From a virus (taxonomy: Duplodnaviria; Caudoviricetes): a stretch of 46,019 nt of DNA. A program made the translations under genes and the position numbers. The stretch is taken from positions 1 through 46,019 of the IMG/VR virus record IMGVR_UViG_3300049298_000011; one strand, 5' to 3'. Below are positions 1-46,019 of the stretch, one piece after another (position 1 is the stretch's first letter; every line of letters begins with the position of its first letter). The notes beneath the pieces were generated by a model, which searched no databases, was not told the DNA's origin, and saw nothing but the letters and a program-made list of their open reading frames with translations.

Positions 1-127
1 TTTTTTTTTTCTAACTACACACTACCCTCCTAAGCATACCTCTCACTCACACCCAGTCAGCCTCACACAGTCAGACTCACATACCATTCCATACATACAC
101 AGCCATAGTCACCCCAGCTCAAAACGT
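1..127. repeat. Terminal direct repeat, copy 1 (probably circular-assembly overlap)
   Basis: 1-127 is identical to 45893-46019; 127 is a common maximum assembler k-mer. Confidence 0.95.
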
Positions 128-186
128 GTATGTGTGTATGGATGTATGGATGTATGGAGAATCTCGTAAACGTAATAAATCTACCC

Positions 187-215
187 TTGATTTTTACACG
201 GCAGTGTGTTATATT
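187..215 (+). promoter_or_regulatory. Sigma70-type early promoter
   Basis: TTGATT-N17-TATATT with extended -10 TG; shares TGTTATATTTCAT with the promoter at 8848. Confidence 0.75.
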
Positions 216-267
216 TCATGGTCTGCAGTAGACCGACCATTCCCAACCAGAAAGCGGAGAGTGCAGC

Positions 268-399
268 ATGGAATCCTGGCTGATCCACAGTATCGACTTT
301 CAGATCTGGCAGTGCAGCGCGCACTACCAGAACATCATCGTCATGCCTCCCCGCTGGATCATCGGCTGGTCAGCCAACTCGTATCGGAGCCTGCCATGA
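268..399 (+). CDS. Small hypothetical protein (43 aa, MESWLIHSIDF...)
   Basis: Hand-translated; GGAGA RBS; ATGA overlap with next gene. Confidence 0.5.
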   Translation: MESWLIHSIDFQIWQCSAHYQNIIVMPPRWIIGWSANSYRSLP

Positions 400-581
400 A
401 GCACAAGATTCAGCTCACTCGCGTGCTCACCCAGGTCATCGAGATCGAGGTTGATCTGCCTGCCGAAGCAGACTGCACGGACGGCGTGATCCTCGGCTCC
501 GCGAAGGATGTTGCCAGCGAATACTTCGACACTGACTGGCGCACGCGGCAGGTTCGGTACAGTTACGAGATGGCTGACTGA
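396..581 (+). CDS. Hypothetical protein (MKHKIQLTR...)
   Basis: GGAG RBS before ATG 396; 3' part of track ORF 126..581; TGATG coupling to next gene. Confidence 0.7.
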   Translation: MKHKIQLTRVLTQVIEIEVDLPAEADCTDGVILGSAKDVASEYFDTDWRTRQVRYSYEMAD

Positions 582-769
582 TGCAGCGCGTCGTGATCGA
601 GGGCCGCTGCTCCGCCTGTCGCCGACTGTTGTTCGAGGTCAGCATCGAGGATGGAGCTACCACACATGACCTGAGCACAGTCTGTGTGCGCTGCACCAGA
701 ATCAAGTTCAATCCCTACATTCCACGTATCAGCATCAGGGCAATCATCCAGGCTCCAACGGAGGACTGA
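581..769 (+). CDS. Small zinc-ribbon-like protein
   Basis: CSAC...CVRC; TGATG overlaps on both sides. Confidence 0.65.
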   Translation: MQRVVIEGRCSACRRLLFEVSIEDGATTHDLSTVCVRCTRIKFNPYIPRISIRAIIQAPTED

Positions 770-951
770 TGCAGCAGCGCCGGACAATCCTTGATGAACT
801 CAATCACTGGAGATTGCTTGCTCCAGTGATTGACGTGCTCATCAAGCTCGACCGAGCCAAGCCACTGATCCTGCCAGTGGATGAGATTGCAGTACTGCAG
901 GACATCTTTTGTCCAGAACAATTCACCCCCAAGGAGGGACTCGTCTCGTGA
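769..951 (+). CDS. Hypothetical protein
   Basis: GGAGG RBS; coupled to neighbours. Confidence 0.65.
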   Translation: MQQRRTILDELNHWRLLAPVIDVLIKLDRAKPLILPVDEIAVLQDIFCPEQFTPKEGLVS

Positions 952-1181
952 GTAATCATGACGCGGTGCTTCAGCCAGATGGTACGCTGACCATCACTGG
1001 CAAGTGCCCAGTCACCAAGAAGGAATGGAGGCTGGAAGGCATCGAGGTAGATGCATACAACAGGTGGAGGAGTGGGACGTTCGCTCAAGATGCGTTCCCC
1101 GAGCTCACACCGGGGCAGCGTGACCTCCTCATTCATGGCATCGTCGAGGAAGAGTACGATAGACTCTTCAAGGAGGAGTGA
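948..1181 (+). CDS. Hypothetical phage protein
   Basis: AAGGAGG RBS, GTGA overlap; QDAFPELTPGQRDLLIHGI motif. Confidence 0.7.
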   Translation: MSNHDAVLQPDGTLTITGKCPVTKKEWRLEGIEVDAYNRWRSGTFAQDAFPELTPGQRDLLIHGIVEEEYDRLFKEE

Positions 1182-1624
1182 GTCCGATGGCTGAGCCGTT
1201 CGAGGACCTGAACATCTACGTTCAGAAGATGGTCAAGCAGCCGCTAACTCTGCGTCAGTGTGAGCGCGTGGGTTGGGCGCTGACCTTCACAGCAGAAGCG
1301 ATGGCTGCATGCGATGTTCCCCTCGCCATGCGTGACAAGGAGATGTTCGCCGTCGCTAAGGAACTCGTCGAGGAGTTCAACAACGGGAAGGATACTTACC
1401 CGAATGCTCAGACTGAACTGGTCTGGACCAAGCGTGCTCATGCAGGATGGCTGTACTCATCAACTGCGGGCGCCGCAGGTGGTACGGTGGTCGAGTCTGG
1501 GCGCGCAGCGCCGGACCACTACGACATTCAGGGTACGCTGACGGGCAGGCTTCCTCGCAGCGGGCCGGAGGGGCTGGGTAAGGGCAACAGCAACAGCGGC
1601 ACTGCATCGGAGGACATCAAGTGA
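1178..1624 (+). CDS. Hypothetical protein carrying a GTLTGRL motif
   Basis: 148-aa ORF, AAGGAGG RBS, overlaps neighbours. Confidence 0.7.
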   Translation: MSPMAEPFEDLNIYVQKMVKQPLTLRQCERVGWALTFTAEAMAACDVPLAMRDKEMFAVAKELVEEFNNGKDTYPNAQTELVWTKRAHAGWLYSSTAGAAGGTVVESGRAAPDHYDIQGTLTGRLPRSGPEGLGKGNSNSGTASEDIK

Positions 1625-1872
1625 AGCGCCGAGTCGAGGCTGCATGGCAGCTGTTCCGGGTCATCATTCCTGCAGGGGCACCTCCATTTCAGCGCACCGA
1701 GATGAAGAAGGCGTTCTATGCTGGTGCCTTCGCCATGTTCTCTGCACTGGTCAATGGAGTAGATGACAACCCTGATCCAAGTGCAGCTGACATGAGCATG
1801 ATGGACGAGATCCATGCTGAGCTACAAGCTTTCAAGCTGGCAATGAAGAACGACGAGGACATCGGAGTCTAG
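1621..1872 (+). CDS. Hypothetical phage protein
   Basis: GGAGG RBS, GTGA overlap; EMKKAFYAGA motif. Confidence 0.75.
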   Translation: MKRRVEAAWQLFRVIIPAGAPPFQRTEMKKAFYAGAFAMFSALVNGVDDNPDPSAADMSMMDEIHAELQAFKLAMKNDEDIGV

Positions 1873-1899
1873 CCCAATACCATCCCCAAGGAGCATCAA

Positions 1900-2229
1900 G
1901 TGATTCGAGTATCAGCATTTCTGGTGGAGTTTGCACGTGAGATCAGCAGTGATCTGCGCTCGCACGTCGCTCCCGACAAGCTCCAGTTCGAGGTTGAGAT
2001 GGAACTGCAGAAGCAGATCCTGTCTCAGTGTGTTCAGGCCATCGGCGAGTACCAGCAGGCCATCCAGTTCTATCGTTCGGATGAGGTGAAGATCGCCGCT
2101 GGTCGGAAGAAGGTGCTGCGTTTCATGGGGTACTGCAGTGAGATGTGGGTTGTGCAGGATCAGGTGAAGGGAGCACTGACGTCTGGCGAGGTGCGGGACA
2201 TCACGGAGCTGGACGCAATCTTTTCCTAA
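1900..2229 (+). CDS. Hypothetical protein
   Basis: AAGGAG RBS; stop codon lies inside palindrome copy 1. Confidence 0.7.
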   Translation: MIRVSAFLVEFAREISSDLRSHVAPDKLQFEVEMELQKQILSQCVQAIGEYQQAIQFYRSDEVKIAAGRKKVLRFMGYCSEMWVVQDQVKGALTSGEVRDITELDAIFS

Positions 2230-2246
2230 TTACACCGGGTAATTAG
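2226..2246. promoter_or_regulatory. Palindromic site CTAATTAC-N5-GTAATTAG, copy 1
   Basis: CTAATTAC ACCGG GTAATTAG. Confidence 0.9.
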
Positions 2247-2274
2247 TGAATCACTCAACTGGAGGCGGATCACA

Positions 2275-2508
2275 ATGAGCAGACGATCGCTGCAGTATCG
2301 GGACAGCTACAGTCGGACTGGGAAGGAAGTGCTGGAGCAGGTGATCCTCAGTCGGCACAGCTTCGCCAGATCAGAAGGCAGGACTCAGCTGTACATCGAA
2401 GCATCAGGGCGGCACGTTCCAGGAATTCCGTCTCGCATCCAGGCCTCCATGCCTATCAAGCCGGCGAAAGCCGCACGACTGGCGGCGTCGCTGCGGAGGT
2501 ACTTCTGA
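2275..2508 (+). CDS. Basic hypothetical protein
   Basis: GGAGG RBS; TGATG coupling. Confidence 0.65.
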   Translation: MSRRSLQYRDSYSRTGKEVLEQVILSRHSFARSEGRTQLYIEASGRHVPGIPSRIQASMPIKPAKAARLAASLRRYF

Positions 2509-3029
2509 TGGGAGTCAAGAGCAAGATCTGGGGGCTGGATGTCGAGGTCTTCGATGACGCCGAGACTAGTGGCTCCAATGATACCTACTTTCAGGTCGAA
2601 GGTATCGCTGGCAAAGCCTTCCCAACGCCGAGCCCGGCCACATTCATTGGTGAGCCGCCGAAGCTCAAGCCCGAGCTCAAGGTTGAGTGGCTGACCGCAC
2701 TCAATCATGGCAGCTACAAGCAGGGCCAAGCATACCTCGCGCAATGGCCGAGCAACGAGAAGGGTGTTCATTACTGCTGCCTCGGTGTGCTCTGCGAGAT
2801 CGAGCGACTGGACTTCCAGACCATCAATCTCAACGACGGCACGGTTATCTCAATGGCCTCGTCAGTCAAGAAGTACGAGTTCGATGAGACCAACTCCGAG
2901 GTATTTCTTCCGGCCAAGTTCGCAGAGTCCATCGGACTCACGGAGGAACATCAGCTTCTGCTGAGCAGTCTCAACGACAGCGGCTGGACATTCGAGGAGA
3001 TCGCAGCCCTCATCGAGAGGGTTTGCTAA
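2508..3029 (+). CDS. Hypothetical phage protein (YCCLGVLC...LND..WTFEEIA type)
   Basis: GGAGG RBS; coupled at both ends. Confidence 0.75.
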   Translation: MGVKSKIWGLDVEVFDDAETSGSNDTYFQVEGIAGKAFPTPSPATFIGEPPKLKPELKVEWLTALNHGSYKQGQAYLAQWPSNEKGVHYCCLGVLCEIERLDFQTINLNDGTVISMASSVKKYEFDETNSEVFLPAKFAESIGLTEEHQLLLSSLNDSGWTFEEIAALIERVC

Positions 3030-3445
3030 TGGATGCGGGATTCGACAGCTACACTGGGGTACCTATCCAGAAGTACGAATCTCAAATCCCGAACATCGGC
3101 AAGGGAAGATCACCCTTCTACAAGGAGGCGGAACTCCAGCGAATATCCGCGCAGTACTACATCGGACCCCACGAGGGAGGCAGCGTGGCGGAGCCCAGCG
3201 TGGCCGCGGAGTCCGTCCCCGCGCCACGTAGCTGGTACCTGCGTCGTGAGGGTTGCCCCGCCGAGTTCTTCCCTGCGCTGCGCAGTTCCGCTGTTGCTCA
3301 TGCAGTCATGGACTGGTGCGTGAGGAACGATGCCTCAGTTCGCATCGTGATTCATTGGCTCACTGAGGGTAACATCGAGCCATACTTCAACCTACTCGAT
3401 AGAGTAGCGGAGATTGCGGATGTCGTTGACAGAGCTCGAAGCTAA
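3029..3445 (+). CDS. Hypothetical protein
   Basis: TAATG overlap, GAGAGG RBS. Confidence 0.65.
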   Translation: MDAGFDSYTGVPIQKYESQIPNIGKGRSPFYKEAELQRISAQYYIGPHEGGSVAEPSVAAESVPAPRSWYLRREGCPAEFFPALRSSAVAHAVMDWCVRNDASVRIVIHWLTEGNIEPYFNLLDRVAEIADVVDRARS

Positions 3446-3548
3446 CCGCGAGAAGATCCGACGCAGGATCTGGCTCGTCATCAAGGTGATAGGATTCATT
3501 GATGGCTTGCTGATCGGGCACATCATTTTCCTGGCCTGTCATGGCTGA
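3420..3548 (+). CDS. Small membrane protein (42 aa, MSLTELEANREKIRRRIWLVIKVIGFIDGLLIGHIIFLACHG)
   Basis: Hand-translated; GGAG RBS; fills gap between genes; hydrophobic C-terminal half. Confidence 0.55.
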   Translation: MSLTELEANREKIRRRIWLVIKVIGFIDGLLIGHIIFLACHG

Positions 3549-3771
3549 CAAGAAGACCCGCTGCTATTGCGAGAAATCCGTGATAGCTAACTGCGACATC
3601 TGCAAAGAGAAGGCACACATCAGTCCGAGCACTGGACTCTGCATTGTGTGCCTGACTGGGGAAGTCCAGGATCGTCTCGCAGAGTTCATTCTCCACGACA
3701 TCAACTGTCCGGAGACGAAGCATGCACAGAGTCAAGCTCGCGAAGCGCTTCAACGCAAGGAGGGAAAGTGA
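3541..3771 (+). CDS. Cys-rich hypothetical protein
   Basis: CYC, CDIC, CIVC; overlaps neighbours. Confidence 0.6.
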   Translation: MADKKTRCYCEKSVIANCDICKEKAHISPSTGLCIVCLTGEVQDRLAEFILHDINCPETKHAQSQAREALQRKEGK

Positions 3772-4103
3772 GCAAGCATACCCTAACAATCGACTGCCCG
3801 ATCTGCGAGGATGAGATCGAGGTCGAGGTAACAGTCACGCACTGGGGTAGCCGCGGCAGCTACTGGGAGCCGGCCGAGGGACCAGAGACTGAGTGGGAGG
3901 TTCCGAAGGAATGTGACAGCTGCAAGGGCAGCTTCTCGCATGAACAGTACGAGGAACTCAGCAACAAGATCGAGAAGAGGGTTGATGATAAGCTGTGTGA
4001 CTGGGAGGATGATGTCGGCCAGGCTATTGCGGATCACGAGGTTGATTCTTATCTCGAGGATCTGCATTACAAGAACACAACCTATGGAGATGGGCCACTG
4101 TGA
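3768..4103 (+). CDS. Acidic zinc-ribbon protein
   Basis: AAGGAGG RBS, GTG start; CPIC...CDSC. Confidence 0.7.
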   Translation: MSKHTLTIDCPICEDEIEVEVTVTHWGSRGSYWEPAEGPETEWEVPKECDSCKGSFSHEQYEELSNKIEKRVDDKLCDWEDDVGQAIADHEVDSYLEDLHYKNTTYGDGPL

Positions 4104-4414
4104 GACTCGAAGAGATGCTCGAACCGGAGGAGCGCGACGAGGGCTGGCTCGGTCAGTTCATGAAGAAGGAACCAGTGACCTTCGACGTGGATCGCAGGTT
4201 CATCGAGGCACTGGATCGCTACGTCAAGGATCGGATTCCGACTGGCGGATTCCTCGGCGCGGTCCTCTGCAACAACCTGAAGGAAGCAGTGGGTATGGCT
4301 GACATCGAGAGTCAGCTTCAGCTGTGTGCAATCGTAAGCTACTGCTACAATCACATCCCCTCGGAATCATGGGGCTCACCGGAGAAGGTAGCGCAGTGGC
4401 TGACGAAATCCTGA
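4100..4414 (+). CDS. Hypothetical phage protein
   Basis: GGFLGAVLCNNL...WGSPEKV motif; GTGA overlap. Confidence 0.75.
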   Translation: MRLEEMLEPEERDEGWLGQFMKKEPVTFDVDRRFIEALDRYVKDRIPTGGFLGAVLCNNLKEAVGMADIESQLQLCAIVSYCYNHIPSESWGSPEKVAQWLTKS

Positions 4415-4620
4415 CCATCAAGAACAGAACCGATCGCCCTTCTAATCGGGCTATCATTACTACCCTCTGTATCAAGAAGGGTGTTCGACACTGGAATATC
4501 ACAGTCTGGAATCGTGGTGGCCAGGCTGGGATTCTCACGGTGGATGCAGCGGACGGGCAGACTATTGTCAACAAGCTAATTCCACCAAACATTCAGACAG
4601 TTCAACCGGAGATACCCTGA
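4396..4620 (+). CDS. Hypothetical protein
   Basis: GTG start after GGAGAAGG; abuts next ATG. Confidence 0.6.
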   Translation: MADEILTIKNRTDRPSNRAIITTLCIKKGVRHWNITVWNRGGQAGILTVDAADGQTIVNKLIPPNIQTVQPEIP

Positions 4621-5090
4621 TGAAAGTCACGATGCTGACGAAGCGAGTCACAGTCAATGTGGTCTCGCACCGAGCATCACATGCGCTCGAAGAGTTCCTC
4701 AATACCCCTGAATGTGAGGGTTGCGAGGTGCTCTCAGCTGGAGTCACGCTGGTCACAAATCCCGACGCACTGAAGAAGACAGTGGAGTTTGTGAAGGCTA
4801 CTGGCACACCCATTCTGGGATACAAGCCAGACATGGACTCCGAGAGCTCCGAGCAGAAGGTGTGGGTGGTGACGGTAGACCTCGAAGAGGCTATCGACTT
4901 CACGAAGTCGGCAACAGATGAAACAGCGACCGAGCCAGCTGTACCTGTCCAGGATTTCGAGCAGCGCTTCGACGGCTGGTATTTCCGTGGCGTGGATGAG
5001 GATAGCTATGGTCCCTACGCAACGATCGCGGAAGCTGAGGCGGAACGCAGTAACTACCTGAAGTGGGTGGAGGACGGTAAGCCTGTATGA
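4620..5090 (+). CDS. Hypothetical protein
   Basis: GGAG RBS; C-terminal GWYF...GPYAT..EAE motif. Confidence 0.7.
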   Translation: MKVTMLTKRVTVNVVSHRASHALEEFLNTPECEGCEVLSAGVTLVTNPDALKKTVEFVKATGTPILGYKPDMDSESSEQKVWVVTVDLEEAIDFTKSATDETATEPAVPVQDFEQRFDGWYFRGVDEDSYGPYATIAEAEAERSNYLKWVEDGKPV

Positions 5091-5356
5091 GCAATGGTGA
5101 GCGTCGGCTGACAATCGCCTACATCGAGAGCCGGGACTGCTCATGGCCGTTTACGGTGAAGGAGCAAGCCAAGCTCGTCCTTCGGTTGTCAGCCGAACTC
5201 ACCACTAAGCGGCGCAAGCTAGCTGAGCTCAACATGATGGAGCCAGAGAAGATTGATCTGATGGAGGATGTTGCTCGACTTCATCAGCATCTCGGTGTGG
5301 CCTACCGCAACATGGCCCGAGAGCTGAAGTATTCCCAGGCTCTCATTGATCCCTAA
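5087..5356 (+). CDS. Hypothetical helical protein
   Basis: ATGA overlap; stop codon inside palindrome copy 2. Confidence 0.65.
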   Translation: MSNGERRLTIAYIESRDCSWPFTVKEQAKLVLRLSAELTTKRRKLAELNMMEPEKIDLMEDVARLHQHLGVAYRNMARELKYSQALIDP

Positions 5357-5373
5357 TTACTCGGAGTAATTAG
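5353..5373. promoter_or_regulatory. Palindromic site copy 2, overlapping RBS of the gene at 5375
   Basis: CTAATTAC TCGGA GTAATTAG t ATG. Confidence 0.9.
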
Positions 5374-5374
5374 T

Positions 5375-6175
5375 ATGGGGAGGCGAATGATAGCAACGGA
5401 AATGCTGAAGAATGAACGCAGGCAGTCGGAGGGCCTCAACGAAGCACTGGACTGGCGATTCAGACTGACCGATCATCTCACGAAAGTCTGTGATCTTAGC
5501 TGGCAGGAGGCTCGACGACTGGCTAAGATCGCCTACGATGCTAAGCTTTATGGCATATCACAGGACAGACTCAAGGAGATGTTCATGCAGAACAGTATCA
5601 TCACGCTGGATGCTGGCGATAGATACATGATGAAGCAGATGGGAATGGACGAGGAACAATACGAGCAGTTCATCCTCGATCTGATACTGGAGAAGTACAA
5701 TCTCTATCAACCGAAGCGGCCTCTGGAGATGCCGCCCATCGGCAGGCACTATCATGCGATGGTAGTGGATGATCTGACTGAACGGGAGCAGAGACGTGAC
5801 ATCGAGCTGGTGCAGCGTGGCAGAGACATCGAACGTATCTCTCAGGAGGAGAGCATGAATCGCGGGCAGAATCAGGAAGCATGTGGGCAGGTACACGTCG
5901 GCCTTCGCAATCCGAACATCGGAGCGCAGACAACTGCGCGACCTATCAGTCCTCTGGAGGATCATCGCAACAAGCTGATGGCTCTCTACGAGAACATGAG
6001 GGTATCTGAGAAGACGATGATTGGGAACAGGAACACCGTCACGGCTACTGATCCTCTCAGTGCAGAGTTCAGCAATCTGCTTGCGGACTACCATTCGTCA
6101 GTCACCTATTTCCTGGCCTGCGTCAAGGACTATCTCGACGTAGCCAGCATCTCAATGGGGCTTGCTCATGGCTGA
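5375..6175 (+). CDS. Hypothetical protein with a terminase Walker-B-like fragment
   Basis: 266-aa ORF; GGAG RBS within the palindrome; IGRHYHAMVVDDL. Confidence 0.75.
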   Translation: MGRRMIATEMLKNERRQSEGLNEALDWRFRLTDHLTKVCDLSWQEARRLAKIAYDAKLYGISQDRLKEMFMQNSIITLDAGDRYMMKQMGMDEEQYEQFILDLILEKYNLYQPKRPLEMPPIGRHYHAMVVDDLTEREQRRDIELVQRGRDIERISQEESMNRGQNQEACGQVHVGLRNPNIGAQTTARPISPLEDHRNKLMALYENMRVSEKTMIGNRNTVTATDPLSAEFSNLLADYHSSVTYFLACVKDYLDVASISMGLAHG

Positions 6176-6347
6176 GTCCGAGGATGACTTCGAGGATCTA
6201 GATGAGTACGACGAGGAGCAGGACATCGACGGTGAGTCTGGTACATTCGTAGATCCAGGAGTCGAGGATGAGGATGTCCCAGAGGACGAAGCGCTATGGG
6301 ATCTTCCGCCAGAGCCTCGCTCGATCGGAGATGAGGACGACGAGTAG
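6168..6347 (+). CDS. Highly acidic small protein
   Basis: 59 aa, about half Asp/Glu; overlaps previous stop. Confidence 0.6.
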   Translation: MAESEDDFEDLDEYDEEQDIDGESGTFVDPGVEDEDVPEDEALWDLPPEPRSIGDEDDE

Positions 6348-6356
6348 TATCGCAGG

Positions 6357-6403
6357 TTAGGAGGAAGGTCGCAAAGAGAGGGTTCGACTCCCTCTCCTCC
6401 TAA
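6357..6403 (+). ncRNA. tRNA-like mini-element (acceptor-like stem plus T-arm; no D or anticodon arm)
   Basis: TTAGGAGGA...GAGGG-TTCGACT-CCCTC-TCCTCCTAA in an intergenic gap. Confidence 0.5.
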
Positions 6404-6436
6404 TAACTTAGCCACGGCTCTACCGCAGAGGTTAGT

Positions 6437-6664
6437 GTGTTCGCTCCGGGTTCCATACTGGTTGTTACTGAGAAGCCAGACGTTGCATTCGTAACAGTCA
6501 AGGAGAATGTAGGTCCCATTCCCGGACTGGGTTGGCTGCTGATCACGGAAGAAGGCAACTGGATAGTTGCATCACAGCACAAGAACTCGGCTTACCTATC
6601 TCACATTGTGTTCCTGCTGCATACTGAGATAGTATCTTTTCTCATGACGAAGGTAGAACAATGA
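6437..6664 (+). CDS. Hypothetical protein
   Basis: GAGG RBS, GTG start, ATGA overlap with next gene. Confidence 0.6.
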   Translation: MFAPGSILVVTEKPDVAFVTVKENVGPIPGLGWLLITEEGNWIVASQHKNSAYLSHIVFLLHTEIVSFLMTKVEQ

Positions 6665-6915
6665 CTTACAGTTTCACCATCGGCGATCTGGTAGTAATCC
6701 GACAGGAAGCTACCAACAACCAGCGACTGGGCAAGGTAGTGAAGGTCAATGGCCGCGGACAGGCAACGATCCAGCTGTATAAGGATCGAGTATTCAAGCG
6801 CGAGGGAACTCTGCGGATCAACACTGACGGTGCCAGTGGACTCGGCCTGTTCACGCTGATCAAGCATGTGCCTCATGCCGAGCTCCTCGCAACTGGGAGA
6901 ATGCAGAATGTCTAA
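6661..6915 (+). CDS. Small SH3/KOW-like beta protein
   Basis: FTIGDLVVI...GKVVKVNG pattern. Confidence 0.65.
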   Translation: MTYSFTIGDLVVIRQEATNNQRLGKVVKVNGRGQATIQLYKDRVFKREGTLRINTDGASGLGLFTLIKHVPHAELLATGRMQNV

Positions 6916-7111
6916 CGCAGCGAAGAAGATGCTGGCTCGAGCCTACCTGACAGGATACGTGGATAGCCAGCAAGCAATCACAGGACAGCCGAAGTTCTTC
7001 GCGGCAGGTGGAAGTCTCATCGGGTACTTCCGAAAGGAGCTAAACATTATCGTTACCCCTGAGTGGGCCAACGATGTAGTTCGAGGATTCAAGAATGGGT
7101 TACAGTCGTAG
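6908..7111 (+). CDS. Hypothetical protein
   Basis: GGAG RBS; overlaps neighbours. Confidence 0.6.
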   Translation: MSNAAKKMLARAYLTGYVDSQQAITGQPKFFAAGGSLIGYFRKELNIIVTPEWANDVVRGFKNGLQS

Positions 7112-7664
7112 CAAGCGAACGCTTCTGAAGATGCAGCCGCTCCTCTCCAACTTGGATCAGGGGCTGGATGCTCAGTGGAACTTGGCGCCAGGAATGTCAC
7201 CCGAGATGTTTGCATACAAGGTTCGTGAAGCACTGTATGTAGCATCTCTGTTCCCACACGAGTTCCCTCGGCTGGCCGAAGCGCACAAGAATTTCAAGGT
7301 AGAGATCGTGAACCGCACTGTAGTACAGGCTGTGTTCAGACCATACACAGGTGGAAGCGGTGGCGTCGAGAAGGTGACGGTGACTCACGGACTGCAGGGT
7401 GGTGAGGCAGCTCCGACTACGTTGGCTGGTCCACAGACAGCGGCAAGCGTGATTGCAGCATGGCATGCAACTCAGCCAAGCAACACTCCGATGAAGTTTC
7501 CCCAGGCTGGCATGGCCAAGGATGAGCTTACGAAGCTGTATCAGTGGTGCAGCGAGCGCACCCCAGTCTGGTACATGTTCGTAGATATCAATGGAGGACT
7601 GGTGATACGTCCGAGGACGAAGGATCTGGAAGGCCTAGGCTGGGACCCGACCGATGAGGACTAG
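7095..7664 (+). CDS. Hypothetical protein
   Basis: 189-aa ORF, GAGG RBS. Confidence 0.75.
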   Translation: MGYSRSKRTLLKMQPLLSNLDQGLDAQWNLAPGMSPEMFAYKVREALYVASLFPHEFPRLAEAHKNFKVEIVNRTVVQAVFRPYTGGSGGVEKVTVTHGLQGGEAAPTTLAGPQTAASVIAAWHATQPSNTPMKFPQAGMAKDELTKLYQWCSERTPVWYMFVDINGGLVIRPRTKDLEGLGWDPTDED

Positions 7665-7857
7665 CCGACTCTCAGGGACCGAGGTTGAGTTCGTAGCACT
7701 CTGCGTGAACCTCGTCAACCTCCAGCAGATGATCCAGAAGGAAGAGCATGTGCGTACCGTAGAGCTGATGAAAGAAAGTCTCGATCGTGGAATGGAAAGG
7801 TACCACGAACTCAGCCAAGAGATTGATTTCGTCCACCTTCTGAAGGCCCTCTCATGA
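7654..7857 (+). CDS. Hypothetical protein
   Basis: Overlaps both neighbours. Confidence 0.6.
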   Translation: MRTSRLSGTEVEFVALCVNLVNLQQMIQKEEHVRTVELMKESLDRGMERYHELSQEIDFVHLLKALS

Positions 7858-8084
7858 ACAAGAAGCTCGCATACCAGATCCTCAGTGCTCCTGCAAAGGC
7901 AGCGCCAGAGGACGTTCGGAATCTAGCTGACGCCTACATTCAGCAATACAATTACGTCGAAGAGCTGAATCGTGCCATCAAGAATGGTGGCCCACTGCCA
8001 GATCCAGCACAGATGGTAATGAAGCGACAGCGAAGGGAGTGGCCTGCACTGTGGGCAGCGATCGACCATATCCGAGAGGGATGA
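7854..8084 (+). CDS. Hypothetical protein
   Basis: ATGA overlap with previous gene. Confidence 0.65.
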   Translation: MNKKLAYQILSAPAKAAPEDVRNLADAYIQQYNYVEELNRAIKNGGPLPDPAQMVMKRQRREWPALWAAIDHIREG

Positions 8085-8087
8085 CCG

Positions 8088-8537
8088 ATGCTCGCCTTTG
8101 CGCGGCCGAAGTGCTACCTCGCTGGCCCGATGGCAGGACTACCGAAGCATAACTATCCGCTGTTCATCGAGGCTACGGAGTATCTGCGACATCGAGACTA
8201 CGACATCATCTCGCCAGTGGAGTGCATCAACAACGAGGGAGGTTCAATCAGCTGGCAGGACTGCATGCGGAGAGATCTGGGCCAGTTGGTAATCTGCAAC
8301 AAAATCTTCCTGCTCCCCGACTGGCAACAATCGAGAGGCGCAACACTGGAACTGTTCATCTCAGCTATGCTTGGGCTGAGCATCTACACGATCAAGGTTG
8401 TGGAGGAGAATGGTAACAGACACTTCAACCTATGGCAGGTACACTTCAGTCCATTACGTGCACTCTGCTACCTGCTCGAAGCACACTTCCCTGATATGGC
8501 TCGTCGGATAATCACAGCGATCAGACTTGAGGAGTAA
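8088..8537 (+). CDS. DUF4406 / nucleoside 2-deoxyribosyltransferase-like protein
   Basis: YLAGPM.G....N...F; W..CMRRDL..L..C..I.LLPDW..SRGA.LE pattern. Confidence 0.85.
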   Translation: MLAFARPKCYLAGPMAGLPKHNYPLFIEATEYLRHRDYDIISPVECINNEGGSISWQDCMRRDLGQLVICNKIFLLPDWQQSRGATLELFISAMLGLSIYTIKVVEENGNRHFNLWQVHFSPLRALCYLLEAHFPDMARRIITAIRLEE

Positions 8538-8538
8538 T

Positions 8539-8832
8539 ATGAAAGGTCCAACAGCACCAGTAGACAGGAAATCCCTACTTTGGACAGCATGGGAGACATA
8601 CAAGAAGGATGACGAGTATCACGTCTCGAAGTACTGGGCTGCAAGGTCACCTGACTATATCGAGGGTGGGATGTGGGCAGCATTTGTTGCTGGCTTCGAT
8701 CTCGGACGTACGATGGGAGAACACAAGATGCTCATTCCTGATCCCAAGCCGAGGTGGGGAGGTGCCTTCGTCTGGGCAGCCATCATCCTCGGACTGATTA
8801 CCGTGGGACTGGTTGCATACTGCAGTCCCTGA
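8539..8832 (+). CDS. Hypothetical protein with C-terminal transmembrane helix
   Basis: GAGGAG RBS; AFVWAAIILGLITVGLVAY. Confidence 0.65.
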   Translation: MKGPTAPVDRKSLLWTAWETYKKDDEYHVSKYWAARSPDYIEGGMWAAFVAGFDLGRTMGEHKMLIPDPKPRWGGAFVWAAIILGLITVGLVAYCSP

Positions 8833-8847
8833 TGTACCCTGCCGCGC

Positions 8848-8876
8848 TTGACTTTTCGGGTGCAGACTGTTATATT
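8848..8876 (+). promoter_or_regulatory. Sigma70-type promoter of the replication module
   Basis: TTGACT-N17-TATATT with extended -10 TG, intergenic. Confidence 0.8.
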
Positions 8877-8932
8877 TCATAACATGTCAATTTCGACAAC
8901 TGCTCTAGTCCGACATCTACTGGGAGGTCAGA

Positions 8933-9145
8933 ATGGCGGCGGGGAAGGAGTTCGGCGCGACAGTTCCTGAAGAGGAATGGCAGAGGTTCAAGCAGAATAC
9001 TGGCATGATCTACGGTGCTACCAACTGGTTCATCAATGCGGCGCTCAAGGAGTTCAATGATCGGGTAGATGCTAACCCGACGCTGAAGATGATGGTCCAA
9101 CAGAGCATCGAGTCCATGCTGGTCGAGAAGCGGGAAGCCAAATAA
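8933..9145 (+). CDS. Putative ribbon-helix-helix DNA-binding protein
   Basis: GGAGG RBS; beta-alpha-alpha pattern EFGATVPEEEWQRFK...NWFINAALKEF; first gene after a promoter. Confidence 0.55.
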   Translation: MAAGKEFGATVPEEEWQRFKQNTGMIYGATNWFINAALKEFNDRVDANPTLKMMVQQSIESMLVEKREAK

Positions 9146-9161
9146 CCACTGGGAGGAAGTA

Positions 9162-10100
9162 GTGAACGACTCCGGAAGATCGTTCCTACCTGTGATTGAT
9201 CGGCCACTAGATAATACCGCGATGTCAGCGTACATGACCTGTCCTCGCGAGTATTACTATAGTATGGTCCTTCATCGCAGGGGAAAAGGTAAGTCGCCAG
9301 CTCTTGTGTTTGGATCTGCATGGCATAAAGCTATGGAGATGCATTACAAGTCTGGTGGAGACCGTGACTTCGTGCGGTATGTAGTCGCAGAGTCATGGGA
9401 AGGACACGACAGCGCAGACGACTATCGCACGCTGAATCGTGTACTGTTGGACTATGATCGCTATGTCAAGGAGTATGGTGCTGACCCCATGAAGGAAGAT
9501 GTGGGGCTGACGTTAGGCGGCGTAGGTCCAGACGCAATGGTCGAGATGGCTACCAATGCTCAGGGTGAGGATTTACTTCATCCGTGGGCTGGCAAGCTGG
9601 ACCGCTTCATCCAGATCGACGCGCTCAACTACGTCGAGGATCACAAGACGACGAGCCGTCTGGATAAGCACTACTTTCGCCAGTTCGAGCTCTCGAACCA
9701 GATGATGGGCTACACCTACCTCGGCAATCAGTTGCTACCAGCCGACAAGATCGTAGGTGTGCGTATCAATGTAGCTCACGTACTCACTGAGAAGACGACC
9801 TTCATCCGCCAGGTTATTACGTTCGGCCCTAGTCAGATCAAGGACTGGGCTAAGAACATCAACCACTGGATGAGACGGCTCGCCAAGGACTACGAGCTTG
9901 CAGCGGAGTCCACCTACGAGGACATCGTTCGTGGAGACTCGCCGGCCTTTCCCCTGCACTTCGGCGACAATGGCTGCTCCCGCAAGTTCGGCATGTGTCA
10001 GTACTACTCCGTGTGCAGTAGTTCCCCGAAGCTTCGGCAGGGCGTGCTGGAGCGAGAGTTCGAGATCAATCCTTGGAATCCGCTGGAGGCAGACGAATGA
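9162..10100 (+). CDS. PD-(D/E)XK Cas4-like exonuclease
   Basis: YMTCPR, FGSAWH, GKLD...EDHKT, QMMGY, C-terminal C-x6-C-x5-C (1+3 Cys Fe-S pattern). Confidence 0.88.
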   Translation: MNDSGRSFLPVIDRPLDNTAMSAYMTCPREYYYSMVLHRRGKGKSPALVFGSAWHKAMEMHYKSGGDRDFVRYVVAESWEGHDSADDYRTLNRVLLDYDRYVKEYGADPMKEDVGLTLGGVGPDAMVEMATNAQGEDLLHPWAGKLDRFIQIDALNYVEDHKTTSRLDKHYFRQFELSNQMMGYTYLGNQLLPADKIVGVRINVAHVLTEKTTFIRQVITFGPSQIKDWAKNINHWMRRLAKDYELAAESTYEDIVRGDSPAFPLHFGDNGCSRKFGMCQYYSVCSSSPKLRQGVLEREFEINPWNPLEADE

Positions 10101-10261
10101 GGGAGAAGGGCAAGCTGCAGGCACTCGAGGAGAAGCTCGGCATCGAGAATGAACCCATGTTCTCGATTGAGGAGCGGCTCATTCGAGTGGCCGACGCGCA
10201 GCAGAAGCAGATCGACAGGCTGATGCGGCTGATGGAAGTCGATCAAGGGAGTGAGGAGTGA
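10097..10261 (+). CDS. Small coiled-coil protein
   Basis: GGAGG RBS; ATGA and GTGA overlaps. Confidence 0.6.
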   Translation: MREKGKLQALEEKLGIENEPMFSIEERLIRVADAQQKQIDRLMRLMEVDQGSEE

Positions 10262-10620
10262 GTAAGATTCCAGTATTCAAGCCGATGCCAGGAAAGATCG
10301 TGGCTAAGGTCATCGGTGAGCGTGGAGTCTACGGCAGTGGGATCATCCTGAAGCCGGCGACGGTAAGAAATCCGCGCACGACTGCAGAAGTCATTGCAGT
10401 GTATGAGCCCTTCCTCGTGAACAATGAGGAGACAGAGGCGTACGTTCAGGTAGGTGACAAGATCATCTTCGGTATGCACTCAGGTATCGAGATTGAGTAT
10501 GGTACTGAGAAAGTCATCATCCTGCGCGAGCAGGAAATCCTTACCAAGGTTGAAACTGATGACGTGAGTGACATCTCAGTTGTCAGCAACACTGCAGGAT
10601 TCGATGATCTGGAGGGATGA
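10258..10620 (+). CDS. groES: Co-chaperonin GroES-like protein
   Basis: KPMPGKIVAK, GSGIIL mobile loop, AEVIAV, VQVGDKIIF...SGIEI...ILREQEIL. Confidence 0.9.
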   Translation: MSKIPVFKPMPGKIVAKVIGERGVYGSGIILKPATVRNPRTTAEVIAVYEPFLVNNEETEAYVQVGDKIIFGMHSGIEIEYGTEKVIILREQEILTKVETDDVSDISVVSNTAGFDDLEG

Positions 10621-10790
10621 TGAAGCGCAAGAAGCTATTCATCGTACATAGGAGTGATGGAGACTACGATCTCGTGTTTGCTTTCAACGACAAGGAGATC
10701 GCCATTATTCCTGTTGGCAACGACGAGGATGCAGTAGCTGCTGCATACTATCTTGTCAACGCCTTCAACAAAGCTCAACCCGAGGACTGA
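10617..10790 (+). CDS. Small hypothetical protein (57 aa, MMKRKKLFIVHRSDGDYDLVF...)
   Basis: Hand-translated; GGAGG RBS; fills gap; TGATG overlap with the ATPase gene. Confidence 0.65.
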   Translation: MMKRKKLFIVHRSDGDYDLVFAFNDKEIAIIPVGNDEDAVAAAYYLVNAFNKAQPED

Positions 10791-11563
10791 TGCCGAATAC
10801 GAAAGACGACCAGGCTAGCGCGTATCCTAGTATCCTGCTCGTAGGTGAGTCTGGTACTCACAAGACGTACTTCCTCGGAACGGTTCCGGGTCTGTTCTTA
10901 TTCGACTTTGATAAGACCAAGCGAGTACTCGCCGGAAAGGACATCGAGTACGAGACCTTCCGTGATGCTCCGTACGGCAGCAAGCTCTACAATCCAGAGA
11001 AGGGAATCTACCAATATGGCAAGGCATATCCTGCCTTCCTCAAGAAGCTCAACGAGATTGGGTCTCAGATGGAGAAGGGTACCTGTCCATATCAGGCGAT
11101 CGGCGTAGACAGCCTGACGTTCCTTGGGAACATTGCACTGAACCACGTGCTAGCTGAGTCGAACCAGTCCAATATCAGCGCGGTTCGCGAGAACAAGACG
11201 AACATTGACCAGGGTCTGTGGGGTACACAGATGCGGTTGCTGGAAGCAGTGTTCGATCAGCTGACGTCGTGGGACATTGTGAAGGTTGTCACGAGTCATG
11301 TGCAGAAGGACACGAACACTGTTACTGATACCATCGAGAAGCTGCCGCTCGTCACCGGCAAGCTGGCCGGCAAGATCGGAGGGTTCTTTGACGAGGTCTG
11401 GTACACCAGTACCGAGGGCCGAGGCGATCAGCAGAAGTTCGTGCTTCGCACCTCGAAGGATACGATCATGGCTCAGGCCAAGAGTCCTTCGGGTGTGCCA
11501 GACAAGACTCCTACTGAATGGAAAGCTGTAGCGTCGTATCTGTTCGGTAAGAAGGTCGCGTAG
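10790..11563 (+). CDS. Sak4-like / AAA_24 P-loop ATPase (single-strand annealing)
   Basis: Walker A GESGTHKT, FDFD, Walker B IGVDSLT, TSH, GFFDEV, AKS; lies between exonuclease and SSB-like gene. Confidence 0.85.
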   Translation: MPNTKDDQASAYPSILLVGESGTHKTYFLGTVPGLFLFDFDKTKRVLAGKDIEYETFRDAPYGSKLYNPEKGIYQYGKAYPAFLKKLNEIGSQMEKGTCPYQAIGVDSLTFLGNIALNHVLAESNQSNISAVRENKTNIDQGLWGTQMRLLEAVFDQLTSWDIVKVVTSHVQKDTNTVTDTIEKLPLVTGKLAGKIGGFFDEVWYTSTEGRGDQQKFVLRTSKDTIMAQAKSPSGVPDKTPTEWKAVASYLFGKKVA

Positions 11564-11640
11564 TGGTAGCATTCATCCTAATCATCATTCTCTGTGTGGT
11601 GATTATTAGATGTATCTACATCGCAGACAAGTACCTTTAG
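11563..11640 (+). CDS. Tiny hydrophobic peptide (MVAFILIIILCVVIIRCIYIADKYL)
   Basis: Hand-translated; TAGTG overlap, GAAGG RBS; single transmembrane helix. Confidence 0.45.
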   Translation: MVAFILIIILCVVIIRCIYIADKYL

Positions 11641-11713
11641 GTTGGCGGCTATCCTACATAAAAACCGTCACCGGCTTTGCCGGAGAGTCTTTACTCATGG
11701 GAGGCAACACAGT

Positions 11714-12154
11714 ATGGCTAAGGTCAAGGCATCACTGGCAGATGTCAGCACGAAGTACGAGCTCATTCCCCCGGACGCCTACCGTCTGAAGGTGGAGGAG
11801 ATCAAGGAGAAGACGGAGAACGGTCGCCAGAACTTCAACGTCAAGGTCGTAGTAAACGACAATGGCGAGAGTCACGGCAAGCCGATCTTCCACAACATCG
11901 CTATGCACAAGAAGGATGGCGAGCCGAACCAGGCTGGCATGGCGGATCTCAAGCGGTTCGCAGAAGCGATTCTGGGGATCGACCCGGACGACGAGGATTA
12001 CGACTGGGACTCGTTCGACACGGACGATCTGCTGAAGGGTGAGTTCATGGCAGATGTCGTGATCGAGAACTGGGTGAAGGACGAAGGCAAGCCCACGGAG
12101 AAGAAGGGCCAGTCGAACAAGCTCAAGAGCACGTCGATCAGCCCGCTGAACTAA
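11714..12154 (+). CDS. DUF669-like single-stranded DNA-binding protein
   Basis: GGAGG RBS at ATG 11714; YELIPPDAYRLKV start, beta-rich; follows Sak4-like gene. Confidence 0.7.
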   Translation: MAKVKASLADVSTKYELIPPDAYRLKVEEIKEKTENGRQNFNVKVVVNDNGESHGKPIFHNIAMHKKDGEPNQAGMADLKRFAEAILGIDPDDEDYDWDSFDTDDLLKGEFMADVVIENWVKDEGKPTEKKGQSNKLKSTSISPLN

Positions 12155-12162
12155 GCGGCGAA

Positions 12163-12249
12163 TGGAGGCAGGTGTGACAGTAGGTGAAAACGAGAATGCG
12201 GTCAGCTAATCGTCAAACGCTCTGGCCCCGCTCTGACTGCCTGCCTCCA
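12163..12249 (+). other. Intergenic long stem-loop (processing site, terminator or ncRNA)
   Basis: TGGAGGCAGG 12163-12172 pairs with CCTGCCTCCA 12240-12249. Confidence 0.5.
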
Positions 12250-12257
12250 ACCCTTCC

Positions 12258-12278
12258 CTAATTACCCGGAGTAATTAG
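12258..12278. promoter_or_regulatory. Palindromic site copy 3, overlapping RBS of the ParB-MTase gene
   Basis: CTAATTAC CCGGA GTAATTAG tca ATG. Confidence 0.9.
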
Positions 12279-12281
12279 TCA

Positions 12282-13790
12282 ATGTCCGATAATAGTCTGG
12301 TCCAAGAGGCCAGAGCCCTAAGTAGTCATGTCAGTATATTGGACATCTTCGTCGGAGCTCGGCGCCGTAAGGACTACGGGAACATCGAGGATCTGGCAAA
12401 GGACTTCCAGGAAAACGGACAGATTACGGCAATTACAGTTCGTCCTCCCAACGAGGATGAGCTTGCAGATCCGGAGTACAACAAGGAGCCTTGGGTTCTC
12501 ATTGCTGGCGGTCGGCGTATGGCTGCTGCAATGCGGCTCGGGTGGACAACGATCAGAGCTATTGATCGTGAGGCAATGGACCCGCTCAAGCATCGTGTTC
12601 TGGAGCTGGCTGAGAATCTTCAGCGAAAGGACATGGACTTCGTAGAGGTCGTCAAGGCCAAGCAGGAGATGTTCCTCATCAGGGCCGAGCAGAATCCTGA
12701 GATTACTCAGGCCGAGGTTGCGAGGGAGATTGGTGAGACGCCGGCGAACTTCAGCCGTGACCTCAATGTAGCTCAGCTGATTGAGTCGCGCCCCGAACTG
12801 AAGGCAGCCAGCAGTAAGAAGGCCGTACTTCGTGCTGGCAAGATGATTGGCCATCTGGAAGCGAGAGTGGCTCGTGAATCAATTACAGGAGGTAGCGGAC
12901 TGGCTGAACTGGCAGCCCGAATGGTCACTGCTGAAGCCGGAACTTGGCTACGTGGACAGCCCGAAGGGCGGTTCGACGCAGTTATTAGCGATCCCCCCTA
13001 TGGAATTGATCACTACAAGCAGGGTCACAAGACAGTTAGTGGCGAAGCTGGGCTGTCCGAGTATGATGACTCGGAGGGCGTGTCTCTAGACCTGTACGTA
13101 GACGTGGTTCCGGAGATGATTCGTGTGACTCGTAAGACTGGTTGGATCGTCCTGTTTCAGGCCGAGGCCAACTACGAGTTCCTGAAGAATCTGTTCGAGA
13201 CCTGTTGCTGCACGCACTACTGCTACAAGGAGAACCCACTGAACAACGTGTGCTCTGCTTGGTACGATGGTGGTGCTGACTGTCGGTTCCGTAAGGTGGA
13301 GGAACCACGCTGGATCTGGTATCGGCCGAACTCGCAGAACAATCCTCGGTATCCTGAGGAGCATGCGAAGAACGTGTACGAGCATCTGCTGGTATTCAAC
13401 AGAGGTCAGGGCAAGCTCCTGCGTCCGTGTGACAACCTGCTGGCATATGAGGCAGAATATGGCAGCCGTATCCACGCCATGCAGAAGCCAATCGAACTGC
13501 TCAAGGATCTGATCAGTCGGGTTACACTGACGGGCGAGTCCATCTGCGATCCGTTCTTCGGCAGTGGCTCGACGCTGAAAGCTGGGGCGCAGCTGGCCAG
13601 GGATATTTGGGGGTGCGAGAAGAATCCCGCGCTGCATGATCCTGCGATGGGATACGTCAGCCAAGACTGGAATGGTACTTCACCTCGCGCAACGCAGGAC
13701 AACACGACGTCAGACTACCTCGACACGCAGCTTGCAGATTTCAGCGAGGAGGATGCTGACGATATGGAGGAGCTCGATGTCGAAGCGTGA
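12282..13790 (+). CDS. ParB-like N-domain + HTH fused to N6A/N4C DNA methyltransferase
   Basis: RRRKDYG, LIAGGRR, ELAENLQRKD (ParB); TQAEVAREIG..PANFSRDL (HTH); DPPY, QKPIELL, DPFFGSGST (beta-class MTase). Confidence 0.9.
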   Translation: MSDNSLVQEARALSSHVSILDIFVGARRRKDYGNIEDLAKDFQENGQITAITVRPPNEDELADPEYNKEPWVLIAGGRRMAAAMRLGWTTIRAIDREAMDPLKHRVLELAENLQRKDMDFVEVVKAKQEMFLIRAEQNPEITQAEVAREIGETPANFSRDLNVAQLIESRPELKAASSKKAVLRAGKMIGHLEARVARESITGGSGLAELAARMVTAEAGTWLRGQPEGRFDAVISDPPYGIDHYKQGHKTVSGEAGLSEYDDSEGVSLDLYVDVVPEMIRVTRKTGWIVLFQAEANYEFLKNLFETCCCTHYCYKENPLNNVCSAWYDGGADCRFRKVEEPRWIWYRPNSQNNPRYPEEHAKNVYEHLLVFNRGQGKLLRPCDNLLAYEAEYGSRIHAMQKPIELLKDLISRVTLTGESICDPFFGSGSTLKAGAQLARDIWGCEKNPALHDPAMGYVSQDWNGTSPRATQDNTTSDYLDTQLADFSEEDADDMEELDVEA

Positions 13791-13953
13791 GCTGATTCCT
13801 GTAACGCTGCTGGAATGGTACTGTCCTACCTGCGATCACTTCAAGATGGTAGGCGTAGCGGAGAACGGCAGGGTTGCCTGCCTACGTTGTGGAACTGTCC
13901 TTGCTACGATTCTGGTCAAGGACCCTAACCAGGTCGCGCTTCCTCTTGATTAG
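13777..13953 (+). CDS. Small zinc-ribbon protein
   Basis: GGAGG RBS; CPTC...CLRC. Confidence 0.65.
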   Translation: MSKRELIPVTLLEWYCPTCDHFKMVGVAENGRVACLRCGTVLATILVKDPNQVALPLD

Positions 13954-16438
13954 AGTTCCTGCCATCGGCCCCGAGAATGCCAGGATTATGATTGTCGGGG
14001 AGGCACCGGGAGCTACGGAGGAGTCTGAGGGTAGGCCGTTCGTTGGACCTGCTGGCAAGATGCTCCGTAACTTCCTGAACCGTGCCGGGATAGATCCAGA
14101 TGAGGTCTATCTAACGAACATCTGTAAGTACAGGCCTCCCGGGAACAAGCTGGAGAAGTGGTTCCATAGGGGAGGTCTGCCAAATGATGTAGTCATGCAC
14201 GGAATGATCGAGCTACAGGAGGACATTCAGCGGATTCGTCCAAATGTAGTAGTCGCTTGCGGAAACTTCCCGTTGTGGGCACTCACTGGAATCGGCAAGT
14301 GGAATGAAAAGGAGACAGAGACCAGCGCGAGAGGTTACTCAGGGATTTCTAAATGGCGGGGCTCCATTCTGGAATCGAGTATGGTTCCAGGAGTCAAGGT
14401 TATCCCGACTTTCCATCCCTCCTACATCAACAGAGAGGGGTACTCTGATCACGGAACTTGGTCAGTGGACCTTGATCGGATCGCCAGAGAGTCCGCTTTT
14501 CCTGAAGTCCGTGTACCAGTCAAGAATCCTATCATCGACCCTACGGGTATACAACGCACTGACTTCCGAAAGAGAGTCTTGGATGCAGCTAGTGACCCAT
14601 CCAAGATTCTTACGTTCGACATCGAGTACATAGGTGAGAAGCTACTGTGTGTAGGTATGACGCTGGATAGAGACAATCCAGTGGTGGTACCAACACGCAG
14701 CCCGAGCGACATCCACTACTGTAGGGACATCCTGCTTAGTGGTATTGGGCTCAATGCACAGAACGCAGCATTCGATTGCAGCATCTTGGAATGGTGGTAT
14801 CAGATGCCGGTGTATCAGTATCTGCGCTACGATACCATGTTGGCAGCACACTCAGCAAACATCGAGCTACCAAAGTCCCTTGAGTACCTGTGCTCGATCT
14901 ATACGGATCAGCGCTACTACAAGGACATGGTAGACTGGAACCTGATCAAGAAGGGTAAGCAGAGTTTCAGTACCTTGTACGAGTACAATGCTATTGATAC
15001 ATGGACGCAGCATCAAATCATGGAGGAGCAGATCAAGGAGGATCTGACCGAGGATTGTGTTCGGGCTACCTTCGAGTTTGAGATGCAGCTCCTGCGTCCA
15101 TTGTGGGAGATGAGCAAGCGCGGCGTGAGGGTAGACATCGCCGCTGTTCGACAACTGGAGATTACACTGAAGAACGAAATCGTAGCGTACGATGCGCTCC
15201 TCAGTATGACAGCCGGCCGCAAGGTCAATGTCATGTCTCCGAACGATCTGCGCTGGTTGCTGTTCGAGAAGTATGGACTCACGCCAGTCAAGCGTACCAA
15301 GACTGGAGCATCAACCGATGACAAGAGCTTGGCCGAACTTCTCACGAAGGCTAGCGGCGAAGCTGTGGAGGTTATTACTCTTGTCCGAGACATCAAGTCC
15401 AGACGAAGCCTTGTCTCCAAGTTCATTGGCATCGAACTGGATGATGACGGTAGGCTACGAGGACAGTACAATCCGGCTGGCACTGATACCGGACGACTTG
15501 CGAGCAAAAAGTTCTATCCCACCGGCAGAGGTGCTAATCAACAGAACCAACCTCGCGATAAACGAGTACGCTCCGTTTTTCTCCCTGACGAAGGGTTCGA
15601 GTTTGGCTACGCTGATCTCGAGCGAGCTGAGTCACTTGTCGTCGCTAAGATCACTAGCGATCCGGAGATGCTACGTGTACATCAACCTGGGATTGATGCG
15701 CACAAGGAACTCGCCGCGCAGCTTTTCGGTTGCCGAGTCGAAGACGTCACTGATGATCAGCGCTACCTTGGCAAGAAGACGCGGCATGCCGGAAACTACA
15801 TGCAGGGTCCTCTTCGATTTATGAAGGAGATCAATAAGGATGCAGCCAAGACAGGTGTCTCAATTGACTTCTCGGAAGCGAAGCACTACATCAATACCTA
15901 CCGGGAAATCAACCAGTGTCTGCAGCCTTGGTGGCATGAAACCGAGATCGAGTTGTATCAGTCTCGCACGCTGTACAATCTTCTGGGTCGTAAGCGGGTG
16001 TTCTACTCATGCCGGCCAACTGGACATAACTCAGTTAGTGAACTCCCCAACGCAGTAGCGTTTGTGCCGCAATCAACCGTAGGGGATACACTCAACGTCG
16101 GCCTGTTGCAATTGAGTGGCGTAGCGTGTCAATACGGGGCAAAGCGGGGCATTATAACGCGGATTGCGGAACACCTTCCTGTACTCCGGGCGGCGCGGTT
16201 CCAGACCCTGATGCAGATTCACGATGCTGTAGCGTACCAGTACGATCCTAAGTACCGAGACGAGGTGGGTCACGCCATCCGGGAGCTGATGCGCGTTCCG
16301 CTGACTGTTCCTAAGACCGGCGAGGTCTTCGAGATTCCCGTTGAAATCCAGGTTGGCAAATCTTGGGGAGAGGTGAAGGTATGGCACGAGGCACGAGTGA
16401 ACGAATCTTCGACATCCTCCGTGGCGCTCGCCAGCTGA
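13946..16438 (+). CDS. polA: Family A DNA polymerase with N-terminal uracil-DNA glycosylase (family 4-like) domain and 3'-5' exonuclease
   Basis: GEAPG..E...GRPFVGPAG, RPPGN, HPS (UDG); FDIE, NAAFD, YNAID (exo); TGRL, ADLERAE, RYLGKKTRHAGNY, QIHD (pol). Start uncertain (TTG 13946 chosen; frame open from 13874). Confidence 0.95.
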   Translation: MIRVPAIGPENARIMIVGEAPGATEESEGRPFVGPAGKMLRNFLNRAGIDPDEVYLTNICKYRPPGNKLEKWFHRGGLPNDVVMHGMIELQEDIQRIRPNVVVACGNFPLWALTGIGKWNEKETETSARGYSGISKWRGSILESSMVPGVKVIPTFHPSYINREGYSDHGTWSVDLDRIARESAFPEVRVPVKNPIIDPTGIQRTDFRKRVLDAASDPSKILTFDIEYIGEKLLCVGMTLDRDNPVVVPTRSPSDIHYCRDILLSGIGLNAQNAAFDCSILEWWYQMPVYQYLRYDTMLAAHSANIELPKSLEYLCSIYTDQRYYKDMVDWNLIKKGKQSFSTLYEYNAIDTWTQHQIMEEQIKEDLTEDCVRATFEFEMQLLRPLWEMSKRGVRVDIAAVRQLEITLKNEIVAYDALLSMTAGRKVNVMSPNDLRWLLFEKYGLTPVKRTKTGASTDDKSLAELLTKASGEAVEVITLVRDIKSRRSLVSKFIGIELDDDGRLRGQYNPAGTDTGRLASKKFYPTGRGANQQNQPRDKRVRSVFLPDEGFEFGYADLERAESLVVAKITSDPEMLRVHQPGIDAHKELAAQLFGCRVEDVTDDQRYLGKKTRHAGNYMQGPLRFMKEINKDAAKTGVSIDFSEAKHYINTYREINQCLQPWWHETEIELYQSRTLYNLLGRKRVFYSCRPTGHNSVSELPNAVAFVPQSTVGDTLNVGLLQLSGVACQYGAKRGIITRIAEHLPVLRAARFQTLMQIHDAVAYQYDPKYRDEVGHAIRELMRVPLTVPKTGEVFEIPVEIQVGKSWGEVKVWHEARVNESSTSSVALAS

Positions 16439-16677
16439 ACTTCAAGCTGATCGTGGGAGCACCAGAGTGGTTGATGGATGGACAGGACATTGTGCGGATG
16501 GAGCCTCCGATGGTTCCCGGAGAGAAGCCGCAGCTGGAGTTCTACTTTACTCGGGCTGCATGGAACAAGTTCAAGGTAGACTTCCACGTAGATCAGGCCA
16601 AGTTCCCCCTCCTCAAAGGAGTTGAGATTGAGGAGTTCGACCGACCCCAGGAGGATGTGTCCAATGGAGAAGAATGA
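16381..16677 (+). CDS. Hypothetical protein
   Basis: GAGGTG RBS before ATG 16381; overlaps the 3' end of the polymerase gene. Confidence 0.65.
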   Translation: MARGTSERIFDILRGARQLNFKLIVGAPEWLMDGQDIVRMEPPMVPGEKPQLEFYFTRAAWNKFKVDFHVDQAKFPLLKGVEIEEFDRPQEDVSNGEE

Positions 16678-16924
16678 CGAGCTATTTCGTGCAGCAGCTG
16701 ACTCTATCGCGGAAGAAGTTGAGGGAACGTGCCTACGTTGTGGCCGTGGGGCAGCAAATGTGGCCGCTCCCACTCTGGATGATCTTGAAGCAATCATGCT
16801 CATCAGGGACGGCTTCAATAAGTTCCGCCGCGATTTTAGTCCTGCGGTTGCAGAACAATTCCGAAGGCTTGATCGAACGATCAGTTACCTTCATCGCATG
16901 ATTGCAGGAACGAGGGATGTCTAG
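16664..16924 (+). CDS. Hypothetical protein
   Basis: AGGAGG RBS; CLRC. Confidence 0.6.
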   Translation: MEKNDELFRAAADSIAEEVEGTCLRCGRGAANVAAPTLDDLEAIMLIRDGFNKFRRDFSPAVAEQFRRLDRTISYLHRMIAGTRDV

Positions 16925-17270
16925 GTGCGCAAATCTTGGCTGCGCCAGAAGTTCGAGAACAGCTTCTGGCTTCTGCTGTTCGGACTGTCTATCTGGTGGG
17001 CACAGTGCTTCATGCAACTCGGAGGAGTTCCCGGAGATAGGCCCGAGCGCCGCATACCTTACGAGCCCCACGAAAGAGATAGACCTGCTCAACCGCTTGA
17101 CCCGAGCGGTCGCTTTGTCAGCAACACTACAGGCAGAGTTCCAAACGCTCCGTAACATCTCACTGAGCCTTGGTATCAGCTGGGGTGGTCCACTAGAGTC
17201 TTTACTCGCTCACATGGAGATTGATCTCAAATACCTCGGTGCTGAGATCAAAGAGATGACAGGAATCTAA
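16917..17270 (+). CDS. Cys-rich N-terminus hypothetical protein
   Basis: CANLGC...FCCSDC...HSASC; TAATG coupling to the next gene. Confidence 0.55.
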   Translation: MSRCANLGCARSSRTASGFCCSDCLSGGHSASCNSEEFPEIGPSAAYLTSPTKEIDLLNRLTRAVALSATLQAEFQTLRNISLSLGISWGGPLESLLAHMEIDLKYLGAEIKEMTGI

Positions 17271-18505
17271 TGGCAGCTTCGACCACCAGAAAACTGGGGA
17301 ACTGGCTCGAAGAGTACAGAAACTTTACGAGCGGAACAGAGTCTCCAGCGGCGTTTCATCTCTGGGTGGCACTCGGCACAATCAGTGCGGCACTCCAGCG
17401 GAAGGTCAGCATGGATGCAGGCTACTATGATGTCCATAGTAACATGTATATCATTCTGACTTCACCGCCAGGAAAGTCGCGGAAATCTACAGCCCTTCGC
17501 ATTGGCAAGAGTCTGTTGAGGGGACTCAAGGATTACGGACAGGACATTCACTTCTCGACTCAGGCATCATCAGTTGCGGCGCTGGTCAAGCAGCTAACCG
17601 CAATACCCAACAAGGATCACCAGAGTCTGACAGCATTCTCGTCAGAGCTTGGATCGTTACTCGGTAGTAAGTCTATCGAGATGACAGACTTTCTCGTAGA
17701 CATCTACGACTGTGATCCTGATTGGGATAAGCAGACGATGCAGCGCGGCTTGGAGAAGATTGAATTTCCTTGGCTCACGTTGCTAGCTGCTACGACTCCG
17801 CAGTGGCTCGGTGATAACCTGAGCAAGACCGCAGTTGAGGGTGGGTTCGTAGCTCGATCAGTGTTCGTGTATGAGGAGACAAGACTGCTCGTAGCATTTC
17901 CTGAGCTCAACGAAGAACAGAAGAAGCTCAAGAAACTTCTCATTCACGATCTAGCTATCATCAGTGCGCTGAAGGGAAGAATGAAGTTCAGTCCAGAGGC
18001 TAAGGAGTTCTATAAGAACTGGTATGAAGATCCGAAGCGCATGGCTGGTTCTGGAAAGGACTATCGAATCTCAGGATACTTCGAGCGCAAGCATATTCAT
18101 GTGCTGAAGGTAGCAATGGCTATCAGCGTGGCAGCGCGGAACGAACTGGTACTCGACGTAGATTCAATCAAGGCAGCTATCATGCTGCTCAACTCAATCG
18201 AGCCCGGTATGAGGAAGGCGTTCAGTGCTGTGGGTAAGAATCCCCATGCTACAGTCATCGAACGAATCAGAGATCAGGTGGTAGATGCTGGTAAGATCAC
18301 CTACAAGAGACTCCTCGCAGCTAACGTAGCCGATGTCAGCAAGGATGACTTCGACAAGATTCTCAGCACGCTGGTCGATATGGGAGACATCATCTACGAG
18401 GGTAAGTCAGTGATCGACGCGAGAGCCACAGAAGTTGAACTGGATCTCAAGACAAATCCGGAGGGAGAAGTGAAGGACACATCCCTAATTACCCAGAGTA
18501 ATTAG
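17270..18505 (+). CDS. DUF3987/YfjI-like P-loop ATPase (putative replicative helicase)
   Basis: ESPAAFHLW, NMYIILTSPPGKSRKSTA, SSELG, DIYD, LLAATTP, GGFVAR. Confidence 0.8.
   Translation: MAASTTRKLGNWLEEYRNFTSGTESPAAFHLWVALGTISAALQRKVSMDAGYYDVHSNMYIILTSPPGKSRKSTALRIGKSLLRGLKDYGQDIHFSTQASSVAALVKQLTAIPNKDHQSLTAFSSELGSLLGSKSIEMTDFLVDIYDCDPDWDKQTMQRGLEKIEFPWLTLLAATTPQWLGDNLSKTAVEGGFVARSVFVYEETRLLVAFPELNEEQKKLKKLLIHDLAIISALKGRMKFSPEAKEFYKNWYEDPKRMAGSGKDYRISGYFERKHIHVLKVAMAISVAARNELVLDVDSIKAAIMLLNSIEPGMRKAFSAVGKNPHATVIERIRDQVVDAGKITYKRLLAANVADVSKDDFDKILSTLVDMGDIIYEGKSVIDARATEVELDLKTNPEGEVKDTSLITQSN
18485..18505. promoter_or_regulatory. Palindromic site copy 4
   Basis: CTAATTAC CCAGA GTAATTAG c ATG; includes the ATPase stop codon. 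Confidence 0.9.
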
Positions 18506-18506
18506 C

Positions 18507-19094
18507 ATGGCTAAAGAACTGCCAGTTGTGTACAACGTACCTGACGATCTGAAGGAGAAGATCAGGCTTCAGCTTGGATACCTCATCAAGATCTGTCCAG
18601 GCTGGGTAAACAAGCTGTTCGTATACTTCGATTCCAGCCCAAGCGAGGACAGCAAGCATACGATGGCTGAGATGCATGCTGACTATCGCTACCGTAGGGT
18701 CTATCTCACGATCTATCCTAAGTGGTTCTGGGAGGATGATCAGTCTCGGCGAGAGACTGTAGTGCATGAAGCCTGTCATGTACTCACGGCGCCGATTGCT
18801 AACATGATCGAGGAAGCTGTAAAGGCTCTCTGCGCTGGCGATAAGAGAATGGAGACTTTCTTTCGCGAGCAGTGGGCTATAGCTAACGAAGCGACGACCG
18901 AGGATATGACTCGGGCATTTATCGAGTGTGGGAGTTGGGGACCAGTAGACATCGAGACGTTGGATCTACCAGAAGAAGTCGAAGCTGGGACCAAGCGTCA
19001 AACCGAAAGCATCAAGCCAATGAGGGAATCCAATGGAACAGAACGCAATGCGGGAGATGAATCTGGTAGACAAGCTCCAACGGACAGCGTTTGA
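18507..19094 (+). CDS. HEXXH zincin-like metallopeptidase
   Basis: ETVVHEACHVL plus downstream NEATTE. Confidence 0.65.
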   Translation: MAKELPVVYNVPDDLKEKIRLQLGYLIKICPGWVNKLFVYFDSSPSEDSKHTMAEMHADYRYRRVYLTIYPKWFWEDDQSRRETVVHEACHVLTAPIANMIEEAVKALCAGDKRMETFFREQWAIANEATTEDMTRAFIECGSWGPVDIETLDLPEEVEAGTKRQTESIKPMRESNGTERNAGDESGRQAPTDSV

Positions 19095-19458
19095 GGAAGC
19101 CAAGAAGAAAGGCTGGGACGAGCCACTTTCAGAAGCCAAGTCGTTTGGAGACTGGGTGGCACTGATGCACTCGGAGCTCTCGGAAGCGTACGAAGACTAC
19201 CGTAATGATCGTAAGCTCAATGAGATCTACTACGAGTATGATGGTCAGGTAGTAGAGGGTAGTAATATAGAATGGTTCAAAGCTAAGTATCCAGACATCG
19301 AGCTCAAGCCCTGTGGTATCCCGATCGAGATGGCTGATGAAGTAATCAGGATTCTTCACTTGGCTGAGTTTGCTGGCTTCAATCTGTACAACATGATCGA
19401 GATGAAGATGCGCTACAATACGCTACGATCGTACAGACATGGTGGGAAGAAAACCTGA
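19033..19458 (+). CDS. MazG-like nucleotide pyrophosphohydrolase
   Basis: ALMHSELSEAYEDYR...GIPIEMADEVIRI...KMRYN..R..RHGGK. Confidence 0.88.
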   Translation: MEQNAMREMNLVDKLQRTAFEEAKKKGWDEPLSEAKSFGDWVALMHSELSEAYEDYRNDRKLNEIYYEYDGQVVEGSNIEWFKAKYPDIELKPCGIPIEMADEVIRILHLAEFAGFNLYNMIEMKMRYNTLRSYRHGGKKT

Positions 19459-19465
19459 GAGAGGA

Positions 19466-19496
19466 AGGGGGAGCCAATCATCGGCTCCCCCTCTTT
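19466..19496. terminator. Intrinsic terminator between the convergent genome arms (probably bidirectional)
   Basis: AGGGGGAGCC-N7-GGCTCCCCCT followed by CTTT. Confidence 0.8.
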
Positions 19497-19497
19497 G

Positions 19498-22400
19498 CTA
19501 GAATGCACCAGCACCAGCTGGACCTCTGAGCTTTGTCCTGATCCACTGTTCCATCAGGTTCACAGCCGCAGAATCTGCTGGTCCTGTATCCTCAGGTGGC
19601 CTGAAGGGCTGGCCACGTACTCGCTGAAGTGCCTCAGCAAAGGCTTGAGCGAATGGCTCGCCCTGATCAGTATTCGAGTACGGCGCCTGATCATGCAGTC
19701 TTGTGATGATAGCTCGCAGCATCGGATCAGGCTCACCGAGCGGAAGCGCAGCAGACTTTAGTGGCTCATTAGTATAATACAGTCTATGTGCGAACTCGTG
19801 AGCTAGAGTAAAGTCTGTTGGAATCGGCTCAGCTTGCTGATTAGGGTTGATTGTAACAGTGTCCGCATGAATCCCTCGACTTGGTGCAATCGGGCTGTAG
19901 GTACCATATGTGCCTGCACCCAAGTCTCTGTTGACTACAGCCGCTGGTGAGCCTCCGACAAGATAATTCAGGGTATCACGATAGCTACTGAATAGCTGCT
20001 CCTTCGCTGCTTGCTGTGGCTGCGGCTGCTGTTGACCCACGATTGCATCAGCAAAGATTCCAGCATTAGCTCGCCAAGGAGCGTTAGGGTCCATTGCTCG
20101 CCGGCCCATTGCATCCATAGCCTGTGCAATATCTGGCTGTAGACTATGCTCACCAGTTATGACAGTTCGTGCAGTTCCCTCGATCGGATTCTCCCCTCGG
20201 GCCATCGTACTGATGTTGTTGATAGTCCTGAAGGTTGAGGTGTATGGGAATTGAGATGCAAGTACATCCTGAAATACTCCACCGACTGAAGTACGACCAA
20301 GGTTCTCCAGCGCAGTACGCTGGCTTGGTGTTACTGGGGCATCGAATGCTGTAGCAATGGCTCCAGTTACTGCTTGTACACCACTATACAACTGTGTAGC
20401 TGCTGGTCCACCAGCGAACGTCAAGCTCTGATGCCACGCCCACTTGCCGAAGTTCCATCCAGTATAGGCGCTGGCCATTCCGAGAACTGCACTGATAGTT
20501 CCGTAACGAGCCAACATCGCCGCACGCTCAGATGCCGGGATTCCAGGTCCCGTCGCCATCTCTCTCATCATTGCGATATACTGCTGCGTGAATGTGCCGA
20601 ACTGCATAACGGCGCGACCAGCGAAGCCCGCCTTGCGGATTCCGATAGGATTCTCCTTCATCCCATAGCGGAACTGCGAGTTAGCTGCCTCATTAGCAAG
20701 GAGGTGTGCTGCACCCTCCATATCGCCGTTCGTTACCAGACGCTTGAACTCATCCTGAATCGGCTGTGGATAGGCCTGAGCCTTCGAGTCCTTCATCAGC
20801 TGAGCCATGATGTTGTCAGACTGATCAATCCACTGAACGCCCTCAGCCGGTGACAGCTCGCCCCTAACCAGCTTACCCATCCCGTACTGGTAGTCAGCCA
20901 ATGCATCAGCTGCTAGCTGATAGCCGGCATCGCCGCTGATCAGTCGGTTGACCTCACCGAGCTTGGTGTAGTAGTGCAGAGGATCAAGTCGGCTACCCTG
21001 CAAACCATGACGAAGACTCCGAGGAGTCATTGCCCAGACAGCATCACCTACCTTAGCCAGCATCTCACGAGTACGCTGCTCACCCTCGGTCAGCAGATTA
21101 GTACCCTGTGGCGTCTGGATACCAGCCTCGAATACGTCAGCATTTGCAACCTTTGCCTGACCCTTCTCGAGCCAGCCTCCCTTGAGTCCACGCTCGATCA
21201 TCGCCCGAGTCTCATCGCCACCGGCGAAGAATCGGCGGTATGCTGCAGCGATAGGCTTGAATCCGATTCTCACTCCACCGAGGAATGGCTGGATGCTGTC
21301 ACGGAAGATAGCATCAGGACGACCACCAAGCTGTGCTCGGTACATGTTACCGAAAGCAATGTTGCCGAGTGTAGCAACTTCGCCGTCAGTCACTGGTACA
21401 CCGAACTTGTTCAGGATATGACGAGTACCTTGGATCATGATATCGTAGCCAGGATTGTGCCCAGTCCGAACTACGTTCAGCCAGTCAGTTGCTACCTCAC
21501 GAAGCGTCTGAGGAACCCGAGGATCATTCCAAGCCTGTTGCATCTCTGCGTAGGCGGGTCCAACATGCTTCTTGAAGAATGCTGCGCGAATCATCTTAGC
21601 ACCGAGTACACGAGCATCCATCTGTCTGAATTGCATATTCCCTTCACGAGCCATTTCAGCGAAGAACTTCAGCTCACTTGGGAGAATATCATTCGTATCA
21701 GCGAATGGGTCCTGAATACCCGGCTGTCCCTGACGAGCCCGAACATGGCTCATGTAGGCATTGACGTAGCGCTGAGAGTTGATAGTGAACGAAGGGTCTT
21801 CCATGAGGAAGTTGAAGAACCTGTCGTTGAAATCACCCAATCTGCCCTGCGCTGCACGCTCACGATCAGTGTAGCCAGCCTTCTGCATGGCTGCTACCTT
21901 CTGATTCATGTCACCAATTTCCTGAATACGTGTAACAGTTCCTTCGCGGTGGAATCTACGACGGAAGTTACTCATGATGTCAGCATACTCCTGCTGCCAC
22001 GGTAGTGCTTCATTGTGTGCAACAGTTACTGCGTTCGTCACATTGTTGTAGTGACGCCACAGCGTACCCTCAGTAACGCCCAGATCCTTCAGCCCTTGCT
22101 CGACTTGCAGAGCAACGGATCTATAGGGTGTCATGAGATTCAGCCATGCACTATCGAACTGCTGAAGGAACTTCGCGAGGGTCCGAGGGTCTCTCGCTTG
22201 GAGCTCAGCCAACTGCCTCCCTAAACTGCGCGGCCCCGGGGGTAGTTCATTCTGGCTCCCTCCCGAGAGGAATGGCTCCCGCGGCGGAGGCGGGGCTCCT
22301 CCCGAACTGCCACCACCAACTACAACAGCGGACTGCAACGGCTCCCCCTCCAGCATTCTAGCAGTAACCCGAGTTACTCGTTCGGTTGCACGTTCGGTCA

Positions 22401-25400
22401 GATTCGTATGATGCTCAGCACCGCCTTCCATCACTGGCTCCAGCGCATCGCCAGGATTTGCAGCATGTGGGCTGATAGCAGCAACCTCAACTGGTACGTC
22501 GCCAATCGGGCTGTAGTCCGGCATCTCTCGATTGAATCCACGCAGGAACTCCATCGCAGATTCATCAGAGGTAACCGGAACCTTCAGATCGCCAAGCTGG
22601 TCAATCAGTGTACCGCCGCCGTCAGGATAGACCTGATACCTGAATCCCTTCGTCGCAGCAATATCCTCGACTGGAATGTGCTCGCGAGGATTGATGCTAC
22701 GCATGACGTTGAGCTCACGATTCGCAGCAGTATTCTCCGCAACCTCAGCAGGAGCAAGCGACTGGAAATCCCGAACTCTGCGCACGTTGAAGTATGACTC
22801 AATCGCAGCGCGACTGAGCTTCGAGCCACCAACTTCAGCATCGAGAAAGTCTCCCATCAGCCTCGGAAGCTGCGACGAGGTTTCATGTGAGAGCCACGAC
22901 GTGTCTACATTCGCACCCATTGGCAGCTTCGCCGATTCCGACTTCATGTACCGATCAACCAGCTGCTGGAAGCGACTGTACAGCCGATCACCAGATTCTG
23001 CCAGTCCCTCGATGTCGGTATTGCTGCTCCGTCCCGGCATGATCTGGTCATGAGGAACCAAATATGACTCCTCAGTGTAGGGATTGTATACCCTTGCCTG
23101 ACCATTACCGGCATTAGCCTTCATGACGATGGCATCCTTACCATTCGCCATAACTTGCTGCTGATCGAAGAAGCCATGCTCCTTGTACTGTGCAACGCGC
23201 TTGTTAGTAATCGGCAGTCCATCGCTGACGAGCATATCCATCTGACCATTGCGCTCAACGAAGCGGAACTGATGAGGCATGATCCGTCCCTCAACAGATG
23301 CTTGGGTCAGACCACGTACCACCTTCGAAGCATCACCCACTCCCTGAATGACATTGATCCGCTCAGGATTCTGGAACATCGCAGACTTCGCTACATCCGA
23401 GACGTCGATCTGCGTACCACCAGCCAGCTCAGGAAGCGTTGGGCCTTCCATCAGCGTAGCTTGCTTCGTCAGTGCGGCGGCCTCTGCAGCGGTCGTCTTG
23501 GGTAGATCAATCGCCCGCTCATTCCTCAGAGCTTGTGGGAACGGATACTGCGGCGTTTCCAACGTTGGCAAATTACCCTGTGTAATCTGCGGTTGATCAA
23601 ACAGATTGACTTGATTCTCGTCGTGAGCTGGCAGTTTGTCAGTTACCCGCTTGTTCGCTGTCATCTCGATGTCAGCTTCAGCGTAGTTCCGACCAGTGTA
23701 GGTCTTCAGCCATGTCTTGAGCTTGGCACCAGACTCGTGCGTAATCTCCTGATAGCTCAGTTCCTTGACACGCGCAGCATAAGCTTCGGCCTGTTCCGCA
23801 GGAACGATTGCCGCGAACTCGTCGCCGCCGTGACGGAAGATTCGCACAGGAATCTGCATCTCCTGCGCAGTCTGAACCATTGCACGAGCATGATTGATAA
23901 TAGCCTGATCACCAGCCTGATGGCTGATGTTGTCATTGATAGTCTTGATTCCCTTACCATCACTCAAGACGACTGTGAGACTCGGGTCAGCGTCAGCAGT
24001 GGCAACCGCCCTGTCGAACGCTGCGCGATTCCCCAGTCCAGTCATCTCATCGGTATGAGCACGCTGCTTCCAGATGTCAACCTCATTCGTCAGATCGTCG
24101 ATCCGGCGCATGGAAGCAGACAGCTGTGGAGACATCAGCTGCGGTTGACCTTCTGGCATGACAGCCGCAGCGGCAGCCTCATCAGGCCCCACTCCACCTC
24201 CCATACGAATACTAGAATCGACAGGCCCTTGCCCAGCCCCGCCCTGCACAAGAGCTTCCCCCGGCGGTAGTGCGCCGCTCGGCGGTTCTGTGGGGCCAGC
24301 GCCGTTTCCTTCCCCTGAGCCGAGTCTCCGACTCTGTGGAACCAGCTGTCCCGGCATCTGGTGATCAGCCTCGAAATACCATTCAGCATCAACAGTACCC
24401 GGAGGCTCAGGAGCGATAGGCTCATCGAACATAGCAGGTGCTGACTTACTCGGGAACGCGCCTCTGACTTTGTTCGCAAGAGCTGGCAGAGCAATGCCGA
24501 ACACTACACCACCGACTGCTCCAGCACCTACCTTCATTGCAGCTTCTTGATTTGACTGATCACCACCACCTTCCAGCATCCATGCCGAGGCAGCGCCCTG
24601 AATGGCAGCACGACCAATAGGACTCATGGCCAGTCTACCAACTGTCCCGAGCGTTCCGATGTACTCGGCCGTACCAGCGACAGCGCCTAGTCCGCCGACT
24701 GCTCCTGCTGCTCGCCATGCCGCCTCACCAGGAATGATGAAGCCCAGCACTCCACCGAGTCCGTGAGCAATACGATAGCCCTTTCGCTCACCCTCGCTCA
24801 TTCCAGCCTGCACACCCTCGTTCAGGTTGTTGAGCCACTGACTAGTGCGCTGCGTGATCTGGGCCTCAGCGATTGAGGAACCGATGAATGGGATATGCTG
24901 AACCATTCCGACCAAGCCCTGGGTAGCACCCAGACCAGCAGCGGCAGCAGCCGTCATGCCGACATCTACGAGAGGGTTCAAGCCTCTGTCAACGTCCTCT
25001 GACGATAGCCTCTTCTGTGCAACAATCTGACGCAGTACCTCAGGCGGCATCTTGTCAGCATTCGGGATGCCCCAGAACTGAGCAGCACCCATTAGCTGGT
25101 TGCGCTCCTCGAAGTTCTTGAATCCCTGCTGATGAAGCTGCTGATAGTCTGTCAGCGTACCATCAGCATTCTGTCCACTGATCTGATGCTGATTGGCTAC
25201 CTGATCAGCGAAGTTGAGCTCGGTGCCTGGAGGAGTAACATTTGCACTCCGAACAGTATTGGCGAGCCTCAACCTGTTACTGATGTCATCGACTAGCTGT
25301 GTACGACGCTTCAGCATGTTGTCCCACTCCGACCGAGCTACATCGGAGTCAACACCAAGCTGAGCATTGTAGTCAGGATACTGAAAAGCGGGTCCGGTCA

Positions 25401-25401
25401 T
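19498..25401 (-). CDS. Giant putative internal virion/ejection (polyvalent) protein with GGDEF domain and C-terminal HEXXH motif
   Basis: 1967 aa; last of three genes ending the virion operon (T7 gp16 / P22 gp16-like position); TDEMTGLGNR...D..K..ND...HQAGD...RHGGDEF; TLAHEFAH. Confidence 0.85.
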   Translation of the reverse strand: MTGPAFQYPDYNAQLGVDSDVARSEWDNMLKRRTQLVDDISNRLRLANTVRSANVTPPGTELNFADQVANQHQISGQNADGTLTDYQQLHQQGFKNFEERNQLMGAAQFWGIPNADKMPPEVLRQIVAQKRLSSEDVDRGLNPLVDVGMTAAAAAGLGATQGLVGMVQHIPFIGSSIAEAQITQRTSQWLNNLNEGVQAGMSEGERKGYRIAHGLGGVLGFIIPGEAAWRAAGAVGGLGAVAGTAEYIGTLGTVGRLAMSPIGRAAIQGAASAWMLEGGGDQSNQEAAMKVGAGAVGGVVFGIALPALANKVRGAFPSKSAPAMFDEPIAPEPPGTVDAEWYFEADHQMPGQLVPQSRRLGSGEGNGAGPTEPPSGALPPGEALVQGGAGQGPVDSSIRMGGGVGPDEAAAAAVMPEGQPQLMSPQLSASMRRIDDLTNEVDIWKQRAHTDEMTGLGNRAAFDRAVATADADPSLTVVLSDGKGIKTINDNISHQAGDQAIINHARAMVQTAQEMQIPVRIFRHGGDEFAAIVPAEQAEAYAARVKELSYQEITHESGAKLKTWLKTYTGRNYAEADIEMTANKRVTDKLPAHDENQVNLFDQPQITQGNLPTLETPQYPFPQALRNERAIDLPKTTAAEAAALTKQATLMEGPTLPELAGGTQIDVSDVAKSAMFQNPERINVIQGVGDASKVVRGLTQASVEGRIMPHQFRFVERNGQMDMLVSDGLPITNKRVAQYKEHGFFDQQQVMANGKDAIVMKANAGNGQARVYNPYTEESYLVPHDQIMPGRSSNTDIEGLAESGDRLYSRFQQLVDRYMKSESAKLPMGANVDTSWLSHETSSQLPRLMGDFLDAEVGGSKLSRAAIESYFNVRRVRDFQSLAPAEVAENTAANRELNVMRSINPREHIPVEDIAATKGFRYQVYPDGGGTLIDQLGDLKVPVTSDESAMEFLRGFNREMPDYSPIGDVPVEVAAISPHAANPGDALEPVMEGGAEHHTNLTERATERVTRVTARMLEGEPLQSAVVVGGGSSGGAPPPPREPFLSGGSQNELPPGPRSLGRQLAELQARDPRTLAKFLQQFDSAWLNLMTPYRSVALQVEQGLKDLGVTEGTLWRHYNNVTNAVTVAHNEALPWQQEYADIMSNFRRRFHREGTVTRIQEIGDMNQKVAAMQKAGYTDRERAAQGRLGDFNDRFFNFLMEDPSFTINSQRYVNAYMSHVRARQGQPGIQDPFADTNDILPSELKFFAEMAREGNMQFRQMDARVLGAKMIRAAFFKKHVGPAYAEMQQAWNDPRVPQTLREVATDWLNVVRTGHNPGYDIMIQGTRHILNKFGVPVTDGEVATLGNIAFGNMYRAQLGGRPDAIFRDSIQPFLGGVRIGFKPIAAAYRRFFAGGDETRAMIERGLKGGWLEKGQAKVANADVFEAGIQTPQGTNLLTEGEQRTREMLAKVGDAVWAMTPRSLRHGLQGSRLDPLHYYTKLGEVNRLISGDAGYQLAADALADYQYGMGKLVRGELSPAEGVQWIDQSDNIMAQLMKDSKAQAYPQPIQDEFKRLVTNGDMEGAAHLLANEAANSQFRYGMKENPIGIRKAGFAGRAVMQFGTFTQQYIAMMREMATGPGIPASERAAMLARYGTISAVLGMASAYTGWNFGKWAWHQSLTFAGGPAATQLYSGVQAVTGAIATAFDAPVTPSQRTALENLGRTSVGGVFQDVLASQFPYTSTFRTINNISTMARGENPIEGTARTVITGEHSLQPDIAQAMDAMGRRAMDPNAPWRANAGIFADAIVGQQQPQPQQAAKEQLFSSYRDTLNYLVGGSPAAVVNRDLGAGTYGTYSPIAPSRGIHADTVTINPNQQAEPIPTDFTLAHEFAHRLYYTNEPLKSAALPLGEPDPMLRAIITRLHDQAPYSNTDQGEPFAQAFAEALQRVRGQPFRPPEDTGPADSAAVNLMEQWIRTKLRGPAGAGAF

Positions 25402-26414
25402 CAGCGTCGCCCTGTTCCTGGGGGTACTACATTTACTGGCGTGGACGTTACTGGAGTCTTGAACTTCCTGTCGAAGAATCCGGGCTCAAGCAAGATGTCT
25501 GGGTTGTACTCCAGCTGTCCCTCGTTCGGAAGTCCGAGCGCGGTCAATGCTGCATTGAGCCCATTGAGCGTACCGATGTAACCGAGCAGTTCCTGCTTCG
25601 AGGGGTTAGCATTCTTCCTTGACTGGATCAGTCCCAGAACACCCTTCTTCGCTTCGAGCAGGTTCGTAACCTTCTGTGGATCGAGACCCTGTGCTGTTGC
25701 CTTCTTCATCGCAGCATCAACCTGCTCCTTGCTGATACCGAGCTCGACATCACGCTGAGCATTCCGAACCTCGTCACTGCGCACATTCGCACGAAGCTGA
25801 GCAAACCCAAGCTGATTGCCTGCATCCTGTGCAGCAGTCATCCTTGTACCGCCCTTGATACCACCCTGCTGCGCCAGTTCAGCAGCTGGCAAACCAGCCT
25901 GTGCCGTATCTACCGCACGCTCGCCAGGCGTCATACCAGTTGCTGTGCGACTTGCCAGCCCTTCTGCCAGCCCCGGAGTATTCGGGTTGGCTCCAGCGAA
26001 TACACTCGACAGAAAGCCAGATGCTGCTGCCTGACCTTGGTTCATGCCACTGGTAACACTACTCAGCGCTTCGCCAGCCGTCCGCTTGCTGGCATCGGTC
26101 GTACCTTCAGGCGTATGTCCTGCCTCGACCTGTCCACCGAGCGTGGCATAGTACGACTTGAGCGCATCCTCAGTCGGTGTCACATGATTGAGAATACCGA
26201 GCAGCTCATCTGTCGTACCTACGCCAAGCTGTGAGAAGCGATTGACCAGCTGAGTCAACTGCGTCGGATCAGCTGTGTTCCGAGCCAGATTCATGAAGGT
26301 ACTCACGCCCTGAATCGCCTGTCCCCTCGCTTGCTGCTGAATCTGCTCGGTCTGATTCTGAAGCTGCTTGAAGTTGACCAAGGTATTCAGCATATCTGTA
26401 AACTGACTCGGCAT
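25401..26414 (-). CDS. Putative internal virion/ejection protein
   Basis: A/G/Q-rich, Cys-free; position in operon. Confidence 0.65.
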   Translation of the reverse strand: MPSQFTDMLNTLVNFKQLQNQTEQIQQQARGQAIQGVSTFMNLARNTADPTQLTQLVNRFSQLGVGTTDELLGILNHVTPTEDALKSYYATLGGQVEAGHTPEGTTDASKRTAGEALSSVTSGMNQGQAAASGFLSSVFAGANPNTPGLAEGLASRTATGMTPGERAVDTAQAGLPAAELAQQGGIKGGTRMTAAQDAGNQLGFAQLRANVRSDEVRNAQRDVELGISKEQVDAAMKKATAQGLDPQKVTNLLEAKKGVLGLIQSRKNANPSKQELLGYIGTLNGLNAALTALGLPNEGQLEYNPDILLEPGFFDRKFKTPVTSTPVNVVPPGTGRR

Positions 26415-26416
26415 CG

Positions 26417-27328
26417 TTAGACCTTAGGCGTGGTTGGAGCTGGCTGGCCAAGCTGCTTCAGGAATGGCAGGAACATCAGCATCTGCGAGATGTCACCCCC
26501 AGTCTGACCAATAGCTGTGTAGGCATTGCCCTGCGGAGCCGCGAGCCCCTGCATGATGCTGAATAGCTGCGCATTGAACGCATCGTTAGCATTCTGCATA
26601 CCAAAACCAGCCTGAATCCCACTGAACTGATTCTGGAATGCTTGCTGACGAGCACTCTGGTTGAACGTAGTGTTGAACTGCTGATTGCCCTGATTCGCAA
26701 TTCCCAGCTGTGCTGCAAGCTGAGCCATCGCATTGCCTTGCTGAGCTATCCCCTGCGCGCCCTGCAACTGCAAGCCCAGTCCCTGAAGCCGTCGATTGGC
26801 CTGATTCTCGAAGCTCGACTGTAGGATACCTGCATTCCGTGCGCCTGTTTGAGCGTTGATGTTAGCTAACAGATCGCTCGTTTGACGCTGCGCGCCACTA
26901 CCAAACCTCGATCCCAGTGAACCGAAGTTAGAATTGAGCGCACCTACTGCTGTGTTCTGATTTCGTTGATCCAACGCATCGAGAAGATTGAATGACTGAC
27001 TTGCATCGAATGACTGCTGGTTCGCAGGATCAGCCCGAAGGAACTGAGCAAGTGCATCCTGTCCTGAGTTGAAGTTACCCAGAATTGAACCAGTGTCGAT
27101 GTTGCCAGCGTTCAGACTCAGCTGCGTCGGATCAGCCTGACCCTGCAAAAGTCGCTGCAGATTGAGCTCGTAGGGATCTTGACCAGTCTTCATCATAGAC
27201 TGGCCCTGACGCTGAGCAGCATCAAATCGACGCTGAGCGGCAGACTGAGCCTTGGCCTGACCATAGCCACCGATCAACGAGCTGGTAACTGAGGCCGCAG
27301 CTGCCAACGTGATAGGGTCCATACCCAT
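26417..27328 (-). CDS. Putative ejection/pilot protein
   Basis: MDPITLAAAASVTSSLIGG...AQSAAQ N-terminus; Q/A/G/N-rich; follows a GNAT-like gene. Confidence 0.7.
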   Translation of the reverse strand: MGMDPITLAAAASVTSSLIGGYGQAKAQSAAQRRFDAAQRQGQSMMKTGQDPYELNLQRLLQGQADPTQLSLNAGNIDTGSILGNFNSGQDALAQFLRADPANQQSFDASQSFNLLDALDQRNQNTAVGALNSNFGSLGSRFGSGAQRQTSDLLANINAQTGARNAGILQSSFENQANRRLQGLGLQLQGAQGIAQQGNAMAQLAAQLGIANQGNQQFNTTFNQSARQQAFQNQFSGIQAGFGMQNANDAFNAQLFSIMQGLAAPQGNAYTAIGQTGGDISQMLMFLPFLKQLGQPAPTTPKV

Positions 27329-27329
27329 G

Positions 27330-27350
27330 CTAATTACTCCGTGTAATTAG
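27330..27350. promoter_or_regulatory. Palindromic site copy 5
   Basis: Minus strand reads CTAATTAC ACGGA GTAATTAG c ATG. Confidence 0.9.
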
Positions 27351-27780
27351 TGAAACGGAGAAACACTGACTCTTCGTTGTGAAAGGTCTCGGTGAATCCT
27401 GCTCGTCGGCCGAAAGCGAGCAGCACTCGTCGATCCTTTGGAACCGCTGTAATGAGCTCTTTCTTCGTCACACCAGTAACGAACGTCGATAGTTTCCTGC
27501 ACAATCCTTCTCTACCACGAAGCCTTCCATCCCAGAACGTGATATGACAGTGAAGGTGCTCAGCTATTGGCATCACGGTAATCAGCCCCACATCGTCTAT
27601 CTGGAAGAACGTGTTCTCCGGGTCGAGGAAGATTGCGTAGGGGTTATCAATTCCAGTCAAGAAGTTAGGAACCAGCTGCATCAGATCCACTGTCTCCATA
27701 ATCTTCGCCGGAGATAGTGGCAAGAAACTGATGCGCCGCCAGATTGCTCCACCCTTCTCCAGACAGAGAACCTCAAACAT
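27334..27780 (-). CDS. GNAT-like virion assembly protein (P22 gp14 / T7 gp13-like position)
   Basis: HCHITFWD...LITAVPKDRR.LLAFGRRAGF; precedes ejection genes. Confidence 0.6.
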   Translation of the reverse strand: MFEVLCLEKGGAIWRRISFLPLSPAKIMETVDLMQLVPNFLTGIDNPYAIFLDPENTFFQIDDVGLITVMPIAEHLHCHITFWDGRLRGREGLCRKLSTFVTGVTKKELITAVPKDRRVLLAFGRRAGFTETFHNEESVFLRFTNYTE

Positions 27781-27904
27781 TGAGCAACTGATTGAGGGCC
27801 CTGATCAGTTCATTGAGCTTGTCGAGCATCTCCTGAATGGCGATCTCCTTATCACGTGCTGTCTCAATCCGGCCGAGCTTTAGCTCTCCAATCGTCTTAG
27901 CCAT
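27773..27904 (-). CDS. Small coiled-coil protein (43 aa, MAKTIGELKLG...)
   Basis: Hand-translated; TAATG overlap; fills gap. Confidence 0.6.
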   Translation of the reverse strand: MAKTIGELKLGRIETARDKEIAIQEMLDKLNELIRALNQLLNV

Positions 27905-28167
27905 TAGAAGATTGTATCCACGAGCGCGATGTCGTGAATCCCTCGAATGATGAGTGAAACGGAGAACTTCATCGGACGAGCAACACGGCCTGATCTGAAG
28001 ATCACTTCGGCATCCCCTAGCGTCGTCAACCTGCAGTTGCGTGGCGCCCGCGTCGGAACTATGTCACTGTAATCTATCTCAGTTGGTACAGGCAGCAGCC
28101 CATTCATGATAGGATTATTCGTGTTAGCATCAATGAACTGCTGCCCACTAGCTCCAGTCGGGATCAT
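27904..28167 (-). CDS. Hypothetical protein of the tail module
   Basis: Coupled on both sides. Confidence 0.6.
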   Translation of the reverse strand: MIPTGASGQQFIDANTNNPIMNGLLPVPTEIDYSDIVPTRAPRNCRLTTLGDAEVIFRSGRVARPMKFSVSLIIRGIHDIALVDTIF

Positions 28168-29165
28168 GGATAACGTGCCCAGCTACGACGAAGAAACAGA
28201 TCTAGCTTCTTCGTGTTAGTCTTCGGAATCTTTGTAGTAGTGAACACATGCTGGAAACACTGGTAGGCCGAACTGAAGCCGAAGTTGTTTCCGTAGACAG
28301 ATGCAATAGCTCCAACGCCAGTAGCATAGTTTACATCCGTCAGACTCCATTCATCCTTCATCTCAAGAAAGTAGCTATCCGCGACATAGGCAGTCTGAGC
28401 TATCTGCGTACCGTCAGATGAAGTGAAGTTAGATGCTACCCCTGTTCTAGCAAGTAGCACATTTGCTTCCTTCGTGCCTACTCTCGCAGCTGTATTCATG
28501 CCATTAGCCAGAAGCGATCCCCATGCATCAGCAGACGATACCTGCATTGGTCTCGTTGTAACATCGTAGTTCACACCACTGATAGTTACTACCGAGTTCA
28601 CATCAGCTGTTGGGGGATAGCAGCGAATCTCATACGTGATCCAGAGCTGATCCGTCGCAGTCTTTGTAATGACTGTAGGATTGCCAAGGTTGTCCTTCAG
28701 AAGCTGTCGTGAGAAGATCGGCGTTCCGCCAGCGCTACTGAACGTAGCGAACTCGCTCAGGTTCCCGTTAGCATTAGCTTCGAGGAACTTATACTGGTGT
28801 TGACGAAACCAGTAGTCTGGTGGTCCAGCAACATAGGCATTGTTCAGAACACCGCTCCGGCCCACTTTTGTACCGACTGCAGCTTGCAGTGCAATGTCGG
28901 TGATAGCTGGTGCAGTTGCTCCAGAACCTACTCCTGCTTGAGCAGTAGAGATATCGAGAGTCTCAACCGCAATTCTGTTCATCCCGATGTTAGTGATAAC
29001 ATTAGGATGAAATCCACCAGAATCCTTGATGACCTTCCCATTCCTCACCAACTCCCACTTGACGTAACCAGCGAAGCCAATCTTCGGAGCGTCAAGTAGT
29101 CCCTCCATATGGCGAGCTATGAGAATCTCAGGTCCCCTCCGTGCTGCAATGATGCCACTAATCAT
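28164..29165 (-). CDS. Tail/virion structural protein
   Basis: NVITNIG...GVGSGATAPAITDIAL...ANGNLSE...FSR...ITKTATDQL.ITY pattern seen in minor tail proteins. Confidence 0.7.
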   Translation of the reverse strand: MISGIIAARRGPEILIARHMEGLLDAPKIGFAGYVKWELVRNGKVIKDSGGFHPNVITNIGMNRIAVETLDISTAQAGVGSGATAPAITDIALQAAVGTKVGRSGVLNNAYVAGPPDYWFRQHQYKFLEANANGNLSEFATFSSAGGTPIFSRQLLKDNLGNPTVITKTATDQLWITYEIRCYPPTADVNSVVTISGVNYDVTTRPMQVSSADAWGSLLANGMNTAARVGTKEANVLLARTGVASNFTSSDGTQIAQTAYVADSYFLEMKDEWSLTDVNYATGVGAIASVYGNNFGFSSAYQCFQHVFTTTKIPKTNTKKLDLFLRRSWARYP

Positions 29166-30271
29166 ACGAGTGTTCCTCCAGCGCCGAAGCCAGCACTGAA
29201 TGTAAGGTTATCTGGATCAAAGATGGTGTTAGAAATCAGTGCCACGAACAGCACACCACCAGCTCCAAAGCCAGCACCAAAGGAGAGTTGTTCAGTATCA
29301 AACAGCGTGTGATTGATAATAGTCGGACCGACTACCACCAACGTTCCTCCAGGTCCAAAAGCTGCACCAAATGTTAGCTGCTCAGTATCGAACAGCGTGT
29401 GAGTAATCAGCGTATCATGTAGATCTCCACCAGCACCAAAGGAAGCTCCAAATGCTAGTCGATCGTCCTTACCCAGTACTGGTCCATCTGCTATTGGATA
29501 AGTAGCTAGATCATCCGTGAAGATAATCAGCGCCTTTTCCAGAACACCACCGATCTCTCTAACAGTAGCGGCAAAGGTAAGAAAATCCTCGGCCTGATTG
29601 ATTACTGGATACATCAGGGATTCAATGTGCTCCAGTGTATATTGACCTAGATCAATGTTCCGTACACTGTAGTACACATAGATCCGATAGCTTTCACTTC
29701 GTACTGCATCTTCAACGAACTTGTTAGCTGATCCCAGTACAGGTGTAGGATAAACCACCTGATACCTGTCGCGCTGCTGACGATAGCTTATCCGATCATT
29801 AGCATCATCGGCATAGAACACCAGTACATCAGCAATAGCTGGATCGAGTGGACTATCCAGGATCGCTCGTGGTGTTCTACCTGGACCGAAATTCTCCAGC
29901 GTGTAATCGCCGACCAGTCCATTGAAGTAGTAGAACCAGAGCTCGCTAGCTCCAGCGACTCCACTTGACCGTTCACAGCAAACGAACACTCGGCCCTGCT
30001 GATCGAACGCTGCGTCAACCTCAACAACAGGAGCACCAGCGTAGTTGAACAGTACCGTCTCTGGCTCCCAATCAGTATTCGCGTCGTTCGCTCGTGAGAG
30101 CAGCACCGAGCCCAGATTGTTGTCAGCTCTAATTCGCCATGCTCGATTGAGCAATCCCTGAGAGAAGTCGGAAAGCTGAACTGGTCCGAAGGTGTATGCA
30201 AAGCTGTAGTCAGACGAGATTGCATCTGGCCTACGATCAAGACTACCTGGACCAGTGAGCTCGTGTGGCAT
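29162..30271 (-). CDS. Tail/virion structural protein with C-terminal Gly/Phe repeats
   Basis: Beta-rich; four L.FGA.FG.GG.L units. Confidence 0.65.
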   Translation of the reverse strand: MPHELTGPGSLDRRPDAISSDYSFAYTFGPVQLSDFSQGLLNRAWRIRADNNLGSVLLSRANDANTDWEPETVLFNYAGAPVVEVDAAFDQQGRVFVCCERSSGVAGASELWFYYFNGLVGDYTLENFGPGRTPRAILDSPLDPAIADVLVFYADDANDRISYRQQRDRYQVVYPTPVLGSANKFVEDAVRSESYRIYVYYSVRNIDLGQYTLEHIESLMYPVINQAEDFLTFAATVREIGGVLEKALIIFTDDLATYPIADGPVLGKDDRLAFGASFGAGGDLHDTLITHTLFDTEQLTFGAAFGPGGTLVVVGPTIINHTLFDTEQLSFGAGFGAGGVLFVALISNTIFDPDNLTFSAGFGAGGTLV

Positions 30272-31899
30272 CAGACGTTGAAGTCGGTTCTGTACTCACG
30301 AGGAATGAACGGAGGAATATCGTACTTGGTACTGCGAATATCGTTGATCTGCTGCAACTTCGAGATCTCCATACTGCCGGTAGCCATCTCGATCATCAGC
30401 GACGAGCCACGGCCAGTATTGATCAGGGGAATGTAGGCATCGCGCAGAACTGCGCTGGTCTCTACATCCTGAACAAGCACTGGCAGCATATTGCCATTGA
30501 TGTCTGGCAGATAGATTCGCAGTGACCCATTACCGAGGTACTCAGCCAAGACTGCCCTGACTGAAATCAGTGAGTTGAACTGCGGTCCATCCTTCCTCAT
30601 CACTTCCCACTGTGGCAGCATTTCTGTGCCGAACTGCTCGAACGACGTAACATCCTCGATAGCTATCTGACTGTTTCCACCAGCTACATACTTCAGGTAG
30701 CGCAGATCAGCCTGACCGACGGCTCTCGGAACCAGTTCACCCCAGCTAATTCGATTGAACGAGTTCCATTCATTGGCTGCTGCCTGCAACTGAGCCCAGG
30801 TTACACCATCCTCCTGCGCAATCGGATACACGATGTCAGAGGCAATGATACTACTTCTGTACCAGCGATTGTACTCGATATCGAAGATCCACATACAGAC
30901 TGGCGTGTTGAGTAGCAGCCTGTTCTTGAGCGGATCATATGTCAGCTTATACTCACGAAGCCTGACCATATCCAGTGGCAGCAACTCGCCATTGATCTGG
31001 TTACTGATCAGTGTTGAGTTATTACCATCGAAAGATCTAACGCCAGACTCCGCCAGATATGCTACACCACCCGGATAGGAGACTGCCGTTCGGTCACTAA
31101 GTCCTCCATTACCCTTCAGTCGCGGCTGTAAGTCTGCTGGTCTGAACTGATCGTTAGTACGTCGGCCAATCCAGATACTCTTTCTGCAGATGAAGGCCAC
31201 GAAATCCAGTCCCATCTCTCTGACAGCGACACCGTAATCCCCATTTGCGGCATCAGCAATCAGAAGCTCAGATCCCGCACCCTCACCATTTACATCACGA
31301 GGATCACTACTTGCTCCTGTCCAGCGAACACCCATCGGCTCGAAGGCGCCATCAATGATAGCACCTAGTCCATAGATGCGGGCGGCAAAGGTAGCATAGC
31401 TTCTGGCTTGGAAGAAGCCCGCTTCTTGGACTGGAGCCTGATTGGGCTCTCTCGAATAGACTGGACCAGCACCATCTCCAAAGAATAGGGTCTCGCCGAA
31501 CTGCGTCGAGGCATACGGCCTGATGTCCGAGAGATTGAGGTCAGTCCAAGTGATAAGGCCATTCGTCTCAATTCCGACATAAGGAGGATCGAAGTAAATA
31601 ACCTCGACCAACCCATCCAAATTCGTCTGCTGAATAGCCTGATATGGGTCATGCCCAGCAAGCGCCGCTGGTGCCTGTGTTCCAGGATAACGACGAAGTC
31701 TACCGACTCGTGTTACCTCGAAGTCTGTCATGTTCGGTGAGGCCTTTGCGTCACCCTCACGACCTCGGCTGGAATCATAGCCTCCAGTGAAGTCATTGTA
31801 GGTAACAGGCACGACTGCAGGAAGTTCGCGGATATAGTTTCCCTTCCCGAACTTGCCAAACTTCCCTCGTCCCTCACCGAAACGCTCAGGCTTCGTCAC
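30271..31899 (-). CDS. Tail tubular B / P22 gp10-like head-closure protein
   Basis: About 540 aa, beta-propeller-like, DFTGG near N-terminus; GTGA overlap defines the start. Confidence 0.7.
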   Translation of the reverse strand: MTKPERFGEGRGKFGKFGKGNYIRELPAVVPVTYNDFTGGYDSSRGREGDAKASPNMTDFEVTRVGRLRRYPGTQAPAALAGHDPYQAIQQTNLDGLVEVIYFDPPYVGIETNGLITWTDLNLSDIRPYASTQFGETLFFGDGAGPVYSREPNQAPVQEAGFFQARSYATFAARIYGLGAIIDGAFEPMGVRWTGASSDPRDVNGEGAGSELLIADAANGDYGVAVREMGLDFVAFICRKSIWIGRRTNDQFRPADLQPRLKGNGGLSDRTAVSYPGGVAYLAESGVRSFDGNNSTLISNQINGELLPLDMVRLREYKLTYDPLKNRLLLNTPVCMWIFDIEYNRWYRSSIIASDIVYPIAQEDGVTWAQLQAAANEWNSFNRISWGELVPRAVGQADLRYLKYVAGGNSQIAIEDVTSFEQFGTEMLPQWEVMRKDGPQFNSLISVRAVLAEYLGNGSLRIYLPDINGNMLPVLVQDVETSAVLRDAYIPLINTGRGSSLMIEMATGSMEISKLQQINDIRSTKYDIPPFIPREYRTDFNV

Positions 31900-32693
31900 G
31901 GCCAGCCAGCTCCACCACCGCTGTAGATCTGCACAACCATCCAATCAATCGACTTTCCGCTGACATCCACGGGCGCCCCGTCATTGTTCTGCACACGAAT
32001 GATCAGCCGGGGACTCGGATTACCGGCAATGATCTGAACACAGCCCTGAAATACCAGATGCCGATACCAAGCATCAACGCCAACATCTGGATCAACATGC
32101 CGCGGATTCAGGATCACCATTACATCTGGCCCGACTACATCATTAGTATCGACAGAAATCGTAATCAGTGTATTCGTCGAACCTGTATCTAATGAAAAGC
32201 CAGCCGGATAGGTGAATCGGCCCTTCTGAACATACAGCAAATGGTCCTTCGTCGGACCAGCAAGCTGATCTCGCCCGATACTGCCATCTGGGATTCCACC
32301 TACACCCGGAGCCAACTTGCCGGCCGTAACCGACTCATCAGCAAGCTTTGCTGTTGTTACTGACAAATCCTGCAGCTTGATTGTGCTGATCGTATCGTCC
32401 GGAGGAATATCTACGCCAGCAGCCAGCTTTGCCTTCGTGATAGCACCATCAGCGATTTCAGCGGTACCAACTGCACTTGCAGCCAACTGTGCTGCTGTAA
32501 CACTCTCAGCTACCAGTGAAGCTGCTGGAATCGAACCATTCTTCGGGACCATCGGATCTACGTCGATGTTCGAGAAGAAGCTCGCGAGACGCTGCCTGAT
32601 CGCTCGCTTGAACTCACGAATCCTGTCGTCACCCTGACCAGTGAAGTCGCTGTCTGCAGGGGTGGTTTCGTCTAGCGGATCACCGTAGGCCAT
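31896..32693 (-). CDS. Tail fibre-like protein
   Basis: LDETTP...GDDRIR..K anchor; (D)G(A/S)(I/V)T.AKLA repeats; GGAG RBS at ATG 32693. Confidence 0.7.
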   Translation of the reverse strand: MAYGDPLDETTPADSDFTGQGDDRIREFKRAIRQRLASFFSNIDVDPMVPKNGSIPAASLVAESVTAAQLAASAVGTAEIADGAITKAKLAAGVDIPPDDTISTIKLQDLSVTTAKLADESVTAGKLAPGVGGIPDGSIGRDQLAGPTKDHLLYVQKGRFTYPAGFSLDTGSTNTLITISVDTNDVVGPDVMVILNPRHVDPDVGVDAWYRHLVFQGCVQIIAGNPSPRLIIRVQNNDGAPVDVSGKSIDWMVVQIYSGGGAGWP

Positions 32694-33441
32694 CTCTGTC
32701 TCCGAAGAATGAGCCTCTGCGGAAAATCTGGCGTCGGCTGCGTGGTACAGTTGAACCAATAACCTTGTCAGATTCTTCCAGAGAGTCTGGACTATCCTTC
32801 CGACGAACGAGGTTGACGAAGTCATTCTCAGCCACCGCTGCTTGCTCGAACTCACGTAGATCAGAGTGAGCCTTGCTACGAGCGTTCTTGAGAATTACCT
32901 CATGCCACTCACGAGGTAGAATAGGTGAATCAGTATCGAGCACCAACTCTGCTGGTCGGAGCCAGACATCCAGTACAACAGTCCTGACGTTGAGTGGAGT
33001 CGGGTACAAGACCAGCAAGTCCCTCTCCCTGAAGTATTCCGCTGGTTCCGCTGAGCGTGACGCAGCTCTACGGTAGGCCGTCAGGTCGCTAAGATTCAGC
33101 TTCCTGCCTCCTAGATCACCATACGAGACGGCATCAATCACTGATACCATACGGATGGCTCGAACAACCGAAGGGAGACGATAGAATGGATTTCCAGAAA
33201 CCAGATCAAAACTGAGCATCCCCTTCAGATCATCAATCTCAAGAGAGGATGCAAGGTCCACATATGCTGCATTGATCCAGTAGTCAAGCGTAGGATCTGT
33301 AATGTCGGGTCTGGCACCGAGCATGAGATTCAGCTGACCACGCATTTCAGCCAAGGTCATCCCTGTATCTACGAGGGGTGCCCCTAGCGTTCCTGCCGGA
33401 ACAATGACAGCAGTATTCGGATCAATCGCTATGTACGGCAT
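32680..33441 (-). CDS. Head-tail adaptor / tail tubular A-like protein
   Basis: TLAEMR...WINAAY...YRLP...LYPTP...LPREWH pattern. Confidence 0.75.
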   Translation of the reverse strand: MPYIAIDPNTAVIVPAGTLGAPLVDTGMTLAEMRGQLNLMLGARPDITDPTLDYWINAAYVDLASSLEIDDLKGMLSFDLVSGNPFYRLPSVVRAIRMVSVIDAVSYGDLGGRKLNLSDLTAYRRAASRSAEPAEYFRERDLLVLYPTPLNVRTVVLDVWLRPAELVLDTDSPILPREWHEVILKNARSKAHSDLREFEQAAVAENDFVNLVRRKDSPDSLEESDKVIGSTVPRSRRQIFRRGSFFGDRDGLR

Positions 33442-33685
33442 CGTTCCTAGACTGGATTGTGCAGATCAGATGCTTGCTCGATCCGTTGTGCTGGAACTGA
33501 ATCCAGCTGGAGTCGGGTACGGGAAACTCGCCGCCCGACTCTACTGTTAGCGTAGCATTGTCGTGCTGAATCTCAACCACGCCTTCCTTGAGATTCACGA
33601 CCTTTGCTATCAGATTCTTCATCCTGCCAGTGAACATTCTCGGTCCACGTCCAGGCCCCAACAGCGCTACGAGTCTATCCGCCAT
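33422..33685 (-). CDS. Hypothetical virion protein
   Basis: RBS lies in palindrome copy 6. Confidence 0.65.
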   Translation of the reverse strand: MADRLVALLGPGRGPRMFTGRMKNLIAKVVNLKEGVVEIQHDNATLTVESGGEFPVPDSSWIQFQHNGSSKHLICTIQSRNDAVHSD

Positions 33686-33686
33686 C

Positions 33687-33707
33687 CTAATTACTCCGGG
33701 TAATTAG
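33687..33707. promoter_or_regulatory. Palindromic site copy 6
   Basis: Minus strand reads CTAATTAC CCGGA GTAATTAG g ATG. Confidence 0.9.
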
Positions 33708-33712
33708 TGTAA

Positions 33713-33735
33713 GGGGAGGGCCTCCCGCCTTCCCC
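33713..33735 (-). terminator. Possible weak terminator hairpin after the capsid gene
   Basis: GGGGAAGGC-GGGAG-GCCCTCCCC-TT; one mismatch and a short U tail. Confidence 0.4.
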
Positions 33736-33742
33736 ATAGAAC

Positions 33743-34651
33743 TCACGCTCCGGGGCTGCCGTACGTCCCGCGCCAGTCACCGAACCCGACGCTGTGCCGC
33801 TGGCTGATCTTGTGGATCGTGCCCTCAGCATCATCGTCGTCCCAGGTCCGCGTATCTGGCTTCCGGCGCCAGTAGAACCGGATGTCGATATCTCCCTGCG
33901 GAGCCGTCAGGAACCAGGCATCTCTGTCCGTGAAGTACGGAGAAGAGACGATCCTGATGTTCATGTTGTACAGCGGGTTGATGTCATTCAGGTTCGCGCC
34001 GGTATAGCCACTGGACTCCAGCAGCCGGCGAGCAAACAGCTCGTTGTCCGGGTGAACCATGAGAATCGCGGGCTGAAGGTCGATCGGCATGCCTCGATCT
34101 TCCACCTGCGACTGGAAACTCGCCCATGCAGCCTCGAGCGCTGCCTGAGAAAGGTCCACATCTACCGTCGGCCGATTGGCACCCAGACCACCGATGCCAG
34201 GAACCGGGTGTGCTGTCGAGAACAGCGGCTGACCGTCGCGACCTACGTACTTCGCGCCAGTGAAACCGTTGTTGTAGACGTCGTGCCCGTACAGCTCCGC
34301 CGTGTAGCGGCTGCTACGACCGAGGTCGCTGGCCAGATCGAGCATGAGCCCGTACTGGTCATCCTCGCGCATCTCTTCCGAGATCTCGAAGCCGAGCGCG
34401 AAGGTCTTGTGAATGAACCGAACTCCACCGAGCTTGATCGGCTCATCCATGATCGTGCTTTCCAGCTCACCCTTGGGAGCAAGTGGGCCGAATCCTGCGT
34501 GCGCGAAGTCTTCCTCATACGCACGAGTCGAGTCCTTCACATTCGTAATCAGCCGATAGATCTCGGGCCGCTCACGATACTTGTTGAAGGTCCTCATGTT
34601 GAGGCCAGGAGCCAAGAACTCGGCGTACTGGCCACGAACGACTGGAGCCAT
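33743..34651 (-). CDS. Major capsid protein (HK97 fold, Mu gpT-like)
   Basis: LAPGL...HKTFALGFEISEEMREDDQY...DGQPLFSTAHP...SSPYFTDRDAWFL...GFGDWRGTYGSPGA; GGAGG RBS at ATG 34651. Confidence 0.9.
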   Translation of the reverse strand: MAPVVRGQYAEFLAPGLNMRTFNKYRERPEIYRLITNVKDSTRAYEEDFAHAGFGPLAPKGELESTIMDEPIKLGGVRFIHKTFALGFEISEEMREDDQYGLMLDLASDLGRSSRYTAELYGHDVYNNGFTGAKYVGRDGQPLFSTAHPVPGIGGLGANRPTVDVDLSQAALEAAWASFQSQVEDRGMPIDLQPAILMVHPDNELFARRLLESSGYTGANLNDINPLYNMNIRIVSSPYFTDRDAWFLTAPQGDIDIRFYWRRKPDTRTWDDDDAEGTIHKISQRHSVGFGDWRGTYGSPGA

Positions 34652-34665
34652 TGTCGAGTCCTCCG

Positions 34666-35142
34666 CTACTGGTTGATCTGCACGTTCGCCGCCAGCACCA
34701 CAACTTCGACTTCGTTGCGGTTGAGCGGAGAATCGGTCAGAAGCTTGACGAGACGAACACGAGCCGCAGCACCGACCTTGGCAAAATCTACCTTCCACTC
34801 TCCATCGGCGTCGAGAGTGACACCATAGTCACCGCCTGAAGCTGCCGGCAGGGCACCCAAGTACTGAGCCTTGAACGGCTGAAGCCCTTCGACGCTGTGA
34901 CCCTGCAGAAACCCCGGAGGAAAATTCTTCACTCCGAGATGGTTGAAGCCTGACGTATCCGGCCCGTAGTCGCTGGCCGCCGTCGCAGCAATCGCCGCAG
35001 GATCTGCTCCTGCCGTCGCATATGCTCCGTTGGCATCAACGACCAGAAGTGCCCCTCGCTTACCGGCTGCACCGGCTGCGAGAGGACGCTCCTTTGTCGG
35101 GGGAGTCATGCCAGACCGAAGTCTGGAAGGACTGAAACCCAT
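34666..35142 (-). CDS. Putative capsid decoration/cement protein
   Basis: A/G-rich 158 aa directly upstream of the capsid gene. Confidence 0.6.
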   Translation of the reverse strand: MGFSPSRLRSGMTPPTKERPLAAGAAGKRGALLVVDANGAYATAGADPAAIAATAASDYGPDTSGFNHLGVKNFPPGFLQGHSVEGLQPFKAQYLGALPAASGGDYGVTLDADGEWKVDFAKVGAAARVRLVKLLTDSPLNRNEVEVVVLAANVQINQ

Positions 35143-35147
35143 GTGGT

Positions 35148-35567
35148 CTACTCCTTTGTGTCTGTGGTGACCTGAACATCCACTCCGCCTGGACCAGCGC
35201 CCCTAGTCTTCTTGCGAAACTGGGCCGTTGGTGCTGCCAGACGTCCGCGAGTAACCTGAGCAACTCGCTTCCGTCCTTCCTGAAATCGCTCCTTCGGGAT
35301 GCACATGAGAATAGCATCCCCATCCCTGATCTTATCGTCGGCTTTCTCATCCTCCATCACGAGTTTGACACCATCTTCTGAGGCAGACACGATACGGTAG
35401 CCCTTCGCCCGCAGCCGGGACAGACGCTGAGGCCGCTCGTGTACGAACCTGTAGTGCATTGCTGGGTTGAGTGACTCCAAGTCTACGATACCTGCCAGCT
35501 CAGGATCGAGACCTCGCGGAGTGACACGCGCAGAGTCTTCAGAATCGCCGCCATTGCTCTTTGCCAT
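35148..35567 (-). CDS. Hypothetical head-module protein
   Basis: HYRFVH...KGYRIV...GDAILMCIPKE motif; GGAG RBS at ATG 35567. Confidence 0.7.
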   Translation of the reverse strand: MAKSNGGDSEDSARVTPRGLDPELAGIVDLESLNPAMHYRFVHERPQRLSRLRAKGYRIVSASEDGVKLVMEDEKADDKIRDGDAILMCIPKERFQEGRKRVAQVTRGRLAAPTAQFRKKTRGAGPGGVDVQVTTDTKE

Positions 35568-35569
35568 TT

Positions 35570-36745
35570 CTAGTATCTCCGGGTAGGTGCGGTCTGCTGC
35601 ACACCACCGCGCCAAGCAACGTACTGCTCGTCGGTCATGTGCATCTTAGTCGCATACTCGTGTTCCTGCTGCGAGATGCTGTTGTTCACTCCGCTACCAT
35701 ATCCGCCGAACTGATTCTGCATAGGAGGAGTCGGAGCCTCCGTGAAGAACTGCCCCATCTGTGCTACTGGTGCCGGCACATACCCACCAGGTCCACGAAC
35801 CTGCGCTGGATTGGGCTGCGGCTGCTGCGTGCGATTCTGTGCTACACGAGGATCATACTCACCGCGAGACATCATCCGACCGCGAGCAAGATCAGCCGAA
35901 CTCTGCCACAGGCGCGGATCAGTCATTGCTGTCGGATCTGCTCCTGCCATGATCTGGAGAACCTCAGCTTCCAGATACTGGAAGTCTGGAATCCCCATCG
36001 AAGCAACCTGCTTCGCTTCTGAAATCGCCATCGCAGTCGTACGCTGCGTGATAGGAGCCACGCGACTGTCTACGATACGGCCAATCGCAGCCTCAGGATC
36101 TTCCCAGAAACTCGGAGCCTGATCACCATGACCCTGACCCTGCACATACACCGGCTGCTGGTTCTGCCGAGCGGGCTGCTGTCCCTGCGGCTGACGAATC
36201 GGCTGCGGCTGCTGTTGCTGTCCACCGTTCTGACGAAGCAGGAAATCGTTGGCCAGCGCACCATAGATCTGCTTCACCTGTGCCCAGCTACGACCACGCA
36301 GCTCCGGAGGAACGCTTGGTCCATCCAGAATCAGGTTGTCGGGTACATCAGCACGCTGCACACCCGGCTGACCTTGCTGCTGAACAGGCTGTTGCTGCTG
36401 GACTCCCGGCTGGCCATAGGGCACCGTCGGGTGAGGCTGAACAGGCTGTTGCTGGTTCGGCTGCTGAAACTGCTGGTTCGGCTGCTGCTGGTTCTGCGGA
36501 AACGTCTGCTGCTGTTGCTGCGGAGCTGCCGGCATCTGCCAGCCACCTTGACCCTGATCAGCAGGCTGATTGAACTGCTGTACTGGCTGCTGTTGCTGCT
36601 GGCCACCATTCTGCCAGCTCCGATCCACCTGTACTGGACCTCCGGGCATCCCGAAGTTCCCTACAGTCGGATGCGGCTGCTGTTGACCACCCTGACCAGG
36701 AAAACCCGCTGGCCCTCCGGCGGATGGTCTGAACGGACCTGTCAT
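35570..36745 (-). CDS. Putative scaffolding protein with Q/P/G-rich disordered regions
   Basis: Position between portal and capsid; FWEDP, C-terminal ISQQEHEYATKMHMTDEQY. Confidence 0.65.
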   Translation of the reverse strand: MTGPFRPSAGGPAGFPGQGGQQQPHPTVGNFGMPGGPVQVDRSWQNGGQQQQQPVQQFNQPADQGQGGWQMPAAPQQQQQTFPQNQQQPNQQFQQPNQQQPVQPHPTVPYGQPGVQQQQPVQQQGQPGVQRADVPDNLILDGPSVPPELRGRSWAQVKQIYGALANDFLLRQNGGQQQQPQPIRQPQGQQPARQNQQPVYVQGQGHGDQAPSFWEDPEAAIGRIVDSRVAPITQRTTAMAISEAKQVASMGIPDFQYLEAEVLQIMAGADPTAMTDPRLWQSSADLARGRMMSRGEYDPRVAQNRTQQPQPNPAQVRGPGGYVPAPVAQMGQFFTEAPTPPMQNQFGGYGSGVNNSISQQEHEYATKMHMTDEQYVAWRGGVQQTAPTRRY

Positions 36746-37005
36746 TAGCCTCTCCTCGCAGACATAGGATTACGCCCTAATTCGGCGGGCACGCCTAGCA
36801 CCCAACTGAGTGCCCTGACTTCACCCTGCAAACGCCGGAACTCCGATTCGTCCTGCTCCAGCGCCAATCTGTTGTAGCATTGCTGGATTCGCTCCTGCAG
36901 GGCCTGCTGGTAGACCGGCCATCCCGGCTCCTGGACCAGCTGGTGGACCGAAGCCCTGATTTCCGGAGGCAGCGTTTGCGATAGAATTGAGTTGCTGGTT
37001 GCCAC
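36745..37005 (-). CDS. Small post-portal head protein overlapping the portal 3' end
   Basis: PGW..Y...L.ERI...RRLQG..RAL pattern; TAATG coupling to the scaffold gene. Confidence 0.6.
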   Translation of the reverse strand: MATSNSILSQTLPPEIRASVHQLVQEPGWPVYQQALQERIQQCYNRLALEQDESEFRRLQGEVRALSWVLGVPAELGRNPMSARRG

Positions 37006-38752
37006 TGTTTATCATGCCCCCGAGTGTCGGAATGAGGCTGTCTGCATCCTGAATCCCATAGCTATCGAGGATTCGACGCATCAGAATCGTTCCGCCCTGA
37101 ACCATTTCTGCCGCAAGCTGCCTGATTTCCGGAGGCATCTGCGGATTGACCATGTAGCTAACACCCTGCATCAGCTGCTGATAGAACTGCATCACCATCT
37201 GCATGATGATCTGGTTCGTCCTAATCTCAACTTCCTTGTTGAGGCTAGCGGACGTTGCAGTCAGCTCAACACCGATGCTGGTCCTGATGAGCTCCATCGG
37301 GAACTGCAGAATCTGGTGCACCATCTGGCCGTCGCTTGGACCGAGGGCCATGTACTCCTTACCATGCTGATTGAACTGCTGGTAGAGCTCTACAACTTGA
37401 GTCCCAACGATTCCAAGACACCTACGGGCTTCCCGCAGAACTTGGTCGAACCGCTTAGTTCCTTCCCGAAGCTGTTGGACAGCAGTTGTAGCTGTTCCAT
37501 ACCCGATAGCGGGGTTGTCGGCACCGGAGATATAGTCGGTAACTCCAGTACGTCTTGTAGCATAGCTGAGAGTGAGCTGTTCATAGGGAACCGTTGAGTC
37601 ATAGCGAGTACCCATCGCCATTGGCTGGACATCTTCCAGATTATCCAGCAGGAACCATCTACCAGGAAAGATCGGCTCATCCTGCTTGATGCCAATTCCC
37701 TTGCGGGCCTTGAACATCGAGGAGTTCGCCAGTGTAGCATTGTCCAGTCGCTGATTGTGCATCGTGGAGATTTCATCTTGGAACTGGTCAAGCATCTCGC
37801 ACAGACCAATACCATAGAACCGCTTCTCCTGACGCAGATACCGACTGTCAGCGTAGGGCTTTTCCTGATTGAAGAACGGATTGTAGTCGATCCGAAGCAG
37901 CGACATTGTAGGCAGGTGAATCGTGGCTACAATAGCCATCGGCTCACCAACGCCTCCAATATCGTAGTCCAGCCAGCACTCCCACAGATCGAACTTGTCA
38001 CCAAGGCTAGGCGTGAACGCATCCAGATTCTGCATGACAGCAGTCTGTTGCGAACCCTTATCTCGTGCCCACCAGCTACCGAGGTTTGGAACAGCCTGAT
38101 AGATTCCTGCAGCCACACGATTCTGCAACTGACCCCAAGTCAGGCTCAGTCGCTCGGCGCACCACGGAGATAGCTGAATATCCCACGCAGAAGCTGGAAG
38201 CAGGAAATCGAAGATGCTCACGTGCTGCACAACTGGATGATCCTTTATCATCAGCTGTGCAATCTGCTCTACCGTACCAAAATCTGTCTCACGGAACTGG
38301 TAAACCCGCTTCGACTCACGAGTATAGCGAGTCTTGAGGATTCCTGTTCCGAGCTTGCACTTCTCCATCAGCCAGTCAGCAATTGCCGGATAGACATTCA
38401 GTTCAGCATTCTGCGCCCACTGCAAAAACTCCTGCAGTCGTGGTGCATAGGGAACCATCGTGTCATTGAGCGGCCGGCAACTCCAGAGATTATCCGCCGC
38501 AAACAGAATCCCCATCAAGCGGCTATACACCGTATCTACATCAGTGGCGATAACCGGCAGGACGAGATTCGCAGCTCCCTCAAAGGGAAACCGCTTTGTC
38601 TCCTCCAGCGGGATAGCTCTGTATGCAGTCAGATAGCGATTCCACCGTTCCTCTAATGGTGCCCGATCACTGAGAGCCTGCGTAATTTCTGTACGCAGGT
38701 AACTCATCAGCATCTGCACCATTCGAGGATCGGCTTGATTTGCTGGGATCAC
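36821..38752 (-). CDS. Portal protein (P22-like)
   Basis: 643 aa; FPFEGAANL, KLGTGILK, FYGIGL...QDEIS..HNQRLDN, TGV, TAT; follows TerL. Confidence 0.9.
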   Translation of the reverse strand: MIPANQADPRMVQMLMSYLRTEITQALSDRAPLEERWNRYLTAYRAIPLEETKRFPFEGAANLVLPVIATDVDTVYSRLMGILFAADNLWSCRPLNDTMVPYAPRLQEFLQWAQNAELNVYPAIADWLMEKCKLGTGILKTRYTRESKRVYQFRETDFGTVEQIAQLMIKDHPVVQHVSIFDFLLPASAWDIQLSPWCAERLSLTWGQLQNRVAAGIYQAVPNLGSWWARDKGSQQTAVMQNLDAFTPSLGDKFDLWECWLDYDIGGVGEPMAIVATIHLPTMSLLRIDYNPFFNQEKPYADSRYLRQEKRFYGIGLCEMLDQFQDEISTMHNQRLDNATLANSSMFKARKGIGIKQDEPIFPGRWFLLDNLEDVQPMAMGTRYDSTVPYEQLTLSYATRRTGVTDYISGADNPAIGYGTATTAVQQLREGTKRFDQVLREARRCLGIVGTQVVELYQQFNQHGKEYMALGPSDGQMVHQILQFPMELIRTSIGVELTATSASLNKEVEIRTNQIIMQMVMQFYQQLMQGVSYMVNPQMPPEIRQLAAEMVQGGTILMRRILDSYGIQDADSLIPTLGGMINSGNQQLNSIANAASGNQGFGPPAGPGAGMAGLPAGPAGANPAMLQQIGAGAGRIGVPAFAG

Positions 38753-38961
38753 TGTTCAGGTCCGAAGAGGAGCTGGAAGAGGCCGTGGAGATCTCTGACG
38801 CGAACTGTCTTACTGATGAACCAGAACTTGACTGCTGTAACCTTCTGATCTGCGTGAGTCTTGTACCACATCCAGAACATCGCGGAGATACCCTTTCGGA
38901 TCTCATCCTCGTTTGTGGTATTTGCTAGACCAGCGGTGTCGATCTCATCGACTGCGGCCAT
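38749..38961 (-). CDS. Hypothetical protein
   Basis: RBS in palindrome copy 7; GTGA overlap with portal. Confidence 0.65.
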   Translation of the reverse strand: MAAVDEIDTAGLANTTNEDEIRKGISAMFWMWYKTHADQKVTAVKFWFISKTVRVRDLHGLFQLLFGPEQ

Positions 38962-38962
38962 A

Positions 38963-38983
38963 CTAATTACTCCGGGTAATTAG
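38963..38983. promoter_or_regulatory. Palindromic site copy 7
   Basis: Minus strand reads CTAATTAC CCGGA GTAATTAG t ATG. Confidence 0.9.
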
Positions 38984-39257
38984 TGAAGTTGTTCTTTTCA
39001 GCCTTGAGCGTAGCCACCTGCCTATTCTCCACCTTGGCCAGCGTAGAGCTAGCAGCATCTCCCTTGTTGATGAAACGATCTATGACCCGATGGACCACGA
39101 AGTAGACTGTCGTGAACACACCCAGTCCTACCGACAGCAGACCAGCCTGCGTATCAGCATCCAGCGTGATCCCGTAGTGGAACTGGAGGTAGGTCACAAG
39201 AGCTGCGACCCATGCTCCAATAAAGCGCGAAACGAGCGGGCGAAGAAGATTCAGCAT
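38967..39257 (-). CDS. Putative holin (two transmembrane helices)
   Basis: FIGAWVAALVTYL and AGLLSVGLGVFTTVYFVV; basic C-terminal tail. Confidence 0.6.
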   Translation of the reverse strand: MLNLLRPLVSRFIGAWVAALVTYLQFHYGITLDADTQAGLLSVGLGVFTTVYFVVHRVIDRFINKGDAASSTLAKVENRQVATLKAEKNNFTNYPE

Positions 39258-39258
39258 G

Positions 39259-39684
39259 TCACTTTCCTGGTTGAATGGTAATCAGCGCGCCACAGTTTAC
39301 GCCAGCCAACTGCATATCCCTCGGCTGCTGCTGGATACAGGCCAGTCGCAGAAGTGCATCCAGCTTGAGATTCTGTTGCGTCGATGCTGTTGATCCCCTC
39401 TGAACTGTCAGCGCTAGCGTGTCGATCCTGTCATTCATTATCTTGTAGGTCTGGGCCGGTGTCTTGAAATCGAAGCCCAGTGCCACTAGAGCAGCAATCA
39501 GAAGATACAGGATCAGCTTATACTTGTCGAGATAAAAGCCGATCTGTGCCCAGATGCTGAAATCTTCCGTGCGAGTACGGACGAAATATTCAGGTCCCTT
39601 AGACATAGGTCTCTCGACTTCTTGCTGCTGACGATCTTCGATGACCCGTCGCTCCTCCGAGCTATGATGCTCGAAATGAGCCAT
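39259..39684 (-). CDS. Membrane protein with coiled coil (lysis-associated?)
   Basis: LILYLLIAALVALGF transmembrane segment; two C-terminal Cys. Confidence 0.6.
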   Translation of the reverse strand: MAHFEHHSSEERRVIEDRQQQEVERPMSKGPEYFVRTRTEDFSIWAQIGFYLDKYKLILYLLIAALVALGFDFKTPAQTYKIMNDRIDTLALTVQRGSTASTQQNLKLDALLRLACIQQQPRDMQLAGVNCGALITIQPGK

Positions 39685-39685
39685 C

Positions 39686-41215
39686 TCAGTACCCAGTCCG
39701 CTTGTTTCTACGATTGACGATCAGTCGTAGAACTCGTCCATTCTCCTCTTGATCCTCGTATCGCATTGGCTTCCTCCACATCCCATCCTCAGTTCCATAT
39801 GAGAGCGCATCCAGCTCGTCGATTGGATCAGTGTCAGGGAACTCGTCCGTAGCTTTGCGTAATACTGACTGCGTCGCCAGCATATACACTTTCTTGGACG
39901 CAAACAGCGGTTGAAGTGCAGTCCTGATTCGCTCAATCTTGTTGCGATTCTTCGGCTTCAGAGGAATCACACGAATGTAGATTTCCTCTTCCTGCATCTT
40001 CTTCTCGAAATAGTGCTGAGTGTTCTGCTGCCCAGCTTTTTCGATACCTACGACACGCGGACGCCAGCGATTCCACTTCTCAAAAATCTTGTCCACGAAG
40101 CCAGACGGTGTTATGCGGCCCGACCAAGCATCGAGGACAATAACCTCATCATCTGGAGAAATCCCTGTCGTGACAATAGCTGCAGTATCAGGAGCAGTAA
40201 GACTCCCTGAGTTAGGATCGGCAGCAATGACTCGGTCCAGATCTGATAGCTTCCAAACCTTCTTCTGCCCATCCCGAAACAGTACAATATTGCCGTTGAG
40301 ATCGAAGCTGTACGTCTGGACTGATCCGGCTGGAAAGTCATTCTGCCCTCCAGCGAGAGGATTGTTGCAGTACTGGGCGTACCAGACGAGCGGAGCTTCG
40401 TTCTGAAGAGTCGTGTACTCCTCAATCGTGTGCTTCTGCGGGAAAATGATCTTCCCATCTTCGATAGCCTCGCGAAGGAAAACTGCAATACGCTCGCCAT
40501 AGAACTTCATGACGAAAGCGTAGAGATCCGTTCTACTCCAGCGCGTACCGATGTAGTCAATAATGTCAGCGTGCTGATCAATCAGCAGAGGCTCGATGTT
40601 ACTTACCCATGCAATCGCTGCAGCCATCGCTGCCGGACTTCTCGACGCCTCGAGGCCAACGAGATCGTCGCACTTGATTCTGTTGTAGTGTCCGCCTGTG
40701 ACTGCGCCACCGACTCCGATCGTATTCCACGAGCCTTCTTTGTAATCTCGTGAACGGTTGATCGAAGCAATAGTTGTAGACCACTTGACACCAGGACCAG
40801 CCATACGAGGCGGAACAAGTTCAGGAAAAAGGTTTCGAAGGATATCATTCTTTTCCCAGTGGCCTTTGAGCTCTGCAAGAAACTTCTCGGCCTGAGTAGA
40901 AGTTTCCCCTGCGATCAGGATACGCGCCTCATCTGGGTCACGAAGAACCAGCCTGATGCTATCAGCGATTGTTGCTATTGTGCTCTTGAGGTGGGTACGC
41001 GGCATGAGCCCCATTCGCCGCAGCTTGATCTCACTCTCAACGAAACGACAAAAGCCACCATGAGTATCTGGATTTATGTCCTTGTAGCCGAGAATCCCCT
41101 TCGACAGGATGTAGAGGTCATTCTTCGCTACATCACGCATGAACTCGCGCTGATCAGAAGGAAGTGCTTTGACTTCCTCCATGATTTCAGGTTCGACACG
41201 AGCAGCACTGGTCAC
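39686..41215 (-). CDS. terL: Terminase large subunit
   Basis: MPRTHLKST (Walker A), GGHYNRIKCDDL (Walker B), IGTRW, AQYCNNP, AADP, GIE, DELDAL (RNase H-like nuclease). Confidence 0.93.
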   Translation of the reverse strand: MTSAARVEPEIMEEVKALPSDQREFMRDVAKNDLYILSKGILGYKDINPDTHGGFCRFVESEIKLRRMGLMPRTHLKSTIATIADSIRLVLRDPDEARILIAGETSTQAEKFLAELKGHWEKNDILRNLFPELVPPRMAGPGVKWSTTIASINRSRDYKEGSWNTIGVGGAVTGGHYNRIKCDDLVGLEASRSPAAMAAAIAWVSNIEPLLIDQHADIIDYIGTRWSRTDLYAFVMKFYGERIAVFLREAIEDGKIIFPQKHTIEEYTTLQNEAPLVWYAQYCNNPLAGGQNDFPAGSVQTYSFDLNGNIVLFRDGQKKVWKLSDLDRVIAADPNSGSLTAPDTAAIVTTGISPDDEVIVLDAWSGRITPSGFVDKIFEKWNRWRPRVVGIEKAGQQNTQHYFEKKMQEEEIYIRVIPLKPKNRNKIERIRTALQPLFASKKVYMLATQSVLRKATDEFPDTDPIDELDALSYGTEDGMWRKPMRYEDQEENGRVLRLIVNRRNKRTGY

Positions 41216-41895
41216 GGAAGCGCCAGAACCGGAAAGCTGTTCTTAGCGTCACCGATGATGAGGTCCTCGTCGTACTGGAAATCCAGCCCTGTAACTCGAT
41301 CAGCAGGCTTCGGGTAGGCTAGCTGACGCATAGCAACTCCCCGAACTACAGGATAGTTGTCGCGATTGAGATTATACGCGGACCAGTAAAGCGTAAACTT
41401 CAGCTTATAATACAGGTCGCTCGCGTTCAGGCCGCAGCTATCACCGACATAGAGTCCGGGCAGATAGCCAGCACCTACTACTGCATCGTACCATGCATTG
41501 CAGTATGCGATAACATCAGCGGCTGGTACCTTCGCAGCCACTCCTTCGAGGTCGCACCAGAGAGTTGCTCCAGCCGGATACAGCACAGAAAGTGCCTCTG
41601 ATGCTGCTGTCGCTCCATATTCAGCGCCAAGCTGACTGGAAGGGCGCCAACCCTCTGGTGCAACATGCTGAACGAGCATCAGGCCGAGACCAGCAGTAAA
41701 GATTCTGCTTATCTCAGAGCAGCTGACGTCGTAATCATGCTGAGTTGTGCGCCGAATATAGCGAATGGCGAAGCGATACTGCAATGCATCGCCCCTCTTC
41801 GCGTTCCAGCGCCGAATGTTTTCGAGATCTGCGGTCGTCAGTGGCTGATTGCAGTCCAGTCCTCTCGATCCCATCCCTAATGAGCCGATTTTCAT
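41212..41895 (-). CDS. Endolysin, DUF1906/Rv2525c-like glycoside hydrolase
   Basis: GLD, FAIRYI, AGLGLMLV, GATLWCDLEG, AGYLPGLY TIM-barrel pattern. Confidence 0.8.
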   Translation of the reverse strand: MKIGSLGMGSRGLDCNQPLTTADLENIRRWNAKRGDALQYRFAIRYIRRTTQHDYDVSCSEISRIFTAGLGLMLVQHVAPEGWRPSSQLGAEYGATAASEALSVLYPAGATLWCDLEGVAAKVPAADVIAYCNAWYDAVVGAGYLPGLYVGDSCGLNASDLYYKLKFTLYWSAYNLNRDNYPVVRGVAMRQLAYPKPADRVTGLDFQYDEDLIIGDAKNSFPVLALP

Positions 41896-42083
41896 TGGTT
41901 AGTAGGTTCGAGTAACTGCGAACTGCGCATCGCGGGAATTGTCGCGGCGGCGGGCTGCGTACCACCGAGGCTGGACTCCTGGGTAGGGACGGGAACCGCA
42001 ACTGCAACTGCAACTGCGGAAGGGCTCCGAACATCTATCAGGTTCTTTGCCACTCCAGGGCCGTAGTATTCGTCTCGCGTCAT
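41892..42083 (-). CDS. Small hypothetical protein
   Basis: ATGA overlaps on both sides. Confidence 0.5.
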   Translation of the reverse strand: MTRDEYYGPGVAKNLIDVRSPSAVAVAVAVPVPTQESSLGGTQPAAATIPAMRSSQLLEPTNQ

Positions 42084-42832
42084 GCGACCCTCACCCTTGA
42101 ACCGTCGTGCTGGACTTCAGCATCCTGAGAGTCACCAGTGGGAGGCAAACTGGCACCGCCAGAGCCGGAATCTCTGTGAGCCGCAGGAGCCACGCTGCTT
42201 GCACTCTCAGGAGCTGAATGGGGCAGTACCCTGTAGTCCATACCTTCCTGCGAACGAATCTGCCTTGACTCACGAATGGCCTCGCCAAGCAGATCGACAT
42301 GCTTCGAGGGCATCGTGATTTCCTGCTTGATTTCCTTCTTCTCGACAGCCGCATAACCAGCCATCTTCAGAATCTCAAACGCATTACTGGATGCAAGTCG
42401 CTGATCTTGCGTCGTTCTCATGACCTCAACAACCTTGTCGAGGGCTTCGCCCGCATGAGCCTTGATTCTCACCTGAATATCCAGCACTTCGTCAGCCGCA
42501 TAGCTGACCATCTTGGTGAGGATATACTGTGCATCTGGATGATTCAGTACCACTGAGGTCCACGAATCATTCCAGCCCATCACCTGCGCGATGTAGTTCT
42601 GCTGGAGCCCTGAGGCCCGCATGCAGATCGCCTGCAGATGTCTCTCATCAAGAACGTCGGGCTCCCAAGACTTGAGTGATCTGTTACGCGGGAGCAGACC
42701 ACTCATAGCCCTGGCCATCAATTCATCCAGTTGCTGGCGCTTGACGGAACGACCTGATAGGTCAATACCCGGTTCAGGGTCTTCACCTACCAACAGCGTA
42801 TCTGGGTCGTCGAGTTCATTGAGCGACATCAA
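42080..42832 (-). CDS. Putative terminase small subunit
   Basis: HTH-like RHLQAICMRASGLQQNYIAQVMG...SVVLN; helical ALDKVVEVM...AFEILKMAG; upstream of TerL. Confidence 0.65.
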   Translation of the reverse strand: MMSLNELDDPDTLLVGEDPEPGIDLSGRSVKRQQLDELMARAMSGLLPRNRSLKSWEPDVLDERHLQAICMRASGLQQNYIAQVMGWNDSWTSVVLNHPDAQYILTKMVSYAADEVLDIQVRIKAHAGEALDKVVEVMRTTQDQRLASSNAFEILKMAGYAAVEKKEIKQEITMPSKHVDLLGEAIRESRQIRSQEGMDYRVLPHSAPESASSVAPAAHRDSGSGGASLPPTGDSQDAEVQHDGSRVRVA

Positions 42833-42847
42833 TCAAACTCCGGAGAA

Positions 42848-42915
42848 GGAAGGCAGAGCCAGCTGATGCATCCCCAAAGGAGGTGTCCAATCTCCACACC
42901 AGCTGGATGCCTTCC
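42848..42915 (-). other. Intergenic structured RNA element
   Basis: GGAAGGCA/TGCCTTCC outer stem plus 11-bp CCAGCTGGTGT/GCATCAGCTGG inner stem. Confidence 0.55.
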
Positions 42916-42931
42916 ATCGGCATAGCCGAGA

Positions 42932-43540
42932 CTACATGTCTACCGGCTCGGACGGAACTTCTTCATCGGAACCGAACGCTGAGTCCTTGCTCTGAGCATC
43001 GAGGAAACGCTTGCGAGTCGCACGCGATCCTGCGTAATCACCGATGTCATAGCCACGATCGCTCGCCACGGCGCGAAGCTCTCCGGGGCTCATCATCTCA
43101 GCCTTGTTTCGGCTGATCTTCTCGTACCCCGCCCGAATCGTCTGCTTGTCCGCAGCGGTCAGGTGGTCCTGTGCGCGCTTGGCAGCAGCCTGTGGGTCAT
43201 GCTCGACAGCCGAAACCGGAACCAGACCACTCGGGCTGGCCACATGGTTCACGGGGAGCGTACCGTTCGTGCTCACGATCGCCGGCTGAGCCTGTGCACC
43301 AATCGGCTCCTTCGCTTCGACAGCGGCGAAATCACCCTTCGGTTCACCTCCAGCAATCGGAATGGTCGAGCCATCCGACTCCCGCTCCGGCACTTCCTCA
43401 CCAGACTCCTCGCGCAGAAGAGCTTCACGCTCCTGACCAATCGCAGTGTTGCGACCAGCTGTGGAGTTCGCGAGAACCTTCTTGCGTGCTTCCTCGGACT
43501 GCTGCGGAGCCTCGGGTGCTTCTGCACTCTTTTTCGTCAT
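42932..43540 (-). CDS. Hypothetical protein with possible C-terminal HeH/Rho-N-like motif
   Basis: AGGAG RBS; disordered N-terminus; MSPGELRAVASDRGYDI. Confidence 0.7.
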   Translation of the reverse strand: MTKKSAEAPEAPQQSEEARKKVLANSTAGRNTAIGQEREALLREESGEEVPERESDGSTIPIAGGEPKGDFAAVEAKEPIGAQAQPAIVSTNGTLPVNHVASPSGLVPVSAVEHDPQAAAKRAQDHLTAADKQTIRAGYEKISRNKAEMMSPGELRAVASDRGYDIGDYAGSRATRKRFLDAQSKDSAFGSDEEVPSEPVDM

Positions 43541-43566
43541 GTTTCTCTCCTGTTGGGCCTCCGTGA

Positions 43567-43587
43567 CTAATTACCCGATGTAATTAG
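43567..43587. promoter_or_regulatory. Palindromic site copy 8
   Basis: CTAATTAC CCGAT GTAATTAG, intergenic. Confidence 0.9.
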
Positions 43588-43625
43588 CCCCTCGGACCGT
43601 GCTGGCCTTCCGGCAGCAAGCTGCC

Positions 43626-44213
43626 TCATCCCACAGGAAGTGCCACTTCTGGAAACTCGAGGTCGCCCCACTGGGCAGCCATAGCTTCCGCAAAACCCTG
43701 AAACGTCTTTGATCTCAGCATCCCTCGCTCCGGAGATGGTCCAAGATCATGCAAGCTGCTTCGACCTGGCCTCACAATGCATGTTGGGTGCAGAGGAAGC
43801 AACCCTTTCAGCCACAAACAGGTCGTCTTTTGCTCTGGATCGCCGAAGTAGAACGGATGAATGATCTGATCTGGTGGCCGGATTCGAGTCGAAATGATCG
43901 AAACAGGATTCTCGAGTGCTATCTTCGGTATCGAACAGTGCAGAATGAAGCTAACTAAGTCCAGATCAGCCTCTTGAAGCTCACGTTTCTCTGCAAAATG
44001 TCGTGCACCTGAGACTGCAAGGTTCGTACAGGGTGGATGCGCGATCAGCAGGTCATAGTGTGGGTCTCTGCGAATGACTTCTCGCAGATCAGCTTGGATG
44101 TGTGGCCCAGGGACTCGAGTTTCCTGCAGATCACAGCTTGTAGCATCGTGCCCACGAGCCAGAAACGCATCCCGTACGACTCCGAACACCTCGCATCCAA
44201 TCAGAACACGCAT
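43626..44213 (-). CDS. Short phage-type C5 cytosine DNA methyltransferase
   Basis: RVLIGCE..GVVRDAF, SCDL, IAHPPCT, ALENP, KTTCLWL, RSKTF.G.A.AMA.QWG. Confidence 0.85.
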   Translation of the reverse strand: MRVLIGCEVFGVVRDAFLARGHDATSCDLQETRVPGPHIQADLREVIRRDPHYDLLIAHPPCTNLAVSGARHFAEKRELQEADLDLVSFILHCSIPKIALENPVSIISTRIRPPDQIIHPFYFGDPEQKTTCLWLKGLLPLHPTCIVRPGRSSLHDLGPSPERGMLRSKTFQGFAEAMAAQWGDLEFPEVALPVG

Positions 44214-44371
44214 TACCGCTTGCGCCCGCCACGCTTGACTGGCTTTCCCGAGGCCCGTGCCCCGAAGAAGCGGCGCTGCTTGGGAGTCAGCTTCTTTCCA
44301 TGAGCGGTTCCATCGTGCAGAATTTCTTTAGCTTTCCGCTTAGAAAGGCCTGACTTCTTTTTGCTAGCCAT
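44213..44371 (-). CDS. Very basic 52-aa protein (MASKKKSGLSKRKAKEILHDGTAHGKKLTPKQRRFFGARASGKPVKRGGRKR)
   Basis: Hand-translated; GGAGG RBS; first gene after the minus-strand promoter; TAATG overlap with the MTase gene. Confidence 0.75.
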   Translation of the reverse strand: MASKKKSGLSKRKAKEILHDGTAHGKKLTPKQRRFFGARASGKPVKRGGRKR

Positions 44372-44410
44372 TTCTGCCCTCCAGTGAGTCCTGGTCGCGG
44401 TACCATATGC

Positions 44411-44439
44411 ACTATACTATAGTAGGCAGGGAATGTCAA
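44411..44439 (-). promoter_or_regulatory. Sigma70-type promoter heading the minus-strand operon
   Basis: TTGACA-N17-TATAGT on the minus strand. Confidence 0.8.
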
Positions 44440-45096
44440 CCCCTTCCCGTAACCTCGGCTTTTGCCGAACTTGACATATCCTTTTCTCGACTTGTCTGTC
44501 CCGGCTTGCCGGGTGCAGTTTCGTGCGAATCAGACCTAAATTGGCTGGATCTGTGTGCTAGCTAGGCGAAGGATTTAGGAACTCCGCGCGGATCGTTTTT
44601 AGGGTCGGCATCTTGGTCAGACCTAATTGATTGCTGGATCAACTAATGCTGGCGCCATCATTGCAGGGGAGCCTATTGCTAGACGATGCATTGCTCCGTC
44701 ATTGATTGACCTGCGGATAAGTGCAGGCTGGCACATGGGGGTGCCGCAGATTGCAACACTCCAGACTGGCATCCTGCGAGGGTATGATCCTGGACAGTTT
44801 GACCGATTCGCAACTTGCAAGGAATCGTGCATAGTGCAATACCCCTGGACGTAGCGGTCATTCTGACCTAGCGGCTAAGTCATTGCGCCACAACATGTTA
44901 GGTCATCGAGACCTGGCGGCATGGAACCTGCATATGATGTCCACCGAAGGGCCGCTGTTTGACAATGGAAGGTCCGGTAGGTTGCCCGATTCCGCTGCCG
45001 CGTTTCGCATGCGTCAGAAAGACACAATCGGGCAGACCTATCATGTGGTCAGTATCATTCCGATACTGGCAAATCCCCAAGTCAGGAGTTCGCAAC

Positions 45097-45555
45097 ATGC
45101 AGGAGCGCATTTTCACCCTGAAAAAGGGTACCGAAGTTGCAGATCGTTTCGACGGCGTGACGGTTCCGTTTCAGGTTCCGGCCAACCTCGACGATATCAA
45201 GAAGGTCTGCAACGGCGATGAGAAGGTCATCGTGGCCGTTTTCAATCAGGCGCATGCATTGAACGTGCAGAAACACGTCAAGTCTGGCGCGATGGAAGCT
45301 GATGCGACGGTGGAATCGCTGCGAAAGGATGCCGCGGAGTTCAAGTATGGTCAGGTTCGGGTTCGGTCTGGTGCCGGTGGCGCAGCCCGTGTCAAGCCTG
45401 CCACGTTGGACGCGGCGCTCGGTGACGATTTCCTCAGCATGCTCACCCCGGAGCAGCGCAAGCTGTACGAGGCCAAGAAGGCCGCGCTGCAGCCCAAGGC
45501 CGCCACTCCGGCCACCCCGGCGACGAAGCCGGCCGCGACCGCCGCGAAGAAGTAG
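45097..45555 (+). CDS. Stand-alone hypothetical protein with A/K/P/T-rich tail
   Basis: AGGAG RBS at ATG 45097; own terminator; tail KAATPATPATKPAATAAKK. Confidence 0.75.
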   Translation: MQERIFTLKKGTEVADRFDGVTVPFQVPANLDDIKKVCNGDEKVIVAVFNQAHALNVQKHVKSGAMEADATVESLRKDAAEFKYGQVRVRSGAGGAARVKPATLDAALGDDFLSMLTPEQRKLYEAKKAALQPKAATPATPATKPAATAAKK

Positions 45556-45570
45556 CGGAATCAGCGCAAG

Positions 45571-45605
45571 AAAGGGTCTGGCCCGAAAGGGTCAGGCCTT
45601 TTTTT
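45571..45605 (+). terminator. Intrinsic terminator
   Basis: GGGTCTGGCCC-GAAA-GGGTCAGGCC followed by T7. Confidence 0.9.
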
Positions 45606-45648
45606 GTGCCAGTCGGCCAGGTTTTCTCCCCAGTTCCAACCCTGTTCA

Positions 45649-45701
45649 GTAATGTTTCAGCATAGGTAATTGACCTGAGGTGTAATGTTTCAGCATAGGT
45701 A
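45649..45701. repeat. 20-bp direct repeat, two copies
   Basis: GTAATGTTTCAGCATAGGTA at 45649-45668 and 45682-45701. Confidence 0.9.
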
Positions 45702-45707
45702 CTCGGG

Positions 45708-45728
45708 CTAATTACCCTGTGTAATTAG
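45708..45728. promoter_or_regulatory. Palindromic site copy 9 (extra half-site GTAATTAG at 45813-45820)
   Basis: CTAATTAC CCTGT GTAATTAG. Confidence 0.9.
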
Positions 45729-45892
45729 GGATGGCTCGAGTTCTAATGATCCATACATACATACAGCCATACATACACGTTTGCTAGGGGTATGACACAT
45801 ACACGGACTGGGGTAATTAGTGTCGCATGGGGGAGAAGTGGGAGTTGTTGGCTGGTTAGCGTAGTCTGATGTGTAGTATGTTAGTCTTATAT

Positions 45893-46019
45893 TTTTTTTT
45901 TTCTAACTACACACTACCCTCCTAAGCATACCTCTCACTCACACCCAGTCAGCCTCACACAGTCAGACTCACATACCATTCCATACATACACAGCCATAG
46001 TCACCCCAGCTCAAAACGT
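45893..46019. repeat. Terminal direct repeat, copy 2 (probably circular-assembly overlap)
   Basis: Identical to 1-127. Confidence 0.95.

Follow-up and report, generated by a model that had tools for sequence, protein, structure and literature searches.

What reads a 21-letter dyad that recurs along an entire phage chromosome, and to what end? This question is raised by the window, i.e. the whole stretch of DNA analyzed here (46 kb), which is the complete, podophage-like genome of an uncultured phage (labeled G000 in the comparisons below). No tRNA or tmRNA genes were found in this genome, and a megablast search of its first 25 kb against public phages gave no match.

A dispersed and evenly spaced dyad array

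The dyad has an 8+5+8 structure and is present in nine perfect copies, whose arms are perfectly symmetric, and one imperfect copy dispersed genome-wide (Table 1). The nine perfect copies and the lone half-site were recovered exactly where an earlier note on this DNA had placed them. That note had also called for a scan for degenerate copies, which yielded a tenth, with three mismatches, that its reader had missed. In 100 dinucleotide shuffles, with up to three mismatches allowed, a mean of 0.02 matches is expected per genome. Between its position-6 bases the dyad has three bases, whereas parS has two.

The gaps between the nine copies range from 2.1 to 8.8 kb; the tenth divides the longest of these into 5.1 and 3.8 kb, bringing the range to 2.1-6.9 kb, and the resulting spacing is more even than random (P=0.0007, 10 sites). 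Eight of the nine perfect copies are no more than 40 bp from a gene end, positions that make up 20% of the genome, and the ninth is non-coding. The reported fit of the element to gene junctions holds: the six copies located ahead of genes are each followed on the coding strand by an ATG, 1-3 nt past the dyad, with GGAG (five copies) or AGAG (one) within the dyad ending 8-10 nt before it, and five upstream stop codons fall inside dyads, giving C-termini such as FTNYTE, FTNYPE and LITQSN.

Table 1. Positions of the dyads and of two candidate reader genes
Feature	Position	Strand	Context
Dyad copy 1	2226..2246	.	Overlaps the stop codon of ORF 1900-2229
Dyad copy 2	5353..5373	.	Contains the stop of 5087-5356; ATG of 5375 starts 1 nt later
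Dyad copy 3	12258..12278	.	3 nt ahead of the ParB-HTH-methyltransferase start codon
Dyad copy 4	18485..18505	.	Entirely within the 3' end of the primase/helicase gene; then ATG of 18507
Degenerate tenth copy	23569..23589	.	3 mismatches; inside a 1967-aa gene
Dyad copy 5	27330..27350	.	Contains the stop of 27334-27780; minus-strand ATG of 27328 follows
Dyad copy 6	33687..33707	.	Behind the hairpin that follows the major capsid gene
Dyad copy 7	38963..38983	.	Upstream of the portal gene by one small gene
Dyad copy 8	43567..43587	.	Upstream of ORF 42932-43540
Dyad copy 9	45708..45728	.	Non-coding; ~350 bp (around the circle) before promoter-like site 187-215
Isolated half-site	45813..45820		
ParB-HTH-methyltransferase (12282)	12282..13790	+	ParB-N aa 27-114; HTH aa 143-169; beta-class N6/N4 methyltransferase aa 232-453
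Small RHH-like protein (8933)	8933..9145	+	Atlas score 0.91 to the RHH_1 cluster (language-model features)

A ParB-HTH-methyltransferase as the candidate reader

The best candidate for a reader is the product of gene 12282, which also headed the earlier note's list of candidates. Its three domains are delineated by Pfam, by PDB sequence matches to ParB/Noc, and by a structure model (pLDDT 84.5) searched with Foldseek, which recovers the methyltransferases CcrM (2e-12), M.BceJIV and M.RsrI as well as Noc (7nfu, 1e-8, 199 aligned columns). The match to PF02195 (E 1e-5) is slightly below the curated cut-off, and that to TIGR00180 (E 1e-14) is likewise below its own. Both nucleotide-binding boxes of the family, GxxR and ENxxR, are present, as GGRR at 76-79 and EN..R at 111-115; among 46 homologues the latter is retained in all and the former, as GGRR or GERR, in 45. 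ParB folds can bind ATP or GTP too (PMC12704722). The HTH aligns with that of ParB/Noc, with modeled helices at 143-150 and 154-169. Residue 154, a proline in G000, aligns with R173 of Caulobacter crescentus ParB, a parS specificity residue whose described partner in the site is base 1 (PMC7383237); residue 180 is mapped to ParB G201 by helix position alone. In the C-terminal domain, DPPY at 237-240 fits motif IV, (D/N/S)PP(Y/F/W), and precedes FFGSG at 425-429, which fits motif I, FxGxG; this is the order of the beta class, members of which form dimers (PMC7544214). Motif IV is intact in 12282 itself, but DPP[YF] is kept in only 14 of the 46 homologues, which weakens methylation as a conserved payload.

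As part of a parABS partition system 12282 fails on both a cognate ParA and clustered sites: no ParA family was found among the 73 ORFs and no ParA-type Walker A motif among 67 proteins, and rather than gathering in one centromere region the sites are spaced more evenly than random.

Sites and recognition helix vary in parallel among relatives

In relatives, the dyad recurs at similar junctions in versions specific to each lineage. A dispersed dyad family is present in five of the six complete or near-complete genomes with the fusion (G000, G009, G010, OP947158 and MW202489), and two fragments, G001 and L059, combine the fusion with eight and five copies, respectively. The site at copy 2 has an ortholog in G001, that at copy 8 in G001, G009 and G010, and the post-capsid site (copy 6) in 11 of 23 relatives examined. 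Sites also drift by at least one gene, being found on one or the other side of the SSB gene, and either before the portal gene or a gene further upstream, with the spacing remaining even (P=0.005 in G009, 0.002 in G010 and 0.03 in OP947158). OP947158 is a public phage with an unrelated capsid that nonetheless encodes a 12282-type protein and nine dyads of the same geometry. Conversely, no dyad array was found in Mel-JY34, which has the fusion, albeit with a recognition helix that lacks one residue and the S-x-D motif, or in Gordonia phage BBQValindra, whose ParB-like protein has no methylase; the 12-kb fragments L060 and L095 showed no clear array.

Comparison of the sites supports the earlier proposal of a dimeric protein reading the dyad in double-stranded DNA. 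Residue 154 is lysine in G009, L059 and OP947158, where half-site position 1 is G in 14/14, 10/10 and 18/18 arms, respectively; it is P, A, Q or V in G000, G001, G010 and L096, where position 1 is A or T in 20/20, 16/16, 22/22 and 2/2 arms (L096 being counted with a single site). Thus, all three genomes with Lys154 have the parS-like G, and all four with a non-basic residue have A/T. The sister taxa L059 and L096 (support 96/98) are unlike in both residue and base, a clade of the Lys/G genomes is rejected (p-AU 0.0009), and residue and base change jointly twice on the tree. With only two coupled changes, this covariation is suggestive only. L061 has G at position 1, but its helix contains an insertion, and one alignment places Pro at 154.

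A proposed loading-site model

These observations lead to the proposal, which we consider probable though well short of certain, that the phage's 12282 protein is loaded onto double-stranded DNA at the ten dyads. What is directly observed is the set of dyads with its even spacing, the three domains of the protein and, among relatives, recognition helices that vary in parallel with the sites. A 12282 dimer would read both half-sites through its HTH; binding of a nucleotide, probably CTP, would then shut the N-terminal gate, and the clamp would slide off the site, as do ParB and KorB. The beta-class methyltransferase domain is predicted to occupy the place of the ParB dimerization domain and to close the ring. 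At about one site per 5 kb, such clamps could cover the entire phage chromosome while being restricted to site-bearing DNA. The most likely payload is cis-restricted methylation or a protective coating of the phage DNA, with little to choose between the two, and long-range gene regulation ranks second. As the central bases would be loosely read, the present lineage could have accommodated ribosome-binding sites and stop codons within the dyad.

More tentatively, the ParB clamp may have been converted by phages into a DNA-modification machine that carries its own address: a private palindrome, repeated every ~5 kb, would load a methyltransferase-closed ring, so that the phage's own chromosome alone is marked or shielded, with address and reading helix co-evolving by the residue-base rule of bacterial parS. 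ParB-methyltransferase fusions, a common type of protein in phages, have a role described as unsettled (PMC12704722), and dispersed phage dyads, such as those of Cluster O, have been unexplained since 2015. The present phage family offers candidate cognate site-protein pairs with natural specificity variants, making binding, sliding and site-dependent methylation testable. Were the model true, a methyltransferase would be targeted in cis by a loading site, beyond its recognition sequence alone, and the family would be a source of orthogonal ParB/site pairs.

Alternative readings of the dyads

Folded as an mRNA hairpin, the element could mask the ribosome-binding site until unfolded by an upstream ribosome. 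This reading would account for several features of the present genome: 79 of 80 arm pairs are Watson-Crick, the exception being G-U on the sense strand, the stem probability in context is 0.35-1.0 for nine of the ten copies, and four copies contain both a stop codon and the GGAG or AGAG of the next gene. However, the stem is weak (about -5 kcal/mol), four copies have no following gene start, and the arm sequence itself, beyond its pairing, is fixed within each genome. Moreover, the orthologous post-capsid site has broken pairs in 9 of 11 relatives, with 12 mismatches and no G-U, and the purine variation at arm position 4 in G010 yields A-C rather than G-U on the sense strand in 6/6 asymmetric cases. 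The absence of compensatory changes, as claimed earlier, stands within the present genome but not across relatives, where symmetric and pair-breaking changes both occur. The emphasis on ribosome-binding sites does not generalize either: in 6/11 relatives the dyad at that orthologous site does not include the Shine-Dalgarno-like purine run, so the embedding of this run looks like a secondary use of unread spacer. We accord the hairpin very little credence; it is unlikely as the main role and may be a side effect in the present lineage.

A closer competitor, still an unlikely one, is that 12282 binds the dyads but has only a local effect, as a roadblock or static operator that tunes read-through at gene junctions and represses its own gene without sliding. 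The dyad 3 nt before the 12282 start, the location of eight of nine copies at gene ends and the position of the post-capsid dyad after a hairpin in many relatives all agree with this. Against it, sites move by one gene or more among relatives with even spacing kept, the tenth dyad is mid-gene, the nucleotide-binding boxes are nearly invariant (45-46 of 46 homologues), and none of the nine perfect dyads overlaps the best sigma-70-type matches (187, 8848 and 44439). As promoters in their own right the dyads were rejected: none overlaps a listed sigma-70-type match, and the total number of matches does not exceed that of shuffles. A role as recombinase sites, prompted by the directional spacer, was likewise discarded as no recombinase family was found among the 73 ORFs.

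Readers other than 12282 are improbable. Arc and Mnt read operators of ~21 bp, and the RHH-like protein 8933 could be a reader of this kind: it is RHH-like by language-model features (0.91), is present in 5/5 close relatives, and has an N-terminal strand most alike in G000, G001 and G010, whose sites are also the most alike. It lies behind a conserved-looking sigma-70-type promoter (8848-8876 in the promoter scan), but in the present genome this promoter-like site has no dyad, and all dyads are more than 3 kb away from the gene. In the close family, the sites are accompanied by 8933 and by the uncharacterized gene 7095 no less consistently than by 12282 (5/5), but their profiles have no match in OP947158 despite its nine dyads of the same geometry, with the caveat for 8933 that a 70-aa protein can escape a five-sequence profile. 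It is possible that 8933 is a rival reader or a partner. Comparably doubtful is a reading by another phage protein or a host regulator. In support, the small terminase 42080 has an HTH-like stretch (weak matches) and 7095, for which the atlas gave no usable match, recurs throughout the close relatives; however, the L040 site differs from that of the present genome at one arm position whereas the terminase helix differs at most positions, and, from one phage lineage to the next, changes in the site track those in the 12282 helix.

Parallels with known systems

Among the closest parallels is KorB/OB of the IncP plasmid RK2, in which twelve OB sites in about 60 kb, approximately one per 5 kb, keep their positions between relatives (PMC11790492, PMC13768133). 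The present array shares a ParB-family candidate reader and replicon-wide dyads of conserved position and similar density, but differs in the site sequence, in the C-terminal methyltransferase, in residing in a phage in which no ParA was found, and in its dyads lying off predicted promoters. By analogy, the 12282/dyad system would work like KorB-OB; for the KorB-type clamp-locking partner at target promoters, 8933, behind its sigma-70-type promoter, is a candidate only. With ParB-parS and Noc-NBS (PMC7383237) it shares the N-terminal boxes and HTH, and relatives pair a basic R173-equivalent with G at position 1; it departs from them in dispersed sites, the lack of a detected ParA and P at the 173-equivalent. 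BisD-bisS of ICEclc (PMC12409273) similarly joins an additional functional domain to a ParB-like clamp, with parS-like loading and action at a distance on a mobile element, as proposed here, but has two sites and an activator domain instead of ten sites and a methyltransferase domain.

Among phages, the 17-bp repeats of Cluster O mycobacteriophages are also genome-wide, invariant-arm dyads in phages with a ParB-like protein (Corndog gp90) and no integrase; they have a 3-bp variable center and 34 copies (PMC4351075), and differ from the present dyad in this number and in sequence. Corndog gp90 has no methylase domain match and only a weak match to the 12282 HTH profile (E 0.04), and Ser at its 173-equivalent means that the residue rule does not link it to the present family; the extension of the rule to gp90 was dropped as unsupported. 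The start-associated sequences of Cluster K (PMC3203893) are repeats at the ribosome-binding-site position, but they are 13-mers tied to start codons, a tie seen in 6/10 present copies and lost in many relatives. The earlier comparison to L5-type stoperators is weak: these are asymmetric sites oriented with transcription (PMC4351075) and belong to temperate phages with an immunity repressor, whereas the present arms are symmetric and searches of the 73 ORFs against PHROGs and Pfam upheld the reported absence of an integrase or CI-like repressor. Taken together, the interpretation in the earlier note is partly supported. Finally, 12282 has the same domain pair as the frequent phage fusions of a ParB-CTPase to an N6N4-methyltransferase, for which a function in anti-defense or host interaction is suggested only, and for which the available text names no DNA site (PMC12704722).

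Wider searches for dyad arrays

An exact motif scan of viral contigs returned 15 loci, of which five are in G001; the other ten are single matches, and the four of these records that were checked, with one copy each, were treated as chance. A fuzzy dyad search of 33 methylase-only loci gave loose families of one to four members, a weak control because it missed the known G001 sites in L023. Used as scan queries, neither P0158 nor the HTH alignment recovered new phages. The Yong-DA record was set aside as a phage case, being a plasmid-like replicon with ParA and ParB; its five 16-bp dyads served as a positive control for the search only. Dispersed dyads also occur without the ParB fusion, in CP-T1 and L073. 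The dyad family of MW202489 is even-centered with long GC-rich outer arms, and may consist of hairpins.

The dyad array in the window and its relatives

The 21-bp dyads of the window, with 8-bp arms around a 5-bp spacer, form a real, family-wide element. A re-scan bore out the nine perfect copies, the half-site and the junction anatomy described in the earlier note, and a tenth, degenerate copy is present in the longest gene. The ten copies are separated by gaps of 2.1-6.9 kb (coefficient of variation 0.35), more even than uniform placement would give (P=0.0007). For the nine perfect copies by themselves, P is 0.008 versus uniform placement and 0.002 versus random gene starts. The even spacing, seen in four genomes, and the degenerate site, which sits exactly where the largest gap would otherwise fall, are together compatible with selection for coverage.

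The scan of related genomes proposed in that note recovered both degenerate copies and lineage-specific dyads. The close relative G001 (proteins ~70% identical) has the same dyad, with five perfect and three two-mismatch copies in 25 kb, and more distant relatives have odd-centred dyads with the same layout and a lineage-specific sequence: G010 has 11 high-scoring copies (three weaker ones that also exceed the shuffle threshold are not counted), G009 seven, L059 five, and L032, L057, L038 and L040 2-3 each. Of 32 capsid-gene loci, the 23 that remained once duplicates and truncated loci were set aside were examined: in 11 of them a dyad follows the capsid gene at a distance of no more than 140 nt, and in 12 it does not. 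Sites recur near common junctions, i.e. the SSB gene, the end of the primase, the portal and upstream of the 42932 homologue, though their exact place can differ by one or more genes from genome to genome. Arm variants in G010 and L059 are oriented with transcription (in G010 with A upstream and the G-type arm downstream), a polarity not accounted for by a fully symmetric reader.

DNA sites or RNA hairpins

The earlier note weighed a dimeric DNA-binding protein against an RNA hairpin masking the ribosome-binding site. The stems in the window pair near-perfectly, as a hairpin would, yet they are weak (about -5 kcal/mol), and at the orthologous post-capsid site pairs are broken in nine of 11 relatives, with 12 mismatches in 88 positions and no G-U on the sense strand. 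In G010, A/G variation at position 4 puts A opposite C on the sense strand in all six asymmetric cases, and six of the 11 relatives carry a purine-rich run in the 8-13 nt separating the post-capsid dyad from the start codon. Since pairs break without G-U compensation and, in those six relatives, the purine run lies beyond the dyad, the half-sites behave as independent sequence words, which favours recognition as double-stranded DNA. The ribosome-binding site claimed to be built into the dyad is real as far as GGAG in the spacer goes; it is optional, is missing from the four copies in the window that precede no gene, and is located outside the dyad in those six relatives. A mild translational effect is possible in the window's own lineage.

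A ParB-methyltransferase fusion as predicted reader

Three non-structural candidates, the ParB-HTH-methyltransferase 12282, the RHH-like 8933 and the gene 7095, co-occur in all five genomes with the region covered, and presence alone therefore cannot pick the reader. Three other lines favour 12282 from the list in the earlier note. The Desulfofustis phage OP947158 shares the replication block, encodes a ParB-HTH-methyltransferase and carries nine dyads built to the same geometry, against 3-5 in the best shuffled family, with a spacing P of 0.03; its capsid is not among the best 25 of 41 matches of the window's capsid, and profiles of 8933 and 7095 find no match in it at E<1. Residue 154 of 12282 aligns with R173 of Caulobacter crescentus ParB, one of four residues setting parS versus NBS specificity (PMC7383237). 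Lysine here accompanies G at half-site position 1 in three of three genomes and a non-basic residue accompanies A or T in four of four; on the methylase-domain tree both change together twice, with the sisters L059 and L096 in opposite states of both traits, and a single Lys/G clade is rejected (p-AU 0.0009 on the methylase-domain tree, 6e-5 on the polymerase tree). These two coupled changes are no more than suggestive of 12282 as the reader. Finally, the L040 site is one arm position off that of the window and its small terminase helix differs at most positions, which disfavours the terminase 42080. 12282 is the predicted reader, an assignment we consider quite likely. A weaker pattern concerns residue 180: with G, N or H there, position 6 is strictly A (G009, G010, OP947158), and with lysine its bases are mixed (the window, G001, L059), L096 (lysine and A, a single site) being an exception.

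In the predicted model of 12282 (mean pLDDT 84.5), the N-terminal part matches Noc and ParB, and the C-terminal part matches beta-class methyltransferases. As beta-class enzymes are dimers (PMC7544214), the methylase domain could stand in for the ParB dimerisation domain. The nucleotide-binding boxes are nearly invariant among homologues and motif IV is canonical in just 14 of 46, so from sequence conservation the clamp looks the more conserved function; methylation as cargo is, overall, less likely than not. 12282 would load at dyads and then slide to cover the phage chromosome, a combination of reading and sliding that we favour with moderate confidence.

Comparable systems and exceptions

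By analogy, the element probably works like KorB-OB, in which a ~60 kb plasmid offers KorB twelve OB sites as starting points for sliding (PMC11790492, PMC13768133); BisD likewise slides on an ICE, starting from two sites (PMC12409273). A truncated phage ParB devoid of the DNA-binding domain activates a DNA dioxygenase (PMC13229309). According to a 2025 survey, ParB-methylase fusions are frequent in phages, with a role that is only suggested (PMC12704722), and the main texts of the open-access literature yielded no paper pairing such a fusion with dispersed sites. Among described phage elements, the nearest are the Cluster O and Cluster K repeats. A parABS system was rejected as the identity of the array, as was a stoperator array, the likeness drawn in the earlier note; its remark that no integrase or CI-like repressor is evident held up, with neither family found among the 73 ORFs.

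Several genomes run against the pairing. Microcystis phage Mel-JY34 has the fusion, with a recognition helix one residue short, and no dyad array; in MW202489 the seven or eight dyads are even-centred, have long GC-rich arms and could be hairpins. No dyad array accompanies the ParB-like protein of Gordonia phage BBQValindra, a search over 12 kb of L060 and L095 gave nothing clear, and L061 is ambiguous for the residue-154 rule. CP-T1, which has methylases and no annotated ParB, contains its own small dyad families. The residue rule fails for Corndog gp90, though this protein offers a tractable test of the general ParB-reader idea. Apart from these, L110 (ON073792), deposited as a cyanophage, encodes ParA, ParB, a replication gene and polysaccharide genes with five parS-like 16-bp dyads and no virion genes, and looks like a plasmid.

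Other features of the genome

The record is complete (46,019 bases, terminal overlap of 127 bases) and encodes an SU10-like portal and adaptor, capsid, terminases, an exonuclease-Sak4-SSB block, the ParB-methyltransferase, a primase and a uracil-glycosylase/PolA fusion. A Deltaproteobacteria bin includes a short contig with one homologue, a finding that is not enough to name the host.

Coordinates of features in the window and of Corndog gp90
Feature	Position	Strand	Remarks
Degenerate tenth dyad	23569		three mismatches; within the 1967-aa gene
Candidate origin or packaging region	45640-46019 and 1-160		non-coding; short direct/inverted repeats; 20-nt direct repeat immediately ahead of dyad 9; half-site
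Probable virion-ejected protein, 1967 aa	19498-25401	-	GGDEF diguanylate-cyclase-like domain, aa 448-547; intact GGDEF motif at aa 525
Uracil-DNA-glycosylase, then family A DNA polymerase (fusion)	13874-16438	+	full length kept in G009 and G010
GroES-like co-chaperonin without GroEL	10258-10620	+	within recombination block
Second, short DNA-methyltransferase-like gene (phrog_757)	43626-44213	-	homologue in early region of L059
Strong sigma-70-type promoter, extended -10	8848-8876	+	ahead of RHH-like gene
Corndog gp90, ParB-like with weak HTH	L109 14425-15933		cultured phage; 22 dyads in the 30 kb examined

Alignment of the G009 and G010 homologues of the 1967-aa protein starts only at aa 625-640. 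Translated upstream regions of relatives suggest that the promoter ahead of the RHH-like gene is kept in G001, G009, G010 and L059; a clamp-locking partner might act there. One AT-only palindromic 4-mer (59 expected) and four palindromic 6-mers (15-37 expected) are wholly missing from the window, which suggests restriction pressure, with avoidance of host restriction sites, and shows that these words are handled by avoidance rather than methylation.
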